A stretch of 64,000 nucleotides of DNA from an uncultured Bacilli bacterium (GTDB lineage Bacteria > Bacillota_I > Bacilli_A > RF39 > UBA660), in the NCBI GenBank assembly GCA_944359055.1, contig CALVSO010000001.1, positions 37,460-101,459 of the forward strand, read 5' to 3'. Positions within the stretch are counted from its first letter, which is position 1; each line of letters starts with the position of its first letter. The position numbers were made by a program, and so were the translations under genes. This document shows, one piece after another, positions 1 through 64,000 of the stretch. Under the pieces are notes generated by a model. The model had not been told where the DNA came from. It saw only the letters and a list, made by a program, of their open reading frames with translations, and searched no databases.

Positions 1-2
1 TT

Positions 3-857
3 ATGGCTGCTCAATCAATTGGTGAACCTGGTACTCAGTTAACAATGCGTACTATCAACTCTGGTGGTGTTGCTGGTGACGATATTACTCAAGGTTTACC
101 TCGTGTTCAAGAATTATTCGAAGCACGTAATCCTAAAGGTAAAGCTACTATTTCTGAAATTAATGGTAAAATTACTAAGATTGAAGAATCTAATGGTAAA
201 TATGAAATTACTATTACTAACGATGCTGAAACTAAAGTTCATACAACAAATTATGGTGCTAAGTTATTAGTTGAAGTTAACCAAGAAGTAGAAGCCGGAG
301 ATAAATTATCATTCGGAGCTATCAGTCCAAAAGAATTGTTAGTTGTAACTGATCCAATTACTGTACAACAATATATCTTATTAGAAATTCAAAAAGTTTA
401 TCAATCTCAAGGTGTTAGTATTTCTGATAAACACGTTGAAATTATTGCTAAACGTATGATTTCTAAAATTAAAATTATTTCATCAGGTGATTCATATTAT
501 TTACCAGGTACTATGGTTAATATAAATCATTTTGCCGATACTAATAAACAATTGATCCTTGAAGGAAAAACTCCTGCTTTAGGTAGACCAGTATTATTAG
601 GTATTACTAAAGCAAGTTTGGAAACAGATTCATTCTTATCAGCTGCTTCATTCCAAGAAACAACAAGAATTTTAACTGATGCAGCAATTCATGGTAGAGT
701 AGATGAATTAAACGGATTAAAAGAAAATGTTATTATTGGTAAATTGATTCCAGCTGGTACTGGAGCTAAAAAATATCGTAAAGCTAATTACGATTTAGAA
801 ATACCTTATATTGATGATGAACCATTAGAAGCTTTAGAGCAAGAATTAATGGATTAA
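3..857 (+). CDS. rpoC: DNA-directed RNA polymerase subunit beta' (RpoC), C-terminal portion; the 5' end lies upstream of the window
   Basis: Translation matches the conserved RpoC C-terminus ([44 protein letters not shown]...). The ORF runs in from the window edge and ends at TAA 855-857. Confidence 0.9.
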
Positions 858-858
858 T

Positions 859-886
859 AAAAACACCTATTTTCTAGGTGTTTTTA
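859..886. terminator. Bidirectional rho-independent terminator shared by the convergent rpoC and pgsA-like genes
   Basis: Hairpin AAAACACCTA-ttttc-TAGGTGTTTT with T-run on the + strand and A-run on the - strand. It overlaps the last codons of the minus-strand gene. Confidence 0.5.
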
Positions 887-1631
887 TGTATGTTTTTTCT
901 TTTTCTTCAACTTTAGGTGATGTTAATGATTCCTTTAAAGTTTTTAATTCTTCAATTTGTTTTTTATAAGGACTAATACTTAAGTCTTCATCATCAGTTT
1001 TTTTTTCTTCTATATTCGGATTTTCTTTCTTTTTTTCTTCTTTCTTTTTATCTATTGCATAATATTGAACTGCTGTACCTAATTGTAAAACGTTGGTATA
1101 ACAAGTTAAAGCAAATAATGAAATTGGAATATTTAAGGCTTTTGTTAAATATATTGCTGCTATAAGTACATATAAAACTGTTGTTTTAAATTTTCCTAAT
1201 AAAGTTGATTTAGGATTGTTTCCTTTTATTTGTGCCTTAAAGTTTATACTTCCAATTATTGTTTCTAAAACTATTGTTGATAATATTAAAAGTGGGTTAG
1301 TGATTAAAATAGGTAATGATATTCCTATTACAAATAATTTATCACTAACAGCATCTAGTTTTTGACCATAGTTACTAGTTGCATTCCATTTTCTTGCTAA
1401 GAATCCATCGAAACAATCGGTTAAGCCTAATATAGAAGCTATAATAGTAGCTAAAGCAAAATTACCAACTATTGCACAAGGAATTAAAAAAACTGGTGCA
1501 AAAATTCTTAATCTTGTCAAAAAATTTGGGATTTGCATTTTAATTCTTTGAACTTTATTTTTTTCTTTTTTTAAATTATTTAAATATTCGTTACGATATT
1601 TTTTATATTGATTTATCATCTCATTAAACAT
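867..1631 (-). CDS. CDP-alcohol phosphatidyltransferase (PgsA-like) with an N-terminal extension and a Lys/Glu-rich C-terminal tail
   Basis: Motif DGFLARKWNATSNYGQKLDAVSDKL is typical of CDP-alcohol phosphatidyltransferases. Multiple TM helices. A K/E-rich tail of about 60 aa is unusual. Confidence 0.7.
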   Translation of the reverse strand: MFNEMINQYKKYRNEYLNNLKKEKNKVQRIKMQIPNFLTRLRIFAPVFLIPCAIVGNFALATIIASILGLTDCFDGFLARKWNATSNYGQKLDAVSDKLFVIGISLPILITNPLLILSTIVLETIIGSINFKAQIKGNNPKSTLLGKFKTTVLYVLIAAIYLTKALNIPISLFALTCYTNVLQLGTAVQYYAIDKKKEEKKKENPNIEEKKTDDEDLSISPYKKQIEELKTLKESLTSPKVEEKEKTYIKTPRK

Positions 1632-1827
1632 ATAAATTCCCCCATAAGTATTTTATCATATTTTCGGAACTTTTTAACATTTTGTTGCATATAATATAAT
1701 GTATCTATTGATACATTTAGAAAGCTCGTAGGATTACGGCTTTCTTTTTTATGTAAAAATGTGGTAATTATTATTTTTTAGTGTACAAATTATGTCGAAA
1801 AATGTTATAATTATATAAGGTGAGGGT

Positions 1828-3825
1828 ATGAAAAAGATAATTAATGTTATGTTTGCTATTATTTTTCTTTTTGTTAGTTTAATACCACCTGTTATGGCTT
1901 CGGAAATAAGATATGGCTATGTTAGTTCTACTTTAGGTAATGGTATTTCAGTAAGAAGTGGAGCTGGAACAAGTTATTCTAAATTAAGCGATGGATTGGG
2001 TGAAGGAGAACAAGTTAAAATATTAGCCGAATACAAACCTGATGATGGAACAAATTCTGAGTGTAGTTTATGGTATAAAATAGAATTTTATGAAGTTGAT
2101 TCAGGCGTTGGATATGCATGTGCTGATTTAATTAAATTAATTGAAATTCAAACTGATGAAGACTTTGAAGAAAGTTTAAAAGATTTTCCTGAAAGTTATC
2201 ATGATTCTTTAAGATTATTACATACAATTTATCCTAATGCTATATTTAAAGCATATGATACAAGATTAGATTTTAATACAGTTGTTAAAAATGAAGCAAC
2301 TTTGGGTAAAAGTTTAATTTGGGATTCAAATAATTCAAGAGATGGATTAAAGCACATGGATAGTTATAATTATAAAACAAATAAATTTGCTAATGATTAT
2401 CCAGGCGGTGGCTCTACTTGGTATGCGGCTAGTGAAGAAACACTTGCATATTATATAGATCCTAGAAATTTTCTAAATGAAACTAGAATATTTATGTTTG
2501 AAAGTTTATCATATAGTGCTTCTACTCATACACTTGATGGTGTTTCTGCTATTTTAGCTGGCAGTTTTATGGCTAAAGAAAAAGTTGATGGAGGGAGTAA
2601 ATCTTTTGCCCAAGTTATTTATAGTGCAGGTACATCTTATAAAATAAATCCATATTATTTAGCAAGTCGTATTTTACAAGAAACTGGATATACTAGAAGT
2701 GCTTTAGTAAAAGGAACTTATCCTAGTTATCCACAATTTAATGGTTATTATAATTTCTTTAATTATGGTGCTACAGGAAAAAATGTTGTCTATAATGGTT
2801 TGGAATATGCATATAATAAAGGCTGGAATTCCGAAGAAAAAGCTATTAAAGGTGGTTCTAGCTTAGTTGGTAAAAATTATATTAATGTTGGACAAGATAC
2901 AAATTATTTTCAAAAATGGGATGTTGTTTGTGATAAAACTAATATAAGCAGTTGTAGTTTTTATTCTCATCAATATATGCAAAATATAGAAGCTCCATAT
3001 AGTGAAGCAAATTCTACATATAAAGGATATAAAGAAATATTTGGAGATAAAATGTACGATCAAGTTTTTATATTTACAATACCTGTTTATAAAAATATGC
3101 CTGATAAAACAGTTTTACCTAGTGAAAAAAATCCTATAAATTACTTGAAAACTTTGACCGTTAATGGAAAAAGTGTAGCTAATTTTAATAGTTTAAAAAC
3201 AAATTATTCTATTACTTTACCAGCAAGTACTGGAAGTATAAATGTTGGTGCTAGTGTTATTGAATCAAGATCTTCTGTTAGTGGTACAGGCGATATTAAA
3301 ATTACTAAAGATGGTCAAGTTATACCTGTTACAGTAACAGCTCAAAATGGTGACAAATTAGTATACAATATAACAGTTAAATTAACAGATGCAGAAAATA
3401 TGACTTTAGACGATACAATTAATAATATTAAATCTGGTACTTTTAAAGATGGTTATGTAACAGGTTTAACGAACACTTCAACTATAATAAAAGCAGTAAC
3501 AGATGTAAATGTTTTAGCTGATGTTAAAATAACTGATTTAGATGGTAAAGAAGCAAGCGGATCTGTTGGAACTGGTTATAAAGTAACAATTACTGTTGGT
3601 GACGAAAGTAAAACTTTTGAAGTTGTTATCTATGGTGATACTAATGGTGATGGCGAAATAGATATTTTAGATTTATTAAGAGTTCAAAAACATATTTTAA
3701 AAGCTTCAACTTTAAATGAAACACAAATAAAAGCTAGTGATGTATCTAAAGATGGAACTGTAGATATTTTAGATTTACTTAAAGTTCAAAAACATATTTT
3801 AGGTGCTTCAACGATAAAACAATAA
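1828..3825 (+). CDS. Secreted cell-wall hydrolase: signal peptide, SH3b-like domain, GH73-like glucosaminidase domain, cadherin-like/Ig-like beta-sandwich domains, C-terminal type-I dockerin
   Basis: N-terminal signal peptide (MKKIINVMFAIIFLFVSLIPPVMA). GISVRSGAGTSYSKL...QVKILAEY is SH3b-like. YYLASRILQETGYTRS...NFFNYGATG resembles glucosaminidase (LytD/Atl) motifs. LKTLTVNGKSVANFNSLKTNYSITLP...VTVTAQNGDKLVYNITV is cadherin-like. The C-terminus carries two 22-residue Ca-binding dockerin repeats DTNGDGEIDILDLLRVQKHIL and DVSKDGTVDILDLLKVQKHIL. RBS AAGGTGAGGG. Confidence 0.7.
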   Translation: MKKIINVMFAIIFLFVSLIPPVMASEIRYGYVSSTLGNGISVRSGAGTSYSKLSDGLGEGEQVKILAEYKPDDGTNSECSLWYKIEFYEVDSGVGYACADLIKLIEIQTDEDFEESLKDFPESYHDSLRLLHTIYPNAIFKAYDTRLDFNTVVKNEATLGKSLIWDSNNSRDGLKHMDSYNYKTNKFANDYPGGGSTWYAASEETLAYYIDPRNFLNETRIFMFESLSYSASTHTLDGVSAILAGSFMAKEKVDGGSKSFAQVIYSAGTSYKINPYYLASRILQETGYTRSALVKGTYPSYPQFNGYYNFFNYGATGKNVVYNGLEYAYNKGWNSEEKAIKGGSSLVGKNYINVGQDTNYFQKWDVVCDKTNISSCSFYSHQYMQNIEAPYSEANSTYKGYKEIFGDKMYDQVFIFTIPVYKNMPDKTVLPSEKNPINYLKTLTVNGKSVANFNSLKTNYSITLPASTGSINVGASVIESRSSVSGTGDIKITKDGQVIPVTVTAQNGDKLVYNITVKLTDAENMTLDDTINNIKSGTFKDGYVTGLTNTSTIIKAVTDVNVLADVKITDLDGKEASGSVGTGYKVTITVGDESKTFEVVIYGDTNGDGEIDILDLLRVQKHILKASTLNETQIKASDVSKDGTVDILDLLKVQKHILGASTIKQ

Positions 3826-3835
3826 GGAGGGTATA

Positions 3836-5311
3836 ATGAAGAAAATTAGTTTAATATTATTTAGTATATTTTTAAGTTTTTTAATCGTAAATAAAGTAGA
3901 TGCTTCTAGTGCAACTATAAGTGTTTACTCTTCTAAATCAACAGTTATAGTAGGTGATACAGTAACAGTTACTGTTAAAGTATCATCTTCTGCTAATTTA
4001 GGATCTTGGAATTTTGATGTAGTTCCTTCTTCTAACTTAAGCTTTGTAAGTTCTAGCTTTGGTGGATTATATGTTGCTGAATCAGCTTCAAGTTTAAATA
4101 CAAAATCAAAAACATATACATTTAAATTTAAAGCTAAGTCATCTGGAACTGGATCTGTTAGTATTAAAAATGCTCGTGTTTTAGACATGGATACTGAAAA
4201 AAATATGAGTGTTTCAGCTGGTAAAACTAGTTTCAAAATGATGACGCAATCTGAATTAGAGTCTACTTATAGTAAAAATAATAATTTATCTAGTTTAAAA
4301 ATTGAAGGATATGATTTAGAATTTAATAAAGACACTTTAGAATATAATATTGATTTAAATTTTGATGTTAAGGAAATTAATATTATAGCTGAAGCTGAAG
4401 ATAGTAAATCTTCTATTGATGGAGATGGCAAGGTAACTTTATCACAAGGAATGAATCAAATTAAAATAGTTGTTACTGCTCAAAATGGTAGTACAAAAAC
4501 ATATATTATAAATGCTAATGTTAAAGAGATGAATCCTATTGAAGTAACTATAGATGGTAATACATATACAGTTGTTAGACAACAAGAATTTTTACCTGTT
4601 GCCAGTATGTATTATCAAGGAACAACTGTCAAAATAAATGAAGAAGATGTTCCTGCTTATTATAATCAAACAGTAGATTTTACTTTAGTTGGATTGAAAG
4701 ATAGTAATGGTAACGTTAATTTATATTTATATAAAGATGGTAATTACACTTTATACAATGAATCTAATTTTAATTCTTTAGGTATTTATATTTTAGATAT
4801 GGATGAGTCATTAATTCCTAAGGGATATGTGGAAACTAAAATAAATATTGGTGATAAAGAAGTGGTTGCTTATTCTAAAGATGGTTATGAATATCCATTA
4901 ATATATGGATTAAATTTAGAAAATGGAAGTAAAAATTTATATAAATATGATGCTAAAGAAAATACATTACAAAGATACGAAAATGTTACCATAAATACAG
5001 ATATTTATTTTAATGCATTAATTGGTATGTTTGGATTCATAATAGTTTCATATATTATATTTATAGTATTATTATCAAATAAAAATAAACAACAAAAAAA
5101 CTTTTTAGATAAAACAATGCGTATGAATATTATTGATGTAAATGATAATGCTTTAGAAAATGTTTTAGGTGTTAAAACTAAAAAAGAATTAAAAAAAGAA
5201 AAAAAATTAGCTAAAAAATTAGCTAAAAAGAATAAAGTTGTTGTTGAAAATATAGAAAATAATCCAAACGAAGAAAATGTAAAAGGCGAAGAAGAAATGG
5301 CTAGTTTGTAG
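3836..5311 (+). CDS. Membrane-anchored surface protein with an N-terminal cohesin-like domain, a cadherin-like domain, a C-terminal TM anchor and a basic tail
   Basis: Signal peptide, then ISVYSSKSTVIVGDTVTVTVKVSSSANLGSWNFDVV...KFKAKSSGTGSVSI, which resembles the cohesin beta-sandwich signature. LSSLKIEGYDLEFNKDTLEYNIDL...VVTAQNGSTKTYIINANV is cadherin-like. TM helix FGFIIVSYIIFIVLLS followed by a KKEKKLAKKLAKK tail. RBS AAGGAGGG. Confidence 0.6.
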   Translation: MKKISLILFSIFLSFLIVNKVDASSATISVYSSKSTVIVGDTVTVTVKVSSSANLGSWNFDVVPSSNLSFVSSSFGGLYVAESASSLNTKSKTYTFKFKAKSSGTGSVSIKNARVLDMDTEKNMSVSAGKTSFKMMTQSELESTYSKNNNLSSLKIEGYDLEFNKDTLEYNIDLNFDVKEINIIAEAEDSKSSIDGDGKVTLSQGMNQIKIVVTAQNGSTKTYIINANVKEMNPIEVTIDGNTYTVVRQQEFLPVASMYYQGTTVKINEEDVPAYYNQTVDFTLVGLKDSNGNVNLYLYKDGNYTLYNESNFNSLGIYILDMDESLIPKGYVETKINIGDKEVVAYSKDGYEYPLIYGLNLENGSKNLYKYDAKENTLQRYENVTINTDIYFNALIGMFGFIIVSYIIFIVLLSNKNKQQKNFLDKTMRMNIIDVNDNALENVLGVKTKKELKKEKKLAKKLAKKNKVVVENIENNPNEENVKGEEEMASL

Positions 5312-5354
5312 CCATTTAACTTAAGATATAAAATTTGATATATAATTAAAGAAT

Positions 5355-5386
5355 AAAAAAGTTGCTATAAAAAAGCAATTTTTTTT
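5355..5386 (+). terminator. Rho-independent terminator after the cohesin-like gene
   Basis: AAAAAAGTTGC-tataaaaaa-GCAATTTTTTTT hairpin with T-run. Confidence 0.5.
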
Positions 5387-5436
5387 AAAATTTTGCAGGA
5401 AATCACTATACTTTTGGCGAATAAAACTAATAGGAG

Positions 5437-6296
5437 GTGATTTATATAAAAAAATTCTACACTGCAAAACATGAGCCAGTTTTCATGTATGCTGCTGTTA
5501 AAAAAGAATTTCTAATTGCTATTTTAGAACCAATCATAGATAAAAAAATTGAAGAATTAGAAATACTAAATCCTAATTTAGTTCAAGATTATTTTAAATT
5601 AAGAGGCCAAAGATTAGATTTATTAGTAAAAACAAAAAATGAAATAATTAATGTAGAATTAAATACTAATTATAATGAAGAAATAAAAATTAGAAATCTT
5701 CATTATGTATTTAAATTAGCGAGCGAAAATACGGAAAGAGGAAATAAGTATAAAGTAGGCCATTCGATAGTTCAAGTAAATTTAAACTTTTATAATAGTA
5801 AATATGAAAAAAGTATCTATACATTATATGATAAAACAAATAAAATAGAGTTAACAGATTATATAAAATATATAATGTAGGTATAGACAAATACATAAAA
5901 AACTATTATAATAATGATAAGAAGTTTACCAAAGGTGAAGAAGCATTAATCATGTTAGATTTAGATAAAAAAGAATTAGAAGAATTATCGGAAAAGAGTG
6001 ATATAGTGGATAAGTATAAAAAAGAAGTAATAAAAGCAAATAATGATCAATTTGTAGTAGATTGGATAAGTCGTGAAGAAGAGCAAAAACAATATGAAGA
6101 AGTAATGTATGAGAAAGGTATCACTCAAGGTGTCATTCAAGGAAAACAACAAGGAATAAAAGAAGGAATTTCCCAAGGCATTGAAAAAGCAAATATGGAA
6201 AATGCAAAAAAAATGTTAGAATTAAATATGGATTTAGAGACAATAAGCAAAATAACCAATTTAACTATAGAGCAAATTAAAAATTTAAATTTATAA
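5437..6296 (+). pseudogene. Rpn-family (YhgA-like, PD-(D/E)XK) recombination-promoting nuclease/putative transposase, disrupted into two ORFs (5437-5880 and 5952-6296)
   Basis: The first ORF has an N-terminal-like region (HEPVFMYAAVKKEFLIAILEPII) and a nuclease core (LDLLVKTKNEIINVELNTNYNEEIKIRNLHYVFKL). The second ORF carries the characteristic C-terminal (EKGIxQG)n repeat EKGITQGVIQGKQQGIKEGISQGIEKA and a LETISKITNLTIEQIKNL tail. An in-frame stop and a gap separate the two parts. Confidence 0.55.
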
Positions 6297-6317
6297 TTGG
6301 TTATGCTAATAAAATAT

Positions 6318-6362
6318 TAAAAAAGTACTTTTAAAAATTTTATTAAAAAAGTACTTTTTTTA
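6318..6362. terminator. Bidirectional terminator region between convergent genes (two copies of the palindromic AAAAAGTACTTTT hairpin)
   Basis: aaaaagtacttttaaaaattttattaaaaaagtactttttt. Each copy is self-complementary around GTAC and flanked by A and T runs. Confidence 0.5.
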
Positions 6363-6404
6363 AATATTATTCAAATTTCACTTTATATCAGAAATTCTTG
6401 AATT

Positions 6405-7475
6405 TTAGTTTTTTCTTTTTTTAAATAAATTAAGAGAAAATTTACTTTTATCATGTTCAATAATTATATTAGTTTTTAAAACAAATATTAAAACTAATAA
6501 CATTAAAATTCCATATAATAGATATCCTAATTTATTGTCTATTAATACATAAACAATAGAAGCTAGAGCAAATAAAGAATCAATAAAACATATTATTAAT
6601 ACTGTTTTTCTATGGGAAAAATTCATGTTTAGTAGTTGATGATGAATATGAAATTTATCTGGTTTAGTAATACTTTCATTTTTTAAGTATCTTCTTATTA
6701 TAGCAAATATAGTATCTAGAAAAGGAATTGCTAATATCGTAAATGGAATAATAATAGAAGTCATTGTAACGTTTTTAAATCCTAGAAGTGCAATAACACT
6801 TATTATAAAACCTAAAAACATAGAACCAGTATCGCCCATAAATATTGAAGCAGGATTAGCATTATATTTTAAGAATCCTAAACAAGACCCTAACATAATA
6901 AAACATAATATAAAATCTAATCCTTGTGTATGTTTAAAAATAGCAATACTTCCAACTGTTAAGAAAAATATACTACTAATACCTGTTGCTAGTCCATCTA
7001 AACCATCAATTAAATTCATGCAATTTATAAATGCAAGAATAAAAATTATTGTTACTAAATAAGATAAAATTCCAAAATCAATGTATATTCCAAATGCACT
7101 CATACTTGATAATAATATTTTTCCATAAAACACTACAACTAATGTTGCTGCAATTTGACCACATAATTTTACTTTGGCACTTAATGGCTTTATATCATCG
7201 ATTATACCAGTAATTATAATAATAAAACTTCCTATTAAAATTGAATTCATAACATCAGTATGTTTTCCAAATACCATATAACCAAATAAGAATCCGGCAT
7301 AAATAGCTAAGCCACCTAATCGTGGTATTGGAACTTTATGAACCTTTCTTTCATTTGGAATATCCAATGCTCCAACATGATTTGCTATTTTCTTTACAAT
7401 AGGTACCATTAAATATACAAATAGGTAACAGGTTAATGTTACTAATAATACTTGAATAAAAATTTCGTTTGACAT
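6405..7475 (-). CDS. tagO: Undecaprenyl-phosphate N-acetylhexosamine-1-phosphate transferase (TagO/WecA/MraY family), probable initiating transferase
   Basis: About 11 TM segments. Motifs IIDDIKPLSA, NCMNLIDGLDGLATGIS and FMGDTGSMFLGF are typical of MraY/WecA-family polyprenyl-phosphate HexNAc-1-P transferases. Confidence 0.85.
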   Translation of the reverse strand: MSNEIFIQVLLVTLTCYLFVYLMVPIVKKIANHVGALDIPNERKVHKVPIPRLGGLAIYAGFLFGYMVFGKHTDVMNSILIGSFIIIITGIIDDIKPLSAKVKLCGQIAATLVVVFYGKILLSSMSAFGIYIDFGILSYLVTIIFILAFINCMNLIDGLDGLATGISSIFFLTVGSIAIFKHTQGLDFILCFIMLGSCLGFLKYNANPASIFMGDTGSMFLGFIISVIALLGFKNVTMTSIIIPFTILAIPFLDTIFAIIRRYLKNESITKPDKFHIHHQLLNMNFSHRKTVLIICFIDSLFALASIVYVLIDNKLGYLLYGILMLLVLIFVLKTNIIIEHDKSKFSLNLFKKRKN

Positions 7476-7652
7476 CTTAACACCTCTATTAATAATTTTA
7501 TCAAATTTTTACATTTTAGTCTATATAATTGTTAAATGTTAATTATAATTAAAAAAAATAATTAAAATTAGTAAAATAATGTAAATAGTCTTTTAATATT
7601 AAAGAAAATATTATATAATTAGATTAATGGAATATTAGTGAGGAGAGATGTA

Positions 7653-8615
7653 ATGAAGACATATTTAATTACTGGAGGAGCTGGTTTTATTGGCTCAACT
7701 CTAGCAGATAAATTATTAGAAATGGGTAACAGAGTGGTTGTAATTGATAATTTTTGTGATTTTTACGATCCAAAATATAAAGAAAAGAACATAAAAGAAA
7801 GTTTAAAAAATAAAAATTATTCTTTGTATAGAGTGGATATTAGAAATTATTTAGAATTAGAAAAAGCTTTTAAAGAAAATAATGTTGATTGTATAGTCCA
7901 TTTGGCAGCTATGGCAGGTGTTCGCCCTTCAATAGAAAATCCTATTTTATATCAAGAAGTAAATGGATTAGGCACACAAAATATTTTAGAAATAGCTAAA
8001 AAATATTCAGTAAAAAATTTAGTTATGGCTTCTTCAAGTAGTGTTTATGGTAATTGCGATAAGGTTCCTTTTAAGGAAGATTTTATAGTTGATTATGCTA
8101 TAAGTCCATATGCTGCAACAAAAAAAAGTAATGAAGTTATGGCACATGTTTATCATAAATTATTTAACATGAATATAATCATGCTAAGATTTTTTACAGT
8201 TTATGGTCCAAAACAAAGACCGGATTTAGCTATTAATAAATTTACGAGATTAATGTTAGAAGATAAAGAAATACCAATGTATGGTGATGGTTCTACATCT
8301 AGAGATTATACTTATGTTGATGATATAGTTGATGGAATTATAAAATCAACAGAGTATGTTTTCAATAATGATAATGTTTATGAAATAATTAATATTGGTA
8401 ATTCAACTCCAATTTCATTAAAAGAGATGATTGACATTATTGGTGAGGTTTTAGGAGTAACACCTAAAATTGAACAATTACCTATGCAGCCAGGTGATGT
8501 TGAACGAACTTATGCTGATATAAGTAAAGCAAAAGAACTATTGAATTATGCCCCTAAAACTTCATTTAAAGAAGGAATTAAAAAATTTGTTGAATGGCAT
8601 TTAAAACAAAAATAG
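7653..8615 (+). CDS. NAD-dependent sugar-nucleotide epimerase (UDP-glucuronate 4-epimerase-like, SDR family)
   Basis: TGGAGFIGS Rossmann motif, YAATK catalytic Y-x3-K, and overall GalE/Cap1J-like layout. ATG at 7653 lies 6 nt after GAGGAGAG. The track ORF begins at GTG 7638. Confidence 0.8.
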   Translation: MKTYLITGGAGFIGSTLADKLLEMGNRVVVIDNFCDFYDPKYKEKNIKESLKNKNYSLYRVDIRNYLELEKAFKENNVDCIVHLAAMAGVRPSIENPILYQEVNGLGTQNILEIAKKYSVKNLVMASSSSVYGNCDKVPFKEDFIVDYAISPYAATKKSNEVMAHVYHKLFNMNIIMLRFFTVYGPKQRPDLAINKFTRLMLEDKEIPMYGDGSTSRDYTYVDDIVDGIIKSTEYVFNNDNVYEIINIGNSTPISLKEMIDIIGEVLGVTPKIEQLPMQPGDVERTYADISKAKELLNYAPKTSFKEGIKKFVEWHLKQK

Positions 8616-8627
8616 ACGGAGATTATT

Positions 8628-9620
8628 ATGAAATTAGGAATATTCAAAGAATTTAATAATAAGCATCAAAATTATATTGATGCATGTAACGAATTAAAAG
8701 TTGATTACGAAATTATTGATATATATGCTGACAATTGGATTGAAATTATTAAGAATAGTGATTGTGATGGTTTTTTGGTTCGTCCAAGTTGTGATAAACA
8801 AGATTGGAAGAATATGTATGATGAAAGATTATATTTTATTACAAAATATTTAAACAAAAAAATATATCCATCATATGATGAATGTTATATTTATGAAAGC
8901 AAAAACAGAATGTTTTATTGGCTTGAAGCAAATGGTTTTCCACATGTAGAAACTCATGTTTTTTATGATAAGAATGAAGCATTAAATTTTTTAAACAAAT
9001 GTGAGTATCCATTAGTATACAAGCCAAATTTGGGTAGTTCTTGTGTTGGCATCAAATTTGTTAATAATTATAAAGAAGGGAAAAAACTTGTTAATAAGGC
9101 CTTTCCTTATAAAGGGCTTGGAATGGGTATGATAAAAAAATATAAAACAAGATATAAATTTATAAATCGCCCAGCATTAGATGATAGACAATATAATTAT
9201 ATTATGTTTCAAAAAAAAGAAGATGTAGTTGCAGAGTGGCGAATAATAAAAATAGGAAATTCATTCTTTGGACACCAAAAATTAATTGATAAAAAAGGTT
9301 TTCATAGTGGTGCAGGAATTGGTGCTATTTGGCGAAAACCACCAAAAAAACTATTAGATTTATGCGATAGTATTTGTTCAAAAGGTAATTTTTATTCTAT
9401 GGCTTGTGATATATTTGAAACAAAAGAAAAAAAATATTATGTTAATGAATTACAGACAACCTTTGGATCATATGCTGAATCACAGATGATTATTGACAAT
9501 AAACCAGGAAGATATATTAAAAAGAATAATGATTATATTTTTCAAGAAGGTATTTTTAATAGACATGGAAGCTATTTGTTAAGAGTCGAACATTTTGTTG
9601 AAATTTTGAAAAACAAGTAG
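8628..9620 (+). CDS. ATP-grasp fold protein (RimK-like carboxylate-amine ligase candidate)
   Basis: Central region PLVYKPNLGSSCVGIKFV...AEWRIIKIGNSFFGHQK resembles the ATP-grasp nucleotide-binding core. Assignment rests on weak motif-level similarity only. Confidence 0.45.
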   Translation: MKLGIFKEFNNKHQNYIDACNELKVDYEIIDIYADNWIEIIKNSDCDGFLVRPSCDKQDWKNMYDERLYFITKYLNKKIYPSYDECYIYESKNRMFYWLEANGFPHVETHVFYDKNEALNFLNKCEYPLVYKPNLGSSCVGIKFVNNYKEGKKLVNKAFPYKGLGMGMIKKYKTRYKFINRPALDDRQYNYIMFQKKEDVVAEWRIIKIGNSFFGHQKLIDKKGFHSGAGIGAIWRKPPKKLLDLCDSICSKGNFYSMACDIFETKEKKYYVNELQTTFGSYAESQMIIDNKPGRYIKKNNDYIFQEGIFNRHGSYLLRVEHFVEILKNK

Positions 9621-9640
9621 ATAAATTGTGTTATTGGTAG

Positions 9641-9830
9641 CCTACAAATTGATGATGCAGAGACTGTTATAGCAGATATTTTAAATAATATTTATAAAGA
9701 TTTTGATATAATTGCTTTGCTAATTGAAAAAACTTATGTAGATATAAGTAAAAAAACTATTGAATTATGCCTCTAAAACTTCATTTAAAGAATAAATTAA
9801 AAAATTCGTTGAGAGACTTTAAAAAAAATA
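9641..9830 (+). pseudogene. Fossil chimeric junction: about 100 bp homologous to the 5' end of the GT4 gene at 10846-10950, fused to about 90 bp homologous to the 3' end of the epimerase gene at 8518-8605
   Basis: ttattggtagcctacaaattgatgatgcagagactgttatagcagatattttaaataatatttataaagattttgatataa aligns at about 90% with 10847-10930. cttatgtagatataagtaaaaaaactattgaattatgcctctaaaacttcatttaaagaataaattaaaaaattcgttga aligns at about 85% with 8518-8600. The junction shows microhomology (gaaaaac/ttatg). Confidence 0.7.
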
Positions 9831-9852
9831 ATGAAAGAGGATAGATATTTAA

Positions 9853-10767
9853 ATGTTAACAAAAAAAATAATTAAAATAATAAAAAAACCTAAAAAAATA
9901 ATAATTTTTTTGGCCTCAAAAGGAATTATTCCGTATAATGATGAAAAATATTTAAAATATGTATATAAAGAAAAAACTGGTGATGATTTAAATTTGGATA
10001 ACCCTAAAAACTTTACAGAGAAGCTTCAATGGTTAAAGTTATTTGATAGGAATCCATTATATACAAAATTGGTTGATAAATATGAAGTTAGAGACTATGT
10101 AAAAAAATTAATAGGAGAAAAATATTTAATACCATGTTTAGGAGTTTATGATAATGTTAATGAAATAGATTTTGAACAATTGCCTAATCAATTTGTTTTA
10201 AAAACAACACATGATTCTGGAACTGTTGTTATATGTAAAAATAAAAAAAATTTTGACATATCAAAAGCAAAAAAGTTTTTAAGTAAAAGATTAAAAAGAA
10301 AATATTTTTATTTGTGGAGAGAATGGCCTTATAAAGATGTAAAACCTCGTATAATTGCAGAAAAATATATGGAAGATAAAATATATAAAGGTATTAATGA
10401 TTATAAATTTTATTGTTTTAATGGAGAACCTAAGATTATGTTTATAATATTAGAAAGGAATATAAAGCCTAAGATGTCCTTTTATGATATGAACTTTAAT
10501 AAATTAGATATGCACCAAACATTTCCTGATTATAATAAAAAAATAGAAAAACCTAAAAATTTTGAAAAAATGATTCAGTTCTGTAAAATTTTAGGTAAAA
10601 AATTTTCTCATGTAAGGATTGATTTTTATGAATGTAATGATCAACTTTATTTTGGAGAATTAACTTTTTTTGATAGTGCAGGTTTTGATAAATTTTCACC
10701 AGATGTGTATAATGATATTTTAGGTGAATGGATAGATTTAGAAAGAGTTAATAAATATAATCATTAA
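9853..10767 (+). CDS. TupA-like ATP-grasp protein (teichuronopeptide-type amino acid ligase family)
   Basis: The hallmark N-terminal block NPKNFTEKLQWLKLFDRNPLYTKLVDKYEVRDYV and downstream LPNQFVLKTTHDSGTVVICK...WPYKDVKPRIIAEKYM match the ATPgrasp_TupA family. Confidence 0.75.
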   Translation: MLTKKIIKIIKKPKKIIIFLASKGIIPYNDEKYLKYVYKEKTGDDLNLDNPKNFTEKLQWLKLFDRNPLYTKLVDKYEVRDYVKKLIGEKYLIPCLGVYDNVNEIDFEQLPNQFVLKTTHDSGTVVICKNKKNFDISKAKKFLSKRLKRKYFYLWREWPYKDVKPRIIAEKYMEDKIYKGINDYKFYCFNGEPKIMFIILERNIKPKMSFYDMNFNKLDMHQTFPDYNKKIEKPKNFEKMIQFCKILGKKFSHVRIDFYECNDQLYFGELTFFDSAGFDKFSPDVYNDILGEWIDLERVNKYNH

Positions 10768-10811
10768 ATTTATTAATTTAAGTAATTGAAAATCTCCCTA
10801 AATTAGAAAGA

Positions 10812-11927
10812 TTGGTGTTAATATTGAAAAAAATTTTATTTGTTATTGGTAGCCTACAAATAGGTGGGGCGGAGACTGTTATGGTAGATATTTTAAATAA
10901 TATTTATAAAGATTTTGATATAACAGTTTTATTAATTGAAAAACGTGGAGAGTTGTTAAAAAGTATATCGCCTAATATAAAATTGAAATATTTAACTAAA
11001 GGTGATGAATTTTGTAAATCTTCATTAGAAAAATTTTATAATAAAGTTAAACGAAGTTTAATTTATAGATATTTTGGTAAAAGCAAATTGTATGTAAATT
11101 ATGTATATAAAAAAATTTTAAAAACTAAATATGATACGGAAATTGCTTTTTTAGCTGGGTTACCTTCTAATCTTGTTAAAATGAGTCCAAATAATAGTCA
11201 AAAAATAGTTTGGATACATGCTAGTGTTACTAAAGATGATGTGACAACATATGAAAAATATTCAACTATTTGTAATTCTTTTGATAAGATAATAGGTGTT
11301 AGTGAATCATGTATTAATATTTTTGAAGAAACGTTTCCTGAAAGTAAAGGAAAAATTGAACTAATTCATAATTATGTTGATATAAATAAAATTATAAATA
11401 AATCAAATTTGGAAAACATTTCATTTGATTCAGATAAATTAAACATTTTATCAATTGGAAGAATTGTATCAGAAAAAGGTTTTGATAGAATTATAAATAT
11501 TGCCAAAAAATATGAAAATAAAATAAATTTTTATATTATAGGTGATGGACCATTAAAAGATAAGTTGATGCATAGTTTGGTAGAACAAAAAATTAATAAT
11601 GTTATTTTTTTAGGACTAAAGAAAAATCCTTATCCATATATAAAAAAATGTGATGCTTTTTTACTCAGTTCACGTAGTGAAGCTTATCCGACTGTTGTAA
11701 TTGAGGCAATGGTTTTAAATAAAAGTATTATAGCAACAGATGTTCCAGGGGTTAGTGAAATTTTGAAAGAATATTTAGATAAATTAATTATTCCTAATTT
11801 AGATAATAGTATTGATGAAGGTTTAAATATATGGTTAAGCAGAAAAAATAATAATAAAAATTTAACTAATAATTTTAAAAAAATAAACGATGACAATTTA
11901 AGAAAAGTAAAAAAATTATTTGAGTAG
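10812..11927 (+). CDS. Glycosyltransferase family 4 (GT-B, group 1)
   Basis: N-terminal GSLQIGGAETVMVDIL and C-terminal EAYPTVVIEAMVLNKSIIATDVPGVSEIL (the E-x7-E region). The likely start is the in-frame TTG at 10824 (MKKILFVIG). Confidence 0.85.
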   Translation: MVLILKKILFVIGSLQIGGAETVMVDILNNIYKDFDITVLLIEKRGELLKSISPNIKLKYLTKGDEFCKSSLEKFYNKVKRSLIYRYFGKSKLYVNYVYKKILKTKYDTEIAFLAGLPSNLVKMSPNNSQKIVWIHASVTKDDVTTYEKYSTICNSFDKIIGVSESCINIFEETFPESKGKIELIHNYVDINKIINKSNLENISFDSDKLNILSIGRIVSEKGFDRIINIAKKYENKINFYIIGDGPLKDKLMHSLVEQKINNVIFLGLKKNPYPYIKKCDAFLLSSRSEAYPTVVIEAMVLNKSIIATDVPGVSEILKEYLDKLIIPNLDNSIDEGLNIWLSRKNNNKNLTNNFKKINDDNLRKVKKLFE

Positions 11928-11937
11928 GGTGATTAAC

Positions 11938-14900
11938 ATGAAAACAGATAAATTTACAAAATTATTAATTTTATTTATTATATTACAACCTTTATATGAT
12001 ATTTTTATTTATTTTCTAAATAATGTAATTAATTTTGATTTACCATTCATATCATTTGTTCGTCCATTAATTTCAATTGGAATTTATTTATATTTATTGT
12101 TTAGCTATAAAATTTCAACTAAAGAAAAATTAATTTCATTTATCTATTTATCTATTTATGGAATTTATTGTATCTTACACTTAATAAATATAAGAAATAA
12201 TTTCTTTGAACTATCTTATGGCAATATGTTTAATGAAATAAGATATTTGTGTAATTATGGATATTTTATAATACAATTGATTAATTTTTATTTTATTTTT
12301 AAAATTGTTAATAAAGAAGATAGAAAAAAAATCTTAATTTCTTTCACTCTAGCTATTGGTTTAATGACATTAATGTATTTTATTTCGATTATTACTAACA
12401 CATCGCCATTAACGTATATTTTTTCTAAAGGAAAGGAAGGATGGCGTGGTTGGTCTGTTTCAGCACACTATATAGGTCATTCAATTATTTATGCTTTACC
12501 TGTCATAATTTACACGATTTTTGAAAAAAAATATATAAATAAATGGTATAAATATTTGTTTTTTACTTGCATTTTGATTCCACCTTTTTATTTAGTAGGA
12601 ACAAAAACACCTTTATTTATGACTTTATTTATAGTCCTATTTTATACATTAATGAAAATAATTGTTTCAATAAAAGATAAAAAAATAAGTAAGGATACAA
12701 TATATTTTATAACAATTTCTTTAGTTTTAATATCAACATTCAATTTAACTTACGGATATGCCAATTTTAAAAATCAAATAAGCATTTCTGAAGGTGATGA
12801 AACTGGCGATATCAATTTAATAGAAGATAATATAGATGATTATGAAGATTCAACAATGCAAGAAAATCCTGATTTATCTACTTTTGAAAATAGAATGGTA
12901 TATACATTATATAAATATAGAGATATAAAGAGTTCAGTTTTTGATAATAGAACAATTCAAAAAACATTAAATAAATATTTGTATTCTATAAGCCCTATTA
13001 AGGATAAAATATTTGGTTATGGTCATGATACAATGCCTAATTGTAATTGGGTGGAAACTGATATTTTAACTATATTTTATTGTTATGGATTGGTTGGATT
13101 TTTATTAATAATAGTTTTACCATTAGGTTATATTGCAATCAATGGTTTAAAATGTTTATTTAATATTAAAAAAATGTCAATTTCTAAATTTATTTTAGGT
13201 TTTGGATTTGGTTTATCTTTGGCAATACTTTACTTTGTTGGATATACTATGCAATTTGCTCAAACTGTATTTTATTTAATAATTCTTTTGATTATTGCAA
13301 ATGATTTATTTATTAAAATAACAAATAAAAAAATTAAAAGAGATTATTTATTTATGATAAATGATTTAAGTATAGGTGGAGCAGAAGTTGGCATGGTTGA
13401 TGTTGTTAATGAATTATCAAAAAATGGAAATAAGGTAGATATTGTATTATTACGAAAAAGAGGACCTTTATTAGAAAAATTGGATAAAAACATCAATGTT
13501 TATGAAATTTTAAATTCTGATTATAACAAAATAAAGAAAAAAATTTATCATATATTTTATATGATAGGTGGACCTTTTATAAAATATGTCTACAAAAAAA
13601 CTATAAAAGCTGATTATAATACTGAAGTTGCTTATTTAGAAGGATATCCATCAGTTTTTATTGCATCTAGTAATAATAAAAACTCAACTAAAATAGCGTC
13701 AATAAGAGTAGGCTTAAAAAATCATAAGTTAAAAGCTCATAAGATTCCTTGGGGAGAACAGCTTGTTAAAAATTCTTATAAAAAAATGGATTATATTTAT
13801 ACAGTTTCTGATTTGACTACACAAGAATTTTTAGAAAAATATCCTTTTTGTGAAGGAAAAACAAGTACTATTTATACTTATTTTAATGTTGATGATATTG
13901 TAAAAAAAGCAAAAGAAAAAATAGATTATAAATTTGATCAAAATATGATTAATTTTTTGGCAGTTGGTCGTTTCAATACTCAAAAAGGATATGATAGATT
14001 AATAGAAGCTTTTTCAAAAGTAGTTCAAAAAAATCCAAATGTTTTGTTACATTTTTTAGGAAAGTATGATACTGAAGAAGGAAAAAAAGTTATTGATTTA
14101 ATTGAAAAAAATAATATTAAAGATAAGGTAATACTTCACGGAATAAAATCTAATCCTTATCCATATATGAAACAATGTGACTGTTTGATTAGTTCTTCTT
14201 TATATGAGGGATATCCAAGAGTTATTAATGAAGCTTTATGCTTGAAAAAAATTTGTATAGGAACAAATGTTACTGGTACAAAAGAAGCGTTAAAAAATGG
14301 TAAAATGGGTCTTTTAGTAGATGATTCAATTTCAGGATTGGAAAAAGGAATGCTAGATTTTATAAATGATAAAAATATTTATGATAAATATAAAGAAGAA
14401 ATCGAAAAATTTGATGGTAACAAAGAAAGTTATTTTAAAGGTTTAGAAAAAATCAGCAACAAAAAGAAGAAAATGATTATATATATGCCAAAGTTATCTT
14501 TTGGAGGCATGGAAAAAGCTTTAGTTAATTTAATTAATTATGCTAAGTTAAATGAAAAATATGATTTAACGTTATATTTAGTATATAAGGGTGATATGAA
14601 TTATTTAGAATTATTACCTAAAAATATTAAAATAATTATTGCATGTCCAAATAAATGGAATTTATTTGGAAAAGTAACAGCATTTATAAAATTAATTTTT
14701 AGATATATTTATCAAATATTTGTTAAATATGATATTGCTATTTCATATTCTTATCAGCATCCAATTCTAACTTCTTTAACTAGATTAAGTAGTGAAAATA
14801 GTATAGTTTACATTCATTCAAATTTAATTGATGGAATGAATAAAAAATTACTGCAAAAAAGAATAAAAAAATGTAAATATGAAAAATTTAAAAAAATTAT

Positions 14901-15546
14901 TTGTGTTTCAGAAGATGCAAAGAAAGCATTAGTAGGATTAATTCATAGAAAAGATAATATTTATGTATTAAATAATGTAATAGATGGAGATAAAATATTA
15001 TTACAATCTAATGAAAAAATAGATGATTTTAAATTTGAAAATAATACTATATATTTTATTAATATATGTCGTCATATTGAAGAATCTAAAAAACTTATAA
15101 GAATAATTGAGGCTACTAATAAATTGAACAAAGAAGGATATAAATTTGAAGTTCTTTTTGTAGGTGATGGGGAAGATCATCAGTTGTATATTGATAAAAT
15201 AAAAGAATTAAACATTAACAATATTCATTTGTTAGGAAAAAAGAAAAATCCTTATAAATATTTAAATAAATCGTCAGCCCTCTTATTATCTTCAATAAGA
15301 GAAGGATATCCTGTTGTGTTTGTTGAGTCTCTTGTACTTAATATTCCAATTGTAACAACTAATGTTTCTGATGCAAAAAAAGATATTAAAAATAAATATG
15401 GAATAGTAGTTTCAAATAATGATGAAGCAATTTATGATGGTATGAAAAAATTTATTAATGAAGGATTTAAAATTAAATATAATTTTGATTATATTCAGTA
15501 TAATCAAAAAATTTATTATGAGACTATAAAAATATATGAGGAGTGA
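11938..15546 (+). CDS. Tri-domain fusion: Wzy/O-antigen-polymerase-like polytopic membrane domain (about aa 1-460), then GT4 glycosyltransferase, then a second GT4 glycosyltransferase
   Basis: The N-terminal third has 10 or more TM helices and a large hydrophilic loop (ISEGDETGDINLIEDNIDDYEDSTMQENPD...NCNWVETDILTIFYCYGLVGFLLI) typical of Wzy/EpsG polymerases. GT4 domain 1: DLSIGGAEVGMVDVVNEL...EGYPRVINEALCLKKICIGTNVTGTKEAL. GT4 domain 2: MIIYMPKLSFGGMEKALVNL...EGYPVVFVESLVLNIPIVTTNVSDAKKDI. The 1196-codon ORF (1202 from TTG 11920) is continuous. ATG at 11938 follows RBS AGGGTGA. Confidence 0.7.
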   Translation: MKTDKFTKLLILFIILQPLYDIFIYFLNNVINFDLPFISFVRPLISIGIYLYLLFSYKISTKEKLISFIYLSIYGIYCILHLINIRNNFFELSYGNMFNEIRYLCNYGYFIIQLINFYFIFKIVNKEDRKKILISFTLAIGLMTLMYFISIITNTSPLTYIFSKGKEGWRGWSVSAHYIGHSIIYALPVIIYTIFEKKYINKWYKYLFFTCILIPPFYLVGTKTPLFMTLFIVLFYTLMKIIVSIKDKKISKDTIYFITISLVLISTFNLTYGYANFKNQISISEGDETGDINLIEDNIDDYEDSTMQENPDLSTFENRMVYTLYKYRDIKSSVFDNRTIQKTLNKYLYSISPIKDKIFGYGHDTMPNCNWVETDILTIFYCYGLVGFLLIIVLPLGYIAINGLKCLFNIKKMSISKFILGFGFGLSLAILYFVGYTMQFAQTVFYLIILLIIANDLFIKITNKKIKRDYLFMINDLSIGGAEVGMVDVVNELSKNGNKVDIVLLRKRGPLLEKLDKNINVYEILNSDYNKIKKKIYHIFYMIGGPFIKYVYKKTIKADYNTEVAYLEGYPSVFIASSNNKNSTKIASIRVGLKNHKLKAHKIPWGEQLVKNSYKKMDYIYTVSDLTTQEFLEKYPFCEGKTSTIYTYFNVDDIVKKAKEKIDYKFDQNMINFLAVGRFNTQKGYDRLIEAFSKVVQKNPNVLLHFLGKYDTEEGKKVIDLIEKNNIKDKVILHGIKSNPYPYMKQCDCLISSSLYEGYPRVINEALCLKKICIGTNVTGTKEALKNGKMGLLVDDSISGLEKGMLDFINDKNIYDKYKEEIEKFDGNKESYFKGLEKISNKKKKMIIYMPKLSFGGMEKALVNLINYAKLNEKYDLTLYLVYKGDMNYLELLPKNIKIIIACPNKWNLFGKVTAFIKLIFRYIYQIFVKYDIAISYSYQHPILTSLTRLSSENSIVYIHSNLIDGMNKKLLQKRIKKCKYEKFKKIICVSEDAKKALVGLIHRKDNIYVLNNVIDGDKILLQSNEKIDDFKFENNTIYFINICRHIEESKKLIRIIEATNKLNKEGYKFEVLFVGDGEDHQLYIDKIKELNINNIHLLGKKKNPYKYLNKSSALLLSSIREGYPVVFVESLVLNIPIVTTNVSDAKKDIKNKYGIVVSNNDEAIYDGMKKFINEGFKIKYNFDYIQYNQKIYYETIKIYEE

Positions 15547-15553
15547 TTTTTGT

Positions 15554-16339
15554 ATGAAAAAATTGATGATATTAATATTAACATCAATATTATTGATTGT
15601 AGGCATTTGTATATATTTTAATTTCAAAGAAAGAAAAATAGCAATTTTTGCTTATCATAAAATTGTTCCACAAGAAATAAAAAATGAATATTATAAAGAT
15701 AATAAATGGGTAGATACAGTTGAAAGATTTGAAGAACAAATGAAATATTTATATGAAAACAATTATAAAACCATATCAATGAGTGAATTTGAAAATTGGC
15801 GAAATACTGATAAAAAATATCCAATAAAAACAGTAATGATAACTATAGACGATGGTGATTTAGGAATTTATTATGAAATTTTACCTATTTTGAAAAAATA
15901 TAATTTCAAAGCAACTATGTTTATTATTGGTAATAAAATTAATGATGTATCAGAAGAATATAATCCTGCAAAACAGCAATTCATTGGTAGAGATTTATTA
16001 GAATCTATAAAAAAAGAGTATCCTAATTTAGAAATCCATAGTCATTCATTTGATTTACATAATCTAAATACAAAAGATTTATCTTTAGAAGAAGTAAAAA
16101 ATGATTTTATCAAAATGCAAAAATTTGAAACTAATATTTTTTGTTATCCATATGGTACTTCGTCTGAAAAAATAAAGCAAGTATTAGAAGAAAATAATTA
16201 TAAAATGGCATTTACTCTTGATAAATCTAATTTATCTTCAAAAAAAAATGATAAGTATGAAATTTCAAGAATAGGAATTAACTATGAAACTTCATTCTTA
16301 AATTTTAAAAAATGGTTAATTAAACAATTTATAATGTGA
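15554..16339 (+). CDS. Polysaccharide deacetylase (NodB homology domain, CE4) with an N-terminal membrane anchor
   Basis: TIDDGDLGIYYEILPILKKYNFKATMFIIG matches the NodB motif-1 region. The HSHSFDLH histidine motif is present. N-terminal TM helix. Confidence 0.8.
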   Translation: MKKLMILILTSILLIVGICIYFNFKERKIAIFAYHKIVPQEIKNEYYKDNKWVDTVERFEEQMKYLYENNYKTISMSEFENWRNTDKKYPIKTVMITIDDGDLGIYYEILPILKKYNFKATMFIIGNKINDVSEEYNPAKQQFIGRDLLESIKKEYPNLEIHSHSFDLHNLNTKDLSLEEVKNDFIKMQKFETNIFCYPYGTSSEKIKQVLEENNYKMAFTLDKSNLSSKKNDKYEISRIGINYETSFLNFKKWLIKQFIM

Positions 16340-16346
16340 GGTTAAT

Positions 16347-16811
16347 ATGAAACGAGTTATGTTTATAAGTAGTGTTGGAGGTCATTTAACACAGCTTTTA
16401 GAACTTAAAACAATTTTTAAAGATTATAATTATGTTTTAGTTACTGAAAAAAATGACGTTACTAAAGACATGAAAAAAAAATACAAAATGGAATATTTAA
16501 TTTATGGTTCTCGAGAATATTTATTTAAATATGTATTTATCTTTTTATTTAATATTTTTAAATCATTTTATTTGTTTTTTAAATATCGTCCTAATGTTAT
16601 TGTTACAACGGGAACTCATACAGCGGTTCCAATGTGCTATATTGGTAGATTATTTGGTAAAAAAGTAATATTTATCGAAAGTTATGCAAAAAGAACAAGT
16701 CCTACGTTATCAGGTAGGCTTGTTTATCCAATTGCTAGTACATTTATAGTACAATGGGAAACTATGTTGGAATTTTATCCTAAAGCAAAATATTTTGGAG
16801 GTATTTATTGA
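16347..16811 (+). CDS. Alg14-like glycosyltransferase membrane-anchor subunit (Cps14F/EpsF-like)
   Basis: MFISSVGGHLTQLLELK...PNVIVTTGTHTAVPMCYIGRLFGKKVIFIESYAKRTSPTLSGRL matches the Alg14-like family. Confidence 0.75.
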   Translation: MKRVMFISSVGGHLTQLLELKTIFKDYNYVLVTEKNDVTKDMKKKYKMEYLIYGSREYLFKYVFIFLFNIFKSFYLFFKYRPNVIVTTGTHTAVPMCYIGRLFGKKVIFIESYAKRTSPTLSGRLVYPIASTFIVQWETMLEFYPKAKYFGGIY

Positions 16812-17275
16812 TGATATTAGTAACGTTAGGCACACAAAAACAATCTTTTAATAGATTATTAGATATGATTGAAAAAAGTAATATAAATGATAAAATAATT
16901 GTTCAAGCTGGATATACGAAATATAAAAGTAAAAAAATGAAAATGCTTGATTTTGTTGATTATCAAGAAATGGATAAATTAATAAAGCAAGCTGATTTAA
17001 TAATAACTCATGGTGGTACCGGTTCAATTGTAACAGCAATAAAGCAAGGAAAAAAAGTAATTGCCTGTCCTAGATTAAAAAAGTATGGTGAGCATGTAGA
17101 TGATCACCAAAAACAAATTGTCGATATTTTTTCTGAAGTAGGATATATATTAAAACTAGATGAAAATGACAATTTGGATGAATTAGTACAAAAAATTAAA
17201 ACGAAAAAAATGATTCCATTTAAATCAAATACAACTAATTTTATTAATAATTTAAAAAAGGAAATAGATTGTTAG
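16808..17275 (+). CDS. Alg13-like (GT28 C-terminal domain) glycosyltransferase catalytic subunit (Cps14G/EpsE-like)
   Basis: MILVTLGTQKQSFNRLL...ADLIITHGGTGSIVTAIKQGKKVIACPR matches the Alg13/MurG C-terminal domain. The gene overlaps the preceding Alg14-like gene by 4 nt. Confidence 0.75.
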   Translation: MMILVTLGTQKQSFNRLLDMIEKSNINDKIIVQAGYTKYKSKKMKMLDFVDYQEMDKLIKQADLIITHGGTGSIVTAIKQGKKVIACPRLKKYGEHVDDHQKQIVDIFSEVGYILKLDENDNLDELVQKIKTKKMIPFKSNTTNFINNLKKEIDC

Positions 17276-17278
17276 TTT

Positions 17279-18226
17279 ATGAAAAATATTAAAGTAAGTA
17301 TATGTTGCATTACATATAATCAGGAAAAATACATAGAACAAGCTATTAATAGCTTCCTTAGTCAAAAAACAAATTTTGATTATGAAATAATTATTCATGA
17401 TGATGCATCTAATGATGAAACAGTAAATATATTAACAAAATATCAAAAAAAATATCCAGATAAAATTGTTTTGATGTTAGAAAAAGAGAACCAATATTCA
17501 AAGTGCGCCAATTCTGTTTTAGTTAAAGTTTTAGATAAAGCTAAAGGAAAGTATATTGCATTATGTGATGGAGACGACTTTTGGTGTGATGATAATAAAT
17601 TACAAAAACAAGTCGATTATATGGATTTACACAAAAACATAAGCTTATGTTCTCATAATACAGAAATTATTAATGAAAATAATGAAAAAATAGATTTAAT
17701 AAATTCTTATTTAGAAGGAATTGTAACAATTGAAAATTTTTTATCTAATAACTCTAGTATGCATACTTCTTCAATGTTATTTAGAAAAAAAGATGTTTTA
17801 AAACTTCCAAATTACTATTATGAAGCAACAGTAGGAGATTTACCTTTAAAATTACATTTATTGTCTAAAGGTAATTGTTATCATTTTAATAATGTGATGT
17901 CATGTTATAGAACTAATGCTATTAATTCATGGAGTGTAGCTCAAAAAAATAATGATATTGTTAAACATAAAAATTTTGAAATGGAAATTCAAGTATATAA
18001 TTCTTTCAACAAGGAAACAAAATATGTTTACGATGATTTAATCAAAAATAAAATTTTATATAGAAGTTTTTGCTATTTCAAGGATAAAAATGATTTAAAT
18101 GAAATAAAAAAAGAAAAATATGCAAAATATTATAAGAAATTATCATTAAATGAAAAAATAAAATTACAATTAAAAAACAGTAAAGTTATATATAAACTTT
18201 ATTTAAAAATTAAAAAGCAGAAATAA
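17279..18226 (+). CDS. Glycosyltransferase family 2
   Basis: VSICCITYNQEKYIEQAINSFLSQ...IIIHDDASNDET...LCDGDDFW. GT2 DxD motifs are present. Confidence 0.85.
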   Translation: MKNIKVSICCITYNQEKYIEQAINSFLSQKTNFDYEIIIHDDASNDETVNILTKYQKKYPDKIVLMLEKENQYSKCANSVLVKVLDKAKGKYIALCDGDDFWCDDNKLQKQVDYMDLHKNISLCSHNTEIINENNEKIDLINSYLEGIVTIENFLSNNSSMHTSSMLFRKKDVLKLPNYYYEATVGDLPLKLHLLSKGNCYHFNNVMSCYRTNAINSWSVAQKNNDIVKHKNFEMEIQVYNSFNKETKYVYDDLIKNKILYRSFCYFKDKNDLNEIKKEKYAKYYKKLSLNEKIKLQLKNSKVIYKLYLKIKKQK

Positions 18227-18352
18227 AATATAGCATACGTATCTTAAAAATTGTTTGGTGTATAAGTGAATTTTAGTATTTAATATTTCAATAAATATAC
18301 TAATATTTATTAAGATGATTTTTTTGGTAAATAGCTAGTTTGAGGTGATTTT

Positions 18353-19813
18353 TTGAAAAATGAAAATATAAAAAATGAAGTAATTTCTTCCTTAATTTGG
18401 AAATTTTTAGAGCGTATTGGAACTCAAGGTGTTCAATTTATTGTTTCAATCATATTAGCAAGATTATTACTTCCAAGTGATTATGGAGTAGTATCTATGA
18501 TATTGGTTTTTACAGCAATTGCTAATGTTTTTATTCAAACAGGATTTAGTACATCATTGATTCAAAAAAAAGATTCTGATGAATTGGATTTTTCATCAGT
18601 ATTCTATATTAGCTTATTGATTGCAGCAATTTGTTATGTGATATTGTTTTTTGCAGCACCTATTATAGCTAGTTTTTATAATATGCCTGCTATTACTTCG
18701 ATATTAAGAGTTATATCATTGACATTATTTTTTGGAGCAATTAATTCGGTTCAAAATGCAAAAATTGCTAAAGAAATGAAATTTAAAAAATTATTTTTAA
18801 GTGGTTTAGTGGCTATTTTAATATCTGGGACTACAGGTGTCTTAATGGCATATAAAGGATTTGGACCATGGGCGCTAGTAGGTCAACAAATTGCTAATTC
18901 TATAGCAACAACTATTATTCTATGGTTTACTTCTGGTTGGCAGCCAAAGTTAATGTTTTCAATTAATAGGGTAAAGTCATTGTTATCTTATGGCTGGAAA
19001 ATATTATGTTCAGCTCTTTTAGATACTATTTATCAAAATATTTATAATTTAGTTATTGGTAAATTTTATAGTAGTAGTACTTTAGGTAATTATAATAAAG
19101 GTGAACAATTTCCTAAATTAATTGCGGTTAATGTTGATGGTGCAATAAGTTCAGTAATGTTACCAGCCTATTCAAAACAACAAGATAGAAAAGACAAATT
19201 AAAGAAAATGGTTAGAAGATCTATAGTAACAAGTTCGTTGTTGTTATTTCCTATGATGTTTGGATTGGCGGCTGTGGCAGAAACTGTTGTTAAAGTACTG
19301 CTAACAGAAAATTGGTTAGGGTGTGTTCCGTTCATGCAATTATTATGTATTGTATATGCTTTATATCCTATTAATACTGCAAATCTACAGGTAATAAAAG
19401 CATTAGGAAAAAGTGATTATTTTTTAAAACTAGAAATAATTAAAAAAATTATTGGTTTAATTGTTTTAATAGTAACTTTACCATTTGGTGTTCTTCAAAT
19501 GGCTATTGGACAAGTATTAGTAGCTATTTTATCAACTTTTATAAATGCTTTCCCTAATCGCAAGTTATTAAATTATAATTACTTTGAACAAATAAAAGAT
19601 TTGTTTCCAAGCTTAATTATTTCAATTATAATGTTTATAATTGTATATTCATTTAATTTTATTAATTTAAATATGTATATTTTATTAATCATTCAAATAT
19701 TAGTTGGAGTGATTATATATTTTGGATTGGCTTATATTTTCAAATTGGAATCATTAAATTATATGATAGAAATATTAAAATCGTTTTTAAAAAAGAAAGA
19801 GGCGTTAAAATGA
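18353..19813 (+). CDS. wzx: Wzx-type polysaccharide flippase (MOP/PST family)
   Basis: 486 aa with about 12-14 TM helices and a PST-family profile. TTG start follows RBS TGAGGTGA. Confidence 0.85.
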   Translation: MKNENIKNEVISSLIWKFLERIGTQGVQFIVSIILARLLLPSDYGVVSMILVFTAIANVFIQTGFSTSLIQKKDSDELDFSSVFYISLLIAAICYVILFFAAPIIASFYNMPAITSILRVISLTLFFGAINSVQNAKIAKEMKFKKLFLSGLVAILISGTTGVLMAYKGFGPWALVGQQIANSIATTIILWFTSGWQPKLMFSINRVKSLLSYGWKILCSALLDTIYQNIYNLVIGKFYSSSTLGNYNKGEQFPKLIAVNVDGAISSVMLPAYSKQQDRKDKLKKMVRRSIVTSSLLLFPMMFGLAAVAETVVKVLLTENWLGCVPFMQLLCIVYALYPINTANLQVIKALGKSDYFLKLEIIKKIIGLIVLIVTLPFGVLQMAIGQVLVAILSTFINAFPNRKLLNYNYFEQIKDLFPSLIISIIMFIIVYSFNFINLNMYILLIIQILVGVIIYFGLAYIFKLESLNYMIEILKSFLKKKEALK

Positions 19814-20553
19814 AATTAGGAATAATGCAACCATACTTTTTTCCATATTTAGGTTATTTTAGTTTAATAAAAAATACTGATGAATTTATATTATTTGATT
19901 CTGTACAATTTATAAAACATGGTTGGATTGAAAGAAATAGAATATTGAAACAAGGAGGAGATTGGCAATATGTTGCAGTTCCTTTAGAAAAACATTCTTT
20001 AGATACAAAAATTATGGATATTAAGATTAGAAATAGTGAAGATTGGAAAAATAAAATTTTAAGCCAATTAACTCAATATAAAAGAAAAGCTCCATATTAT
20101 AATCAAACAATAGAAGTTGTAAAAAAAGCTTTAGATATTGATACTGATAGTATTGTAGTTTTAAATAAACATATTTTAGAAGTAGTATGTGAATATTTAG
20201 GATTTTGTCCTAATATTAAGATTTTCTCAGAAATGAATTTAAAAATAGAAGAGGCAAAAGCGCCTGACGAATGGGCTTTAAATATTTGTGTTGCTATGGG
20301 TAATGTAAATGAATATTGGAATCCTCCAGGAGGAATTAGTTTTTTCGATAAAACAAAATATGATAAAAAGAATATCGAATTAAAATTTCAATCTATTAAT
20401 TTACAACCTTATGTTCAAAGAATTGGTTATTTTGAACCAGGATTATCTATAATTGATGTTATGATGTTTAATCAACCAAGTGATATATTAAAATTTTTAG
20501 ATGATTATAAATTTATAGAACCTGAAGTGGAGAAAACTATATGCAAGAAATAG
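19810..20553 (+). CDS. WbqC-like family protein
   Basis: N-terminus MKLGIMQPYFFPYLGYFSLI is the signature start of the WbqC-like family. Its start overlaps the wzx stop by 4 nt. Confidence 0.7.
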   Translation: MKLGIMQPYFFPYLGYFSLIKNTDEFILFDSVQFIKHGWIERNRILKQGGDWQYVAVPLEKHSLDTKIMDIKIRNSEDWKNKILSQLTQYKRKAPYYNQTIEVVKKALDIDTDSIVVLNKHILEVVCEYLGFCPNIKIFSEMNLKIEEAKAPDEWALNICVAMGNVNEYWNPPGGISFFDKTKYDKKNIELKFQSINLQPYVQRIGYFEPGLSIIDVMMFNQPSDILKFLDDYKFIEPEVEKTICKK

Positions 20554-21488
20554 GTGGATATATTGAATTTGGTGGTTTAATTAATAAGCCTTATCATAAA
20601 AATTGTCTTGATTTTAATAGTTCAAGAAATGCATTAAAGTATTTTATAAGATTTAATAAAATTAAAAAAATTTATTTACCAATTTATTTGTGTGAAGTGG
20701 TTTATAGAGCTTGTGTAGATGAAAAATGTGATATTGTTTTATACCATATCGATAAAGATTTTATGCCTATACTTGATGATTATGATGGCTACTCATATAT
20801 TTATTTAGTTAATTATTATGGATTGATTTCAAATGATAAAATAAAAAAGATGATGAATAAATATAAAAATTTAATAGTAGATAATACTCATTCTTTTTTT
20901 CAAAAGCCAGTAACAAATTCTATATATAATTGCAGAAAATATTTTGGAGTTGCTGACGGAGCATATTTATATAGTAACATTAAAAAAAATGATGAAATAG
21001 AACCCTATGTTGTTAATGATAAAATAGGACATTTAATAGGACGATTAGAAGAAAATGCAGCCACTTATTATACTGAATTTTCTAATAACGATAAAAAATT
21101 TGATAAAGGTAATATTTATAAAATGTCAAATTTTTCTAAGATTATAATGGGAGCTATTGATTATAAAAGTTCTTATAAAATAAGAATAGATAATTTTAAT
21201 TATTTAAATGAAAAATTAAAAAAGTTTCAGAAATTATCTTTACCTAATAATTTAACTTTTATGTATCCTTTATATGTTGATGAAGGAAAAAAAGTAAGAG
21301 ATTATTTAATTTCTAAAAAAATATATATACCTAAATTGTGGCCTAATATTGTTGAAGAAAACAATTTAAGTAAAATAGAATTAGAATATATAAATAATAT
21401 TTTGCCATTGCCAATTGATCAACGATATTCTAAAGAAGATATGGACTTTATTATAAGTAGTTTGGAGGAAATTTGTGAAGAAGTATAA
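20541..21488 (+). CDS. Hypothetical protein, possibly a degenerate PLP-fold (DegT-like) protein
   Basis: It is translationally coupled (13-nt overlap) within the sugar-modification module. There is weak resemblance to the DegT N-terminal region (NSSRNALKYFIRFNKIKKIYLPIYLCEVV), but no clear catalytic-Lys motif. Confidence 0.35.
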   Translation: MQEIGGYIEFGGLINKPYHKNCLDFNSSRNALKYFIRFNKIKKIYLPIYLCEVVYRACVDEKCDIVLYHIDKDFMPILDDYDGYSYIYLVNYYGLISNDKIKKMMNKYKNLIVDNTHSFFQKPVTNSIYNCRKYFGVADGAYLYSNIKKNDEIEPYVVNDKIGHLIGRLEENAATYYTEFSNNDKKFDKGNIYKMSNFSKIIMGAIDYKSSYKIRIDNFNYLNEKLKKFQKLSLPNNLTFMYPLYVDEGKKVRDYLISKKIYIPKLWPNIVEENNLSKIELEYINNILPLPIDQRYSKEDMDFIISSLEEICEEV

Positions 21489-22770
21489 TGTATTAATTTT
21501 TCCAGCAGGTGGAGAAAATGCTATAAATATTCATGATTCGTTAAAATATAATATTCATTTTAATTTATTTGGAGCTTCTTCTTTAGTTGATTATGGTAAA
21601 GAATTATATCCTAAATCTAATTATTGTATTGAAAATTTATATATATCTGATGAGAATTTTATAAATCGTTTTAATTGTTTAATTAATAAATTTCAAATAG
21701 ATTTGATAATTCCAACTCATGATACTATAGCATTATTTTTAATGGAAAATGAAAAAAACATAAATGCCAAAATAGTTTGCTCTCCACTTGAAACCACAAG
21801 AATTGCTCATAGTAAGAAATTGATTTTTGATAATTTAAAAAATAAATTTTATTGTCCAAAAATTTATAATAATATTGATGAAGTTAAAGATTATCCTGTT
21901 TTTTTAAAGCCAAATATTGGAGCTGGAGGAAAAGGAACATATTTAGCTAAAGATTATGAAGAACTATCTTTAAAACTAAGCTCAAATAATGATTTAGTAA
22001 TATGTGAAAATTTACCTGGTGATGAAATTACAGTAGATTGTTTCACTAATTTTAAAAGACAATTATTATTTGTTGGCCCAAGAACAAGAAAAAGAATTAC
22101 TATGGGAATTTCTTTTGAATCAAAAACAATTCCTCTTTCTGAAGAAATAGAAAAAATAGCTATAGATTTAAACAATACATTTGTATTTAGAGGAGCTTGG
22201 TTTTTTCAGTTAAAGAGAGATATTAATGGAAAATATAAATTAATGGAATTTTCTGTTAGACAAGCAGGGACAATGGCCTTGTATCGTACGTTAGGAATCA
22301 ATTTCGCACTTTTATCATTGTTTGATGCATTAGAATTAGATACAAATATTTTATATAATAAATATGATTTAACTTTAAGTAGACGTTTAAAAAATTCTTA
22401 TAATTTAAATTTTTCTTATGATAATATTTATATTGATTTTGATGATACTTTAATTATAAATAATAAAGTTAATTCAAAAGCTATGGCTTTTATTTATCAA
22501 TGTTTAAATAAAAATAAAAAAATTTATTTAATATCAAAGCATAGTACTAATATTTATGATTCATTAAAAAAATATAAAATAGATAAGTCAATTTTTGATG
22601 AAATAATAATTATAAATGAATTAGATAGTAAATCAGATTTTATTAAACATAAAAAAGCTATATTTATTGATAATTATTATAAAGAAAGAAAAGAAGTTTT
22701 TGAAAAAAAACATATTCCTGTATTTGATGTTGATGTGATAGAAAATTTGATTGATTATTCTGATATTTAA
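21475..22770 (+). CDS. ATP-grasp domain protein fused to a C-terminal HAD-like hydrolase domain
   Basis: ATP-grasp core YPVFLKPNIGAGGKGTYLAKDYEEL...ITVDCF...WFFQLKRDINGKYKLMEFSVRQAG. HAD motif I IYIDFDDTLI is in the C-terminal third. Confidence 0.65.
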   Translation: MKKYNVLIFPAGGENAINIHDSLKYNIHFNLFGASSLVDYGKELYPKSNYCIENLYISDENFINRFNCLINKFQIDLIIPTHDTIALFLMENEKNINAKIVCSPLETTRIAHSKKLIFDNLKNKFYCPKIYNNIDEVKDYPVFLKPNIGAGGKGTYLAKDYEELSLKLSSNNDLVICENLPGDEITVDCFTNFKRQLLFVGPRTRKRITMGISFESKTIPLSEEIEKIAIDLNNTFVFRGAWFFQLKRDINGKYKLMEFSVRQAGTMALYRTLGINFALLSLFDALELDTNILYNKYDLTLSRRLKNSYNLNFSYDNIYIDFDDTLIINNKVNSKAMAFIYQCLNKNKKIYLISKHSTNIYDSLKKYKIDKSIFDEIIIINELDSKSDFIKHKKAIFIDNYYKERKEVFEKKHIPVFDVDVIENLIDYSDI

Positions 22771-22783
22771 GGAGTGACTAAAT

Positions 22784-23881
22784 TTGAATAAAATTAATGT
22801 AACAAGATCTTCAATGCCAACATTTGAAGAATATATAAATGAAATAAAACCACTTTGGGATTCAAGATGGCTAACTAATTGTGGAATTTTGCACAATGAA
22901 TTAGAAGAACAATTAGAAAAATATTTAAATGTTAAAAATGTTTCTTTATTTAATAATGGACATTTAGCACTATATACTGCTATTAATAGTTTAGATTTAA
23001 AAGGAGAAGTTATAACAACACCATTTACTTTTGTTTCTACAACTAATGCAATTGTTCAAAATAATTTAAAACCTGTTTTTTGTGATATTAATGAAGAAGA
23101 TTATACAATTGATGTAGATAAAATTGAACAACTGATAACTGATAAGACAAGTGCTATAGTGGCAGTTCATGTTTATGGTAATGTTTGTAATGTAGATAAA
23201 ATAGAAAAAATTGCAAAAAAACATAATTTAAAAGTAATATATGATGCTGCACATGCATTTGGTGTTGAGTATAATGGAAAAACTATTGGCAATTATGGTG
23301 ATATATCAATGATGAGCTTTCATGCTACAAAAGTTTTTCATACTATAGAAGGTGGAGCATTATTATACAATTCAAATATAAAAGAAAAAATAAAAAGTTT
23401 AAGAAATTTTGGTATTATAAATCAAGAGGAATGTGAATATATAGGGATGAATACCAAAATGAGTGAATTTCATGCAGCTATGGGAATATGTAATTTGAGA
23501 CATATTGATGAAGAAATATTAAAAAGAAAAAAAATAGTTGAAAGATATCAAGAAAAATTAAAAGATATTCCAGGAATAAAATGTTGGCAAAAGCAAAAAA
23601 ATGTAAAAGCTAATTATATTTATTTTCCTATTTATATTGATGAAAAAAAATATGGAATATCAAGAGATTTATTATTCGAAAAATTAAAAGAAAAAGGAAT
23701 AATTGCTAGAAAATATTTTTATCCGTTAGTAACAGATTTTAAATGTTACAAAAATTATGCTTCAAATACGCCAATTGCTAAAAAAATAGCTAATGGTATT
23801 TTAACTTTACCCTTGTATTCAGATTTAAATTTTGATCAAGTTGATTATATTTGTGATATAATAAAGATGAAAGGAAAGTAG
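22784..23881 (+). CDS. DegT/DnrJ/EryC1/StrS-family PLP-dependent sugar aminotransferase
   Basis: Conserved SFHATKVFHTIEGGALL (PLP-lysine region) and the N-terminal layout. TTG start 9 nt after AAGGAG. Confidence 0.85.
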   Translation: MNKINVTRSSMPTFEEYINEIKPLWDSRWLTNCGILHNELEEQLEKYLNVKNVSLFNNGHLALYTAINSLDLKGEVITTPFTFVSTTNAIVQNNLKPVFCDINEEDYTIDVDKIEQLITDKTSAIVAVHVYGNVCNVDKIEKIAKKHNLKVIYDAAHAFGVEYNGKTIGNYGDISMMSFHATKVFHTIEGGALLYNSNIKEKIKSLRNFGIINQEECEYIGMNTKMSEFHAAMGICNLRHIDEEILKRKKIVERYQEKLKDIPGIKCWQKQKNVKANYIYFPIYIDEKKYGISRDLLFEKLKEKGIIARKYFYPLVTDFKCYKNYASNTPIAKKIANGILTLPLYSDLNFDQVDYICDIIKMKGK

Positions 23882-23883
23882 TT

Positions 23884-24750
23884 ATGAAAGGAATAATTTT
23901 AGCTGGTGGTAAAGGAACTAGGTTATACCCAATGACTAAATCAGTTTCTAAACAACTTTTGCCACTTTATGATAAACCAATGATATATTATCCATTATCA
24001 GTATTGCTTTTAGCAGAAATAAAAGAAATATTGATTATATCTACGCCTGACGATATTGATGATTATAAAAAACTTTTAGGTGATGGATCAAATATTGGAG
24101 TTAAATTTACTTATGCTATTCAAGAAAAACCAAAAGGTTTAGCAGATGCTTTTATAATTGGAGAAAAATTTATTGGTAAAGATAATGTATGTTTAATTTT
24201 AGGTGATAATATTTTTTATGGAAGTAATCTTTCAGAAATTTTAGCTAATGCTCAAAAAAACAAAGGTGCTACTATTTTTGCTTGTACTGTTAAAGATCCA
24301 AAATCTTTTGGTGTTATAGAATTAGATAAAAATAGAAATATTATTTCAATTGAAGAAAAACCACAAAATCCTAAATCTAATTTAGCGATTCCAGGTTTAT
24401 ATTTTTATGATAATACTGTTATTGAAAAAGCTAAAAATGTAAAACCTTCCCCAAGAGGTGAAATAGAAATTACTGCAATTAATGAAGCTTATTTAAAAGA
24501 AAATAATCTTAATGTGAGCATGATGGGAAGAGGAATAGCATGGTTAGATACTGGAACACCTCAAAATTTGTTAAAAGCAGCTGAATTTGTTGAAGCTATT
24601 CAATCGAGACAAGGATATTATATTTCTTGCATTGAAGAAATAGCTTGGAGAAAAAAATTTATTTCAAATGAAAAATTAAAAGAAATAGGTGAACAATTAA
24701 AAATGACAGATTATGGTAAATATCTATTATCTTTATTAGAGGAGGAGTAG
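23884..24750 (+). CDS. rmlA: Glucose-1-phosphate thymidylyltransferase
   Basis: MKGIILAGGKGTRLYPMT...GLADAF...GDNIFYG are canonical RmlA motifs. Confidence 0.9.
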   Translation: MKGIILAGGKGTRLYPMTKSVSKQLLPLYDKPMIYYPLSVLLLAEIKEILIISTPDDIDDYKKLLGDGSNIGVKFTYAIQEKPKGLADAFIIGEKFIGKDNVCLILGDNIFYGSNLSEILANAQKNKGATIFACTVKDPKSFGVIELDKNRNIISIEEKPQNPKSNLAIPGLYFYDNTVIEKAKNVKPSPRGEIEITAINEAYLKENNLNVSMMGRGIAWLDTGTPQNLLKAAEFVEAIQSRQGYYISCIEEIAWRKKFISNEKLKEIGEQLKMTDYGKYLLSLLEEE

Positions 24751-24751
24751 T

Positions 24752-25762
24752 ATGAAAGTATTAGTAACAGGAGGAGCTGGATTTATTGGTAGCAATTTTT
24801 TACACTATATGGTAAATAAGTATCCAGAATATTATTTCGTATGTTATGATGCATTAACTTATGCAGGAAACTATGAAAATTTATCTTATATATTGGATAA
24901 AACTAATTTTGAATTTGTAAAAGGTGATATAACTAACAAAGAGGAAGTAGAAAAATTATTTCAAGAAAACAATTTTGATTGGGTAATTAATTTTGCTGCT
25001 GAAAGCCATGTGGATAATTCTATTAAAAATCCAAGTGTCTTTTTGAAAACAAATATTATAGGTACCCAGATTTTAATGGATGCTTCTAGAAAATATGGAA
25101 TTAAAAGGTATCACCAAATATCTACTGATGAAGTTTATGGAGATTTACCTTTAGATAAAAAAGAATTGAAATTTAAAGAAACAACACCTATTAAGACATC
25201 TAGTCCTTATTCAGCTTCTAAAGCTTCAGCTGATTTATTGGTTTTGGCATATATAAGAACTTATGGTTTCCCAGCAACAATTTCAAGATGTTCAAATAAT
25301 TATGGGCCATATCAATTTCCAGAAAAATTAATTCCTGTAGTAATAAGCAAAGCTTTAAAAAATGAAAATATTCCAGTTTATGGTAACGGATTAAATGTTA
25401 GGGATTGGATATATGTTAAAGATCATAATATAGCAGTAGATTTAATTATGCATAAAGGAAAAATTGGTGAAGTTTATAATATAGGCGGAAATAGTGAAAA
25501 GTCTAATATTGATTTAGTTAAAATAATTTTAAAAGAGTTAAATAAATCGGAAGAATTAATTACATTTGTAAAAGATAGAGCTGGTCATGATATGAGATAT
25601 GCTATTGATTCTTCAAAAATAGAAAAAGAATTAGGCTGGAAAAGAACTGTTAACTTTGAAGAAGGTATTGTTAAAACTATTAAATGGTATTTAGATAATC
25701 AAGTATGGATAAACAATATTGAAAATGGTTCATATAAAGATTTTTATAAGGAGGTAAAATAA
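24752..25762 (+). CDS. rmlB: dTDP-glucose 4,6-dehydratase
   Basis: VTGGAGFIGSNF...YSASKASADLLV (Y-x3-K). RmlB-like length and order after rmlA. Confidence 0.9.
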   Translation: MKVLVTGGAGFIGSNFLHYMVNKYPEYYFVCYDALTYAGNYENLSYILDKTNFEFVKGDITNKEEVEKLFQENNFDWVINFAAESHVDNSIKNPSVFLKTNIIGTQILMDASRKYGIKRYHQISTDEVYGDLPLDKKELKFKETTPIKTSSPYSASKASADLLVLAYIRTYGFPATISRCSNNYGPYQFPEKLIPVVISKALKNENIPVYGNGLNVRDWIYVKDHNIAVDLIMHKGKIGEVYNIGGNSEKSNIDLVKIILKELNKSEELITFVKDRAGHDMRYAIDSSKIEKELGWKRTVNFEEGIVKTIKWYLDNQVWINNIENGSYKDFYKEVK

Positions 25763-25763
25763 T

Positions 25764-27086
25764 ATGAAAATAGCAGTAGCAGGTACAGGATATGTAGGTT
25801 TAGTCACAGGAGTTGCTTTAGCACATATTGGCCATAATGTTAAGTGTGTTGATGTAGATGAAAAGAAAATTGAATTGATGAAAAGTGGTAAAAGTCCGAT
25901 ATATGAAAAAGATTTAGAAGAATTAATGTTAAAAAACAAAAAAAGATTAGATTATACGACAGATTATAAAGAAGCATATAAAGATGCAGAAATAATAATT
26001 ATTGGTGTTGGAACACCAGAAAGAGCAGACGGCTCAGCTAATTTAGATTATGTATATAGTGTATGTGAGCAAATAGCTGAAGTTTTAGAAAATGATTGTG
26101 TGGTTGTTGTAAAATCAACTGTCCCAATTGGAACTAATGATAATGTTGAAAAATATTTAAAGGAACATGTTAAAAACAATTTAAATATCTATGTTGCAAG
26201 CAATCCAGAGTTCTTAGCTCAAGGAACTGCGGTTAGAGATACATTATATGCTTCTAGAATAGTTATTGGTACAGAAGATGATAAAGCAAAAGAAATACTA
26301 ACAAAAATGTATGAACCATTGACAAAAGATCCATATAATGTACCATTTTTAGCTACAAATAGAAGAAGTGCTGAAATGATAAAATATGCGTCTAATGATT
26401 TTTTAGCTTTAAAAATTTCTTATGTTAATGAAATTGCAAATTTATGTGAAAAATTAGGCGCTAATATAGAAGACGTTACTAAAGGTATGGGTTTAGATAG
26501 TAGAATAGGTAATAAATTTTTAAATGCCGGAATTGGTTATGGAGGAAGTTGTTTCCCAAAAGATACAAAAGCTTTACATTGGCTAAGTGTTAGTGAAGGT
26601 GTTGAGTTAAAAACAGTAAAGGCATGTATTGAAGTTAATAAGGCTCAAAAAATTAAATTATATGAAAAATTACATAATGATATTCCTGATTTAAAAGGTA
26701 AAACAATAGCAGTTTTGGGATTAACATTTAAACCTGGAACAGATGATCTTCGTGAAGCACCTTCAATAGATAACATTGAATTATTGCTTGATGCTGGGGC
26801 TAATATAAAAGCATATGACCCAGTAGGAATTGAAAATTTTAAAAAGAAAATAGCTTATAAACTAGAACAAGATGGAATAACTGGTACTATAAATTATTTT
26901 AATAATATAGATGATGCTATTGAAAATGCAGATGCTACTTTAATAATGACAGAGTGGTCTGACATAAAAAATTATGATATTAATAAATATAAAAAATTAA
27001 TGAAAAATCCTTTAATCTATGATGGAAGAAATTGTTATTCTTTAAGTGCTATGAATGGACTTACATATAAATCAATTGGTAGATAA
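25764..27086 (+). CDS. ugd: UDP-glucose 6-dehydrogenase
   Basis: MKIAVAGTGYVGLV...GYGGSCFPKDTKAL (catalytic Cys) ...LGLTFKPGTDDLREAPS. Confidence 0.9.
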   Translation: MKIAVAGTGYVGLVTGVALAHIGHNVKCVDVDEKKIELMKSGKSPIYEKDLEELMLKNKKRLDYTTDYKEAYKDAEIIIIGVGTPERADGSANLDYVYSVCEQIAEVLENDCVVVVKSTVPIGTNDNVEKYLKEHVKNNLNIYVASNPEFLAQGTAVRDTLYASRIVIGTEDDKAKEILTKMYEPLTKDPYNVPFLATNRRSAEMIKYASNDFLALKISYVNEIANLCEKLGANIEDVTKGMGLDSRIGNKFLNAGIGYGGSCFPKDTKALHWLSVSEGVELKTVKACIEVNKAQKIKLYEKLHNDIPDLKGKTIAVLGLTFKPGTDDLREAPSIDNIELLLDAGANIKAYDPVGIENFKKKIAYKLEQDGITGTINYFNNIDDAIENADATLIMTEWSDIKNYDINKYKKLMKNPLIYDGRNCYSLSAMNGLTYKSIGR

Positions 27087-27114
27087 TTTTTAAAAATATT
27101 ATAGAAAATGTACT

Positions 27115-27148
27115 AAAAATCAATAATTGTAAAAATTATTGATTTTTA
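27115..27148 (+). terminator. Rho-independent terminator ending the polysaccharide operon
   Basis: Perfect 13-bp stem AAAATCAATAATT-gtaaa-AATTATTGATTTT followed by T/A-rich sequence. Confidence 0.7.
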
Positions 27149-27186
27149 TATTGGATATATGATATACTACAATTGAGGTTATTAGT

Positions 27187-27426
27187 ATGATTTACAAAAA
27201 CTATTTGAAAAGGTTGTTTGATTTATTATTTTCTCTTTTATTAATTTTTTTGTTATGGCCTTTATTTTTATTAATTTATTTAATAATTTTGATATTTGAT
27301 GGCAGACCGGTTTTATATAAACAACTTAGAACAGGAAAAGATGGTGAAGATTTTTTTGTGTATAAATATAGAACGATGAATAATGTTTTAAAAGAGAAAG
27401 AAATTTTGGAAATATTATTATACTAA
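27187..27426 (+). pseudogene. Truncated remnant (first ~65 codons) of a polyprenyl-phosphate sugar phosphotransferase (WbaP/CpsE/WcaJ 'bacterial sugar transferase' family)
   Basis: YLKRLFDLLFSLLLIFLLWPLFLLIYLIILIFDGRPVLYKQLRTGKDGEDFFVYKYRTM is the diagnostic start of the bacterial sugar-transferase catalytic domain. The ORF stops 15 codons later. No continuation is recognisable in any frame, so the rest appears deleted. Confidence 0.7.
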
Positions 27427-27676
27427 AGGGTATGATTATGTTTTAAAAAAATATACACCTCTTGGAGAAAAATATATTATTAAAAATAAAATTAAGAAAA
27501 ATGTTTCTAAATTAATACCTATTAGATTAAAAAATAAAATAAAAAATATACTAAAATAATTACCATATTTTCCCATTAATCTAACACATATTTTCTATAT
27601 TTATGCTTTATAATGAATATAGAAATGAGGTGAGATTATAAACATTAAAATAATTGGAACTAATTGTAGTAATGGT

Positions 27677-27868
27677 ATGAAATTATCTAAAATGGTCGAT
27701 AAAGCAGTAGAAGAAATGAATTGTAATGCTGTTATTGATAAATTAGATGATTCATCTAAAAATAAATATGGAATTAAAAATGTTCCAGGTCTAGTAATTA
27801 ATGGCCAAATAGTTAGTCAAGGAAAGGTGTTGTCTATAAGGGAAATAAAAAAATTATTATTAGCTTAA
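27677..27868 (+). CDS. Thioredoxin-fold protein (redox-active disulfide protein 2 / TM0 family-like). Homology extends upstream of the ATG to about 27635 in frame, implying a non-ATG start or a degraded gene.
   Basis: The in-frame upstream translation (I)INIKIIGTNCSNG-MKLSKMVDKAVEEM...GIKNVPGLVINGQIVSQGKVLSIREIKKLL parallels the family pattern MKIEVLGSGCxNC...PALVINGKVV. RBS AAATGAGGTGAG ends at 27634. Only ATT/ATA codons are available upstream. The CxxC motif is degenerate (CSNG). Confidence 0.4.
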   Translation: MKLSKMVDKAVEEMNCNAVIDKLDDSSKNKYGIKNVPGLVINGQIVSQGKVLSIREIKKLLLA

Positions 27869-27896
27869 AAGATTCAATTTTGAATCTTTTTTTCTT
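27866..27896 (+). terminator. Rho-independent terminator
   Basis: AAAGATTCAA-tt-TTGAATCTTT hairpin followed by TTTTTC. Confidence 0.6.
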
Positions 27897-27927
27897 GTCT
27901 TTTTTTTTAATATAAAGTATAATTTAT

Positions 27928-28449
27928 ATGGTGATAAAAATGGATAAGAATAAGAAAAAAGAAATAGTTAAAATGTTATTAAAAAGTAAAGAAGAAATTG
28001 ATGAAGAAGAATTAATGGAATTATTATTTGATCAACCAATTGCTGTAGATGTTGATAAATTAGATAAAAATAATATGAAATTTTCGGATAAAGTAGCTGA
28101 TACAATAACAGCTATAGCTGGTAGTTGGTATTTTATAATAGGATTTACTTTATTTTTAATAATTTGGATATTGTTAAATGTTTATTTATGGGATAACGTT
28201 GATCCATATCCATTTATTTTATTAAATTTGTTATTGTCATGTATTGCAGCTTTACAAGCTCCAATTATTATGATGAGTCAAAATAGACAAGCAAAGAAAG
28301 ATAGTTTGCGAAATCAAAATGATTATCGTACTGATTTAAAAAGTGAATTAATATTAGAACAACTTCACGATCATATTGAATTAATTATTTCTAATCAAAG
28401 AAAAATTATTAAAAAATTAGAAGAGAAAGATATTGACTTAAGCAAATAA
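27928..28449 (+). CDS. DUF1003-family membrane protein
   Basis: Two TM helices and the conserved segment PYPFILLNLLLSCIAALQAPIIMMSQNRQAKKD typical of DUF1003. Confidence 0.65.
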   Translation: MVIKMDKNKKKEIVKMLLKSKEEIDEEELMELLFDQPIAVDVDKLDKNNMKFSDKVADTITAIAGSWYFIIGFTLFLIIWILLNVYLWDNVDPYPFILLNLLLSCIAALQAPIIMMSQNRQAKKDSLRNQNDYRTDLKSELILEQLHDHIELIISNQRKIIKKLEEKDIDLSK

Positions 28450-28501
28450 TTATTATATAATTATATTGAAGTAGGAATGATTACTACTTTCGAGGTGATT
28501 C

Positions 28502-28867
28502 ATGAAATATTCTAAACAACGACAAAAGATACTTGAAATTATAAATAATAGTTATGATCATCCAACTGCTTATATGGTTTATGAAAAGGTAAAAAAAGAA
28601 ATACCGGATATAAGTTTAGGCACAATTTATCGTAATTTAAATAGTTTAGTAGAGAACAAGTTAATAAAAAAAATACCTTTAACTATTGATAGATACGATA
28701 AAAATACTGATCATTGTCATTTATGTTGTATGAAATGTGATAAAATAATCGATATTGGTTTATTGAACATTGATAAATACATTTTAGATAATTATAATTT
28801 TAAAGTATTAAGTAGTGATGTTGTTTTAATGGGAATATGTAATGATTGTATGGAAAGGATGAATTAA
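28502..28867 (+). CDS. perR: Fur-family peroxide-responsive repressor (PerR-like)
   Basis: [36 protein letters not shown] is the Fur winged-helix. Two Cys pairs (CCMKC ... CNDC) form the structural Zn site. It sits immediately upstream of rubrerythrin. Confidence 0.8.
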
Positions 28868-28869
28868 TT

Positions 28870-29409
28870 ATGGAATTAAAAGGAAGTAAAACAGAACAAA
28901 ATTTAATGGCAGCTTTTGCAGGTGAATCTCAAGCAAGAAATAAGTACACTTATTATGCATCAAAAGCAAAAAAAGAAGGATATGAACAAATAGCAGCTAT
29001 ATTTGAAGAAACTGCTGGTAATGAAAAAGAACATGCTAAAATTTGGTTTAAATTATTACATGGTGGTAATGTTCCAAGCACTATAGAAAACTTAGAAGAT
29101 GCAGCTGCTGGAGAAAATTATGAATGGACAGATATGTATGCTGGATTTGCTAAAGAAGCTAAAGAAGAAGGATTTGATCATATTGCATTCTTATTTGAAA
29201 GCGTTGGTAAAATCGAAAAAGATCATGAAGAAAGATATAAAGCTTTATTAGAAAATGTTAAAGCTGAAAAAGTATTCAATAAAGGTACTGAAGAAATGTG
29301 GATTTGTCGTAATTGTGGTCATGTTCATTTTGGTAAATCTGCACCTAAAGTATGCCCAGTATGTGAACATCCACAAAGTTATTTCGAATTAAGAAAAGTA
29401 AATTATTAA
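28870..29409 (+). CDS. rbr: Rubrerythrin
   Basis: Di-iron ferritin-like motifs (E..EAxAxxxYT, EKEH twice) and a C-terminal rubredoxin-like CRNCGH...CPVCEHP. ATG at 28870 follows GGAAAGGA. The track ORF starts earlier at 28846. Confidence 0.9.
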
Positions 29410-29438
29410 AAAATTCTATTTAAATAGAATTTTTTTTA
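29408..29438 (+). terminator. Rho-independent terminator after rbr
   Basis: AAAAATTCTATTT-a-AAATAGAATTTTTTTT. Confidence 0.6.
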
Positions 29439-29466
29439 TGCTATACTATTTATTGGAGATGATATT

Positions 29467-30675
29467 ATGGATATTCGAATTAAAGAAGCTTTAGAAAAAG
29501 AAAAATTAAGACAACAAAATAATATTGAATTAATTGCTTCTGAAAATTATGTTTCTAAAGATGTTTTAGAATTACAAGGAAGTATTTTTACAAATAAATA
29601 TGCTGAAGGATATTCTGGCAAAAGATATTATGGTGGTTGTGTTAATGTTGATACTGTTGAAGATTTAGCTATTGAATATGTAACTAAATTATTTGATTGT
29701 AAATATGCTAATGTTCAACCTCATTCTGGTAGTAGTGCTAATATGGCAGTATATAAAGCATTATTAAATGTTGGTGATAAAGTAATGGGAATGAATTTAT
29801 CTCATGGTGGACATTTAACACATGGCCATCCTATTAATTTTAGTGGTTTAGAATATGAAATAATTAGTTATGATGTTGATCCTAAAATAGAAGAAATTGA
29901 TTATGATAAATTAGAAGAATTAGCCTTAGAAAATAAACCTAAAATGATTATAGCTGGAGCTTCAGCTTATTCTAGAATAATAGATTTTAAAAGATTTAGA
30001 GAAATTGCTGACAAAGTAGGGGCATATTTAATGGTGGATATGGCTCATATTGCTGGTTTAGTGGCAACCGGATTACATCCATCACCAATTCCTTATGCTG
30101 ATGTAGTAACTTCTACTACTCATAAAACGTTAAGGGGACCAAGAGGTGGAATAATTTTAACTAATAATGAAGAAATAATAAAAAAAATAAATAAAATTAT
30201 TTTCCCAGGTATTCAAGGCGGACCTTTGATGCATGTTATTGCTGCTAAAGCACAGTGTTTCTATGAAGCGTTACAACCTTCATTTAAAGTATATCAAGAA
30301 CAAGTATTAAAAAATATTAAAGCTTTATCTAATGTTTTAACAAATAATGGTCTAAGGATAGTATCTGGTGGTACCGATAATCATTTAATATTAGTAGATG
30401 TTACAAGTTTAAATATGACAGGTAAAGAAGCTGAAAGTTTATTAGATGAAGTAAATATTACAGTTAATAAAAATACAATTCCATTTGATAAAGAATCACC
30501 TTTTAAAACTAGTGGTATTAGATTAGGAAGTCCTGCCATGACTACTAGAGGATTAAAAGAAGAAGATTTTATAGAAATAGGTAATATTATAGTTGATACT
30601 TTAAAAGGTGGTAACAAAGAAGAATTGAAATTAAGAGTAAAAAAACTAACTGATAAGTATCCATTGGAGGGATAA
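29467..30675 (+). CDS. glyA: Serine hydroxymethyltransferase
   Basis: [21 protein letters not shown]...[14 protein letters not shown] (PLP-Lys) are canonical SHMT motifs. Confidence 0.95.
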
Positions 30676-30676
30676 T

Positions 30677-31504
30677 ATGATATTAGATGGCAAAACTTTA
30701 AGTGACAAAATAAAAAGTGATATTAAATCTAAAGTTAAGAATTATTTAATTAAACCTACTTTAGCTGTTATTCAAATAGGTAATGATGAAGCAAGTAATA
30801 TATATATTAATTCAAAAAGGAAAGCATGTGAAAATGTTGGTATTAACTTTATACATGCCAAGTTTGATGAAGATACAAATGAGCAAGAAATTATTAATAG
30901 AATAATTGAATTAAATAATGATTCTTATGTTAATGGTATTTTAATTCAATTACCAATACCTAAAAAATTTGATACATATAAATTGTTAAATTTAATAAAT
31001 AAAAATAAAGATGTTGATGGATTAACTGATATAAATATGGGACTATTATTTAAAGATAATAATAATCTAATACCATGTACACCCCAAGGAATAATAAAAT
31101 TATTAGAAGAATATAATATAGATTTATTAGGTAAACATGCAGTAGTTGTTGGTAAATCTAATTTAGTAGGTAAACCGCTTGCTATGTTGTTATTACAAAA
31201 TGGCGCAACTGTTACTATTTGTCATTCTAAAACAGTAGATTTAAAACAATATACTAAACAAGCTGATATATTGATATGTGCAGTTGGTAAAAAAGATTTA
31301 ATAACTAAAGATATGGTTAAAGAAAATGTTGTTGTTGTCGATGTAGGAATAAATAGAGTAGATGGTAAATTGTATGGTGATGTAGATTTTGAAAACATTA
31401 AAGATATTGCTTCTTATATAACACCTGTACCAGGTGGAGTAGGACCTATGACAGTTGCTATGTTACTTTCTAATGTTTTAAAAAATTATGAAAAAAATTT
31501 ATAA
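30677..31504 (+). CDS. folD: Bifunctional methylenetetrahydrofolate dehydrogenase/methenyltetrahydrofolate cyclohydrolase
   Basis: ILDGKTLSDKIK...GILIQLPIP...VVGKSNLVGKPLAMLL...ITPVPGGVGPMTVAMLL. Confidence 0.9.
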   Translation: MILDGKTLSDKIKSDIKSKVKNYLIKPTLAVIQIGNDEASNIYINSKRKACENVGINFIHAKFDEDTNEQEIINRIIELNNDSYVNGILIQLPIPKKFDTYKLLNLINKNKDVDGLTDINMGLLFKDNNNLIPCTPQGIIKLLEEYNIDLLGKHAVVVGKSNLVGKPLAMLLLQNGATVTICHSKTVDLKQYTKQADILICAVGKKDLITKDMVKENVVVVDVGINRVDGKLYGDVDFENIKDIASYITPVPGGVGPMTVAMLLSNVLKNYEKNL

Positions 31505-31556
31505 AAGTATTGTCAAAATTGAACTAATATGGTATTATTATATTGTTCAATTTTTC

Positions 31557-31633
31557 GGCGAGATAGCTCAGTTGGCTAGAGCAACTGGTTCATACCCAGT
31601 AGGTCGAGGGTTCGAATCCCCCTCTCGCTACCA
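31557..31633 (+). tRNA. tRNA with CAU anticodon (elongator tRNA-Met or lysidine-modified tRNA-Ile2), CCA encoded
   Basis: Cloverleaf read manually: acceptor GGCGAGA/TCTCGCT, D-arm GCTC-AGTTGGCTA-GAGC, anticodon arm ACTGG-TTCATAC-CCAGT, variable AGGTC, T-arm GAGGG-TTCGAAT-CCCCC, 3' ACCA. Confidence 0.85.
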
Positions 31634-31644
31634 TTTAAAAACGT

Positions 31645-31697
31645 ACTCGAACTTTTCGAGTTTAAGACTAATTCAGAAATGAGTTAGTTTTTTTTAA
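31645..31697 (+). terminator. Tandem hairpins and terminator after the tRNA
   Basis: ACTCGAA-cttt-TTCGAGT, then GACTAATTC-agaaat-GAGTTAGT followed by TTTTTTTT. Confidence 0.6.
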
Positions 31698-31848
31698 TAT
31701 GAATAAACTTTTTTGTTCATTTATATGATATTTTTAAGATAAAGATATTGTAATTTAGATTCAAGCAAAAAAGATAATAGCTTAGGATTTTATTGATAAA
31801 TGTTATTAAATTTATGATATAATAAAAAACTAAAAGGAGATGGTAAAC

Positions 31849-32778
31849 ATGCTTGATGCCGAACAATTAAATAAATATGTAAATGCTTTACTTTCAAAAT
31901 CAGAAGAAGCGTATCTTATGGCAATAGAAATTATTAATAAGCCAACAATTAATTATAGAACTGAAGGTTTTTGCTTCTTTATATGTAATGCTTGGGAATT
32001 GTTACTTAAAGCATATTTGATAAATAAAGCAAATGATATAAATGTTATAAATTACAAAGATGGATCAAATAGGACTATAGGATTAGATGAATGTGTTGAA
32101 AAAGTATTTACTAGTACAACTGATAAAACAAAGAATAATATAACGTTAATTAGAAACATTAGAAATAAAGCAACTCACTTGATACTTCCTGATTTTGATT
32201 ATACATTAGCTCCTGCTTTTCAAAGATGCTTGACTAACTATAATAAATTTTTTAAAAAACAATTTCCAAATTTTAAATTGAATAATAAAATAACACCATA
32301 TATAGCGTTAGTAAATCCTGGAAATAATCAAGATATATCATCATTAATTTTAAATCCTGCTAATTTGTTACTATTAGAAAAAGTAAAACAAGAATTAGGA
32401 AGTGATGATACATTAACTCAAACATTACGTCTAGTATCTACTAAGAAAGAATCAGAAGCAGATATTAAATATACAATTGTTAAAGATGGTGGCCAACCTG
32501 TTCAAACTATAAATGTCCCAAAAGATATTGAAAAAACACATCCATATACAACAAATCAAATTATTAAAAAAATTTCTGAAACTATTGAATTATCATTAGG
32601 ACCAAATCATGGATTTACATCAAATAAATTTCAGGATATATGTAAAAGAAAAAATATAAAAACAAATCAAGATTATTGTTATCAATTTCCATATTACAAT
32701 ACCAAAATTAACAAATATAGTGATTTAGCAATTGAATACATAAGTGAGGTTTACATAGAAGAATATAAAAATAAATAA
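31849..32778 (+). CDS. Solitary HEPN-motif protein (putative RNase / abortive-infection-type defence protein)
   Basis: R-x4-H HEPN signature in IRNIRNKATHLIL, preceded by a helical N-terminal region (AYLMAIEIINKPTINYRTEGFCFFICNAWELLLKAYLI). Own RBS AAAGGAG-8nt-ATG. Sits between the tRNA/terminator and the next promoter. Confidence 0.5.
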   Translation: MLDAEQLNKYVNALLSKSEEAYLMAIEIINKPTINYRTEGFCFFICNAWELLLKAYLINKANDINVINYKDGSNRTIGLDECVEKVFTSTTDKTKNNITLIRNIRNKATHLILPDFDYTLAPAFQRCLTNYNKFFKKQFPNFKLNNKITPYIALVNPGNNQDISSLILNPANLLLLEKVKQELGSDDTLTQTLRLVSTKKESEADIKYTIVKDGGQPVQTINVPKDIEKTHPYTTNQIIKKISETIELSLGPNHGFTSNKFQDICKRKNIKTNQDYCYQFPYYNTKINKYSDLAIEYISEVYIEEYKNK

Positions 32779-32953
32779 AAAATGTATCATAATTATCTAA
32801 TTATGTTATAATATATATGTAGATGAGAACTTGTGAAGGATTATCGATGTGTTGGTTAGACCAGTAAGCATATTTATATGTGAGCATTCATCTCGCCTGG
32901 GGTTCTCATCAATGTTGTAATTAAAGATTCCTTTTTGGAATCTTTTTGCGATA

Positions 32954-32982
32954 TTGACAAACAAACTAAAAAGTTCTATAAT
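32954..32982 (+). promoter_or_regulatory. Sigma-A-type promoter (TTGACA-17-TATAAT) for the T-box leader and GluRS-like gene
   Basis: Perfect -35 TTGACA at 32954-32959, 17-nt spacer, perfect -10 TATAAT at 32977-32982. Confidence 0.65.
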
Positions 32983-32989
32983 TTATTTA

Positions 32990-33225
32990 TATTTTTGAAA
33001 GCAATGAAGAAGAATAGTAAAATATATTTAATACATAGAGAGTTATTGGCTGGTGTAAAATAACATTTAAAATATTTGAATGAAGCTTTGGAGCAAAATA
33101 ATGTATACAAGTTATTTCGTTAATCGCGTTAAGATGTAGAGGCATATAATTGTTAGCTGATTATATAAATTAAGGTGGTACCACGATAGATTCGTCCTTA
33201 TTGGATGAATCTATTTTTTTTGTTT
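32990..33225 (+). promoter_or_regulatory. T-box riboswitch leader upstream of the GluRS-like gene
   Basis: Conserved T-box sequence AAATTAAGGTGGTACCACG at about 33168-33185, then intrinsic terminator ATAGATTC-gtccttattggat-GAATCTAT and TTTTTTTT (33188-33221). Confidence 0.7.
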
Positions 33226-33244
33226 AAAGAGAGGATTGATAAAA

Positions 33245-34876
33245 ATGAATTATAATGATTTGGCCGATTTATTGTATCCAGATGTCACAAAAACAATTGA
33301 AGATTTAGAAAAAATGTATCCTAAAAGAATTTTACCTGAAGGAGCTCAAGTAACGAGATTTGCACCTAGTCCAACAGGTAGAATGCATTTGGGTAATTTA
33401 TATGCATCTTTTATTCCAGAAGTAATAGCAACACAAACTAATGGAGTATTTATAGTTAGAATTGAGGATACAGATCAAAAAAGAAAAATAGAGAATGGTA
33501 TTGAATTAGGAATAAATGATTTAGAACACTATAACTATAAAGTAGATGAACATCCAATTAAAGGTGGAAAGTATGGTCCATATATTCAATCTAAAAGATT
33601 AGAAATATATCATACTGTTGCTAAACATCTTGTTTCTATTGGTAGAGCATATCCTTGTTTTTGCTCTGAAGAAGATTTGAATAATATGAGAAAAGTTCAA
33701 GAAAGACGAAAAGATAGAATTGGATATTATGGACATTATGCGAAGTGTCGTAATTTAACATACGATGAAATAAAAGCACATATTGATAATGGAGATAAAT
33801 GGGTATTAAGATTAAAATCAAATGGAAACTTTGATAATCAAATAATATTTAAAGATTTAGTTAAGGGGACAATAAAATTGCCGGAAAATGATTTGGATCA
33901 AGTATTAGTTAAATCTGATAGTATACCGCCATATGCTTTTGCTCATGTGTGTGATGATCATTTTATGAGAGTAACAATTGTTACGAGAGATGATTCTTAT
34001 ATCTCTTCTGTTCCTTATCATTTAGAATTATGGAAAGCTTGTGGATTTGAAATACCTAAATTTGCACATCTTTTACCATTAAATATAAAAGATGGTGATT
34101 CAATTAGAAAAATTAGTAAAAGAAAAGATCCAGAGGCAGCAGCAATATATTATCATGAAAAAGGGGTTCCTGTAGAAGCAATTAAATTGTATTTTGCAAC
34201 TTTAATGAATTCTAATTTTGATAGTTGGTATTTACAAAATCCAGCTAAATCCTATAGAGATTTTGAGTTTTCTTTTAGTAAGATGAGTAAAAATGGAGCA
34301 TTATTCGATTTAAATAAAATTGTAAATATATCAAGAAACTACATTTCAAAATTAACTGCAACAGAAGTTTATGATAATATGTTACAATGGGCTTTAGAAT
34401 TTGATAAATCATTTGCTGAATTAATAACTAAATATAAATTATATACTATTGATATTTTAAATATAGAGAGAGAACAAAACAAACCTAGAAAAGATTTTAG
34501 TTGTTATTCTGAAATAAAATCGTATATATGGTACATGTATAATGAAATGTTTAATAACTTTGAATATGAATGGCAAAATATAAGGGATATAAATGAAATT
34601 AGAACTATTTTAACTGATTATGTTAATAATTATTATGCCACATCCGATGATAAAGATATTTGGTTTAATAAGATGAAAGAATTATCTGATAAACATGGAT
34701 ATTGTTCGGATGTAAAAGTGTACAAAGAAAACCCTAATCATTATAAAGGAAGTATTATTGATATAAGCATGATTATTAGAGTCGCATTGACAAGCAAATC
34801 AATGACACCAGATTTATATGAAATAATGAAATTGTTAGGAATAGAAAATATTAAAAACAGAATAAATTTATTATAA
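33245..34876 (+). CDS. gltX: Glutamyl-tRNA synthetase-like class I aaRS (divergent GluRS/GlxRS)
   Basis: RFAPSPTGRMHLGNLYASF (HIGH-type) ...FIVRIEDTDQKR... and a KMSKS-type element IRKISKRKD. ATG at 33245 lies 9 nt after AAAGAGAGGA. Confidence 0.7.
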   Translation: MNYNDLADLLYPDVTKTIEDLEKMYPKRILPEGAQVTRFAPSPTGRMHLGNLYASFIPEVIATQTNGVFIVRIEDTDQKRKIENGIELGINDLEHYNYKVDEHPIKGGKYGPYIQSKRLEIYHTVAKHLVSIGRAYPCFCSEEDLNNMRKVQERRKDRIGYYGHYAKCRNLTYDEIKAHIDNGDKWVLRLKSNGNFDNQIIFKDLVKGTIKLPENDLDQVLVKSDSIPPYAFAHVCDDHFMRVTIVTRDDSYISSVPYHLELWKACGFEIPKFAHLLPLNIKDGDSIRKISKRKDPEAAAIYYHEKGVPVEAIKLYFATLMNSNFDSWYLQNPAKSYRDFEFSFSKMSKNGALFDLNKIVNISRNYISKLTATEVYDNMLQWALEFDKSFAELITKYKLYTIDILNIEREQNKPRKDFSCYSEIKSYIWYMYNEMFNNFEYEWQNIRDINEIRTILTDYVNNYYATSDDKDIWFNKMKELSDKHGYCSDVKVYKENPNHYKGSIIDISMIIRVALTSKSMTPDLYEIMKLLGIENIKNRINLL

Positions 34877-34984
34877 AATATTTAATTAATTATTAATTTA
34901 TAGTATTATTGTTTTAGTAATTAGTTGTTTATCAACTATTCCAAATGTTTCAGATATACTATTTATTCATACCATTAAATAAAT

Positions 34985-35016
34985 TAAACTAACTTAAAAA
35001 TAAGTTAGTTTTTTTA
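34985..35016 (+). terminator. Rho-independent terminator after the gltX-like gene
   Basis: AAACTAACTTA-aaaa-TAAGTTAGTTTTTTT. Confidence 0.6.
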
Positions 35017-35092
35017 GTTGAAATTAATGATATTATTTAAAAGAATGATATTTTATGATATTATATTAATGTAGTTAATAAAGGAGGAATAT

Positions 35093-36556
35093 ATGAAAGA
35101 ATTTTTAGAATATCAAAAAGAAATTTCAAATTTGCAGTATACAATTAATTTGTTGTTATGGGAATTAAAAATAACCGCTCCAAAAGATTCTCAAAGTGAT
35201 TTGGTAGATTTAATAGCACATTTTCAAAGAATGGTTTTTGAATTGCAAACGAACAATCATTATGGAGAATTGTTGAATGAAATTATTTCTTGTGATGAAT
35301 TTAATGATTTGAAAGAACCAGAAAAAAGATATATTAAAAATCTTTTAAGACATTATGAAGAATATAAAAAAGTTCCAGTAGATTTTTATGAAGAATATAA
35401 TAAAATTATAAATGAGTCAAATATTGCATGGAGAGAAGCTAAAGAAAGTAATAATTATGATTTATTTAAGCCTCATTTAAAAAGAGTTATTGAAATAACA
35501 AAACAATATTATAGTTATATTGATAGTAAAAATTCAAATTTGTATGATGTAATGTTAAACAAATATGAAATAGGAACAAAAAGTGAAAACTTGGATAAAT
35601 TATTTGATGAATTAAAAGAAGGAATTTTACCTTTGATACCTGAAAATAATGTTGAAACAACAAAATTAAATTATAATTATACAAAACAAGAATTAATCGA
35701 ATGTGCTAAATTTTTATTAGATTATATCGGTTTTGATTTAAAAAAAGGTATTATTGATATATATCCTCATGGTTTTACAGAAAAAATGAATCCTAACGAC
35801 ATAAGAATAACTTTTAGAGAAACTACGGATCCTATAGATTTTGTAACAACTGTTATTCATGAAGGCGGTCATGGTATTTTTGAACAAAATATAAGTCCTA
35901 ATTTATCAAAATATGAAAATACAGTGATTGATAATTTATATGCATTTCATGAAAGTCAATCAAGATTTTATGAAAATATACTAGGAAGAAACAAAAATTT
36001 TTGGATACCGATTTATGATAAATTAAAACAAATGTTACATTTACAAATTGATATTGATGAATTTATAAAATTATTAAATACACCGCAATGTAGTATCGAA
36101 AGAGTTTCAGCAGATGAATTAACTTACTGTATGCACATAATTATGCGCTATGAAATTGAAAAAATGATATTTAATGAACAACTAGATATTTCTCAATTAC
36201 CAAAAATATGGAATCAAAAAACTTTGGAATATTTAAAAGTTGAAGTAAAAAATGATGCAGAAGGATTAATGCAAGATGTCCATTGGTCAGAGGGGAATTT
36301 TGGTTATTTTCCTTCATATCTATTAGGTGCAATTTATGATGGAATCTTATTAGAAATTATTGAGAAAGAATTAGGAAATATTGACGATATTTTAAAAGAT
36401 GGTAAAATAAAAGAAATAACTCAATATTTAATTGAAAATATTTATGTCAATGGTGGTGCTTATACATCATTTGAAATTTTTAATAAATTGTATGGTAAAG
36501 AAATTACTGCAAAACCTTTAATTAAATATTTTAAAAATAAATATTCTAAAAATTAA
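35093..36556 (+). CDS. M32-family carboxypeptidase (Taq-like metallocarboxypeptidase)
   Basis: HExxH zinc site in TTVIHEGGHGIFEQ, DIRIT.R motif region (NDIRITFRETTD) and family-typical length. RBS AAAGGAGG. Confidence 0.85.
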   Translation: MKEFLEYQKEISNLQYTINLLLWELKITAPKDSQSDLVDLIAHFQRMVFELQTNNHYGELLNEIISCDEFNDLKEPEKRYIKNLLRHYEEYKKVPVDFYEEYNKIINESNIAWREAKESNNYDLFKPHLKRVIEITKQYYSYIDSKNSNLYDVMLNKYEIGTKSENLDKLFDELKEGILPLIPENNVETTKLNYNYTKQELIECAKFLLDYIGFDLKKGIIDIYPHGFTEKMNPNDIRITFRETTDPIDFVTTVIHEGGHGIFEQNISPNLSKYENTVIDNLYAFHESQSRFYENILGRNKNFWIPIYDKLKQMLHLQIDIDEFIKLLNTPQCSIERVSADELTYCMHIIMRYEIEKMIFNEQLDISQLPKIWNQKTLEYLKVEVKNDAEGLMQDVHWSEGNFGYFPSYLLGAIYDGILLEIIEKELGNIDDILKDGKIKEITQYLIENIYVNGGAYTSFEIFNKLYGKEITAKPLIKYFKNKYSKN

Positions 36557-36677
36557 TTTTATAATAGTTTTAAAAAATAAATTATTAGAAGCATAAAATA
36601 TTCTTGACATTTATAAAATATAATATATAATTGTTGGTAAGGAGGTAGTACTTATATATTATAAGTAAAATGTATTT

Positions 36678-37544
36678 ATGAAAAAAGAAAAGGCGTTAGT
36701 TACATCAAGAGTTTTATTCGTATCAATTTTAGACAAAATTTATTTATTATCTTTAGCAATCATATTTGTTTCTATGACATATTCTAATTTGTCAACTTAT
36801 TATGGTTCTTATCCATTTTGGGAAAAAATGTCAAATCAACTTTTTATTTTTATATTCTTAGTAATACTTTATTTCATATTTAATTGGTTTTATAAATGTG
36901 CTATTAAAACAATGCTTTGCGTAACAAAAAAAGAAGTATATGGTGAAATTTATTTTCCATTTATAAAAATTGAAAAAAACATACCTTTAAATAAAATAAC
37001 AAAAGTTTCAACATATAATTATTTTTGGATTTTTAGAGCATTAGTTATATATCAATATAATAAATTACCTTTAATTTTTTTCACGTGGAACAATAAAGAA
37101 TTTAAAAATAAATTAAGAGAATTAATTATTGAAGCTGATGAAGAAATTGAAAATGAATTTGAAAATAAAAATTTAATTTCAAGGAATAATATTAAATATA
37201 TTGGAATAATTTTAGGAATTTTGACAGGTTTAACAGTAATCATAGGTTTATATAATTATATATCTGATCCAATCAAAAGAATACCTGGGACTTATTCTTA
37301 TGAAGATAAAAACATTATATTAAATAAAGATGGTAGTTGTAATATAGATGATATTGTAGATTCTTATCATAATTGTACATGGGAATATAATAAGTCTTTA
37401 GAAAGTTTAAGTATTGAATATGATTATAGTTATTTTTCATACTATGCAAATAAGTATATAACTTCTAGTAGAAGTTTAGATGTTGATTATGTTTTAAAAG
37501 ATAAGACATTAATATATGATGATGATACGTATAAAAAAAATTGA
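36678..37544 (+). CDS. Hypothetical membrane protein
   Basis: Three to four predicted TM helices and no recognisable motifs. Preceded by a promoter-like TTGACA...TATAAT. Confidence 0.4.
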   Translation: MKKEKALVTSRVLFVSILDKIYLLSLAIIFVSMTYSNLSTYYGSYPFWEKMSNQLFIFIFLVILYFIFNWFYKCAIKTMLCVTKKEVYGEIYFPFIKIEKNIPLNKITKVSTYNYFWIFRALVIYQYNKLPLIFFTWNNKEFKNKLRELIIEADEEIENEFENKNLISRNNIKYIGIILGILTGLTVIIGLYNYISDPIKRIPGTYSYEDKNIILNKDGSCNIDDIVDSYHNCTWEYNKSLESLSIEYDYSYFSYYANKYITSSRSLDVDYVLKDKTLIYDDDTYKKN

Positions 37545-37587
37545 TACAAAAATAACAAACAAAATTGTTTGTTATTTTCATATGTAA

Positions 37588-37616
37588 GTTGACAAAAACA
37601 AAATATTTTGTTAAAA
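37588..37616 (+). promoter_or_regulatory. Sigma-A-type promoter (TTGACA-17-TAAAAT) for the T-box leader and argS
   Basis: TTGACA at 37588-37593, 17-nt spacer, TAAAAT at 37611-37616. Confidence 0.6.
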
Positions 37617-37619
37617 TTA

Positions 37620-37835
37620 AGTACATTGAAAACGAGGAAGAGAAATAGTAATAAAATCAATTATTTATAGTGAGTTATCGGTTGGTGGAAGATAATGATA
37701 ATATTTTATGAACGCGTCTTGGAGTTTTAAAGCAGATCTGCTATAAAGATTAGAGTGTATAGTCTTCTATAAAATAAGGTGGTACCGCGAATAATTCGTC
37801 CTTATGTTATAGGGGCTTTTTATTTTGAAAGGGTG
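37620..37835 (+). promoter_or_regulatory. T-box riboswitch leader upstream of argS
   Basis: Conserved T-box sequence AATAAGGTGGTACCGCG at 37774-37790, followed by a hairpin and GGGGCTTTTTATTTT. Confidence 0.7.
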
Positions 37836-37840
37836 ATTTT

Positions 37841-39499
37841 ATGTATAAAGATTATATTATTAAATTAGTTAAAGAAATTATTAAGGATAAGGAAGTTGTA
37901 GTTGAAACTCCACCTAAACCAAATATGGGTGATTATAGTGTACCATGTTTTAATTTTAGAGATGAAACTAATAAAAAACCATTAGAAATAAGCAAAATGA
38001 TTAAAGAAAATATAAAAGATGAAGAAAATATATTTTCTAAAATTGAGGTAATGGGACCTTATGTTAATTTTTATTTGAATTATGATAAAGTAAGTAATGT
38101 TATTAATGAAATTTTGAATAATAAAAACTACGGCTCTTTAAATCAAGGTCATAATGATGCGTTATTAATCGAACATACTTCAATTAATCCTAATGCTGAA
38201 CCACATATGGGAAGATGTAGAAATAGTTTGATAGGAGATTTTTTGTCTAGATTGTATCAATTCGTAGGATATAAAGTTGAAAGACATTATTTTATTAATG
38301 ATTTGGGTAAAAAAATAGCGCTATTGGTAATTGGTGTTGAAAAGTATGGTTTAAAAGATGATTCTTTTAAAAGTATTTTAGATGTTTATGTTAAAATATC
38401 TAATGATGCTAAAAACGATACAACTATTGAACAAATGGCTTTTGATTATTTAGAGTTAGTCGAAAGTGGAAATGAAGAAATGATTAATAAGTTTAAGACT
38501 ATTACTGATAAATGTGTTAATGGTCAAATGAAGATATTTGATGAATTAGATATTCATTTTGATGTTTTTACCCATGAATCTGATTATGTATATAATAATT
38601 ATTTGACTAATATTTTAAATAAATTGGCTGAAAAAGGAAAATTAAGAGTTGATGAAAATGGTAGAAATTATGTTGATTTAAGTGATTATGATATTCCTAC
38701 TAAAGAACCTGTTTTAGTATTAACTAGATCTAATAAAACATCATTATATCCAATCAAAGATATTGCTTATACAATGCACAAAATGGATTTGAATAGTAAA
38801 AATAATTATATTGTTTTAGGTGAAGACCAAGAAGTATATATGAAACAAATAGCTGCTACTTTAGATATATTAGGGTATAAAGCACCTAAATTAATTAGTT
38901 ATTCTTATGTTTTATTAGATGGAGATAAAATGAGTACTTCTAATGGTACTTTAGTATTAGTAACTGATTTTATTAAAGCGTTAAAAGATAAAATAAAATT
39001 AGAATTTAATAATAGAAATTTGGAATGTAATCAAGACACTTTAAATATTTTAACTAATGCTTGTATCAAATATACTATGTTAAATGTATCAAAAAATAAA
39101 ATAGTTAATTTTAATTTTGATAATGCTACTAGTTTTCAAGGAGAATCAGCAATCTATATTTTATATAGTATTGTAAGAATTAATTCTATTTTAAGAAACA
39201 ATAAATATAATAATGTTGAAATAAAATTAACAGATGATTTAGAATACAAAATAGTTAAAGATTTAATTGAATTTCCAAGTTTAGTAAATGATTTATTAAA
39301 AACAGCAGAACCAGTATTGTTAACTAAATATATCTTTAATTTAACGCAAAAATTCTCATCTTATTATGAAAAAATAAATATAAGTAATATAGAAGATGAA
39401 CAAATTAAATATTCTAAATTAATGTTATTAGAAGCAATTAAAATAGTTTTAACTAATGGACTTGGTATATTAGGTATAAAAACAATTGAAAAGATGTAA
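37841..39499 (+). CDS. argS: Arginyl-tRNA synthetase
   Basis: Class I ArgRS layout: HTSINPNAEPHMGRCRNSLIGDFLSRL (HIGH-equivalent region), C-terminal DALR-type anticodon-binding domain, 552 aa. Confidence 0.85.
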   Translation: MYKDYIIKLVKEIIKDKEVVVETPPKPNMGDYSVPCFNFRDETNKKPLEISKMIKENIKDEENIFSKIEVMGPYVNFYLNYDKVSNVINEILNNKNYGSLNQGHNDALLIEHTSINPNAEPHMGRCRNSLIGDFLSRLYQFVGYKVERHYFINDLGKKIALLVIGVEKYGLKDDSFKSILDVYVKISNDAKNDTTIEQMAFDYLELVESGNEEMINKFKTITDKCVNGQMKIFDELDIHFDVFTHESDYVYNNYLTNILNKLAEKGKLRVDENGRNYVDLSDYDIPTKEPVLVLTRSNKTSLYPIKDIAYTMHKMDLNSKNNYIVLGEDQEVYMKQIAATLDILGYKAPKLISYSYVLLDGDKMSTSNGTLVLVTDFIKALKDKIKLEFNNRNLECNQDTLNILTNACIKYTMLNVSKNKIVNFNFDNATSFQGESAIYILYSIVRINSILRNNKYNNVEIKLTDDLEYKIVKDLIEFPSLVNDLLKTAEPVLLTKYIFNLTQKFSSYYEKINISNIEDEQIKYSKLMLLEAIKIVLTNGLGILGIKTIEKM

Positions 39500-39519
39500 A
39501 CTCTAAATAGAGTTTTTTC
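39498..39519 (+). terminator. Rho-independent terminator after argS
   Basis: AACTCTA-aat-TAGAGTT followed by TTTTT. Confidence 0.55.
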
Positions 39520-39539
39520 TTGCTTTAAAGGAGGTAAAA

Positions 39540-40418
39540 ATGAATAAAATAAATAACTTTTATATTTATATAAGCACGATTTTAGATGTAAATGTTAAAT
39601 ATGTTAGTTTAATATTTAATACAATTTTATGTTATATTATTTTATTAATTTTGAGAAATCTTATAAAAATAATCATTAATTTAATTATAAAAAACGAAAG
39701 AAAACATTATATATATATTCAAAATATTAAAATTACATTTAACATAATTTATATAATTTTTTTGTTGTTTATATGGGAAGGCTATATTAAAAATTTAATT
39801 ACATTAATAAGTTTTTTATCAGCTGCTTTCGCTATTGCATTAAGAGATATAATATTAAATTTTTTCTGTGGAATATATATAAAAATTAAAAAAATTTTTA
39901 AAATAGAAGATAGAATTCAAATAGAAGATATTAAAGGAGATGTTACTAATATATCTTCTTTAGAATTTAGTATATTAGAAATCGATTCGAAGCAAGAAAA
40001 CGGTCAATCAACTGGTGTTATGGTTACTTTTCCTAATTCAGTTATATTTTCAAAACCTATAAAAAATTATACAAAATTATTTAAATATGTTTGGGATGAA
40101 ATGACTATAAAAGTGCCAATTGATTGTGACTTAGTAAAAGTAAAAAAAGAATTATATAGAATTATAAATAGTAATGAAATAGTAAAACTAATTCCTAAAA
40201 AGATGGAAAAACAAATAAATCATACTAATGATGACTTTAGAGTATATTATAATAAATTTGAACCAATAATTTATACAAAGGTAGTAGATAATTATATAGA
40301 ATTAACTTTAAGATACTTAATTCATCCTAAAAAAGCTAGATATGTAAATAGCGTTATATGGAATAATATTATAACCGCTTATAAAGATAAAAAAATTGAT
40401 TTATATATTAAAAATTAA
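39540..40418 (+). CDS. MscS-family small-conductance mechanosensitive channel
   Basis: Three N-terminal TM helices, then the MscS beta-domain region DIKGDVTNISSLEFSILEIDSKQENGQSTGVMVTFPNSVIFSKPIKNYT. Confidence 0.7.
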   Translation: MNKINNFYIYISTILDVNVKYVSLIFNTILCYIILLILRNLIKIIINLIIKNERKHYIYIQNIKITFNIIYIIFLLFIWEGYIKNLITLISFLSAAFAIALRDIILNFFCGIYIKIKKIFKIEDRIQIEDIKGDVTNISSLEFSILEIDSKQENGQSTGVMVTFPNSVIFSKPIKNYTKLFKYVWDEMTIKVPIDCDLVKVKKELYRIINSNEIVKLIPKKMEKQINHTNDDFRVYYNKFEPIIYTKVVDNYIELTLRYLIHPKKARYVNSVIWNNIITAYKDKKIDLYIKN

Positions 40419-40641
40419 TTTTTTTTGATATAATTAAAATGGTGGAATTATGAATATACTTGAAAATAATAATTTGCAAAAATTTATTTTGAAATCATTA
40501 AAATCAAATTATGATTTTAGTTATTTTGTAAATTATTTAAAGAAGAATTTAAGATTAGGTATGATGAAATATGTGATCAACTTATAAAAATGATTTCATC
40601 AGATGGTAATGCACCTAATTTATAATAAGGAGTGGAGTGGT

Positions 40642-41157
40642 ATGATGTATGATGATTATGTAGTTTTTGATATCGAAACTACTGGACTTAATAAAGATTT
40701 TGATAAAATAATTGAAATAGGAGCTTTAAAATATAGAAATAATATTTTAGTAAGTGAATTTAATTATTTAATTAATCCTAAGATTAAATTGCCAGAAATA
40801 ATAACAACAATAACTGGTATTAAAGATGAAGATTTAGTAAATGAGGATACTATCGATATTGTATTACCTAAATTTATTGATTTTATTGAAGATTTACCTT
40901 TGATTGCTCATAATAATGAATTTGATTTGGGATTTATTAATGTTAATTTAAATAAATTAAATATGAGCAAATTAAATAATAAAAATGTCGATACTTTATT
41001 TCTTGCTAAAAAGTATTTGCCACAAATGTATAATTATAAATTAGAAACTTTAAAAAAATATTTTAAGATTAATCAAATATCTCATCGAGCAGTGGGAGAT
41101 TGTTATACAGCAAATTATGTTTATCAAGAATGTAAGAAAAAAGCTTGTTTGAAATAA
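40642..41157 (+). CDS. DEDDh 3'-5' exonuclease (DnaQ / DNA polymerase III epsilon-like)
   Basis: Exo I VVFDIETTG, Exo II IAHNNEFDLGFI, Exo III HRAVGDCYTA. ATG at 40642 lies 4 nt after AAGGAGTGGAGTGG. The track ORF starts at 40603. Confidence 0.75.
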   Translation: MMYDDYVVFDIETTGLNKDFDKIIEIGALKYRNNILVSEFNYLINPKIKLPEIITTITGIKDEDLVNEDTIDIVLPKFIDFIEDLPLIAHNNEFDLGFINVNLNKLNMSKLNNKNVDTLFLAKKYLPQMYNYKLETLKKYFKINQISHRAVGDCYTANYVYQECKKKACLK

Positions 41158-41169
41158 AACAAGCTTTTA

Positions 41170-41460
41170 TTATTTATTATTCATGAGTCTTTCCCATTTA
41201 TCTTTAATAAATGAATTTCCATTTAAATCATTAATATAATGATCATACATTTCATAAGCCCTATTTTTTTGACATTCAGTTATTTTTTCATTATTTTCTA
41301 CTCTTGCTAAGAAATCAACCAAAAAATTTTTACATTGATTTTTTTCTAAATCAGTTATTTTTTTATAAATGGGAGTAAATATTTTATTAATATTTGTTAA
41401 AATAACTCCAACCGCTATAATTAAAGAAGAAATTTTAATAATTAAATCTATTATATCCAT
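41170..41460 (-). CDS. Small hypothetical membrane protein (single N-terminal TM)
   Basis: 96 aa with a TM helix LIIKISSLIIAVGVILTNI. No known motifs. Convergent with the exonuclease gene. Confidence 0.35.
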   Translation of the reverse strand: MDIIDLIIKISSLIIAVGVILTNINKIFTPIYKKITDLEKNQCKNFLVDFLARVENNEKITECQKNRAYEMYDHYINDLNGNSFIKDKWERLMNNK

Positions 41461-41558
41461 CTAAAATCACCTATATTAGATTATGATATATTTAATAATT
41501 CAATAATATATTTTAACTATTTTTCTTTACTTTATTATGTTTTTTTTGTATAATTAGT

Positions 41559-42269
41559 ATGGTGAAAGGTATGCAAGAAAGATTAGTTTGGTTATTGGAT
41601 AATAAATTAGATATTATAAAAAATAAAACTGTATTGATAATTGGTTTAGGGGGTGTAGGAAGTTACGCTTTAGAAACTTTAGCACGTACTTATTTTAATA
41701 AATTGATAATAGTAGATAATGATAAAATTGATGTATCTAATTTAAATCGTCAGTTAATGACTAATATAGAAAATATTGGATTATACAAGACTGATGTATG
41801 GTATGATAGAATTAAAAAAATTAATCCTAATTGCAATGTAATTAAAATAACTGAATTTATTACAAAAGATAACTTAAATTTATTATTTAAAGAAAAAGTT
41901 GATTATGTAATTGATGCATGTGATACCTTAGAAACTAAAAAAGAAATAATAAAATATTGTTTAAAAAATAAAATTAAATTTATATCATCAATGGGTATGG
42001 CTAATAGAATAGATGCTAGTAAAATAAAAATTAGTTATTTAGATAAAACCTGTTATGATCCTTTAGCTAGAAAATTAAGAAATATAATAAAAAAAGAAAA
42101 TATTAAAGGTAAAATTCCTGTTGTTTATAGCGAAGAACAACCTTTAAAAATAAACAAATTAGGTTCTATTAGTTATGTAGTAGGAACTGCTGGATTATTA
42201 TGTACAAATTATATAGTTAATGACATTTTAAAAGAGGTTAATAATGAAAGAGTTAAAAAAAATAATTAA
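41559..42269 (+). CDS. tcdA: tRNA threonylcarbamoyladenosine dehydratase (ThiF/MoeB/HesA family; TcdA/CsdL)
   Basis: VLIIGLGGVGSYALETLARTYFNKLIIVDNDKIDVSNLNRQ Rossmann/E1-like motif. About 236 aa, typical of TcdA. Confidence 0.8.
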   Translation: MVKGMQERLVWLLDNKLDIIKNKTVLIIGLGGVGSYALETLARTYFNKLIIVDNDKIDVSNLNRQLMTNIENIGLYKTDVWYDRIKKINPNCNVIKITEFITKDNLNLLFKEKVDYVIDACDTLETKKEIIKYCLKNKIKFISSMGMANRIDASKIKISYLDKTCYDPLARKLRNIIKKENIKGKIPVVYSEEQPLKINKLGSISYVVGTAGLLCTNYIVNDILKEVNNERVKKNN

Positions 42270-42744
42270 AAATTTAGATGGTAATGTATTAGGTATTGGT
42301 TTATCTGAAGATTTAATAAAAGAAATTGAAAATAATGATAAAATAATAAATTGTAATTTATTAAATCCTTACATTAAAGGAAAAAAGAAGTTTAGCTTAT
42401 TTAATAAAACAATCAAAATTAAAAAAATAAGAAAAGTTTTTAAGAAGAAGAAAATTGATTATATAATTTGTAATTATGATGAAATAAATAACCATTTTAA
42501 TACTTTTATTAAAGATAGTGTTTATATAAATAAAAAGAAAATATATTATTTTGGTAATGTTGATATTGGTTTGTTAAAATATAGATATAGTAGATATGAT
42601 ACAAATATTATAATCAAAAATAAAAATTTAATTGAAATAGATAATAGTAAAGCAAAAAATAATTTTTTTAAAGACAATTATTATCATTTAAAAGATTTTA
42701 AAGACAAATTAATTGAATTTATTGGTGATATATTAATGAATTAG
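42244..42744 (+). CDS. Hypothetical protein
   Basis: 166-aa ORF that overlaps the tcdA end by 26 nt. Lys/Asn-rich with no recognisable motifs. Confidence 0.35.
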   Translation: MKELKKIIKNLDGNVLGIGLSEDLIKEIENNDKIINCNLLNPYIKGKKKFSLFNKTIKIKKIRKVFKKKKIDYIICNYDEINNHFNTFIKDSVYINKKKIYYFGNVDIGLLKYRYSRYDTNIIIKNKNLIEIDNSKAKNNFFKDNYYHLKDFKDKLIEFIGDILMN

Positions 42745-42754
42745 GAGGATAATT

Positions 42755-43588
42755 ATGAAAAAGGGTTTTACTTTAGCAGAATTGTTAGGAGTTATAGTCA
42801 TTTTGGCTGCTTTATTATTAATTAGCATTCCTGTTGTTGATAAAATTATTAAGCAAAGCCAAGAAGATTTATATAATAAGCAAATAGATTCTATAAAACT
42901 TGCTATGAATTTATGGATTAGTGATAAATATAAATTAAATGAAGGAGAATCTATAGCTTTAACGCTTAGTCAGTTAAAAGAAGAGGGATTAGTTGAATTT
43001 GATATAACAAATCCAATTACCAAAGAATTATTTCCTAATGATATGATTTTAACTATAGAAAATAAAGAAGGTCAATTAGAATATAATGTTTCAGATGAAG
43101 GAACTAACATTGAAAATTACGAAAATATTCCACGAATATCTATAAATGGCAATGTATTAACTTATGTTGAAATAAACACCGAATATATTGAAAAGGATGT
43201 TGTTGCTACTGATAATAATGGAAATATAATAACTAGTACTAAGTCATTTGAACCACAATTAAATACATCTTTAAAAGGTACTTATTTAGAAAAATATACA
43301 GTTAATAATAATGGTCATACTAATTTTGTTTATCGCACTATTATAGTAAGAGATACTATAGGCCCTGAAATAATATTTTCTAATAATTTAGTACTTACGT
43401 ATGAGCAAGCAGAAAGTTATGATTTTGAATCTGACATAATAGTTAGAGATAATAGCGGTGATAATGTAGAAATAGTAATTGAAGATAACATTACCATTTT
43501 GCCAGGTGAATATACAGTTAAATATACAGCAAAAGATTCTTCAGGTAATGAAACAACTAAATTAAGAAAAGTAACAATAAAGGAGTAA
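42755..43588 (+). CDS. Prepilin-type N-terminal cleavage/methylation-domain protein (type IV pilin/pseudopilin-like) with two Ig-like (DUF5011-like) C-terminal domains
   Basis: Class III signal MKKG|FTLAELLGVIVILAALLLISIPVV with Glu at +5. C-terminal repeats RDTIGPEIIFS...YTAKDSSGNETTKLRKVTI resemble DUF5011 Ig-like modules. RBS TTAGGAGG. Confidence 0.6.
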   Translation: MKKGFTLAELLGVIVILAALLLISIPVVDKIIKQSQEDLYNKQIDSIKLAMNLWISDKYKLNEGESIALTLSQLKEEGLVEFDITNPITKELFPNDMILTIENKEGQLEYNVSDEGTNIENYENIPRISINGNVLTYVEINTEYIEKDVVATDNNGNIITSTKSFEPQLNTSLKGTYLEKYTVNNNGHTNFVYRTIIVRDTIGPEIIFSNNLVLTYEQAESYDFESDIIVRDNSGDNVEIVIEDNITILPGEYTVKYTAKDSSGNETTKLRKVTIKE

Positions 43589-43592
43589 CATT

Positions 43593-46520
43593 ATGTATTT
43601 AAAAGCTATAAAAGCACATGGTTTTAAATCATTTGCTGATAAAACAATTATTGAATTAGATAATAAAATAACTGGTATTGTTGGCCCTAATGGAAGCGGT
43701 AAAAGCAATGTTGTAGATGCTGTAAGATGGGTGTTAGGAGAACAATCGGTAAAATCATTAAGAGGAGATGGAAATATGATAGACGTCATATTTTCTGGTA
43801 GTAAAACAAGAAATCCTTCTAATGTAGCATCTGTTACTTTATTATTTGATAATACTGATAAATATTTACCTTTAGAATTTAATGAAGTTGCTATTAAAAG
43901 AAGAGTTTATAAAGATGGTAGTAATGAATATTTTTTAAATAATGAAAAAGTAAGACTAAAAGATATAACTAATTTGTTGTTAGATAGTGGAGTTGCTAAA
44001 GAAAGCTTTAATATAATATCTCAAGGTAAAATAGAAGAAATTTTATCTAATAAACCAGATGATAGAAGAATCATATTTGAAGAAGCTTCTGGAGTTTTGA
44101 AATATAAAAAAAGAAAAGAAGAAGCTTTAAGAAAATTAGATAAAACTCATGATAATATGAACCGTATAAATGATATTATTAATGAATTGGAAGATAGAAT
44201 AGAACCTTTAAAAGAACAAAAAGAAAAAGCAATTAAATATAAAGAATTAAATATTGAATTAGAAAACATTGAAATTGCTTTGATAAGCGAAGATATAACT
44301 AATTTAAATTTTGATTACCAAAATAATAAAAATAAAATAGAAACACTTAAATTAGAAATATCTAAATTAACTACTGATAATAGTACTCATGAAGTAAAAA
44401 TAGAAGAATATAAGAAAAAAATTATTGATATAGATAACGAAATAAAAAAATATCAAGATTATTTAATTAAACTAACTGGTGATGTTGAAAAAATAAATAG
44501 TCGTAAAGCTATTATTTTAGAAAGACAAAAATATAATGTTCAAGATAGTAAAGTTCATGAAAATTTAATATTATTAAAAGAAAAAGAATTAAAATTAACT
44601 ACTGAATTAAACAATATTAAAAATGAAAAAAGCATAATTGAAAACGAAATAATTGAATTAAGTAAAAAAATTGATGATTTAAACAATCAACTTAATAATA
44701 TAAAAGAAAATAAACAAAAATTAGATATATCTTTACAAAATAATTTAAGAAATCAAAATAATTTAAATTTGCAAATTGAATCATTAAGATATAGTATTGA
44801 TAATAATAGTAGTTTACCAACATCTGTTAAAAAAGTATTAGATAATCCAAAATTAAATGGTATTCATGATATCATTGGTAATTTATTTGATGTATCTGAA
44901 GAATATTCTTTAGCTATTTCAACTGTTTTGGGTGTTGCTTCTACTAATATTGTAGTTGATAATGAAAATTGTGCTAAAGAAGCAATTAAATATTTAAAAG
45001 AAAATAAATTAGGTCGTGCTACATTTTTTCCTTTAAATATTATTAAACCTAAAAGTATTGATATAGAAATTAATTTACCTGGTTTTATTGATATTGCTAG
45101 TAATCTAATTAAATATGATTCAAAATACTCTAATATAATATTAAATCAATTAGGTAATGTATTAGTAGTTGACAATATAGATAATGCGAATGTAATTGCG
45201 AAAGCTATAAATTATAAATATCGCATAGTTACTTTAGATGGTGAATTACTTCATGTTGGAGGTTCTTTAACCGGTGGAAATACTGTTAAAGCAAGAAATA
45301 TTATATTGGAAAAATATGAATTGGAAAATAAAATAAAAGAAGTTAAAATAATTTCTGATAACATAAGTAAAATAGAAGAAAAAATAAATGAAATAGATAA
45401 TAATTATAAAGAAATAGAAGATAAAATATATTTAATAAATAAGGAAAAATTAAATAAAGAAGTAGTGTTAGAAAATTACAAAAAAGATATAACTAATAAA
45501 ACAGAACTATTAAAAGAAACAACTTATGAAATAATGGGTAATAATAATATTTTAGATAATAAGCTGGTTGATGAAGAACAACAAGTATTAAAAGAATATT
45601 ATGAGACATTAGAAAATAAAAATAAAGTAAGTTTATATTTAAATAGTTTATTAAAGAAAAAAGATGAATTAAATAGTGAATTATCTGATTTTGAATTAAC
45701 TGTTAAAAAAGAAAATATTTTGTATAATGAGAAAAAAGAGGTATTAAATAATTTAGAAATTTCTGTTAACAGACTAGATGTTAAAATTGATAATTTGTTA
45801 AATACTTTATCAGAAAATTATTCTATTACTTATGATACAGCTATATCTAGATACAAATTAGATATGGATATCGATATAGCTAGAAATAAAGTAAATAGCT
45901 TAAAAAGACAACTTAAAGAAATTGGGAATGTTAATTTAGACTCAATAGAAGAATTTGAAGCTGTTAATGAAAGATATGAATTTTTAAATAATCAAAGAGA
46001 TGATTTAACAAAAGCTGAAAATACTTTATTAGAGATTATATCTGAAATGGATAAAGTAATGGAAAAAGAATTTGTTAAAACATTTAAAGTTATTAAAGAA
46101 AATTTTAATACTACATTTAAAGAATTATTTAAAGGCGGAACAGCCGATTTAAAATTAACTGATCCAAATAATATTTTAGAAACAGGCATTGAAATAGTAG
46201 CATCTCCTCCAGGTAAAAAACTAACAACAATTTCATTATTGTCTGGTGGTGAGAAAACATTTACTGCCATCAGTTTGTTATTTGCTATATTAAAATCTAA
46301 ACCAGTTCCATTTTGTATATTAGATGAAGTAGAAGCTGCTTTAGATGATGTTAATGTTGATTCTTTTGGTAAGTATGTTTGTGGCTTGAAAGATAAAACA
46401 CAATTTATAATTATTACCCATAAGAAAAAAACAATGGAATATGTTGATACTTTATATGGTATAACAATGCAAGAGTCTGGAGTTAGTAAATTAGTAAGTG
46501 TTAAATTAGAGGAAATTTAA
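43593..46520 (+). CDS. smc: Chromosome segregation protein SMC (short, about 975-aa form)
   Basis: N-terminal Walker A GPNGSGKSNVVDAVRWVLGEQS, long coiled coils with a central hinge (GNLFDVSEEYSLAISTVLG...), and C-terminal signature LSGGEKTFTAISLLFAI plus Walker B CILDEVEAALDD. Confidence 0.9.
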   Translation: MYLKAIKAHGFKSFADKTIIELDNKITGIVGPNGSGKSNVVDAVRWVLGEQSVKSLRGDGNMIDVIFSGSKTRNPSNVASVTLLFDNTDKYLPLEFNEVAIKRRVYKDGSNEYFLNNEKVRLKDITNLLLDSGVAKESFNIISQGKIEEILSNKPDDRRIIFEEASGVLKYKKRKEEALRKLDKTHDNMNRINDIINELEDRIEPLKEQKEKAIKYKELNIELENIEIALISEDITNLNFDYQNNKNKIETLKLEISKLTTDNSTHEVKIEEYKKKIIDIDNEIKKYQDYLIKLTGDVEKINSRKAIILERQKYNVQDSKVHENLILLKEKELKLTTELNNIKNEKSIIENEIIELSKKIDDLNNQLNNIKENKQKLDISLQNNLRNQNNLNLQIESLRYSIDNNSSLPTSVKKVLDNPKLNGIHDIIGNLFDVSEEYSLAISTVLGVASTNIVVDNENCAKEAIKYLKENKLGRATFFPLNIIKPKSIDIEINLPGFIDIASNLIKYDSKYSNIILNQLGNVLVVDNIDNANVIAKAINYKYRIVTLDGELLHVGGSLTGGNTVKARNIILEKYELENKIKEVKIISDNISKIEEKINEIDNNYKEIEDKIYLINKEKLNKEVVLENYKKDITNKTELLKETTYEIMGNNNILDNKLVDEEQQVLKEYYETLENKNKVSLYLNSLLKKKDELNSELSDFELTVKKENILYNEKKEVLNNLEISVNRLDVKIDNLLNTLSENYSITYDTAISRYKLDMDIDIARNKVNSLKRQLKEIGNVNLDSIEEFEAVNERYEFLNNQRDDLTKAENTLLEIISEMDKVMEKEFVKTFKVIKENFNTTFKELFKGGTADLKLTDPNNILETGIEIVASPPGKKLTTISLLSGGEKTFTAISLLFAILKSKPVPFCILDEVEAALDDVNVDSFGKYVCGLKDKTQFIIITHKKKTMEYVDTLYGITMQESGVSKLVSVKLEEI

Positions 46521-46522
46521 AT

Positions 46523-47182
46523 ATGGCATATATCAGTAGAATAGAAAAAAGAAGTTATCATGGTTATTCGTTTTTTATGACTTTGATAATGTTTATATTT
46601 AGTATATTAACATTTGATATTTTTAGTATTATATATAGTATGTTATATGCTTTATTTATATTTCATAATGATGCTCCATATATGGAAAAGTCTAAAATTA
46701 TAATTAGCTATAAAAATCGTCAAATTACTGCTATATTGGAAATTATAATTGTTTTGATTTATAATTATGCAATTTGTTTATATATTGATTGTGGTTATTA
46801 TTCAGCGGTTAATTTCTTTCATAGTAAAGCAATAATATTAATTTTAACTCTTATAATTTTATTTATTGTTTACTTTAAAAGTAAAAGAATGAATGATAGA
46901 AGAAAAAAAATTAATGCGAAATATTATTATATTATGTTATTTTCTTTAGTTCCTATCCTTAATTTTAATTTAACGATAAATTTTTATATAAGTTTTATTA
47001 ATATTTTAATAAATATAATATTAATAATTTTTCATAATAAAATTTCTAATTATAAATTATTATATATATATTTATTGATGTTTTTAATAAGTATTGTATC
47101 TTTTAATTTTTATAGTACAATAGTTATAGTAGATATAATAAATGAACAAAAAAAATCATTGAAAAAAGAAGTGATTAAATAA
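46523..47182 (+). CDS. Hypothetical polytopic membrane protein
   Basis: 219 aa, Ile/Leu/Phe-rich, about 6 TM helices, no motifs. Confidence 0.4.
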   Translation: MAYISRIEKRSYHGYSFFMTLIMFIFSILTFDIFSIIYSMLYALFIFHNDAPYMEKSKIIISYKNRQITAILEIIIVLIYNYAICLYIDCGYYSAVNFFHSKAIILILTLIILFIVYFKSKRMNDRRKKINAKYYYIMLFSLVPILNFNLTINFYISFINILINIILIIFHNKISNYKLLYIYLLMFLISIVSFNFYSTIVIVDIINEQKKSLKKEVIK

Positions 47183-47259
47183 AATCACTTTTTTATATTC
47201 AAAAAATGTGTTATAATGAAGAAGAGCCACTAGACTCTCAAAGGTTTGGAGGTTTTTTT

Positions 47260-48858
47260 ATGTCAAGATTTATTTTTGTGACAGGTGGAGTTGTGTCAGG
47301 ATTGGGTAAAGGTATAACAGCTTCCAGTATTGCTTTATTGTTAAAAGCGAGAGGGTATAAGGTTTTTATGCAAAAATTTGATCCTTATATTAATGTTGAT
47401 CCAGGTACTATGTCCCCTTATCAACATGGAGAAGTTTTTGTAACTTATGATGGTGTGGAAACAGATTTAGATTTAGGCCATTATGAAAGATTTATTGATG
47501 AGGAATTAAATTATTCTTCTAATTGTACAACTGGTAAAATATTTTCTTCAGTCATAGAAAAAGAAAGAAGAGGAGATTATTTAGGTGCAACTGTACAATT
47601 TGTACCACATATTACAAATGAAATAAAAAATAAGATTTTTGAAGCTAGTTCTACTAGTAATGCGGATTTTGTTATAATAGAAATTGGTGGTACAATTGGT
47701 GATATTGAATCTCAAATATATTTAGAATCTTTAAGGCAATTAAGAAATGATTTAGGTAAACAAAAAACTTTATTTGTTCATACAACATTGATACCATATA
47801 TTTATGGTTCGAATGAATTAAAAACCAAACCAACTCAACATTCAGTAATTGAATTAAGAGGTTTGGGTGTTCAACCTGATGTAATAGTTTGTAGAACTCC
47901 TTTTAAATTGGATTTTGATATAAAAAAGAAATTAAGTTTATATTGCAGTGTGGATATTAACAATATTATTGATGCTGTTGATACTAAAAATATATATCAA
48001 ATACCTTTAAACTTTTATAATCAAAAATTAGATGAGGTTATTTTAAAACAATTTAATTTAGATATTAAAGAATCTAATATAAACTATTGGCAAAATTTAG
48101 TTAATAAAGTTGATAACTTAAAAGATGAAATAGAGATTGCTTTGGTTGGTAAATATGTTGAATTGCCTGATGCTTATATATCTGTTGTCGAAAGTTTAAA
48201 ACATGCAGGCTATAAATATGGTACAAAGATAAAAATTAATTGGGTTGATTCAGAAAAAATTAATGATTTAGATGAAACTTTTAAAAATAGTAAAGGTATT
48301 ATTGTACCAGGTGGATTTGGAAGTAGGGGAATAGAAGGAAAAATAAAAGCTATTCAATATGCTAGAGAAAATAATGTTCCATTTTTAGGGATTTGCTTAG
48401 GTATGCAATTAGCTTGTATCGAATTTGCTAGAAATGTATGTAAAATTGAAACTGCTAATTCAACTGAATTTGATGAATTTACTAATGATCCAATTATTGA
48501 TTTAATGAGTGATCAAAAACAAATAATCAATATTGGTGGTACTTTGAGATTAGGTAATTATGATTGTAAAATAAAAAAAGATACATTAGCTTATAAATTA
48601 TATAATAAAGAATATATTAAAGAAAGACATAGACATCGTTATGAGTTTAACAACACATATAAAAAAATACTAGAAAAAAATGGTTTTATTTTTTCTGGTA
48701 TTAATGAAAACTCTAATTTAGTTGAAATAGTTGAATATGAAAATCATCCTTTTTTCATAGCTTGTCAATTTCATCCTGAGTTTAAAAGTAGACCAACTAG
48801 ACCTCATCCACTATTCGATGGATTTATAAAAAGTAGTATTGAAAAAAGCGTTATTTAA
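47260..48858 (+). CDS. pyrG: CTP synthase
   Basis: MSRFIFVTGGVVSGLGKG N-terminus and C-terminal glutamine amidotransferase domain GICLGMQLACIEFARN (catalytic Cys). ATG at 47260 follows GGAGG. The track ORF starts at 47206. Confidence 0.95.
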   Translation: MSRFIFVTGGVVSGLGKGITASSIALLLKARGYKVFMQKFDPYINVDPGTMSPYQHGEVFVTYDGVETDLDLGHYERFIDEELNYSSNCTTGKIFSSVIEKERRGDYLGATVQFVPHITNEIKNKIFEASSTSNADFVIIEIGGTIGDIESQIYLESLRQLRNDLGKQKTLFVHTTLIPYIYGSNELKTKPTQHSVIELRGLGVQPDVIVCRTPFKLDFDIKKKLSLYCSVDINNIIDAVDTKNIYQIPLNFYNQKLDEVILKQFNLDIKESNINYWQNLVNKVDNLKDEIEIALVGKYVELPDAYISVVESLKHAGYKYGTKIKINWVDSEKINDLDETFKNSKGIIVPGGFGSRGIEGKIKAIQYARENNVPFLGICLGMQLACIEFARNVCKIETANSTEFDEFTNDPIIDLMSDQKQIINIGGTLRLGNYDCKIKKDTLAYKLYNKEYIKERHRHRYEFNNTYKKILEKNGFIFSGINENSNLVEIVEYENHPFFIACQFHPEFKSRPTRPHPLFDGFIKSSIEKSVI

Positions 48859-48864
48859 CGCTTT

Positions 48865-49413
48865 TTATATTAATCTAATTTCATTTTCATTAAAGAATGG
48901 TTTATCTTTATTTATTCTATCGTAAAATAATATTCCATTTAAATGATCTATCTCGTGTTGAAAGGCGATTGATAAGTCTTCTCTTGCTCTTACTTTTATT
49001 TTATTGCCATCGATATCGTATCCTTCAATTGTCACTCTTGCATATCTAGGAACATGTCCTTCAACTTCACGATTAACGGATAAACATCCCTCACCAACAT
49101 CAGCAGCTATCATTTCATTAGAATATGATACTATTTTAGGATTTACAAATACATATTCGTTAAATACACCTTCTTTTACTTCATGAACAATGATAATGAT
49201 TCTTTTATTTAGACCTAATTGAGGAAATGCCAATCCCATTCCTGGTCTTAAATCATATTTTTCTGCTAAAGTTTCTATTTGACTATAAGTTAATTCATCA
49301 ATTGCTCTTTTAATTAATTCTTTATCTTTTTCTGCTAAAGGAAATGTAGCATCTTTACTAATCATTCTTAATCTTTTATCTTTTTCATCTAATATATTTA
49401 ATTTTTTAAACAT
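48865..49413 (-). CDS. def: Peptide deformylase
   Basis: Motif 1 GLAFPQLG, motif 2 EGCLS, motif 3 HEIDHLNG. ATG at 49413 (minus strand) is preceded by GGGAG. The track ORF extends to 49449. Confidence 0.9.
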   Translation of the reverse strand: MFKKLNILDEKDKRLRMISKDATFPLAEKDKELIKRAIDELTYSQIETLAEKYDLRPGMGLAFPQLGLNKRIIIIVHEVKEGVFNEYVFVNPKIVSYSNEMIAADVGEGCLSVNREVEGHVPRYARVTIEGYDIDGNKIKVRAREDLSIAFQHEIDHLNGILFYDRINKDKPFFNENEIRLI

Positions 49414-49480
49414 AAGAATCAACTCCCACAACAACGAATATTTTACCACATTTTATAAAAAAAGCAAAATAAAAGGAAGA

Positions 49481-49663
49481 TTATCTTCCTTGGCAAGGTG
49501 ATTGAGTGTGACAACCGCAGTTGTTTTCGAATGCTCTAGCACCTATAATTATTACTAATAAAATAAATAAAACTAAAATGATAGCAGCTCCGTAACCAGA
49601 ACCATTTCCATAACCGTATGGTTGACCGTAACCATAACCGCTATATCCTCCGTAGTAATACAT
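49481..49663 (-). CDS. YjcZ-like small Gly/Tyr-rich membrane protein with a Cys-rich C-terminal extension
   Basis: MYYYGGYSGYGYGQPYGYGNGSGYGAAIILVLFILLVIIIGARAF resembles the YjcZ-family sporulation proteins (GY-rich N-terminus plus hydrophobic helix). The extra tail ENNCGCHTQSPCQGR has four Cys. Confidence 0.5.
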   Translation of the reverse strand: MYYYGGYSGYGYGQPYGYGNGSGYGAAIILVLFILLVIIIGARAFENNCGCHTQSPCQGR

Positions 49664-49790
49664 ACTTATTACCTCCTTCTAGCTAATATATTTTATTAAT
49701 ATATGTATAAATTGTTCATTTAAAACACCTAAATTTCTTTTTTTGTATTTTCAAATTAATAAATATGTGATATCATATTATAAGGTGGAA

Positions 49791-50972
49791 GGTATGAAAA
49801 AGTTTTTAAAAAACCTTAAAGATTTATTTAGTAAAATGGATAGATCATTATTTATTATTACTATTTTATTTTTCTTATTTGGTTTATTAAATATAGTTAC
49901 TGCATCTAGTCGTGAGGCTGTTGTAAGATATGAATTATCAACTTATCATTACTTTTTTAAACAATCACAAATGTTGATAGCTGGACTTATAGGGTCATAT
50001 ATTATTTTAAATCTAAAAACCAAAGCATATAAAGATTTAGTTTGGTTAGCGTACATCTTTGTTTTAGGATTAGTTATCCTTTTATTTCCATTTGGTAAAG
50101 AAGTAAATGGCGCTACTAACTGGTTACCTATACCAGGATTTGGAACATTACAACCTAGTGAATTTGCTAAACCAGTAATGATTGTTTTATTTGCTATTAT
50201 GTTTGAAAAATATTATCGTATTTTAAATTCTGATAACCCTAAAAGATGGTCTAAAATAGGTTTGATATTAATAGTAGCATTAATAATTCCTCTTTTAACT
50301 TTTGTTCAAAAGGATTTAGGTGGAGCACTTATAATGTTAGGTATATTTGGCGTTATGTTTTTAGCAAGTCCAATAAGAAGAATTGATAAATTAAAAACTA
50401 TAGGATTAGGCGTTGGTGTGTTGATTGTTATGATGTCTATCATAGTATTAAGACAGGGTTATTTATTAAGTGATACTCAGATGGCGAGATTTGATTTCTT
50501 TAATCCTTGTTCAAAATATGAAACAACAGGTTATCAAATATGTAATGGTTTTATAGCTTTAAATGATGGTGGCTTATTTGGCTTAGGTATTGGTAAAAGT
50601 AAGCAAAAATATTCTTATATCCCAGAACCACATACAGATAGTATATTTGCTATTATAGGCGAAGAATATGGAGCTATAAAATGTAGTTTTATCTTTTTAA
50701 CTTATATATTTGTTTTATTTAGAATTCTTAAGATTTCTACTAATGCAACCACATTAAGAGGTAGATATATTTGTTTAGGAATGGCTACTTATATATTTAT
50801 GCATATATTTATTAATTTAGGTGGCTTATTTGGTATAATACCTTTAACAGGGGTACCTTTACCATTTCTATCTTATGGTGGAACATTTGCAATCAGTTTA
50901 ATGTGTTCTTTAGCAGTTGTTCAAAGAGTACATATTGAAACAAAATTAGAAAAATTTAAATTAAATCATTGA
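49791..50972 (+). CDS. ftsW: SEDS-family peptidoglycan glycosyltransferase (FtsW/RodA/SpoVE)
   Basis: About 10 TM helices and conserved NWLPIPGFGTLQPSEFAKP plus C-terminal PLTGVPLPFLSYGGT. ATG at 49791 follows GGTGGAAGG. Confidence 0.85.
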   Translation, partial: GMKKFLKNLKDLFSKMDRSLFIITILFFLFGLLNIVTASSREAVVRYELSTYHYFFKQSQMLIAGLIGSYIILNLKTKAYKDLVWLAYIFVLGLVILLFPFGKEVNGATNWLPIPGFGTLQPSEFAKPVMIVLFAIMFEKYYRILNSDNPKRWSKIGLILIVALIIPLLTFVQKDLGGALIMLGIFGVMFLASPIRRIDKLKTIGLGVGVLIVMMSIIVLRQGYLLSDTQMARFDFFNPCSKYETTGYQICNGFIALNDGGLFGLGIGKSKQKYSYIPEPHTDSIFAIIGEEYGAIKCSFIFLTYIFVLFRILKISTNATTLRGRYICLGMATYIFMHIFINLGGLFGIIPLTGVPLPFLSYGGTFAISLMCSLAVVQRVHIETKLEKFKLNH

Positions 50973-51051
50973 AATGACAAAATTTTGATGATTTTTTTTT
51001 TATAATTTAAATAGAGGTGATACATATACGAAAATATACTTAGATTTAATA

Positions 51052-51795
51052 ATGATTTTAAATTTTGTATTTGATTTTTTGTTATTATTATCTATTTCGA
51101 TATTACTTAGAAGAAATGTAAGTATTTATAAAATAATAGGTGGTGCTTTTATTGGTGGTATTAGTATACTATTTTTATTTATTAGTAACTCTTTATTATT
51201 ATTTATATATAAAGTATTAATGAGTATTGTTATGGTTATTGTTAGCTTTGGTTATAAAGATATAAAATATACTTTAAAAAACATTTTATATTTATATATG
51301 ACTAGTATTGTTTTAGGCGGCTTTTTGTATTTTTTAAATGTTGAATTTTCATATAAACAATATGGCATTATTTTCATAAATAATGGCTTGTCAATTAATT
51401 TTATATTTTTAATCATATTTAGTCCAATTATTATATATATTTATATTAAACAAGGATTATGGTTAAAAAATAATTATAGTAATTATTATAAAATAAGTAT
51501 TTACTATAATAATAAAAAGTATTTATTTAATTCATTTTTAGATACAGGTAATAATTTAGTTACACCTATAACAAACAAACCGGTTATACTAATAGATAAA
51601 GAAATAAAACTAGATAATTTTTTTTATATTCCTTATAAATGTGTCAAAGGAGATGGATTAATTAAATGCTTTAAAGTAGATAAAATAGAGATAGAAGGAA
51701 TGATTAAAAAGAACGTAATTGTAGGTATTTTAAAAGATAAAATTAAAATAGATGGCGTTGATTGCTTATTAAATAAAAAAATATTGGAGGGATAA
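51052..51795 (+). CDS. spoIIGA: Sporulation sigma-E processing peptidase SpoIIGA. The true start may be a non-ATG codon about 18-21 nt upstream.
   Basis: N-terminal polytopic membrane domain and C-terminal aspartic-protease motif FLDTGNNLVTP (D-S/T-G-N). The in-frame upstream translation KIYLDLIM precedes the track ATG and mirrors the usual SpoIIGA N-terminus (M-x-IYLD...), with RBS AGAGGTGA at 51013-51020. Confidence 0.8.
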   Translation: MILNFVFDFLLLLSISILLRRNVSIYKIIGGAFIGGISILFLFISNSLLLFIYKVLMSIVMVIVSFGYKDIKYTLKNILYLYMTSIVLGGFLYFLNVEFSYKQYGIIFINNGLSINFIFLIIFSPIIIYIYIKQGLWLKNNYSNYYKISIYYNNKKYLFNSFLDTGNNLVTPITNKPVILIDKEIKLDNFFYIPYKCVKGDGLIKCFKVDKIEIEGMIKKNVIVGILKDKIKIDGVDCLLNKKILEG

Positions 51796-51796
51796 A

Positions 51797-52480
51797 ATGT
51801 TAACAAAATTAAAGAATTTAATTATAAAATTATTTACACAAGAAATTTTTTATGTTGGTAGTGCTGATAAATTACCAGCTCCTTTATCAAAAGAAGAAGA
51901 AATATTATATGTTACAAAATCGATGGAAGGGGACGAAGTTGCTCGTGCTAAATTAATTGAACATAATTTAAGATTAGTAGTTTTTTTAGCTAAAAAATAT
52001 GAAAATACAAAAGTCGATTTAGAAGATTTGGTAAGCATTGGAACAATTGGTTTAATTAAAGGAGTTAATACTTATAAACTAGATAAAAATATAAAACTCG
52101 CAACTTATGCATCTCGTTGTATTGATAATGAAATATTGATGTTTTTAAGAAAAAATAAAAAAAGAAAAGGAGAAGTTAGCTTTGAAGATAGTTTAAGTTA
52201 TGATTCTGAAGGAAATGAATTACATTTAGAAGATATTCTAGGAACAGAACCTGATATTGTGACTAAAGGATTGGAAGAAGAAACCAATAGAAAATTATTA
52301 TATGAAGAAATAAATAATTTAAATAAAAGAGATAAAGAAATAATGATTTTGCGATATGGCTTATATAATAATGAAGAAAAAACACAAAAAGATGTAGCGG
52401 AATTACTTGGTATATCGCAATCATATATTTCAAGAATTGAGAAAAAAGTAATTAGAAGACTTAAAAGAATGCAACATTAA
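51797..52480 (+). CDS. sigE: RNA polymerase sporulation sigma factor sigma-E (pro-sigma-E)
   Basis: Immediately downstream of spoIIGA. N-terminal pro-sequence, region 2 LIEHNLRLVVFLAKKY...LVSIGTIGLIKGVNTY and region 4 DVAELLGISQSYISRIEKKVIRRL. Confidence 0.85.
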   Translation: MLTKLKNLIIKLFTQEIFYVGSADKLPAPLSKEEEILYVTKSMEGDEVARAKLIEHNLRLVVFLAKKYENTKVDLEDLVSIGTIGLIKGVNTYKLDKNIKLATYASRCIDNEILMFLRKNKKRKGEVSFEDSLSYDSEGNELHLEDILGTEPDIVTKGLEEETNRKLLYEEINNLNKRDKEIMILRYGLYNNEEKTQKDVAELLGISQSYISRIEKKVIRRLKRMQH

Positions 52481-52490
52481 GTCTTTTTGC
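52455..52490 (+). terminator. Rho-independent terminator overlapping the sigE stop
   Basis: AAGACTTAA-aagaatgcaaca-TTAAGTCTT followed by TTTTG. Confidence 0.55.
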
Positions 52491-52535
52491 GATATTATAT
52501 AATAAGAATAGTCAATTTGACTTTTATCAAATATT

Positions 52536-53177
52536 TTGGTAGAATTATCAAACACGAAAGGAGTTGGTATTTTGAATATAGATGACTTTGACTCGATTAT
52601 GAAAAAGTATACTTTAGCAAAAGAAAAAATTGAAAATGAATTAAAGATTATGATGAATAATTTTATAAATAAATATAATTATAATCCAATAGAACATTAT
52701 AAAAGTAGAATAAAAAGTAAAGAAAGTATTGTTAATAAACTAAGAAAGAAAAATTTAGATGTTAATGTTGAAAATATGATTAATAACATAAGAGATGTTG
52801 TAGGGGTTAGATTAGTATGTTCTTTTTTAACTGATATTTATGATATTGTAAGTTTAATTTCTAATATTCCAGACATAAATATTATTGAAAGAAAAGATTA
52901 TATAAGCAATCCAATGGATAATGGGTATACAAGTTATCATTTAATTGTGTCAGTACCTATCAAATATAATAATATAAAGGAATATGTTAATGTAGAAATA
53001 CAGATAAGAACAGTAGCTCAAGATTTCTGGGCATCTTTAAATCATAAAATTCAATATAAGCATGAAGAAAATGTTCCAGATAATATAAAAGAGGAAATGT
53101 ATGAATATTCTATGATTATAAATCAATTAGATAGAAAAATGGTTAATTTAAATAAAGTAGTTAATGGTGGTAAGTAA
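52536..53177 (+). CDS. relQ: Small alarmone synthetase (RelQ/RelP-type GTP pyrophosphokinase)
   Basis: Synthetase-domain motifs DVVGVRLVCSF, YTSYHLIV and EIQIRTVAQDFWASLNHKIQYK. About 200 aa, typical of single-domain SAS. The start may instead be the in-frame TTG at 52571 (L13) or ATG at 52599 (M22), both downstream of RBS AAAGGAG. Confidence 0.8.
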   Translation: MVELSNTKGVGILNIDDFDSIMKKYTLAKEKIENELKIMMNNFINKYNYNPIEHYKSRIKSKESIVNKLRKKNLDVNVENMINNIRDVVGVRLVCSFLTDIYDIVSLISNIPDINIIERKDYISNPMDNGYTSYHLIVSVPIKYNNIKEYVNVEIQIRTVAQDFWASLNHKIQYKHEENVPDNIKEEMYEYSMIINQLDRKMVNLNKVVNGGK

Positions 53178-53179
53178 TT

Positions 53180-53902
53180 ATGAATGTAGTAGAAAAATCT
53201 TTAAAATTTGCTGTTTTGGCTCATAAAAATCAAGTAAGAAAAGCGGAAAAAGAAAAGCCTTATATTATTCATCCAATCGATGTATCTAATATATTGAAAG
53301 AATATGGATGTAATGATAATTTAATTTCGGCTGGCTTGCTACATGATATTTTAGAAGATACAGATTATGATTTTGATTTTATTAAACAAGAATTTGGTGA
53401 AGATATTGCTAATCTTGTTAATTCGGCAACAGAACAAAATAAAAACGAATCTTGGGAAAAAAGAAAACAAGCAACAATTAATAAAATTAAAAATATGTCT
53501 TTAGAACAAAAAATATTATTATGTGCTGATAAATTAAGTAATCTAGAAGATATGTATATTTTATTTAATATTAAAGGCAAAAAAGATTTTTCTTCATTTA
53601 ATAGAAGTGAACAACAACAAAAATGGTATTATGATAATTTATATAATAGCTTTATATTTAATGGTAATCACGAAATTTTTGATAGATTAAAAAATTTAAT
53701 TAATAAAGTTTTTGTGGAAGAATTTATTCCTAACAAAGATAATTTTTTAAAAAAAGATGTAATAAAATTAAGTAAATATTTTAATGATAAAATTAATTTT
53801 GATAATAAAATTGAAATATATAATAAAGACAAATTAATAATTATTTTTGATGATTTAGATAGTACAAAAAAATATTATATCGAAAAATACAAAAATATTT
53901 AA
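53180..53902 (+). CDS. Standalone HD-domain hydrolase (RelA/SpoT-type (p)ppGpp hydrolase domain; small alarmone hydrolase candidate)
   Basis: YIIHPIDVSNILKEYGCNDNLISAGLLHDILEDTD matches the HD motif of RSH hydrolase domains (H...HD...D). No synthetase or TGS/ACT domains. It starts 3 nt after the SAS stop. Confidence 0.7.
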   Translation: MNVVEKSLKFAVLAHKNQVRKAEKEKPYIIHPIDVSNILKEYGCNDNLISAGLLHDILEDTDYDFDFIKQEFGEDIANLVNSATEQNKNESWEKRKQATINKIKNMSLEQKILLCADKLSNLEDMYILFNIKGKKDFSSFNRSEQQQKWYYDNLYNSFIFNGNHEIFDRLKNLINKVFVEEFIPNKDNFLKKDVIKLSKYFNDKINFDNKIEIYNKDKLIIIFDDLDSTKKYYIEKYKNI

Positions 53903-53928
53903 TTGTCTTTTTTGTTACAAAAAAAATC

Positions 53929-53957
53929 TTGACATACTATAAATAATAGTGTATAAA
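53929..53957 (+). promoter_or_regulatory. Sigma-A-type promoter upstream of topA
   Basis: TTGACA (53929-53934), 17-nt spacer, TATAAA (53952-53957). Confidence 0.5.
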
Positions 53958-53979
53958 TTATATTCGAGGAGTGATAATA

Positions 53980-56001
53980 TTGAAATTAGTTATTGTTGAG
54001 TCCCCAAGTAAAAGTAAAACAATTGAAAAATACCTAGGTAAAGATTATGAAGTTTTATCTAGTAAAGGACATATAAGAGACTTATCTACTAAAGGTAAAT
54101 ATGGTTTAGGTGTCGATTTAGAAAATGATTTTAAACCTGATTATGTTACTATTAAAGGTAAATCTAAATTAATTAATGATTTAAAAAAAGAAGTTAAAAA
54201 AGCAGATTTTGTTTATCTTGCAACCGATCCCGATCGTGAAGGAGAAGCCATTTCTTGGCATTTATTTGATACTTTAAATCTTAAAGATGAAAATTATCAA
54301 AGAATAGTATTTAATGAAATAACTAAAGATGCGGTTATTAACTCATTTAAACATGCTAGAAAAATAGATCAAGATTTAGTTAATAGTCAAGAAACAAGAA
54401 GAATACTAGATCGAATAATAGGTTTTAGATTGAGTAAGTTAATGCAAGCTAAAACTGATGGAACTTCAGCTGGTAGAGTACAAAGCGTTGCTTTAAAATT
54501 AATTGTTGATAGAGAACGAGAAATAAATAAATTTAATCCTGAAGAATACTGGACAATTACAGGCATTTTTAAAGATTTTGAAGCTGATTTATTTAATTAT
54601 AATAATAAAGAAATAAAAATACCTAATGAAGCAAAAGCTAATGAAATATTAAATGAATTAAGTAATACATTTAAAATAGTTAGTGTTGATAAGAAGAATA
54701 AAAATAAAAAATCTAATCCACCATTTATTACAAGTACTTTACAGAGATTAGCATCAACTAAATTAGGCTTTAATGCAAAAAAAACAATGTCTTTAGCGCA
54801 AAAATTATATGAAGGAATCGAACTTAAAGATGAAACTGTCGGACTTATTTCTTATATGAGAACAGATTCAGTAAGATTATCTGATGAGTTCATCAAATCT
54901 ACTTATGGTTATATTAAAAATAAATTTGGTGAAGAATATATTGGATATGTTAAAGTTAGCAAAAAGACAGAAAATGTTCAAGATGCTCATGAAGCGATTA
55001 GACCAACTAGTATCAATAGAACTCCTGAATCAGTTAAACCTTATTTATCTAATGATGAATATAAATTATATAAAATGATTTATTATCGTGCTTTAGCTAG
55101 TTTAATGAAAGATGCTACTACTATCAATACTACAGTAATTTTAGATAACAATAATTATCAGTTTAAAGCTACTGGCCAAATTATTAGTTTTGATGGTTAT
55201 TTAAAAGTGTATAATGAATATGAAGAAACTAAAGATAAAAATTTACCACCTTTAGAAACTTATAATTCTAATGTGTTAGTGTCTAATGAAATAACTAAAG
55301 AGCAACACTTTACAAAACCTCCAAGTAGATATACAGAAGCAAAATTGATTGAAGAAATGGAAAAATTAGGTATTGGTAGACCTAGTACATATGCTACAAC
55401 AATGGAAACTTTAAAACAAAGAAATTATGTTACTATTGAAGACAAAAAATTTATTCCAACTGAAATTGGTATCGAAATAACTGATAAATTACAAGAATGT
55501 TTTAGCCATTTGATTAATGTCGAATATACAGCTAATATGGAAAATGATTTAGATAAAATAGCTGAAGGAAAAGAAAATTGGGTTAAAACTTTAAGAGAGT
55601 TTTATAATGATTTTGAACCTGCTTTAAAAAATGCTTTTGATTTATTGCCTAAAAAAGAAGCTACTAAAACAGGTGAGGTATGCCCTGAATGTGGTAGTGA
55701 TTTGGTTATTAGAAAAGGAAAATATGGTGAATTTACAGCTTGTAGTAATTACCCTAATTGTAAATATATAAAACCAAGTGAGGTAAAAGAAATTATTGAT
55801 TGCCCTAATTGTGATGGTAAAATAATTGAGAAAAAAAGTAAAAAAGGAAAAGTATTTTATGGATGTAATAATTTTCCTAAATGTAAAACTGCTTTTTGGG
55901 ATAAACCAATAGATGAAAAATGTCCTAATTGTAATAATCTATTAACAGTTAAAGGTAAAAAGATAAAATGCTCTAGTTGTGATTATGTTAAAGAAGATTA
56001 A
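53980..56001 (+). CDS. topA: DNA topoisomerase I with C-terminal zinc ribbons
   Basis: Toprim LVIVESPSKSKTI...DPDREGE, and the active-site Tyr region. Three C-terminal C4 zinc ribbons (CPECGSDL, CPNCDG, CPNCNN). The likely start is TTG 53980, 9 nt after GAGGAG. The track ORF starts at GTG 53971. Confidence 0.9.
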   Translation: MKLVIVESPSKSKTIEKYLGKDYEVLSSKGHIRDLSTKGKYGLGVDLENDFKPDYVTIKGKSKLINDLKKEVKKADFVYLATDPDREGEAISWHLFDTLNLKDENYQRIVFNEITKDAVINSFKHARKIDQDLVNSQETRRILDRIIGFRLSKLMQAKTDGTSAGRVQSVALKLIVDREREINKFNPEEYWTITGIFKDFEADLFNYNNKEIKIPNEAKANEILNELSNTFKIVSVDKKNKNKKSNPPFITSTLQRLASTKLGFNAKKTMSLAQKLYEGIELKDETVGLISYMRTDSVRLSDEFIKSTYGYIKNKFGEEYIGYVKVSKKTENVQDAHEAIRPTSINRTPESVKPYLSNDEYKLYKMIYYRALASLMKDATTINTTVILDNNNYQFKATGQIISFDGYLKVYNEYEETKDKNLPPLETYNSNVLVSNEITKEQHFTKPPSRYTEAKLIEEMEKLGIGRPSTYATTMETLKQRNYVTIEDKKFIPTEIGIEITDKLQECFSHLINVEYTANMENDLDKIAEGKENWVKTLREFYNDFEPALKNAFDLLPKKEATKTGEVCPECGSDLVIRKGKYGEFTACSNYPNCKYIKPSEVKEIIDCPNCDGKIIEKKSKKGKVFYGCNNFPKCKTAFWDKPIDEKCPNCNNLLTVKGKKIKCSSCDYVKED

Positions 56002-56062
56002 TTTCTTCTTTTTTTCTTGACTATATATTTTAATTTTTGTATACTTTTAGTAGGTGAGGAGT

Positions 56063-56863
56063 ATGGAAAGAACATTAAGTTTAGTATTAGATGATGAATG
56101 TAAAATAAGTTTAACGTTAATGAAAGATGATGCTGTTAAAATAGATGAATTTACTAGTAAAAAATTTGAAGATTCTGATCAAATAAGAGAACGTTTTAAA
56201 AAACAAATAGATGCTTTTTTAGAACAAAATAAAAATTATATTGATGGAATTACAAAAAAATCTGGGAAAAGATTTAGAGGTAGAATTGTTATATTAGAAG
56301 CAAGAAAAAATAATAATTCTATTGAATATATTGAAAAAAGAGTATTATACAAAAAACATTTAGTTGCTTTTAAAGAAATAATAAAAGATAGAGATACAAT
56401 GTTAAAATTTCTTCAGTTAGAAAAAATTGGTTATAGTGAACGCGGTTTTAGAAAATTAATTTCTCCATTTTTATGTAGAGAAATTAAATATGCAAATTAT
56501 AAAGTAGTAAGTCAAATTGATTTTTTAAGAAGAGAATTAAAAAAAGATAAAAACAATTTTTATGATATATTAAGAATTATTGTAAAAGCTTATGATATTG
56601 AAAGAAAAAAAAGAAATTTAAAAACTATTGATGCTATATATAAACAAAGCAAGACAAAAGTGGAGCATAAAAAATCAACTATTCCTTCTGCTACATCATC
56701 TTTTGAAAATAATAATGAGTCTGATTTTTATTATATTGATGGTATATCTTATCATGAAGATGAAATACCTTTTGACTTAGATGAATTAAGTAAAATGGAA
56801 GCTGATGGAATTATAATTGATAGAAAACCAGATGGATTAGGGTTAAATGAAAGAACTAGATAA
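56063..56863 (+). CDS. Hypothetical protein
   Basis: 266 aa, charged, no TM and no motifs. Preceded by promoter-like TTGACT-17-TATACT (56018-56046). Overlaps the xerC start by 17 nt. Confidence 0.4.
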   Translation: MERTLSLVLDDECKISLTLMKDDAVKIDEFTSKKFEDSDQIRERFKKQIDAFLEQNKNYIDGITKKSGKRFRGRIVILEARKNNNSIEYIEKRVLYKKHLVAFKEIIKDRDTMLKFLQLEKIGYSERGFRKLISPFLCREIKYANYKVVSQIDFLRRELKKDKNNFYDILRIIVKAYDIERKKRNLKTIDAIYKQSKTKVEHKKSTIPSATSSFENNNESDFYYIDGISYHEDEIPFDLDELSKMEADGIIIDRKPDGLGLNERTR

Positions 56864-57719
56864 TTTTTATAAATACCTAGAAGGTAAAGGATATTCTCTT
56901 AATACTATATTAAGTTATCAAAAAGATTTAAATCAGTTTAAAGAATATTGTAAAGATATTAAAATTAAAGAAATTGATTATAATTTTATTAGAACATATT
57001 TACAATTTTTACATAATAAAAAATATACTAATAAAAGTATTGCTCGTCATATAAGTAGTTTAAAAAGTTTTTTTAAATATTTGACTAAAACTGAAGTTAT
57101 TAAAGAAAATCCTTGTTTGTTAATTAGTAATCCTAAAATAGAAAAGAAATTACCTAATTATATTAATTATAATGATCTAGAAGTATTATTTAGCATACCT
57201 GACAAAAATGATGTATTAGGTTTAAGAAATTTACTTATTTTAGAGCTTTTATATTCATGTGGAGTACGTGTTAGTGAATTAGTGAATATTAAAATAAGTG
57301 ATATTGATTTTATTAATAATCGCATTCTTATTTTAGGTAAAGGTAATAAAGAAAGATTTGTTTTATATGGTAAAGTATGTAGTGATTTATTGAAAGAGTA
57401 TTTAAATAAAAGTAGAAGTAAATTAAATAAAGATAGCGATTATTTATTATTAAATAAATTTGGTAATAAAATAACTGATCGTGCCATTAGAATGATTATT
57501 GATGATATTGTTAAAAAAAGTAGCTTAAAATTAAATATATCACCCCATACTTTAAGGCATACTTTCGCAACTCATTTATTAAATGAAGGAGCAGATTTAA
57601 AAATTGTTCAGGAGTTATTAGGTCATGAAAATATATCTACTACTGGCATATATACTCATGTTTCTAATGAACATTTAAGAAAGGTATATTTAGATGCTCA
57701 TCCTAGAGCTAGGAGGTAG
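56847..57719 (+). CDS. xerC: Tyrosine recombinase XerC/XerD-type
   Basis: Catalytic R...HxxR...Y box: HTLRHTFATHLLNEGADLKIVQELLGHENISTTGIYTH. N-terminal core-binding domain. Confidence 0.85.
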   Translation: MKELDNFYKYLEGKGYSLNTILSYQKDLNQFKEYCKDIKIKEIDYNFIRTYLQFLHNKKYTNKSIARHISSLKSFFKYLTKTEVIKENPCLLISNPKIEKKLPNYINYNDLEVLFSIPDKNDVLGLRNLLILELLYSCGVRVSELVNIKISDIDFINNRILILGKGNKERFVLYGKVCSDLLKEYLNKSRSKLNKDSDYLLLNKFGNKITDRAIRMIIDDIVKKSSLKLNISPHTLRHTFATHLLNEGADLKIVQELLGHENISTTGIYTHVSNEHLRKVYLDAHPRARR

Positions 57720-57721
57720 TT

Positions 57722-58327
57722 ATGGCAAAATTATATTTTAATTATGGAGCAATGAGTGCAGGTAAAACGATTGAAGTAATTGAAACTGCTTATAAATATA
57801 ATTCGAGAGGCATGAAAGCTTTATTAATTAAACCTTCTATTGATACTAAAGGAAATGATTCAGTTACATCAAGAATTGGTATGTCAAAAGAAGTTGATAT
57901 TGTTTTAAAGCCAGACGATAGTTTAATTGATTATATTAAAAATTATGAAAATTTAACTTGTTTAGTAATTGATGAAGCTCAATTTTTAACAGAAAAACAA
58001 GTTTATGAATTAGTAATTATAACTAAAAACTTTGATATTCCTGCTATATGTTATGGTTTAAAAGTTGATTTTAAAGGTAATTTATTTAAAGGAAGTGAAG
58101 CTTTAATAAGATATGCAGATTCTTTAAATGAATTAGTTGCAATTTGTGATTGTGGTAAAAAAGCAAGATTTAATGCAAGAAAAGTGAATGGGGAATACGT
58201 TTATGATGGAGAACAAGTGTTAATAGGTGCAGATGAATCATATGATCCGTTATGTGAAACTTGTTTTTTGAATAAAGTTTTAATACCTCATTCTAAAGAA
58301 TTTCAAAAAATATTGAAAAGGGGTTAA
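57722..58327 (+). CDS. tdk: Thymidine kinase
   Basis: P-loop YGAMSAGKT and C-terminal zinc-ribbon cysteines (CDCG...CETCF). Confidence 0.9.
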   Translation: MAKLYFNYGAMSAGKTIEVIETAYKYNSRGMKALLIKPSIDTKGNDSVTSRIGMSKEVDIVLKPDDSLIDYIKNYENLTCLVIDEAQFLTEKQVYELVIITKNFDIPAICYGLKVDFKGNLFKGSEALIRYADSLNELVAICDCGKKARFNARKVNGEYVYDGEQVLIGADESYDPLCETCFLNKVLIPHSKEFQKILKRG

Positions 58328-58329
58328 TT

Positions 58330-59970
58330 ATGAAAAAGATTATATTTTTAATTGTTACGTTTTTATTTAGTATTAGTGTTGTATCAGCTAAAAATAATAT
58401 TTATAGTATTGATATAAAAGTTTATTTAGATGAAGAAGGAAATGCTGATATTGAAGAAGTTTGGAATGTTAAAGGATCTGACGGAACTGAATGGTATAAA
58501 GTTTTAAACAATATGGATAATATGGAATTATCTAATTTTAAAGTATATATGGATGGTAATTTGTTAAATTATAAAGAATGGGATGTTGATGAATCATTAA
58601 GTGAGAAAAAAGGGTATTATGGTATTAATAAAACTTATAGTGGATTAGAATTATGTTTTGGTAAGTATGATTATAATAAGCATATATTTAAATTAGAATA
58701 TGAATTAAGTAATTTTATATTTAATACCAATGATGCTCAAGTTATTTATTATAATTTTATAGATAAGTTATCTGATGTAAACTTTGATAGTTTTACATTA
58801 GAAATATCAAGTTTTTATAATTTTCCTGATACATTAGATGTTTGGGGTTACGGATATAAAGGATATGCTTATGTTTATGATGGCAAAATATATATGTCAA
58901 ATGAATCAGATATGGATGGTAATTATGCTGCTTTATTAGCTAAATTTCCTTTAAATACTTTTAATACAACTAATAAAACTAAATATGATTCATTTGAAGA
59001 AGTATATAATATAGCAGAGCAAGGAACTTTTGATTATGATTATTCTAATAATACATTTGGTATTTTAGATTTTATATTTGGAATTTTAAATGTTTTATTA
59101 TGTTTTCTTCCATTTATAATTGTTATTTTAATAGCTCGTGGTACTTTATATGGATATAAAGATAATAAAAAAATAACTAAAAAAAATACACCATTATTTA
59201 GAGATATTCCTTGCAATAAAGATATTTATTATGCTAATGCATTGGCGGGTTTAAATCAATGGTCAAAATCATCTGCAAGTATTTTAGGAGCAATATTATT
59301 AAAATGGATTAGGGAAGATAAAGTTCAAATATTAAAAGAAAAATCTACTAAAATTGTTCTTAATAAAGATATCAAATTAGATATAAAAGAAGAACAAGAT
59401 TTATATGATATGATGTATAAAGCAAGTGGTGATGGAATATTAGAATCCAAAGAGTTAGAAAAATGGGCTAAAAATAATTATAGTAAATATTTAAATTTAT
59501 TTGATAAAATTAAAAATAATAAAATTAGGGAATTAAAAGAACAAGGCCATATTTATAAAAGAACTAATCGCAAAGAATGCAAATATAGAAATGTTATGGA
59601 TGATGTTTTATATGAAGATTCTAAAAAGTTATATGGTTTAAAATTGTTCTTAGAAGAATTTTCATCTATTAACACTAAAGAAGCTATTGAAGTTAAACTA
59701 TGGGATGAATATTTAATGTTTGCTTATATATTTGGTATAGCTGATAAAGTTGCTAAGCAATTTAAAAATTTATATCCTGAATATATTGAAAATTTAGATA
59801 CTGTTGATTTTGATACTGTTATATTTTTGAATACTATATCAACTAGATCAGTATCAGCAGCTTCAACTGCAAGAAGTAGAGCTGAATCATATTCAGCTGG
59901 TGGTGGCGGATTCTCATCAGGTGGCGGAGGAGGAGGTTCCTTCGGCGGCGGTGGCGGAGGAAGCCGTTAA
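58330..59970 (+). CDS. DUF2207-family membrane protein with a Gly-rich C-terminal tail
   Basis: Signal peptide, large extracytoplasmic domain, central TM (ILNVLLCFLPFIIVILIA), cytoplasmic domain and terminal SAGGGGFSSGGGGGGSFGGGGGGSR, as is typical for DUF2207 proteins. Confidence 0.65.
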   Translation: MKKIIFLIVTFLFSISVVSAKNNIYSIDIKVYLDEEGNADIEEVWNVKGSDGTEWYKVLNNMDNMELSNFKVYMDGNLLNYKEWDVDESLSEKKGYYGINKTYSGLELCFGKYDYNKHIFKLEYELSNFIFNTNDAQVIYYNFIDKLSDVNFDSFTLEISSFYNFPDTLDVWGYGYKGYAYVYDGKIYMSNESDMDGNYAALLAKFPLNTFNTTNKTKYDSFEEVYNIAEQGTFDYDYSNNTFGILDFIFGILNVLLCFLPFIIVILIARGTLYGYKDNKKITKKNTPLFRDIPCNKDIYYANALAGLNQWSKSSASILGAILLKWIREDKVQILKEKSTKIVLNKDIKLDIKEEQDLYDMMYKASGDGILESKELEKWAKNNYSKYLNLFDKIKNNKIRELKEQGHIYKRTNRKECKYRNVMDDVLYEDSKKLYGLKLFLEEFSSINTKEAIEVKLWDEYLMFAYIFGIADKVAKQFKNLYPEYIENLDTVDFDTVIFLNTISTRSVSAASTARSRAESYSAGGGGFSSGGGGGGSFGGGGGGSR

Positions 59971-59979
59971 AAAATATGT

Positions 59980-60008
59980 AAAAAGAATAAAATTTTATTC
60001 TTTTTTTA
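59980..60008 (+). terminator. Rho-independent terminator
   Basis: AAAAGAATAAAATTTTATTCTTTTTTTT palindrome with T-run. Confidence 0.5.
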
Positions 60009-60060
60009 ATATATATATGTTATAATTTAAGTGTGTTAGATAATGAGGAGGGCAAGATAT

Positions 60061-62691
60061 ATGACACAATATGTTTATTCTTTTAATGAAGGAAACAAAG
60101 ATATGAGAAATCTATTAGGTGGTAAAGGTGCCAATTTAGCAGAAATGAAAAGTATTGGATTACCTGTTCCTGATGGATTTACAGTTACAACAGAAGCTTG
60201 TAATAAATATTATGATGATGGTGAAAAAATAGCTGATGAAGTTATTGAACAAATTATGACTAAATTAGCTAATTTAGAAAAAACATCAGGTAAAAAAATG
60301 GGTGATTTAAATAAGCCATTATTAGTTTCAGTAAGAAGTGGTGCTAGAGCTAGTATGCCTGGTATGATGGATACTGTACTTAATTTAGGATTAAATGATG
60401 AAGTAGCTAAAAATTTTAGTGAAAAAATAAATAATCCTAGATTTGTTTATGATTCATATAGAAGATTTATTCAAATGTTCGCAGATGTTGTTAAAGGATA
60501 TCCTAAATCTAGTTTTGAAAGAGTGTTAGATGAATTTAAAGAAAATAAAGGTGTTTCATATGATACAGATTTAAATGCTGATGATATGAAAGAGATTACT
60601 AAAAAATTCAAAGATATTTATAAAGATTTAGCTGGCGAAGAATTCCCACAAGATCCTAAAGTTCAATTAATTGAAGCAGTTACTGCTGTATTTAGATCTT
60701 GGAATAATGAAAGAGCTATCATTTATAGAAGAATGAATGATATTCCAGGTAGTTGGGGAACTGCTGTTAATGTTCAAGAAATGGTTTATGGTAATAGTGG
60801 TGATAAATCAGGTACTGGTGTTGCATTCACAAGAAATCCTGCTACTGGAGAAAATAAATTATATGGTGAATATTTGATTAATGCACAAGGAGAAGATGTT
60901 GTTGCAGGTATTAGAACACCACAACCTATTTCAACCTTAAAAGAGGTAATGCCAGATGTTTATAAACAATTTAGTGAAATAGCTAAAACATTAGAAAATC
61001 ATTACAAAGATATGCAAGATATGGAATTTACTATTGAAAATGGTAAACTATTTATGCTACAAACAAGAAATGGTAAGAGAACAGCTCAAGCCGCTTTAAA
61101 AGTTGCTGTTGATTTAGTAAATGAAGGTATGATTACTCCAAAAGAAGCTTTACTAAAAGTTGAACCAAAACAATTAGATCAATTATTACATCCAATGTTT
61201 GATAATGATGCGTTAAAGAAAGCTAAAGTTATTGCTAAAGGATTAGCGGCTTCACCTGGAGCTGGTGCTGGTAAAATTTATTTTACTGCTAGTGATGTAA
61301 GTGAAGCTAAAAAAAGAGGAGAAGAAACTTTATTAGTAAGATTAGAAACTTCACCTGAAGATATTCAAGGTATGAATGATGCTAATGGTATTTTAACTAT
61401 TAGAGGTGGAATGACTTCACATGCTGCTGTTGTTGCTCGTGGTATGGGTAGATGCTGTGTATCTGGATGTGGTGAATTAATTATTGATGAGGAAAACAAA
61501 ACTTTAAAAACTAAAGATGGTTTAGTATTTAAAGAAGGAGATTATTTATCTATCGATGGATCTACTGGTAATGTTTATGGTGAAAATGTTAAAACAGTAG
61601 AAGCAAGTATCAGTGGTGATTTTGAAACATTTATGAAATGGGCTGATGAAACTAGAAAATTAAAAGTTAGAGCTAATGCTGATACTCCAAAAGATGCTAT
61701 TCAAGCTAGAAAGTTTGGTGCTGAAGGAATTGGACTATGTCGTACTGAACACATGTTCTTTGAAACTGACAGAATTTTCAACTTTAGAAGAATGATTTTA
61801 GCTGATACTTTAGAACAAAGAGAAGAAGCCTTAAGTAAAATTTTACCTTATCAAAGAGATGACTTTGAAAAATTATTTGAAGCTATGGAAGGTGATCCAG
61901 TTGTTATTAGATATTTAGATCCACCATTACATGAATTCTTGCCTCATACTAAAGAAGAAATGGAACCATTAGCAAAAAGTTTAAATATCAGCTTAGAAAC
62001 TATTCAAAATAGAATAGATGCTCTAAAAGAATTTAATCCAATGATGGGACATCGTGGTTGTAGATTAGCAATTACTTATCCTGAAATTGCAAGAATGCAA
62101 ACTAGAGCTGTTATTGAAGCTGCTATCAATGTAAATAAAAAAGGAATGAATGTAACTCCTGAAATAATGATACCATTAGTTGGTGACGTTAAAGAATTAG
62201 AATATGTTAAAAAGGTAGTTGTTGAAACAGCAGATAAAATAATTAAAGAAAACAATGTTAAAATGAAATATGAAATTGGTACAATGATTGAAATACCAAG
62301 AGCTGCTTTAACTGCTGATGAAATTGCTAAACAAGCTGAATTCTTTAGCTTTGGAACTAACGATTTAACACAAATGACTTATGGTTTCTCAAGAGATGAT
62401 GCTGGTAAATTCTTAAATGATTATTATGATAAAAAAATATTTGAAAGTGATCCATTTGCTAAATTAGATCAAACTGGTGTTGGTCAATTAGTTGAAATGG
62501 CTGCACGTAAAGGTAAATCTACTAGACCTGATATCACTTTAGGAATTTGTGGTGAACACGGAGGAGAACCATCTAGTGTTGAATTTTGTCATAGAGTTGG
62601 CTTAAATTATGTATCTTGTTCTCCATTTAGAGTGCCAATTGCTAGACTTGCTGCTGCTCAAGCTGCTATCAAGAATGGTGGGCAATTATAA
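60061..62691 (+). CDS. ppdK: Pyruvate, phosphate dikinase
   Basis: GGKGANLAEM ATP-grasp N-terminus, phosphohistidine domain GGMTSHAAVVARGMG, PEP-utilising C-terminal CGEHGGEP. ATG at 60061 follows GGAGGG. Confidence 0.95.
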   Translation: MTQYVYSFNEGNKDMRNLLGGKGANLAEMKSIGLPVPDGFTVTTEACNKYYDDGEKIADEVIEQIMTKLANLEKTSGKKMGDLNKPLLVSVRSGARASMPGMMDTVLNLGLNDEVAKNFSEKINNPRFVYDSYRRFIQMFADVVKGYPKSSFERVLDEFKENKGVSYDTDLNADDMKEITKKFKDIYKDLAGEEFPQDPKVQLIEAVTAVFRSWNNERAIIYRRMNDIPGSWGTAVNVQEMVYGNSGDKSGTGVAFTRNPATGENKLYGEYLINAQGEDVVAGIRTPQPISTLKEVMPDVYKQFSEIAKTLENHYKDMQDMEFTIENGKLFMLQTRNGKRTAQAALKVAVDLVNEGMITPKEALLKVEPKQLDQLLHPMFDNDALKKAKVIAKGLAASPGAGAGKIYFTASDVSEAKKRGEETLLVRLETSPEDIQGMNDANGILTIRGGMTSHAAVVARGMGRCCVSGCGELIIDEENKTLKTKDGLVFKEGDYLSIDGSTGNVYGENVKTVEASISGDFETFMKWADETRKLKVRANADTPKDAIQARKFGAEGIGLCRTEHMFFETDRIFNFRRMILADTLEQREEALSKILPYQRDDFEKLFEAMEGDPVVIRYLDPPLHEFLPHTKEEMEPLAKSLNISLETIQNRIDALKEFNPMMGHRGCRLAITYPEIARMQTRAVIEAAINVNKKGMNVTPEIMIPLVGDVKELEYVKKVVVETADKIIKENNVKMKYEIGTMIEIPRAALTADEIAKQAEFFSFGTNDLTQMTYGFSRDDAGKFLNDYYDKKIFESDPFAKLDQTGVGQLVEMAARKGKSTRPDITLGICGEHGGEPSSVEFCHRVGLNYVSCSPFRVPIARLAAAQAAIKNGGQL

Positions 62692-62758
62692 GAAGTAGAT
62701 AAACCCTTATTTTATAGAGATTTTCTATTGCTTATATAAAGCTTATTTAATAATATAA

Positions 62759-62810
62759 AGACTAAATCTGAATATATAATCGCATATATTCGCTGATTTG
62801 GTCTTTTTTA
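62759..62810 (+). terminator. Rho-independent terminator after ppdK; the GC-content transition point
   Basis: Imperfect inverted repeat AGACTAAATCTGAATAT...ATATTCGCTGATTTGGTCT followed by TTTTTT. Confidence 0.55.
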
Positions 62811-62847
62811 GTGGTATTCTGCGATGAGTATTGGAGGTAATTTATTG

Positions 62848-63324
62848 ATGAAATTGATGTATTCAAGACCAATTTTAAGAGATTTATCGCAAGGCTCAAG
62901 GATAGCTTTTGCAAGGCAGTTTAGAGGTAAGACACAAGATGAGATATCTGGTTTATTAGGCGCTACAGGTGCTAATAGACGTCGTACAATGACTAGATAT
63001 GAGAAGGGTGATAGAAATCCTAATGTAACTAGAACTAAGCTTATTGCTGATTTATTGGGTGTTAGCTATCATGCAATTAAGCAATATGATTACAATGATT
63101 CATTAGACTTTATTTATATCTTACTATGGCTGGAAGAACTATTACCAAATTATCATTTTGATGTTGATGATGTGGTTATTACTGATCGAGATTTTATTGA
63201 TAATGTTAAGATGTTTTTAAAAGAGTGGGACACCATGAGGAAAAGAAGAAGGAATAGAGAGATAAAGTATTCCACATATATAGATTGGAAACTAACTTAT
63301 TTCCAAGGTAGTAAAGATGAGTAA
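62848..63324 (+). CDS. XRE-family helix-turn-helix transcriptional regulator, in a region of distinctly higher GC
   Basis: HTH IAFARQFRGKTQDEISGLLGATGANRRRTMTRYEKGDRNPNVTRTKLIADLLGVS. ATG at 62848 follows TGGAGG. Local GC is about 36-38%, against about 25% elsewhere. Confidence 0.6.
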   Translation: MKLMYSRPILRDLSQGSRIAFARQFRGKTQDEISGLLGATGANRRRTMTRYEKGDRNPNVTRTKLIADLLGVSYHAIKQYDYNDSLDFIYILLWLEELLPNYHFDVDDVVITDRDFIDNVKMFLKEWDTMRKRRRNREIKYSTYIDWKLTYFQGSKDE

Positions 63325-64000
63325 TGCAAAGAAGATTAGGTTAGTTGATATTATGCCATTTAAAGATCATCCATTTAATGTTGAAGTAGATAGTTCATTA
63401 CATGAACTAGCCCAAAGCATTAAGGAAAATGGCTTATTAAATCCTGTTATCGTTAGACCTAGAGACAATAAGTTTGAAATGGTATCAGGACATAGGAGAT
63501 TAAAAGCACTTGAGATTAATGGTGCAGATGAAGTTGATGCTTATATTAAGGAGCTGACTGATGATGATGCTGTAATATTTATGGTTGATTCTAATCTTCA
63601 AAGAGAAAAGTTATTACCTAGTGAAAAAGCATTTGCATACAAAATGAAAATGGATGCCATGAAGCACCAAGGAAAGAAATTAAGTACTTCGGCAACCGAG
63701 TTGCACAAGTCAAGAGATGCTATTGCTAAAGGTGAATCTGGTGAAATGGTTAGGAGATATATTAGGTTAACTTATCTCATACCTGAATTATTGAGGATAG
63801 TAGATAATACTGCCAAGTATAATGATAAGCATAATATTACCATGGGTATTAAGCCTGCTGTAGAGCTTTCATATTTGACTAAAGATGAACAAACATTAGT
63901 TTATTCTACAATGATTTATGATGATTTGAGTCCTTCTCATGCTCAAACAATAAGAATAAGGAAACTAAGTGAGCAAAAGAGGTTGAATGCAGAAGAATTG
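63317..64000 (+). CDS. ParB/Srx-type N-terminal nuclease-domain protein (ParB-like partition/ICE-associated protein); the 3' end lies beyond the window
   Basis: GLLNPVIVRPRDNKFEMVSGHRRLKA is the ParB N-domain GxxRxxA motif region. The ORF is open to the window end. Its start overlaps the preceding gene by 8 nt. Confidence 0.65.
   Translation, partial: MSNAKKIRLVDIMPFKDHPFNVEVDSSLHELAQSIKENGLLNPVIVRPRDNKFEMVSGHRRLKALEINGADEVDAYIKELTDDDAVIFMVDSNLQREKLLPSEKAFAYKMKMDAMKHQGKKLSTSATELHKSRDAIAKGESGEMVRRYIRLTYLIPELLRIVDNTAKYNDKHNITMGIKPAVELSYLTKDEQTLVYSTMIYDDLSPSHAQTIRIRKLSEQKRLNAEEL

What the first reader, a model, noticed from the sequence alone, without database searches (positions are those of the whole stretch)
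6405..27148. Wzx/Wzy-type polysaccharide locus (~20 kb) predicted to build a uronic-acid- and amino-sugar-containing, amino-acid-decorated polymer
The gene set is: a divergent TagO/WecA-type initiating transferase; NAD epimerase plus UDP-glucose 6-dehydrogenase (the UDP-GlcA/GalA route); rmlA and rmlB without rmlC/rmlD, plus a DegT aminotransferase (a dTDP-4-keto-6-deoxyglucose to dTDP-amino-dideoxyhexose route); three ATP-grasp enzymes (one TupA-like, one fused to HAD); a WbqC-like protein; GT4 and GT2 transferases; an Alg13/Alg14 pair; a CE4 deacetylase; and Wzx plus Wzy. There is no Wzz/Wzc/CpsBCD chain-length or tyrosine-kinase module. ATP-grasp ligases co-located with uronic-acid genes echo the teichuronopeptide (TupA) paradigm, in which amino acids or peptides are amide-linked to uronic acids. 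This is an uncommon chemistry for capsules.
Basis: inference. Interest (0 to 1): 0.6.

Follow-up and report, generated by a model that had tools for sequence, protein, structure and literature searches.

The report
Surface sugar-polymer gene cluster, amino-acid decorated
This is an intact, strain-variable 20-kb gene cluster for a cell-surface sugar polymer in an uncultured gut Firmicute; such clusters are ordinary, but this one carries widespread, unstudied enzymes that probably attach amino acids to a rare amino sugar.

Summary

Three items need adding:
- The Wzy-like domain is fused to two GT4 glycosyltransferases in one 1202-1208 aa protein.
- The uncalled ORF 20541-21488 is a divergent DegT-like PLP protein.
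- A truncated PglC-type transferase lies at 27187-27426.

The uronic-acid route and the dTDP-4-amino-4,6-dideoxyglucose route are both supported.

The amide-forming enzymes fall into two modules. Epimerase, ATP-grasp and TupA-like ATP-grasp sit at the 5' end, where uronic-acid amidation is plausible by analogy with C. jejuni Cj1438C. WbqC, the DegT-like protein and the ATP-grasp/HAD-like fusion belong to a cassette (GT2-Wzx-[ATP-grasp or WbqC]-DegT-like-X-DegT-RmlA-RmlB) found in at least 570 species.

E. coli O123 carries the WbqC plus DegT-like pair and makes Qui4N-D-alanyl-3-hydroxybutanoyl. O49 lacks the pair and lacks the alanine. So this module most likely aminoacylates the amino sugar rather than the uronic acid.

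A co-occurring strain has a teichoic-acid-type locus at the same site, next to the same tagO-like gene, which suggests a wall polymer.

Amino-acid-decorated glycans are well known. This is a new member of a known kind, of moderate interest.

The parts
6405..7475 (-). WecA/TagO-type polyprenyl-phosphate HexNAc-1-phosphate transferase (initiating enzyme), transcribed divergently from the operon
   Evidence: PF00953 at 4.1e-38. TIGR02380 wecA scores 159.8 bits, below its cut-off of 326. About 11 TM segments. It is the only locus gene shared with the alternative teichoic-acid-type locus of strain L093: 83% nt identity, phmmer 2e-198.
7638..8615 (+). NAD-dependent SDR epimerase, probably UDP-glucuronate 4-epimerase (UDP-GlcA to UDP-GalA)
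   Evidence: PF01370 at 5.5e-56. Best solved relatives are 5u4q (2.3e-78) and B. cereus UDP-GlcA 4-epimerase 6zl6/6zla (6.3e-59). No NCBIfam equivalog cut-off is reached.
8628..9620 (+). ATP-grasp ligase of a small unnamed family ('AG330'); substrate unknown
   Evidence: Weak matches to CPSase_L_D2 (4.7e-5) and PRK12767 (8.5e-9). PDB matches to D-Ala-D-Ala ligase, glutathione synthase and cyanophycin synthase are only at E of 0.009 or worse. The family has 725 representatives at E<=1e-3. In 45 metagenomic loci it sits mostly beside GT4 genes.
9853..10767 (+). TupA-like ATP-grasp, candidate uronic-acid C6 amidoligase
   Evidence: PF14305 at 1.7e-69, covering 1-240 of 241 profile positions. The characterised member of this fold, Cj1438 C-terminal domain, amidates GlcA (PMC11800379). 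Among related loci, 3 of the 4 with a TupA-like gene also have UGDH, against 15 of 80 overall.
10812..11927 (+). GT4 glycosyltransferase
   Evidence: PF00534 at 8.9e-27. Best NCBIfam matches are PglJ and TuaC, both below cut-off.
11920..15546 (+). Fusion protein: Wzy/O-antigen-ligase-like membrane domain (residues 1-460) plus two GT4 glycosyltransferase domains. Other assemblies call the start at 11938 (1202 aa).
   Evidence: PF13425 at 6.8e-38 over residues 10-456, and PF00534 twice (4.3e-48). All hydrophobic segments lie within residues 15-460. The same architecture is called in independent assemblies. The 90%-identity cluster has 42 members of about 1202 aa.
15536..16339 (+). Membrane-anchored CE4 polysaccharide N-deacetylase (PgaB/IcaB-like), predicted to act outside the membrane
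   Evidence: PF01522 at 7.1e-19. PgaB and IcaB models match below cut-off. One N-terminal TM segment at residues 10-28.
16347..16811 (+). PssD/Cps14F (Alg14-like) glycosyltransferase subunit
   Evidence: NF041549 PssD scores 187.7 bits, above its cut-off of 110. PF08660.
16808..17275 (+). PssE/Cps14G (Alg13-like) glycosyltransferase catalytic subunit
   Evidence: NF041548 PssE scores 138.4 bits, above its cut-off of 120. PF04101.
17279..18226 (+). GT2 glycosyltransferase, first gene of the conserved amino-sugar cassette; inferred transferase for the acylated Qui4N
   Evidence: PF00535 at 5e-25. A GT2-Wzx pair precedes the WbqC/ATP-grasp plus DegT-like genes in many of the 80 related loci.
18353..19813 (+). 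Wzx (MOP-family) flippase
   Evidence: PF13440 at 5.5e-99. About 11 hydrophobic segments. Best NCBIfam matches (O-glycosylation Wzx, TuaB) are below cut-off.
19810..20553 (+). WbqC-family protein; biochemical function unknown, inferred first N-acyl/aminoacyl-transfer step on dTDP-Qui4N
   Evidence: PF08889 at 2.2e-65. 7481 homologues; the 120 best are at least 59% identical, across phyla, and one source names a member 'glycine transferase'. AF2 model pLDDT 89, with no solved structural neighbour: Foldseek E at least 0.2, TM at most 0.32. In related loci it occupies the slot otherwise held by a ~405-aa ATP-grasp: 17 versus 44 of 80, never both. 34% identical to the WbqC of the E. coli O123 cluster.
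20541..21488 (+). Divergent DegT-like PLP-fold protein ('315 family'), no Pfam model; inferred partner of WbqC/ATP-grasp in building the aminoacyl group
   Evidence: No Pfam or NCBIfam hit. At least 3477 homologues. hhalign against the window DegT: probability 85%, E 5.8e-6, 265 columns; invariant K133 aligns with the PLP lysine and D114 with the DAAH aspartate. 31% identical (6e-47) to the 'hypothetical protein' next to WbqC in E. coli O123.
21475..22770 (+). ATP-grasp carboxylate-amine ligase (residues 1-300) fused to a small HAD-like domain (about 305-431)
   Evidence: PF15632 at 6.3e-13 and PF02655. AF2 pLDDT 91.7. Foldseek finds biotin carboxylase, PylC, 2pn1 and L-amino-acid ligases at about 1e-15. 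The C-terminal part has invariant DxDxT (D321, D323, T325), K386 and D399-N400, but no HAD model or solved HAD is matched. The family has at least 3659 members with the fusion kept.
22784..23881 (+). DegT/VioA-type aminotransferase (dTDP-4-keto-6-deoxyglucose to dTDP-4-amino-4,6-dideoxy-D-glucose)
   Evidence: PF01041 at 8.3e-101. Best solved match is DesI 2po3 at 3.8e-59. 49% identity (2e-122) to the DegT of the E. coli O123 cluster. That DegT is 68-73% identical at the DNA level to annotated vioA genes.
23884..24750 (+). RmlA glucose-1-phosphate thymidylyltransferase
   Evidence: TIGR01207 scores 444.7 bits, above its cut-off of 360.65.
24752..25762 (+). RmlB dTDP-glucose 4,6-dehydratase
   Evidence: TIGR01181 scores 477.9 bits, above its cut-off of 365.1.
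25764..27086 (+). UDP-glucose 6-dehydrogenase (UDP-GlcA supply)
   Evidence: All three UDPG_MGDP_dh domains. TIGR03026 scores 454 bits, above its cut-off of 189.8; TuaD scores 504 bits, below its cut-off of 700.
27187..27426 (+). Truncated 79-aa remnant of a PglC/WbaP-type phosphoglycosyl transferase (probable pseudogene)
   Evidence: The ORF is listed. The same 79-aa product is called with PF02397 in identical assemblies L094, L097 and L098. A full-length enzyme of this type would overrun the next gene.

Best explanation
The region is a strain-variable biosynthetic locus for a cell-envelope heteropolysaccharide. It is initiated on undecaprenyl phosphate by the adjacent TagO/WecA-type enzyme and exported and polymerised by the Wzx/Wzy route. 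The host is an uncultured, spore-forming, low-GC gut Firmicute at or near Candidatus Faecisoma merdavium.

Shown by homology:
- UGDH plus a UDP-GlcA-4-epimerase-like SDR supply UDP-GlcA/GalA.
- RmlA, RmlB and a VioA/DesI-type DegT supply dTDP-4-amino-4,6-dideoxy-D-glucose (Qui4N).
- Six transferase activities could build a repeat of up to about six sugars: TagO-like, three GT4 domains, PssD/E and GT2.
- A membrane-anchored CE4 enzyme can de-N-acetylate the polymer outside the cell.

Inferred: there are two separate amide-forming modules.
1. WbqC and the DegT-like PLP protein install an amino acid on the 4-amino group of dTDP-Qui4N. The ATP-grasp/HAD-like fusion then adds a second acyl residue to that amino acid, possibly from a phosphorylated acid that the HAD-like domain dephosphorylates. 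The cassette's own GT2 and Wzx handle the resulting bulky sugar.
2. The TupA-like ATP-grasp, perhaps with the neighbouring small ATP-grasp, amidates the C6 carboxylate of a GlcA/GalA residue of the lipid-linked intermediate, as Cj1438C does in C. jejuni.

No acetyltransferase is present, so the product may carry free amines beside carboxylates and be zwitterionic.

A sister strain has a teichoic-acid-type locus at the same site beside the same tagO-like gene. The polymer is therefore most likely a wall-anchored, teichuronic-acid-like secondary polymer, attached by an LCP enzyme encoded elsewhere. A free capsule is not excluded.
For: - Gene families.
- Epimerase relatives.
- DegT relatives.
- Conserved cassette in 80 of at least 570 species. 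The gene upstream of the DegT-like gene is an ATP-grasp in 44 loci and WbqC in 17, never both. The gene downstream is an ATP-grasp in 23, a GNAT in 21 and the ATP-grasp/HAD-like fusion in 7. DegT lies within 10 kb in 67 loci, RmlA in 47 and RmlB in 44, but UGDH in only 15 and TupA in 4.
- Natural comparison in E. coli. O123 has rfbB-rfbA-wzx-DegT-WbqC-DegT-like-GNAT-MaoC and makes Qui4N acylated with N-[(S)-3-hydroxybutanoyl]-D-alanyl. O49 has vioA, a VioB-type acyltransferase and MaoC, lacks WbqC and the DegT-like gene, and makes Qui4N-3-hydroxybutanoyl. The clusters with O116- and O39-family wzx/wzy genes have vioA plus an acyltransferase only; their O-antigen structures were not looked up.
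- The ATP-grasp fold of the fusion resembles PylC and the L-amino-acid ligases.
- A TupA-like fold catalyses GlcA amidation in C. jejuni, with a separate HAD phosphatase.
- In C. difficile, an ATP-grasp mutant loses the peptidylamido-Fuc3N of the flagellin glycan.
- Strain variation at the site.
- The locus is intact and 99-100% conserved in several independent assemblies.
Against: - No enzyme here has been assayed, and the polymer has not been seen.
- WbqC has no known fold relative or mechanism.
- WbqC can occur without the DegT-like gene, as in C. botulinum L181, so the pair is not obligatory.
- The HAD assignment could not be confirmed by any profile.
- The product stereochemistry of the DegT is inferred. 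The DesI equivalog cut-off is not reached (299.5 bits against 650).
- The link between TupA-like genes and UGDH rests on 4 loci.
- The small ATP-grasp family shows little association with uronic-acid genes.
- No LCP ligase or chain-length regulator is in the window, so the final location of the polymer is open.
Confidence: 0.6

Rival explanations
1. One reading: a capsule in which all three ATP-grasp enzymes attach amino acids or peptides to uronic acids (teichuronopeptide-like), with the amino sugar merely N-acylated in some ordinary way.
For: UGDH, an epimerase and a genuine TupA-like ATP-grasp are in the locus. TupA-like Cj1438C does amidate GlcA.
Against: In related genomes the ATP-grasp/HAD-like fusion, WbqC and the DegT-like gene travel with DegT-RmlA-RmlB, and mostly without UGDH (15 of 80) or TupA (4 of 80). 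E. coli O123 has the WbqC plus DegT-like pair and an aminoacylated Qui4N. No uronic acid appears in its repeat unit, and no UGDH in the part of its cluster that was read. The locus has no ordinary N-acyltransferase (VioB or GNAT) for the amino sugar.
Confidence: 0.12
2. Same chemistry, but the product is a free capsule or exopolysaccharide rather than a wall-anchored teichuronic-acid-like polymer.
For: Wzx/Wzy loci commonly make capsules. No LCP ligase is in the window. None of the tua-operon equivalog cut-offs is reached.
Against: Initiation is by a TagO/WecA-type enzyme rather than a CpsE type, and the only CpsE/PglC-type gene is a 79-aa remnant. The CpsBCD/Wzc module typical of Gram-positive capsules is absent. 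A sister strain has a TagF/LicD/TagGH teichoic-acid-type locus at the same site beside the same tagO-like gene.
Confidence: 0.3
3. A protein O-glycosylation system. The PF13425 domain would act as an oligosaccharyltransferase (PglL/WsaB-like), putting the flipped oligosaccharide onto S-layer, flagellar or dockerin-bearing surface proteins instead of polymerising it.
For: PF13425 and Wzy_C-type domains occur in O-oligosaccharyltransferases (own knowledge). The best NCBIfam match of the Wzx is an 'O-glycosylation flippase' model at 313.7 bits. Acylated amino-dideoxyhexoses decorate C. difficile flagellin. Dockerin and cadherin-like surface proteins lie just upstream.
Against: The Wzx score is far below that model's cut-off of 720. 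No flagellin or S-layer gene is nearby. The site alternates with a teichoic-acid-type locus. The large number of transferases fits a repeat-unit polymer.
Confidence: 0.1
4. A C. jejuni HS:2-like scheme. The DegT-like PLP protein would make a phosphorylated amine (such as serinol phosphate or ethanolamine phosphate), the TupA-like enzyme would couple it to GlcA, and the HAD-like domain would remove the phosphate.
For: The same four enzyme classes (DegT-family PLP enzyme, TupA-like ATP-grasp, HAD, UGDH) operate in that pathway.
Against: The DegT-like family is syntenic with DegT-RmlA-RmlB and an ATP-grasp or WbqC, not with TupA or UGDH. It is present in E. coli O123, whose repeat unit has no uronic amide. 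Its profile matches no solved structure at E<=1. The HAD-like domain is fused to a different ATP-grasp.
Confidence: 0.07

Closest known systems
E. coli O123/O186 (and Salmonella O58) O-antigen gene cluster, which makes Qui4N acylated with N-[(S)-3-hydroxybutanoyl]-D-alanyl
   Same: It has rmlB, rmlA, wzx, a VioA-type DegT (49% identical), WbqC (34%) and the DegT-like 'hypothetical protein' (31%) in one Wzx/Wzy cluster. Its product carries an amino acid amide-linked to Qui4N.
   Different: The E. coli cluster follows the pair with a GNAT and a MaoC dehydratase (for the 3-hydroxybutanoyl cap). This locus has an ATP-grasp/HAD-like fusion there instead. The part of the E. coli cluster that was read has no UGDH or TupA-like gene. 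It is a Gram-negative O-antigen ligated to lipid A-core.
C. jejuni HS:2 capsule amidation system (Cj1435-Cj1438; Cj1438 C-terminal TupA-like amidoligase)
   Same: A TupA-like ATP-grasp lies beside UGDH in a surface-polysaccharide locus. It provides ATP-dependent amide formation on the C6 carboxylate of a uronic acid already in the growing chain, and a HAD enzyme is part of the scheme.
   Different: There the ATP-grasp is fused to a GT2, export is by ABC transporter, and the amines are serinol phosphate and ethanolamine phosphate made by dedicated PLP enzymes. Here the TupA-like protein stands alone, and the amine donor and the activity are untested.
C. difficile type B flagellin glycan locus (CDR20291_0241-0247)
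   Same: In a Firmicute, RmlA/RmlB-derived amino-dideoxyhexose (Fuc3N) is N-acylated with a short peptide. An ATP-grasp gene is genetically required for the terminal peptidylamido sugar.
   Different: That is a protein O-glycan built by soluble GTs without Wzx/Wzy. It has a 3-amino sugar, uses a FemAB-like acyltransferase and an ornithine-cyclodeaminase-like enzyme, and has no WbqC or DegT-like partner.
B. subtilis teichuronic acid (tua) operon and B. halodurans teichuronopeptide (TupA)
   Same: A phosphate-free, uronic-acid-containing wall polymer made with UGDH, a Wzx-like flippase, an O-antigen-ligase-like polymerase, GT4 and GT2, and dependent on TagO (own knowledge). The best NCBIfam matches of four genes are TuaB, TuaC, TuaD and TuaG. 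The TupA family is named after the teichuronopeptide gene.
   Different: All Tua matches are below the equivalog cut-offs. There is no TuaF-type chain-length protein. This locus adds an aminoacylated Qui4N branch, a deacetylase and extra ATP-grasps. Wall linkage is inferred only from the tagO-like gene and the alternative locus in a sister strain.
Treponema medium glycoconjugate (Fuc4N acylated with D-aspartyl, plus a mannuronic acid amide-linked to L-ornithine)
   Same: A single polymer carries both kinds of decoration predicted here: an aminoacylated 4-amino-dideoxyhexose and an amino acid amide on a uronic acid. Treponema genomes carry the DegT-like cassette.
   Different: The genes for that polymer were not examined here. 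The organism, sugars and amino acids differ.

Membership tests
Wzx/Wzy-dependent polysaccharide pathway | MOP-family Wzx flippase in the locus | tested here: met
   PF13440 at 5.5e-99 and PF01943 at 1.6e-33; about 11 hydrophobic segments.
Wzx/Wzy-dependent polysaccharide pathway | Wzy-type polymerase (polytopic membrane protein with an O-antigen-ligase/Wzy domain) | tested here: met
   PF13425 at 6.8e-38 over residues 10-456 of the fusion protein; TM segments only in residues 15-460, with a large loop at 251-382. Whether it acts as a polymerase or a ligase/oligosaccharyltransferase cannot be tested with these tools.
Wzx/Wzy-dependent polysaccharide pathway | Polyprenyl-phosphate initiating transferase | tested here: met
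   PF00953 WecA/TagO-type gene at 6405-7475. A second, PglC-type gene is only a 79-aa remnant.
Wzx/Wzy-dependent polysaccharide pathway | Chain-length regulator (Wzz, or Wzd/Wze/CpsBCD) | tested here: not met
   None among the locus ORFs or the other scanned ORFs of the window. It may be encoded elsewhere. The feature is common but not universal.
TupA-like ATP-grasp (PF14305) | Full-length match above the Pfam gathering score | tested here: met
   234.4 bits against a cut-off of 25, covering profile positions 1-240 of 241.
TupA-like ATP-grasp (PF14305) | ATP-dependent amidation of a uronic-acid carboxylate (the activity shown for Cj1438C) | not testable with these tools
   Only context is available: UGDH and a UDP-GlcA-epimerase-like gene in the same operon, and 3 of 4 related loci with TupA also have UGDH.
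WbqC-like family (PF08889) | Match above the gathering score | tested here: met
   221 bits against a cut-off of 21.3. 34% identity to the E. coli O123-cluster WbqC. The family has no assigned biochemical function.
DegT/DnrJ/EryC1/StrS sugar aminotransferases (gene 22784-23881) | PF01041 match, with the PLP lysine and aspartate motifs | tested here: met
   338 bits. The motifs 'DAAHAF' and 'SFHATK' are present in the sequence.
DegT/DnrJ/EryC1/StrS sugar aminotransferases (gene 22784-23881) | Equivalog-level identity as dTDP-4-keto-6-deoxyglucose 4-aminotransferase giving the gluco (Qui4N) product | tested here: inconclusive
   The DesI model scores 299.5 bits against a cut-off of 650. Against that, the best solved match is DesI, and the protein is 49% identical to the O123 enzyme, whose cluster makes Qui4N.
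DegT-like fold-type I PLP enzymes (gene 20541-21488) | Homology to DegT with a retained Schiff-base lysine | tested here: met
   hhalign probability 85%, E 5.8e-6, 265 co-linear columns. Invariant K133 and D114 align with the PLP lysine and aspartate. No Pfam or PDB sequence match, so this is a distant relative and not a member of PF01041.
HAD phosphatase superfamily (residues about 305-431 of gene 21475-22770) | Four HAD motifs and a match to a HAD model or fold | tested here: inconclusive
   The motifs are invariant in the family: DxDxT (D321, D323, T325), K386 and D399-N400. Pfam HAD models match 1 of 30 members, weakly. The profile matches no solved structure. A domain-only fold search was not possible.
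ATP-grasp carboxylate-amine ligases (gene 21475-22770, N-terminal part) | ATP-grasp fold | tested here: met
   PF15632 and PF02655. The AF2 model matches biotin carboxylase, PylC, 2pn1 and L-amino-acid ligases at about 1e-15, TM 0.5-0.75.
dTDP-L-rhamnose pathway | rmlC and rmlD present with rmlA and rmlB | tested here: not met
   RmlA and RmlB are above cut-off. No RmlC or RmlD ORF is present, and there is no unassigned ORF of 100 aa or more in the locus. The dTDP branch therefore leads to the amino sugar.
B. subtilis teichuronic acid (tua) system | Equivalogs of TuaB, TuaC, TuaD and TuaG, a TuaE-type polymerase and a TuaF regulator | tested here: not met
   TuaB scores 168 bits (cut-off 580), TuaC 75 (550), TuaD 504 (700) and TuaG 90 (400). 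No TuaF-like gene. The resemblance is in overall logic, not orthology.

The most novel reading that the evidence does not exclude
WbqC, a fold with no solved relative, and the unnamed DegT-like PLP protein together form an uncharacterised machine that builds an aminoacyl group, possibly of D configuration, directly on dTDP-4-amino-4,6-dideoxyglucose. It works without an ATP-grasp and is interchangeable with a ~405-aa ATP-grasp in the same gene slot. WbqC would do the acyl transfer. The PLP protein would set the alpha-carbon, either by epimerising the sugar-bound amino acid or by transaminating a sugar-bound 2-oxoacyl group. The ATP-grasp/HAD-like fusion would then ligate a phosphorylated acid and remove its phosphate. 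If so, this window holds a compact example of a very widespread (at least 570 species) but biochemically unknown route to peptide-decorated, possibly zwitterionic, surface glycans of gut Firmicutes.
Probability: 0.35. Interest if true: 0.6.

Novelty: new member of a known kind. Interest (0 to 1): 0.38.

Why it matters
Surface glycans carrying free amines and carboxylates (zwitterionic polysaccharides) are strong immunomodulators, and this locus comes from a gut commensal lineage known only from metagenomes.

The analysis also points to three very common but unstudied enzyme families: WbqC, the DegT-like '315' family, and the ATP-grasp/HAD-like fusion. It gives them a concrete, testable job, which is aminoacylation of dTDP-Qui4N. 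That assignment is backed by a natural gene-to-structure comparison in E. coli O123 versus O49.

Confirming it would fill a long-standing gap. The chemistry of amino-acid-bearing O-antigens has been known for decades, but the enzymes that add the amino acids to amino sugars are largely unassigned.

The locus itself is otherwise an ordinary strain-variable glycopolymer cluster.

Tried and rejected
- Confirming the HAD domain:
  - Pfam on 30 family members gave 1 weak hit.
  - A profile of the C-terminal domain against the PDB gave none.
  - The assignment is left as inconclusive.
- The DegT-like protein against the PDB, by single sequence and by profile: no hit.
- TupA-like protein against the PDB: no solved relative by sequence.
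- Metagenome scan with the single small ATP-grasp found nothing. The alignment-based scan found 410 relatives, but their contexts (mostly GT4 neighbours; UGDH 1 of 45, TupA 2 of 45) do not reveal a substrate.
- Looking for the E. coli O121 cluster, the namesake of WbqC (Qui4N-N-acetylglycyl), by DNA similarity:
  - It was not found.
  - The paper on S. dysenteriae type 7 Qui4N biosynthesis is not held.
- Literature searches for WbqC, ATP-grasp plus viosamine, and ATP-grasp plus dTDP found no biochemical characterisation.
- The promoter/terminator scan is uninformative in this AT-rich DNA: 55 promoter-like sites against 46 expected.
- Base composition gives no sign of recent transfer: locus GC is 0.22-0.27, within the window range of 0.20-0.32.
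- Considered and rejected:
  - D-Ala-D-Ala ligase paralogues, because all three ATP-grasps sit in glycan loci in other genomes.
  - A decaying locus, because the ORFs are intact and 99-100% conserved in independent assemblies.
  - A rhamnose locus, because there is no rmlC or rmlD.

Full report
**1. What is in the sequence**

Between 6405 and 27086 the window holds 18 closely packed or overlapping ORFs. One (6405-7475) is on the minus strand and 17 are on the plus strand, with gaps of at most 233 bp.
- a WecA/TagO-type PF00953 transferase
- an SDR epimerase
- a weakly matching ATP-grasp (8628-9620)
- a full-length TupA-like ATP-grasp (PF14305, 1.7e-69)
- GT4 glycosyltransferases
- a CE4 deacetylase
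- PssD and PssE, the Alg14/Alg13-like pair, both above the NCBIfam cut-offs
- a GT2
- Wzx
- WbqC
- an ATP-grasp with a C-terminal extension
- DegT
- RmlA and RmlB, both above equivalog cut-offs
- UDP-glucose 6-dehydrogenase

There is no rmlC or rmlD. No Wzz, Wzc, CpsBCD or LCP gene appears in any scanned ORF of the window.

Three things were missed or need correcting:
- **The Wzy fusion.** The Wzy-like domain (PF13425, 6.8e-38) is the N-terminal part of one protein of 1202-1208 aa, depending on the start codon chosen, that also carries two GT4 domains. All its hydrophobic segments lie in residues 15-460. The fusion is real: independent assemblies call it, and its 90%-identity cluster has 42 members of about 1202 aa.
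- **A second PLP protein.** ORF 20541-21488 (315 aa) has no Pfam or NCBIfam match. It belongs to a family of at least 3477 proteins. Profile comparison with the window's DegT gives 85% probability, E 5.8e-6, over 265 co-linear columns. The family's invariant K133 and D114 fall on the PLP lysine and aspartate. It is a second, divergent DegT-like PLP protein.
- **A transferase remnant.** A 79-aa remnant of a PglC/WbaP-type transferase lies just after the operon, at 27187-27426.

**2. Host and setting**

The rest of the window is housekeeping: aminoacyl-tRNA synthetases behind T-box leaders, SMC, CTP synthase, topoisomerase, and SpoIIGA with a sigma factor. The host is therefore a spore-forming Firmicute with about 23% GC.

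Clusters at 90% identity that contain the window's fusion protein and TupA-like protein include proteins of a Candidatus Faecisoma merdavium MAG. NCBI files that genus under Mycoplasmatota incertae sedis.

The locus is 99-100% identical in several independent metagenome assemblies.

In the same sample as one of these, a second contig (L093) shares the right flank at 96% identity (thioredoxin-like gene, DUF1003, Fur, rubrerythrin, SHMT, FolD) and the tagO-like gene at 83%. Otherwise it carries a TagF/LicD/TagGH-type teichoic-acid locus, and the Wzx/Wzy operon is absent. The site is thus a strain-variable envelope-glycopolymer locus anchored on a conserved TagO-type initiator.

**3. Precursor routes**

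- **Uronic acid.** UGDH has all three domains. The epimerase's close solved relatives include the B. cereus UDP-glucuronate 4-epimerase at 6.3e-59. This supports a UDP-GlcA/GalA supply.
- **Amino sugar.** The DegT's best solved match is DesI (3.8e-59). It is 49% identical (2e-122) to the DegT of the E. coli O123/O186 cluster, which in turn resembles annotated vioA genes. With RmlA and RmlB and no RmlC or RmlD, the dTDP branch most likely ends in dTDP-4-amino-4,6-dideoxy-D-glucose (Qui4N).

**4. Where the amide-forming enzymes belong**

I anchored a search on the DegT-like '315' family. It found relatives in at least 570 species-representative genomes, mostly Clostridia and Bacilli, with some Treponema, Bacteroidota and others.

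In the best 80 loci a cassette recurs: GT2 - Wzx - [ATP-grasp of ~405 aa or WbqC] - 315 - [ATP-grasp of ~430 aa, ATP-grasp/HAD-like fusion, GNAT or SDR] - DegT - RmlA - RmlB.

| Position relative to the 315 gene | Counts among 80 loci |
|---|---|
| Immediately upstream | ATP-grasp 44, WbqC 17, never both |
| Immediately downstream | ATP-grasp 23, GNAT 21, ATP-grasp/HAD-like fusion 7, SDR 7 |

Within 10 kb, DegT occurs in 67 loci, RmlA in 47 and RmlB in 44, but UGDH in only 15 and TupA-like genes in 4. WbqC, the 315 protein and the ATP-grasp/HAD-like fusion therefore belong to the amino-sugar branch.

E. coli supplies a natural experiment.

| Serogroup | Genes after vioA / DegT | Qui4N substituent |
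|---|---|---|
| O123/O186 | WbqC, 315 homologue (31% identical, 6e-47), GNAT, MaoC | N-[(S)-3-hydroxybutanoyl]-D-alanyl |
| O49 | VioB-type acyltransferase, MaoC; no WbqC or 315 | 3-hydroxybutanoyl directly on the sugar |
| O116-family and O39-family wzx/wzy clusters | acyltransferase only | not looked up here |

The extra alanine coincides with the extra WbqC plus 315 pair. This is correlation, not assay. C. botulinum has a WbqC-GNAT-DegT arrangement without a 315 gene, so the pair is not obligatory.

**5. The individual unknowns**

- **WbqC** is very conserved: the 120 best homologues, which span several phyla, are at least 59% identical. It models confidently (pLDDT 89) but has no significant neighbour among solved structures.
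- **The ATP-grasp/HAD-like fusion** is a conserved 431-aa architecture. Its N-terminal part is structurally an ATP-grasp ligase close to PylC, L-amino-acid ligases and biotin carboxylase. Its C-terminal 125 residues keep invariant DxDxT, K and DN motifs, but no HAD model or structure could be matched. The HAD assignment stays tentative.
- **The small ATP-grasp (8628-9620)** belongs to a modest family of 725 representatives. That family is found beside GT4 genes in polysaccharide loci and has no clear link to uronic-acid genes.
- **The TupA-like protein** is a solid family member. The one characterised enzyme with this fold, the C-terminal domain of C. jejuni Cj1438, amidates the C6 carboxylate of GlcA in the growing chain, and a HAD enzyme then removes a phosphate. 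Three of the four related loci with a TupA-like gene also have UGDH, against 15 of 80 overall.

**6. Proposed mechanism**

Steps resting on equivalog- or family-level homology:
- precursor synthesis
- initiation by the TagO/WecA-type enzyme
- up to five further glycosyl transfers (three GT4 domains, PssD/E, GT2)
- flipping by Wzx
- polymerisation by the Wzy-like domain
- de-N-acetylation outside the membrane by the membrane-anchored CE4 enzyme

Steps inferred from synteny and gene-to-structure correlation:
- WbqC and the 315 protein put an amino acid on the 4-amino group of dTDP-Qui4N.
- The ATP-grasp fusion extends it.
- The cassette's GT2 transfers the acylated sugar.

Step inferred by analogy: the TupA-like enzyme amidates a GlcA/GalA residue.

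Speculation:
- The PLP protein sets the alpha-carbon configuration, by epimerisation or by transamination of a 2-oxoacyl intermediate.
- The HAD-like domain dephosphorylates a phosphorylated acyl donor after ligation.

The locus has no acetyltransferase, so free amines may remain and the polymer may be zwitterionic.

**7. Location of the product**

Four observations favour a wall-anchored, teichuronic-acid-like secondary polymer:
- the TagO-type initiator
- the decayed PglC-type gene
- the absence of a CpsBCD module
- the teichoic-acid-type locus at the same site in a sister strain

No LCP ligase is in the window, and none of the tua equivalog cut-offs is met. A free capsule (about 0.3) or a protein O-glycan (about 0.1) therefore remains possible.

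**8. Comparison with what is known, and verdict**

The kind of chemistry is well documented:
- aminoacylated Qui4N, Fuc4N and Fuc3N, and uronic-acid amides, in many O-antigens
- a Treponema glycoconjugate that carries both decorations
- the C. difficile flagellin glycan
- the C. jejuni capsule

These are covered. The locus is therefore a new member of a known kind, not a new kind of system.

What lifts it above routine is that it contains three very common enzyme families with no assigned biochemistry. The comparative evidence gathered here gives them a specific, testable role. Literature searches in the held library found no characterisation of them.

Interest is moderate, at 0.38.

Noticed in passing
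window 27187-27426 (+): A 79-aa truncated PglC/WbaP-type 'bacterial sugar transferase' ORF sits between UGDH and the conserved flank, and the same product is called in identical assemblies. It is probably the decayed original initiating transferase of an imported cassette, which would leave the TagO-like enzyme as sole initiator.
   Followed up: partly
locus L093 (ENA ERZ24773294, contig NODE_2456) versus window 6443-7530 and 27558-31694: A co-occurring strain shares the right flank (96% nt) and the tagO-like gene (83% nt). In place of the Wzx/Wzy operon it carries a teichoic-acid-type locus: cytidylyltransferase/Fe-ADH fusion, GT2-LicD-GT4 fusion, LicD, a TagF-like gene and a TagGH-like ABC transporter.
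   Followed up: yes
window 5437-5880 and 5952-6296 (+); also L005 19265-20164: A PD-(D/E)XK transposase-like (PDDEXK_2) fragment at 5437-5880, and an adjacent short ORF with no Pfam match at 5952-6296, lie directly beside the tagO-like gene at the locus border. A full PDDEXK_2 gene also ends the Treponema brennaborense polysaccharide locus that carries the DegT-like cassette.
   Followed up: no
window 1828-3825, 49743-52480; taxonomy: The closest named relative (Ca. Faecisoma merdavium) is filed by NCBI under Mycoplasmatota incertae sedis. The window nevertheless encodes a dockerin-bearing protein, FtsW/SpoVE, SpoIIGA and a sporulation-type sigma factor, T-box leaders and a wall-polymer locus. 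This is a walled, probably spore-forming Firmicute.
   Followed up: partly
window 31557-32778 versus L093 13338-15756: Downstream of a tRNA gene (31557-31630) the window has a DUF3644 / EC042_2821 restriction-endonuclease-like gene. The sister strain has an unannotated gene plus an Abi_2 abortive-infection gene there instead. This looks like a small variable defence islet.
   Followed up: no
locus L181 (Clostridium botulinum MAG, GCA_028576315.1): There are two WbqC paralogues in one glycan island. One sits beside NeuB and a hexapeptide transferase (a nonulosonic-acid context). The other is arranged WbqC-GNAT-DegT...RmlA-RmlB with no DegT-like '315' gene, which shows that WbqC can work without that partner.
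   Followed up: partly
loci L100, L188, L183, L184 (E. coli O123/O186, O49, O116, O39 clusters): The O123 and O49 clusters differ in the Qui4N branch by WbqC plus the '315' hypothetical protein (and a GNAT in place of a VioB-type acyltransferase). Their O-antigens differ by one D-alanine between Qui4N and the 3-hydroxybutanoyl group. RefSeq still annotates the 315 homologue as 'hypothetical protein'.
   Followed up: yes
window 19810-20553 (WbqC model m66137c4b6eb8): The confident AF2 model (pLDDT 89) has no significant match among 350,542 solved chains. The best, non-significant hits are Rossmann-like nucleotide-binding proteins (ThiF/E1, NaMN adenylyltransferase) at TM 0.32 or less.
   Followed up: partly
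window 32995-33202 and 37626-37806 (+): Two T-box leaders scoring 112 bits precede the Glu/Gln-type and arginyl-tRNA synthetase genes.
   Followed up: no

What the first reader, a model, noticed from the sequence alone, without database searches (positions are those of the whole stretch)
8628..10767. Pair of ATP-grasp genes (generic ATP-grasp and TupA-like) wedged between the epimerase and the first GT4
The TupA-like protein has the diagnostic NPKNFTEKLQWLKLFDRNPLYTKL block of the ATPgrasp_TupA family, named after the Bacillus teichuronopeptide ligase. The upstream 330-aa protein has an ATP-grasp-like core by weak motif similarity only. Their position next to UDP-uronic-acid-forming enzymes suggests carboxyl amidation of a uronic acid. 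The fossil junction directly between them (9641-9830) indicates this segment was reshaped by recombination.
Basis: partly seen in the sequence, partly recalled or inferred. Interest (0 to 1): 0.55.

Follow-up and report, generated by a model that had tools for sequence, protein, structure and literature searches.

The report
Two alternative sugar-decorating ligases fused together
Two unrelated ATP-using ligase genes that normally replace one another at one position of a cell-surface polysaccharide gene cluster sit side by side here because of an old recombination event; one belongs to a known family that attaches amines to sugar acids, and the other belongs to a small, unnamed family that probably does a similar job.

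Summary
The ORF at 9853-10767 is a clear TupA-like ATP-grasp protein (PF14305, 234 bits). The ORF at 8628-9620 ("AG1") is a true three-domain ATP-grasp ligase: its model has pLDDT 88.8 and matches ArgX/LysX/RimK/Ddl. It fits no curated family.

The spacer 9625-9830 is a real fossil. It is the first ~110 nt of the downstream GT4 gene fused to the last ~107 nt of the upstream epimerase gene.

Close relatives carry the two parental forms in otherwise collinear loci: epimerase-AG1-GT4 (L005, L001) and epimerase-TupA-GT4 (L097, L007, L096). L005 and L097 are 97% identical up to the epimerase stop codon, then differ. From the junction onward the window is 96-98% identical to L097; upstream it is 79-91% identical. 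So the pair arose by a one-sided illegitimate join between two alleles of one slot.

The best reading is that both enzymes amidate the C6 carboxylate of a glucuronic or galacturonic acid residue in the growing glycan. The precedent for TupA-like enzymes is C. jejuni Cj1438C.

Elsewhere, AG1 homologues are often paired with carboxyethyl-ornithine-synthase-like or octopine-dehydrogenase-like genes. This suggests an unrecognised family of glycan amino-acid ligases. Substrates remain inferred. Interest is moderate.

The parts
6405..7475 (-). WecA/MraY-family initiating phosphoglycosyl transferase. It marks the left edge of the polysaccharide locus.
   Evidence: PF00953 at 131 bits; TIGR02380 (WecA) at 160 bits, below its cut-off.
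7638..8615 (+). SDR epimerase, most likely a UDP-glucuronate 4-epimerase. It is the resident, left-arm copy.
   Evidence: Pfam Epimerase/GDP_Man_Dehyd. Best PDB sequence hits are 5u4q (267 bits) and 6zl6/6zla (203 bits), ahead of WbgU and WbpP (168 bits). That 6zl6/6zla is the B. cereus UDP-GlcA 4-epimerase comes from my own knowledge.
8628..9620 (+). AG1: a 330-aa three-domain ATP-grasp carboxylate-amine ligase from an unnamed family. It is the proposed glycan amino-acid ligase and belongs to the left-arm allele.
   Evidence: Weak HMM hits only. AF2 pLDDT 88.8; Foldseek matches ArgX/LysX/RimK/Ddl at E = 1e-16 to 1e-11. It carries all 38 family-invariant residues. omega is 0.05-0.07.
9625..9731 (+). 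Fossil of the first ~110 nt of the GT4 gene that once followed AG1. It starts at the old TTG start codon, lacks 13 nt compared with L005, and is out of frame.
   Evidence: 88-89% identical to 10838-10943. Translates as VIGSLQIDDAETVIADILNNIYKDFDIIALLIEK. Comparison with the end of L005.
9724..9731 (.). Junction microhomology (TTGAAAAA) shared by the GT4 fragment and the epimerase fragment. This is the illegitimate-recombination breakpoint.
   Evidence: The overlapping alignment ends are. The L097 alignment to the window starts exactly at 9724.
9724..9830 (+). Fossil of the last ~107 nt of the epimerase gene that preceded the TupA-like gene in the donor allele. It contains indels and an in-frame stop.
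   Evidence: 83-88% identical to 8500-8614. Aligned to the intact L097 epimerase 3' end, it shows 14 substitutions and 4 indels.
9831..9852 (+). Native spacer and ribosome-binding site of the TupA-like gene (AATGAAAGAGGATAGATATTTAA). It came in with the right arm.
   Evidence: The same sequence follows the epimerase stop codon in L097.
9853..10767 (+). TupA-like ATP-grasp protein, short 304-aa single-domain form. It is the proposed ATP-dependent uronic-acid amidoligase and belongs to the right-arm allele.
   Evidence: PF14305 at 234 bits. AF2 pLDDT 86.8; Foldseek matches ArgX/Ddl/LysX/RimK at E ~1e-6. Family-invariant residues are present. omega is 0.12-0.29.
10812..11927 (+). Intact GT4 glycosyltransferase, the right-arm copy. 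The true start is probably the TTG near 10824.
   Evidence: PF00534 and PF13692. 98.4% amino-acid identity to the L097 GT4.
16347..17275 (+). PssD/PssE (Alg14/Alg13-like) two-gene glycosyltransferase, related to the beta-1,4-glucuronosyltransferase WelK.
   Evidence: NF041549 at 188 bits and NF041548 at 138 bits, both above cut-off. WelK scores 88-109 bits, below its cut-off.
25764..27086 (+). UDP-glucose 6-dehydrogenase (Ugd/TuaD-like), the source of UDP-glucuronate. It marks the right edge of the locus.
   Evidence: All three UDPG_MGDP_dh Pfam domains. TuaD at 504 bits (below its 700-bit cut-off) and TIGR03026 at 454 bits.

Best explanation
Both genes encode stand-alone ATP-grasp carboxylate-amine ligases that decorate the surface polysaccharide made by this locus.

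The proposed mechanism has three steps. (1) Ugd and the adjacent epimerase supply UDP-GlcA/UDP-GalA. (2) A glycosyltransferase places the uronic acid on the lipid-linked repeat unit. (3) The ligase phosphorylates the C6 carboxylate with ATP, and an amine (an amino acid or an amino alcohol) attacks to give a uronamide, before the next sugar is added.

In this lineage the slot between the epimerase and the first GT4 is an allelic cassette. It holds either AG1 or the TupA-like gene, which are unrelated beyond the shared ATP-grasp fold. They most likely attach different amines, which would make the slot a serotype switch.

The window carries both genes because an AG1-type chromosome took up more than 11 kb of a TupA-type locus from a close relative. 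The incoming DNA was anchored by homology downstream. Its upstream end joined illegitimately at a 5-8 nt microhomology inside the resident GT4 gene. That left the GT4-5'/epimerase-3' fossil between the two ligase genes.

Shown: fold and family, the fossil, the two parental alleles, the mosaic identity pattern, and purifying selection. Inferred: the substrates, the timing of amidation, and whether both enzymes are active in this strain.
For: Family and fold:
- The TupA-like protein matches PF14305 at 234 bits.
- The AG1 model matches ArgX/LysX/RimK/Ddl; the TupA model matches ArgX/Ddl/LysX/RimK.
- All family-invariant residues are present in both window proteins.

Precedent:
- The TupA-like domain Cj1438C uses ATP to amidate the GlcA carboxylate of the growing C. 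jejuni capsule, and the next transferase needs the amide (PMC11800379 and PMC12409886).

Locus context:
- The epimerase is closest, among chains with a known activity, to 6zl6/6zla.
- The locus also encodes Ugd and a PssD/E glycosyltransferase distantly related (below cut-off) to the glucuronosyltransferase WelK.
- In L001, AG1 directly follows a nucleotide-sugar dehydrogenase.

Allelic slot:
- L001 and L005 carry AG1 only. L007, L095, L096 and L097 carry TupA only in the same slot, and L008/L009 show epimerase-TupA-glycosyltransferase on short contigs. Where the contigs are long enough (L001, L007, L096, L097) the rest of the locus is collinear.
- L005 and L097 are 97.3% identical up to the epimerase stop codon, then diverge.
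- The AG1 and TupA profiles are unrelated (hhalign probability 0.7%).

Recombination:
- The fossil fragments and microhomology are shown.
- L097 aligns to the window from exactly 9724 onward at 96.3-97.9% identity, but at only 79-91% upstream.
- dS against L097 is 0.02-0.17 on the right arm, versus 0.31-0.75 on the left arm.
- The junction is present in independent assemblies: L090, L091 (four samples) and L006 (98.6% identical).

Selection and expression:
- omega is 0.05-0.07 for AG1 and 0.12-0.29 for TupA.
- No terminator-like site lies on the + strand between the two genes.

AG1 family context:
- It always sits in polysaccharide loci. In 29 of 80 loci a carboxyethyl-ornithine-synthase-like (AlaDh_PNT) or octopine-dehydrogenase-like gene lies nearby, usually adjacent.
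- Providencia stuartii CP044076 carries octopine-DH-like, AG1, wzx, glycosyltransferases, epimerase and ugd in one locus.
- E. coli plasmid AP027746 carries wecA, AG1, 'N(5)-(carboxyethyl)ornithine synthase', further genes, epimerase and a nucleotide-sugar dehydrogenase.
- This matches the known uronic-acid amides of N-epsilon-(1-carboxyethyl)lysine in Providencia O-antigens (PMC10609480).
- One family member is fused to a glycosyltransferase-like domain, as Cj1438 is.
Against: - No biochemical data exist for either window protein, or for any AG1-family member that I could find.
- Only 9 of 80 AG1-family loci show a Ugd-family gene within 10 kb (5 of 9 in the octopine-DH subset). The family-wide link to uronic acids is therefore weak.
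- Opine-type amino acids are also known N-linked to amino sugars, for example alanopine on Qui4N in P. alcalifaciens O35 (PMC10609480). The opposite polarity is therefore chemically possible, and this locus also makes a 4-amino-4,6-dideoxyhexose.
- No amine-supply gene or tailoring gene lies next to either ligase in the window.
- A TupA-like protein with a non-glycan role has been reported: CfmP (PMC13419641).
- I did not compare the window protein directly with the Cj1438C sequence.
- After the merger AG1 may be redundant. The low omega mostly reflects evolution before the event.
Confidence: 0.55

Rival explanations
1. Reverse polarity, or side-chain building. AG1, and possibly the TupA-like enzyme, would activate the carboxylate of a free amino acid. 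It would then couple it to an amino sugar such as the 4-amino-4,6-dideoxyhexose made by RmlA/RmlB/DesI-like, or to another amino acid. The product would be an N-aminoacyl or peptide or opine decoration rather than a uronamide.
For: - The locus makes a dTDP-4-amino-4,6-dideoxyhexose.
- Opine-type and other amino acids N-linked to Qui4N occur in known O-antigens (PMC10609480).
- 16 of 80 AG1 loci carry a DegT-type aminotransferase, against 9 of 80 with a Ugd-family gene.
- In L050 and L051, AG1 directly follows rmlA.
Against: - In this lineage the N-acyl slot lies elsewhere. It holds a hexapeptide acetyltransferase in L001, L007 and L096, and WbqC/unknown/third ATP-grasp in the window, directly before the aminotransferase.
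- The AG1/TupA slot sits directly after the uronate epimerase, or after a sugar dehydrogenase in L001.
- The P. stuartii and E. coli plasmid loci have ugd and an epimerase but no aminotransferase.
- The characterised TupA-like domain activates the sugar carboxylate.
Confidence: 0.2
2. Passenger or redundancy. The two enzymes do the same reaction with the same amine (non-orthologous replacement). In the window one of them, most likely AG1, the left-over of the resident allele, contributes nothing and is simply not yet degraded.
For: - They occupy the same slot in otherwise collinear loci.
- The imported right arm brings a complete TupA-type gene set.
- I had no independent post-merger copy of AG1 with which to test selection after the event. 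L090 is identical to the window, and L006 and L091 lack AG1.
Against: - AG1 is intact, with all invariant residues, while the flanking fossil fragments have picked up indels, a 13-nt deletion and stop codons.
- Some loci naturally carry both families (L010), and others carry two AG1 paralogues (L016, L021).
- The two families have different N-terminal domains, which argues for different substrates.
Confidence: 0.2
3. Assembly artefact. The side-by-side arrangement would be a chimeric metagenome contig joining an AG1-type strain and a TupA-type strain.
For: - The window is 100% identical to a metagenome scaffold (L090).
- Both parental alleles circulate in related populations.
- Short-read contigs L005, L006 and L091 break in or next to the repeated segment.
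Against: - A chimeric join would need a long shared k-mer. Here the join has only 5-8 nt of microhomology between two non-homologous genes.
- The fragments carry their own indels and substitutions.
- The same GT4'/epimerase' junction was assembled independently in L090, in L091 (four samples), and in L006, which is 98.6% identical and therefore a different strain.
Confidence: 0.03
4. Non-glycan target. The TupA-like enzyme would modify a protein or a small molecule, as proposed for Klebsiella CfmP, and its place in the locus would be incidental.
For: CfmP, a TupA-like protein, acts independently of surface polysaccharides (PMC13419641).
Against: - CfmP lies outside polysaccharide loci and has a divergent N-terminal domain.
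- The window gene sits inside an apparent operon, in the conserved order epimerase-TupA-GT4, across relatives down to 67% identity.
Confidence: 0.05

Closest known systems
Cj1438 C-terminal domain (Cj1438C) of Campylobacter jejuni NCTC 11168, the ATP-dependent glucuronate amidoligase of the HS:2 capsule
   Same: [quoted passage not shown] It sits in a surface-polysaccharide locus that also encodes a UDP-glucose dehydrogenase. It acts on the uronic-acid carboxylate of the growing chain, and the next glycosyltransferase needs the amide (PMC11800379, PMC12409886).
   Different: - Cj1438C is the third domain of a 776-aa GT2 fusion. The window protein is a stand-alone 304-aa enzyme.
- Its amines are ethanolamine phosphate and serinol phosphate, supplied by dedicated PLP enzymes and followed by a phosphatase. 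No such genes are seen next to the window gene.
- I did not measure direct sequence identity.
WemR of Proteus mirabilis and the NCBI 'ATP-grasp fold amidoligase family' proteins of O-antigen and capsule loci
   Same: Stand-alone PF14305 proteins in polysaccharide loci, predicted to add amino acids to the polymer (PMC13419641; Vibrio alginolyticus orf2 in PMC11382117).
   Different: Those are predictions or phage-resistance phenotypes only. They come from Gram-negative O-antigen and capsule systems, whereas the window comes from a 24% G+C uncultured organism.
LysX / ArgX / RimK (ATP-grasp ligases that add an amino acid to the C-terminal carboxylate of a carrier protein or of ribosomal protein S6)
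   Same: These are the best structural matches of AG1 (Foldseek E = 1e-16 to 1e-11). They share its three-domain architecture and the same chemistry: a macromolecule-bound carboxylate plus the amine of an amino acid.
   Different: - Sequence identity is only 12-18%.
- NCBIfam scores are 28 bits against cut-offs of 143-276.
- The genomic context is polysaccharide synthesis, not lysine/arginine synthesis or ribosome modification.
Homology-facilitated illegitimate recombination and capsule-locus cassette exchange in naturally transformable bacteria (from my own knowledge of the Streptococcus pneumoniae and Acinetobacter literature)
   Same: There is a one-sided homologous anchor, a join at a few bases of microhomology, retention of truncated gene fragments at the junction, and a mosaic identity profile across a serotype locus.
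   Different: Here it was seen in metagenome assemblies of an uncultured low-G+C organism. The uptake mechanism is unknown.

Membership tests
Pfam PF14305 ATPgrasp_TupA (protein at 9853-10767) | Full-length match to the family HMM above the gathering score | tested here: met
   E = 1.7e-69, 234.4 bits against a cut-off of 25; residues 56-294 cover profile positions 1-240 of 241.
Pfam PF14305 ATPgrasp_TupA (protein at 9853-10767) | Conserved N-terminal block (P..EKLQWLK..Y) and core residues (K117, H120, S122, G123, REWPYK 156-161, E170, D183, K185, R202, R255, D257, E269, T271) | tested here: met
   All 48 invariant columns of a 26-sequence alignment are present in the window protein.
Pfam PF14305 ATPgrasp_TupA (protein at 9853-10767) | ATP-grasp fold | tested here: met
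   AF2 model with pLDDT 86.8. Foldseek matches ArgX, Ddl, LysX and RimK at E = 5e-7 to 2e-5. The N-terminal domain is all-helical.
Cj1438C-type uronic-acid amidoligase (function) | ATP-dependent amide formation at C6 of a glucuronate or galacturonate residue | not testable with these tools
   This needs an enzyme assay. Only context supports it: the epimerase, ugd and a PssD/E transferase distantly related to WelK.
Cj1438C-type uronic-acid amidoligase (function) | Direct sequence or structure similarity to Cj1438 residues 445-776 | not tested
The link rests on shared Pfam/fold assignment in PMC11800379.
ATP-grasp superfamily (AG1, 8628-9620) | Three-domain ATP-grasp fold with a pre-ATP-grasp Rossmann-like N-terminal domain | tested here: met
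   AF2 pLDDT 88.8, pTM 0.87. There is a beta-alpha-beta N-terminal domain. 532 PDB chains match at E <= 1e-3, led by ArgX, LysX, Ddl, synapsin and RimK.
ATP-grasp superfamily (AG1, 8628-9620) | Conserved nucleotide- and metal-binding residues | tested here: inconclusive
   K132 (in the PLV.KP motif), E203-W204-R205, D261, E264 and N273-E274 are invariant in 26 homologues. Their roles are assigned only by analogy; I made no residue-level superposition.
RimK / LysX / Ddl / CPSase curated families (AG1) | Score above the curated family cut-off | tested here: not met
   - TIGR00768 rimK_fam: 28 bits against 143.
- LysX: 28 against 276.
- Ddl: 23 against 246.
- Pfam Dala_Dala_lig_C: 21.7 against 24.
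- Only CPSase_L_D2 passes (23.4 against 19.8), and only over a 91-residue stretch.

AG1 is therefore not a member of any of these. It belongs to a discrete family of about 210 clusters at 50% identity.
Homology-facilitated illegitimate recombination scar | Truncated fragments of two non-adjacent genes fused at a microhomology, with both parental arrangements found and a step change in identity at the junction | tested here: met

The most novel reading that the evidence does not exclude
AG1 would be the founding member of an unrecognised family of glycan amino-acid ligases, spread across Bacteria and some Archaea. Together with an adjacent N5-(carboxyethyl)ornithine-synthase-like or octopine-dehydrogenase-like enzyme, it would build the uronic-acid amides of N-(1-carboxyethyl)-amino acids ('opine' decorations such as carboxyethyl-lysine) long known from Providencia and Proteus O-antigens. 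I found no genes assigned to these decorations in the papers I could search. In this lineage AG1 and the TupA-like gene would act as a natural serotype switch.
Probability: 0.4. Interest if true: 0.65.

Novelty: new variant of a known kind. Interest (0 to 1): 0.45.

Why it matters
Amide-linked amino acids on uronic acids are common antigenic determinants of O-antigens and capsules, for example Lys, Ser, Ala, Thr, Gly and carboxyethyl-lysine (PMC10609480). The only biochemically proven enzyme I could find for this chemistry is the TupA-like domain of C. jejuni.

Here, natural allele exchange places an unrelated, unannotated ATP-grasp family in the same functional slot. This gives a concrete candidate for a second class of glycan amidoligases, and ready test systems in cultivable strains: P. 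stuartii CP044076 and E. coli plasmid AP027746.

The locus also gives a clean snapshot of how serotype loci diversify, because the junction and both parental alleles were recovered. If the function is as proposed, annotation of several hundred 'hypothetical protein' genes in polysaccharide loci could be improved.

Tried and rejected
- **PDB sequence searches.** AG1 and the TupA-like protein gave only marginal or spurious hits. Fold search was needed.
- **NCBIfam.** It has no model for the TupA-like protein.
- **Profile-profile comparison.** Comparing AG1 with TupA found no specific relationship. I therefore dropped the idea that they are diverged paralogues.
- **Source organism.** I tried to identify it through an exact match of the pyruvate-phosphate dikinase. 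This failed. The genome-contig scan found no AG1 relative above 55% identity.
- **Literature searches.** I looked for genes that attach amino acids or carboxyethyl-lysine to O-antigens. I found structures but no assigned ligase apart from TupA-like predictions. The original Cj1438C paper (PMC9619395) is not held.
- **Promoter scan.** It is uninformative in this AT-rich DNA: 42 sites found against 34 expected.
- **Blanket 'AG1 = uronic-acid enzyme' claim.** I checked it against 80 loci and it is not well supported: only 9 of 80 have a Ugd-family gene nearby.
- **Chimeric assembly.** I considered and rejected this. See the rival explanations.
- **Unused tools.** I did not use the third fold search, the third homology search or the RNA tools, because they would not have changed the conclusion.
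Full report
**What is there**

The window has about 24% G+C. Positions ~6.4-27.1 kb hold a surface-polysaccharide locus. In order it encodes:

- a WecA-like initiating transferase (6405-7475, minus strand);
- an SDR epimerase (7638-8615);
- a 330-aa protein that I call AG1 (8628-9620);
- a 232-bp spacer;
- a 304-aa TupA-like protein (9853-10767);
- a GT4 glycosyltransferase (10812-11927);
- a 1208-aa fusion of an O-antigen-ligase-like domain with two GT4 domains;
- a polysaccharide deacetylase, a PssD/PssE transferase, a GT2 and Wzx;
- a WbqC-like protein, an unknown 315-aa protein and a third ATP-grasp protein;
- a DesI-like aminotransferase, RmlA, RmlB and Ugd.

Both ORFs of the finding are therefore real and are placed as described.

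**The two proteins**

The 304-aa protein is an unambiguous PF14305 (ATPgrasp_TupA) member: 234 bits against a cut-off of 25, covering the full-length profile. It carries every invariant residue of a 26-sequence family alignment, including the quoted LQWLK block. Its AlphaFold model (pLDDT 86.8) has an ATP-grasp core behind an all-helical N-terminal domain.

AG1 matches curated models only weakly, and PDB sequences only marginally. Its model, however, is confident (pLDDT 88.8). It is a classical three-domain ATP-grasp ligase, closest to ArgX, LysX, RimK and D-Ala-D-Ala ligases at Foldseek E = 1e-16 to 1e-11. All of these make an amide from a carboxylate and an amine.

AG1 belongs to a small, discrete family. 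Among 1.84 billion representative proteins there are about 210 clusters at 50% identity with E <= 1e-30. Members are annotated as 'hypothetical' or 'ATP-grasp domain-containing'. A profile-profile comparison shows that AG1 and the TupA family are not specifically related.

**The fossil**

The spacer is two gene fragments joined head to tail.

- Positions 9625-9731 are the first ~110 nt of a GT4 gene. They are 88-89% identical to 10838-10943 and start at the old TTG start codon. Compared with the intact start seen in L005, 13 nt are deleted.
- Positions 9724-9830 are the last ~107 nt of an epimerase gene. They are 83-88% identical to 8500-8614 and carry indels and an in-frame stop.
- The two pieces overlap in a TTGAA..AA microhomology.
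- The last 22 nt before the TupA-like start codon are the gene's native ribosome-binding region. The same sequence follows the epimerase stop codon in L097.

**Where it came from**

Related contigs supply both parental arrangements.

| Locus | Slot between the upstream gene and GT4 | Relation to the window |
|---|---|---|
| L001 | sugar dehydrogenase-AG1-GT4-fusion-... with no TupA-like gene | AG1 80% identical |
| L007, L095, L096 | epimerase-TupA-GT4-fusion-... with no AG1 | TupA 67% identical (L007) |
| L097 | WecA-epimerase-TupA-GT4-... | fusion protein 97% identical |
| L005 | WecA-epimerase-AG1, then the contig ends | AG1 96% identical |

L097 and L005 are the most telling. They are 97.3% identical to each other right up to the epimerase stop codon. 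After that, one continues with AG1 and the other with the TupA-like gene. So the slot is an allelic cassette within one lineage.

The alignment of L097 to the window starts exactly at 9724. It runs for 8.5 kb at 96.3% identity and then 3.1 kb at 97.9%. Upstream DNA is only 79-91% identical. Synonymous divergence tells the same story: dS against L097 is 0.02-0.17 to the right of the junction and 0.31-0.75 to the left.

The simplest history is as follows. An AG1-type chromosome acquired more than 11 kb of a TupA-type locus from a close relative. Homology anchored the incoming DNA downstream. The upstream end joined illegitimately inside the resident GT4 gene.

The junction is not an assembly artefact. 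It recurs in independent assemblies: L090, L091 (four samples) and L006 (98.6% identical). The join has only 5-8 nt of microhomology, and the fragments carry their own mutations.

**What the enzymes most likely do**

I found no direct evidence for the substrates, so this section is inference. The strongest lead for the TupA-like protein is the C. jejuni enzyme Cj1438C. It is a TupA-like ATP-grasp domain that uses ATP to amidate the C6 carboxylate of the glucuronic acid at the end of the growing capsule chain, and the next glycosyltransferase requires the amide (PMC11800379, PMC12409886).

The window locus has the matching ingredients:

- Ugd.
- An epimerase that, among PDB chains with a known activity, is closest to 6zl6/6zla. 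By my recollection this is the Bacillus cereus UDP-glucuronate 4-epimerase. The overall top hit, 5u4q, is labelled a dTDP-glucose 4,6-dehydratase.
- A PssD/PssE transferase distantly related to the glucuronosyltransferase WelK.

AG1 takes the same position as the TupA-like gene in sister loci. In L001 it directly follows a nucleotide-sugar dehydrogenase.

**The AG1 family elsewhere**

Across 80 loci from other phyla, AG1 homologues always sit among wzx, wzy and glycosyltransferase genes. In 29 loci there is a nearby gene, usually adjacent, of the alanine-dehydrogenase/N5-(carboxyethyl)ornithine-synthase type or the octopine-dehydrogenase type. Two annotated records show this pairing together with a uronic-acid pathway:

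- Providencia stuartii CP044076: octopine-DH-like, AG1, wzx, GT4, wzy, epimerase, ugd.
- E. coli plasmid AP027746: wecA, AG1, 'N(5)-(carboxyethyl)ornithine synthase', flippase, glycosyltransferases, wzy, epimerase, nucleotide-sugar dehydrogenase.

This matches a known decoration, N-epsilon-(1-carboxyethyl)-lysine amide-linked to galacturonic acid in Providencia O-antigens (PMC10609480). Other observations fit an amino acid being ligated and then tailored. Some AG1 proteins are fused to glycosyltransferase-like, methyltransferase or GNAT domains, and CapA/MslH-like genes are frequent neighbours.

**Caveats**

- Only 9 of the 80 loci show a Ugd-family gene within 10 kb.
- Opine-type amino acids are also known N-linked to amino sugars, so the reverse polarity cannot be excluded for the family as a whole.
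- In this lineage, however, the N-acyl slot of the 4-amino sugar is a different module. It holds a hexapeptide acetyltransferase in relatives, and WbqC/unknown/third ATP-grasp here.
- Both genes are under purifying selection (omega 0.05-0.29). They lie in one apparent operon with no terminator-like site between them.
- The data cannot say whether AG1 is still needed after the merger.
- Loci with both families (L010) or with two AG1 paralogues (L016, L021) show that double decoration is plausible.

**Comparison with the known, and verdict**

The TupA-like gene is a new member of a known family.

AG1 is a member of the ATP-grasp superfamily, but it fails the thresholds of every curated family I tested. 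It is best described as a new variant: an undescribed family that probably carries out glycan amino-acid ligation.

The 'pair' is not a functional unit.

I rate overall interest as moderate (0.45). The strongest points are the natural-swap evidence that links an unannotated family to a known decorating activity, the conserved AG1/opine-synthase pairing, and a cleanly reconstructed recombination event. The weakest point is that all substrate assignments remain inferential.

Noticed in passing
window 19810-22770: A WbqC-like gene, an unknown 315-aa gene (no Pfam or NCBIfam hit) and a third ATP-grasp gene (ATPgrasp_Ter/ATP-grasp_3) lie between wzx and the DesI-like aminotransferase. In relatives L001, L007 and L096 this slot instead holds a hexapeptide acetyltransferase. 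This looks like a second allelic module swap, probably changing the N-acyl group of the 4-amino-4,6-dideoxyhexose.
   Followed up: partly
window 11920-15546: A 1208-aa fusion of an O-antigen-ligase-like membrane domain (PF13425) with two GT4 glycosyltransferase domains. It is conserved at 68-97% identity in L001, L007, L096 and L097.
   Followed up: partly
window 5319-6403: About 1.1 kb is absent from the otherwise collinear L097 and L005. It carries a truncated or split PD-(D/E)XK 'transposase' ORF (PDDEXK_2; 5437-5880, plus 5952-6296) directly upstream of the recombined locus.
   Followed up: partly
proteins P0160-P0240 (alignment A2): Many TupA-like proteins are 440-470 aa long because the C-terminal half of the domain is duplicated (a second DYKFFCF...RVDFY...GELTFF block). 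The window protein is the short single-domain form.
   Followed up: no
L010-L089; P0252, P0254, P0268, P0286: The AG1 family occurs from Bacteroidales, Cloacimonadota, Nitrospira and Verrucomicrobiota to the archaeon Methanogenium. Some members are fused to glycosyltransferase-like, methyltransferase or GNAT domains. 16 of 80 loci carry a CapA/PGA_cap gene with a weak hit to the MslH C-terminal-residue epimerase.
   Followed up: partly
L098 (E. coli L6-21 chromosome, NZ_CP123963.1 758517-763282): An IS-riddled island carries an AG1 homologue next to an 'alanine dehydrogenase' gene. A few kb away lie a 103-aa fragment of a TupA-like 'ATP-grasp fold amidoligase' and a flippase. This is another place where the two families meet.
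   Followed up: no
window 1828-5311: Directly upstream of the locus are a 665-aa protein with SH3 and type I dockerin domains and a 491-aa cadherin-like-domain protein. This flank is only ~79% identical to L097, much more diverged than the locus to the right of the junction.
   Followed up: no

Follow-up and report, generated by a model that had tools for sequence, protein, structure and literature searches.

What occupies the 232 bases that separate two consecutive ATP-grasp ligase genes in a surface-polysaccharide locus of an uncultured gut bacterium, and how did these bases come to lie there? The locus is contained in a stretch of 64,000 nucleotides that was analysed as a whole (hereafter the window; G+C content 24.2%), and the bases in question, 9621-9852, fill the entire intergenic gap between AG330, which encodes a 330-aa ATP-grasp ligase (8628..9620, + strand), and a gene for a 304-aa TupA-like ATP-grasp protein (9853..10767, + strand; PF14305, E 1.7e-69). 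With a probability of about 0.8, this segment is a non-functional composite pseudogene remnant, the seam of two alternative forms of the locus that were joined head to tail. The homologies of its parts, both parental layouts, longer intermediate scars and a repeat-mediated deletion are directly seen in the sequences compared here.

The neighbouring genes are biosynthetic. A WecA/MraY-type transferase gene (6405-7475, - strand; Pfam and NCBIfam) is followed by an intact NAD-dependent sugar epimerase gene on the + strand (7653..8615; PF01370/PF16363), which encodes 320 aa from the ATG at 7653 and is called at the same length in loci L001-L010. AG330, which gives weak PF02786 and RimK/LysX-like NCBIfam matches, is the cassette gene of what we call the type 1 layout, and its homologues lie directly upstream of GT4 in L013 and L041-44. 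TupA has the corresponding role in the type 2 layout, which is found in L045, L020 and L026. Beyond TupA, also on the + strand, lie an intact gene for a GT4-family glycosyltransferase (10824..11927; 367 aa, PF00534/PF13692) and one for a 1208-aa fusion of an O-antigen-ligase-like domain with two GT domains (11920-15546; Pfam), and then deacetylase, Alg14, Alg13, GT2 and flippase genes. The fusion protein consists of a PF13425 membrane domain and two GT1/GT4 domains and is 64-70% identical across related MAGs. A protein 99% identical to the intact GT4 is named by NCBI as coming from Candidatus Faecisoma merdavium, which NCBI places in Mycoplasmatota incertae sedis, and the related loci derive from 'uncultured Bacilli/Bacillota' gut MAGs.

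When 9561-9900 was compared with the whole window by BLASTN, two strong matches stood out: 9629-9731 corresponds to the 5' end of the GT4 gene at 10841-10943 (88.35% identity over 103 ungapped nt, E 2e-33), and 9724-9828 to the 3' end of the epimerase gene at 8500-8610 (82.9% over 111 columns with 2 gaps, E 6e-27). The two overlap by 8 nt (9724-9731), and no other match within the window rivals them, the rest being AT-rich noise at E ~1e-4 or worse. A window-versus-window BLAST yielded 4 non-trivial self-matches at E<1e-8, among which the GT4 and epimerase pairs rank strongest, and an independent repeat finder recovered both pairs as well (families D1-D3). Taken as repeats, the GT4 pair spans 103 nt at 88% identity, with a longest exact run of 38 nt, and the epimerase pair ~105 nt at 83%, where the longest exact run is 20 nt. 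Both halves thus align far above background with the intact genes, as the original prediction had held, and its coordinates and identities (~90% and ~85%) were essentially right, if slightly off. It had also read the segment as a recombination scar and called for a search of the window and of related genomes. The BLASTN pairs bear out that reading, as the GT4 5' end precedes the epimerase 3' end, in reverse of the current gene order and with the join-point signature of a tandem duplication, and the search matched both halves and found single-cassette parental layouts in relatives. Elsewhere in the window we noted a weak 58-nt direct repeat (3659-3716 and 3761-3818, 86%) inside a dockerin-domain protein gene, and a 68-nt match at 79% between the GT4 gene (11582-11649) and the C-terminal GT domain of the fusion (15204-15271), probably a paralogous motif.

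Read along the + strand, the scar is composed of five parts. At 9621..9628 stands ATAAATTG, the vestige of the ribosome-binding and start region of a lost GT4 copy, from which 10 nt and 13 nt are gone relative to L017 and L046. In L017, a sister strain, the sequence after the AG330 stop reads TAA-TTCGGAGTTGATAAA-TTGAAAAAATTTTGTTTGTTATTGG, that is, the ribosome-binding site and start of a GT4 gene, in which the window lacks the 10 nt and the 13 nt; L017 is readable only to the start of this GT4 remnant, as its contig ends at the repeat. The GT4 remnant itself (GT4', 9629..9732) covers approximately codons 7-40 of the glycosyltransferase gene and was polarised against 7 outgroups. Its last bases form the junction, 9724..9732, which is the single kept copy of a 9-nt direct repeat, TTGAAAAAA. 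The epimerase remnant (epi', 9733..9831) corresponds to the last ~100 nt of the epimerase gene, including a vestigial TAA stop at 9829-9831; the counterpart of the right half of the scar in the intact gene is its last ~115 nt (8500-8614). The final 21 nt (9832..9852) are the native epimerase-TupA spacer with an RBS-like AAAGAGGA, and match the corresponding spacer of L045 at 20/21 positions.

The genes that surround the scar are arranged differently in relatives. The framework of the clade is (WecA-like)-epimerase-variable slot-GT4-ligase/GT fusion-deacetylase-Alg14-Alg13 and onward, and it is the slot between epimerase and GT4 that changes. The type 1 arrangement, epimerase-AG330-GT4, occurs with abutting genes and no scar in L041-44 (AG330 83% identical at the amino acid level), and in L013 AG330 and GT4 lie 11 nt apart and follow a UDP-glucose-dehydrogenase-like gene (AG330 80% identical in amino acids). 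The type 2 arrangement, epimerase-TupA-GT4, is found in L020, L026 and L045; variants are epimerase-ATPgrasp_ST-TupA-GT4 (L021, L025), epimerase-TupA-extra gene-GT4 (L027, L030) and epimerase-TupA-ligase fusion, in which GT4 is absent between the latter two (L018, L019). AG330 and TupA share no detectable homology (BLASTP E 0.42; different Pfam families), so the structure in the window is not a plain tandem duplication, which we ruled out on this ground.

The most informative relative is L045 (contig DVJX01000035.1 of GCA_018716405.1, a Candidatus Faecisoma merdavium MAG), in which the order is WecA-epimerase-TupA-GT4 with a 21-nt epimerase-TupA spacer and with neither AG330 nor scar. Its positions 8893-11144 align contiguously with 9724-11967 of the window at 97.8% identity, and the alignment starts exactly at the junction; the right half of the scar, the spacer and TupA therefore form a single native block, in which the epimerase gene was later truncated. 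L019 is likewise contiguous with the window across epi' and TupA. That L045 is instead a deletion derivative of a window-type locus, produced by recombination between the epimerase 3' copies, is unlikely: the 3' end of its epimerase gene is complete and like that of the intact copy as far as the stop, and epimerase-TupA adjacency is widespread in other species. No genome with two complete inner copies (a full first GT4 and a full second epimerase) was found, and the species complex yielded no intact copy 1 of GT4 either, the next homologue after the 99% cluster being 65% identical. Two scans of JGI metagenome contigs with AG330, one with the single sequence and then one with an alignment, returned no relatives. 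A scan of genome contigs with an alignment of the ligase fusion reached 69% at best and did not recover the window's own species; it did provide outgroup layouts.

Longer versions of the scar were reached through more divergent TupA alleles (~91-92% amino acid and ~90-92% nucleotide identity to TupA of the window). In L046 (ERZ17292902), AG330 is followed by GT4' from -25 to +275, only the last ~80 nt of epi', and TupA. In L047-49 (three SRR331931xx samples), GT4' extends from +5 to +410 with internal deletions and is followed by epi' from -364 to -327 and from -175 to the end, and then by TupA. L047 contains TTGAAAAAA twice, at position 109 within GT4' and at position 424 within epi', 315 nt apart, and the lone copy of the window at 9724-9732 has the left flank of the first L047 copy and the right flank of the second. 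This repeat pair with its matching flanks indicates that the joint of the window is secondary, a deletion of ~315 nt between perfect 9-nt direct repeats in an older and longer scar. A second short-repeat deletion, between GGTGA repeats, lies inside the epi' remnant of L047. The window retains epi' sequence that is missing from L046, and L046 retains GT4' sequence that is missing from the window, so neither scar can be derived from the other and erosion was independent in both lineages. Even the oldest joint recovered, between GT4 +410 and epimerase -364 in L047, may be secondary.

A comparison of GT4' sites with both intact copies revealed 3 states common to all three scars, 1 shared by the window and L047 and 2 shared by L046 and L047, against private changes numbering 11 in the window, 15 in L046 and 4 in L047. 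Within epi', the window and L047 share 3 states as well as a change from GCT to GTA. These few shared sites, set against many private changes, provide modest to moderate evidence that the scars had a single origin. In L047-L049, which come from three samples of one study, TupA (L047 560-1473) is split into ORFs of 85 aa and 219 aa by a poly-A loss from A7 to A6, which could represent a pseudogene or homopolymer phase variation.

The scar has lost its coding capacity. Although it had been described as a pseudo-ORF, 9621-9852 contains no ORF of at least 40 aa. The frame derived from GT4 abuts the TAG stop of AG330 without a start codon of its own, the GT4 start region having been removed from the window by the 13-nt deletion, and it meets a stop after a 5-nt deletion in the part derived from the epimerase gene. 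The Gly-Gly motif of GT4' has decayed from GGTGGG to GATGAT (GG to DD), and epi' bears the 5-nt deletion, a 1-nt deletion, a GGA to TAA change and a TGG to AGA change (W to R). When polarised with 6 or 7 outgroups, most differences between the scar and the intact genes prove to be derived on the scar branch, where conserved residues are altered or the frame is shifted. Remnant lengths and joints differ among the window, L046 and L047, as expected under relaxed constraint and lineage-specific erosion. These comparisons offer clear evidence that the scar is decaying, and we infer that it has no function beyond that of a spacer. Nevertheless, the final ~78 nt of epi' and the 21-nt spacer beside TupA survive in all three versions, a possible sign of constraint, for instance from a TupA leader or promoter.

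As to mobile elements at the scar, we found only short AT-rich inverted matches, none of which brackets it, and the nearest transposase-like fragments (Rpn family, 5437-6296) are 3.3 kb away. These fragments belong to a segment of 1.1 kb (5319-6403) whose ORFs 5437-5880 and 5952-6296 resemble the Rpn family of recombination-promoting nucleases/putative transposases (TIGR01784, with scores under the curated cut-off). One fragment corresponds to profile positions 16-141 and the other to 202-272, as if a single gene had been split or had decayed. L045 and L017 lack the segment, and their cadherin-like gene directly adjoins the WecA-like gene.

Several other accounts of the scar have to be weighed, the most trivial being an assembly chimera in which reads of two strains were mis-joined at a shared repeat. 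K-mer assemblies do break here: Logan contigs end at window positions 9703, 9682 or 10915, a k-mer assembly effect since these ends fall inside the 38-nt exact repeat (9674-9711 = 10886-10923). Yet the exact AG330 protein is present on 22 contigs, and five independent assemblies (ERZ28614505, ERZ28614994, ERZ24773330, ERZ24773224 and ERR4096310), which differ in assembler and sample, span the junction at 99-100% identity and with identical structure. Together with the related but different scars of other lineages, this renders a chimera next to impossible, and the junction is not an assembly artefact. As to the potential hotspot for rearrangement that the original prediction had proposed, none of the contigs inspected displayed ongoing rearrangement at the scar repeats or recombination between them, k-mer assembly breaks being all that was seen there. 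It is also very improbable that the segment is a functional element that merely resembles gene fragments, be it a small ORF, an RNA leader or attenuator, or the TupA promoter. Such an element could account for the retention of the epi' end and spacer in 3/3 scar versions and for the 99-100% conservation of the scar among the closest strains, but this strain-level conservation does not exceed that of the flanking genes. Apart from the missing ORF, a comparison of 9400-10000 with Rfam returned nothing at E<=1, and sites resembling promoters or terminators stay within shuffled expectation, with none on the + strand within 9630-9852. Lineage-specific deletions and frameshifts speak for relaxed constraint rather than for a function, and in L045 TupA would be expressed from behind an intact epimerase gene in a scar-free arrangement.

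Two further accounts accept the scar as a recombination product and differ in how it was formed. An in-situ tandem duplication reaching from the epimerase 3' end to the GT4 5' end in one genome, after which one slot gene was replaced by an unrelated gene, would explain why the end of a segment is joined to its start, and the copies may have been nearly identical at the event, as divergence lies mostly on the scar branch. It founders on the enclosed genes, AG330 and TupA, which are not detectably homologous, and on the extra gene-replacement step that it requires, with flanks of only ~100-400 nt on one side; single-cassette layouts occur naturally in relatives and explain the structure without any duplication. 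We give it little credence, if a shade more than the functional element. The other account, which was initially favoured, holds that 9724-9732 is the primary joint, formed in one step by homology-facilitated illegitimate recombination (HFIR) or unequal crossover at the microhomology TTGAAAAA between an epimerase-AG330-GT4 and an epimerase-TupA-GT4 locus, and that the L046 and L047 scars arose independently. The topology is what one homologous and one illegitimate exchange should produce, with the GT4 5' end joined to the start of the epimerase 3' part; both parental layouts exist; and HFIR joints typically have microhomology of a few to ~10 nt (PMC3240628; PMC5361080). We downgraded this single-step joint to improbable on account of the longer L047 and L046 scars and the repeat pair: L047 has both repeat copies and the intervening 315 nt, with flanks that match the window on each side, the scars share states missing from the intact copies, and three independent events leading to the same AG330-GT4'-epi'-TupA order in close relatives are less parsimonious than one event followed by erosion.

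The sequence around the locus is mosaic. To the left of ~8040, the window and L045 are 70-93% identical (the end of rpoC, the dockerin protein gene, the cadherin-like protein gene, WecA and the 5' half of the epimerase gene), whereas identity is 98-100% across 8040-8614 and 96-100% across TupA-GT4. Within the epimerase gene, at ~7890-8190, identity to both L045 and L007 steps from 81-88% to 98-100%, as would be left by a homologous-recombination breakpoint and an exchange of the locus between diverged backbones. L007 has the backbone of L045 (99%), yet its AG330 and scar are 100% identical to those of the window. It follows that the form with AG330 and the scar and the scar-free form with TupA only are alternative alleles, exchanged among backbones through homologous recombination that has a breakpoint in the epimerase gene. 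These mosaic identity profiles provide indirect evidence that homologous recombination may be frequent in the lineage. The scar is 12-17% diverged from the intact copies although TupA-GT4 is 96-100% identical to L045, a discrepancy that can arise if the event is old and the flanks were later homogenised by recombination while the allele-specific scar was not; alternatively, the parents could in part have diverged already before the merger. In the 3' part of the 1208-aa fusion gene (14800-15400), identity to L002 drops to 81-93% from 99-100% elsewhere, and this patch looks like another small recombination tract.

We favour the following history, in which the segment is the remnant of a seam between two locus forms. 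Recombination would have placed an epimerase-AG330-GT4 (copy 1) block, in which copy 1 refers to GT4, upstream of an epimerase (copy 2)-TupA-GT4 block. The nature of this first merging event has to be deduced from its product, the only part of it that is visible: the merger probably took one homologous exchange and a second join that was out of register or illegitimate. The candidates, all of equivalent topology here, are homology-facilitated illegitimate recombination, unequal crossover and the Campbell-type insertion of a fragment that had been circularised. The inner copies of GT4 and epimerase would then have been redundant and would have decayed by point mutations and successive short-repeat deletions. 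The last visible step in the lineage of the window was the loss of ~315 nt between the two TTGAAAAAA repeats, resulting in the GT4'::epi' joint at 9724-9732, and the remainder would serve as an intergenic spacer only, still giving TupA its original upstream 21 nt with the ribosome-binding site. The original prediction had placed microhomology (gaaaaac/ttatg) at the join, which was approximately right, the true repeat being TTGAAAAAA at 9724-9732; it had also proposed an ancestral duplication with second copies of both genes, followed by deletion between them. Of this proposal, the two-copy state with subsequent deletion agrees with the longer remnants in L046 and L047-49 and with the repeat pair of L047, but the duplication in situ does not, given the unrelated slot genes and the two single-cassette layouts in relatives. 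We consider it doubtful that the unrelated ligases AG330 and TupA, stacked in one glycan pathway, constitute a long-lived polymorphism yielding a new surface structure, in which the last ~80 nt of the dead epimerase gene and the spacer would have been co-opted as a leader or promoter to maintain expression of TupA-GT4 downstream of the inserted cassette.

How does this scar compare with known systems? In Salmonella O-antigen clusters, wzy remnants in groups B1 and D1 have undergone serial lineage-specific deletions, and group D2 arose by recombination of the D1 and E clusters (PMC3715488). Like the remnants at Salmonella O-antigen and capsule junctions, the scar consists of truncated, decaying fragments of locus genes at the boundary between blocks of different ancestry, it has been eroded by serial deletions that differ among lineages, and the shared flanking genes have mosaic identity gradients from homologous recombination. 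Unlike them, it has no IS or H-repeat element at its joint, it is a chimera of two genes (GT4 5' and epimerase 3'), the event stacked two cassettes instead of replacing one, and its host is no enterobacterium but belongs to an uncultured gut lineage that has a low GC content (24%) and is a relative of Candidatus Faecisoma. Gene remnants at polysaccharide-locus junctions are well documented (PMC3715488), and the description of the scar as rare is accordingly not borne out.

HFIR and arrays of orphan or displaced genes have been described for the T6SS effector-immunity arrays of Vibrio cholerae and for orphan Rhs 3' ends (PMC3240628, PMC5361080). There, as here, a conserved anchor gene admits a new module, the old pieces are displaced rather than removed and leave 3' or 5' fragments as a record, and the joints lie at short microhomologies. 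The difference is that the joint in the window is a later deletion and the primary illegitimate joint was not recovered. With a homologous anchor and a joint at 3-12 nt of microhomology taken as marks of HFIR, the topology is compatible, but the microhomology joint of the window is secondary.

Deletion between short direct repeats, by replication slippage or a microhomology-mediated route, is a textbook pattern of pseudogene erosion. The perfect 9-nt repeats 315 nt apart in L047 and the one copy with collinear flanks in the window conform to it, with nothing unusual about them. The scar is thus a well-resolved case of an already known kind of remnant in an uncultured low-GC gut lineage and not a new kind, and its value is illustrative rather than conceptual because the mechanism is textbook. 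There is also a practical side: short-read assemblies fragment at the 38-nt repeat of the scar, and gene-content calls from MAGs are easily mis-scored at this place. With two parental layouts, the merged layout and three stages of erosion, the seam provides a stepwise example of how surface-polysaccharide loci diversify, in which the stacking of cassettes can add an enzyme instead of swapping one, and the redundant pieces are then trimmed by short-repeat deletions.
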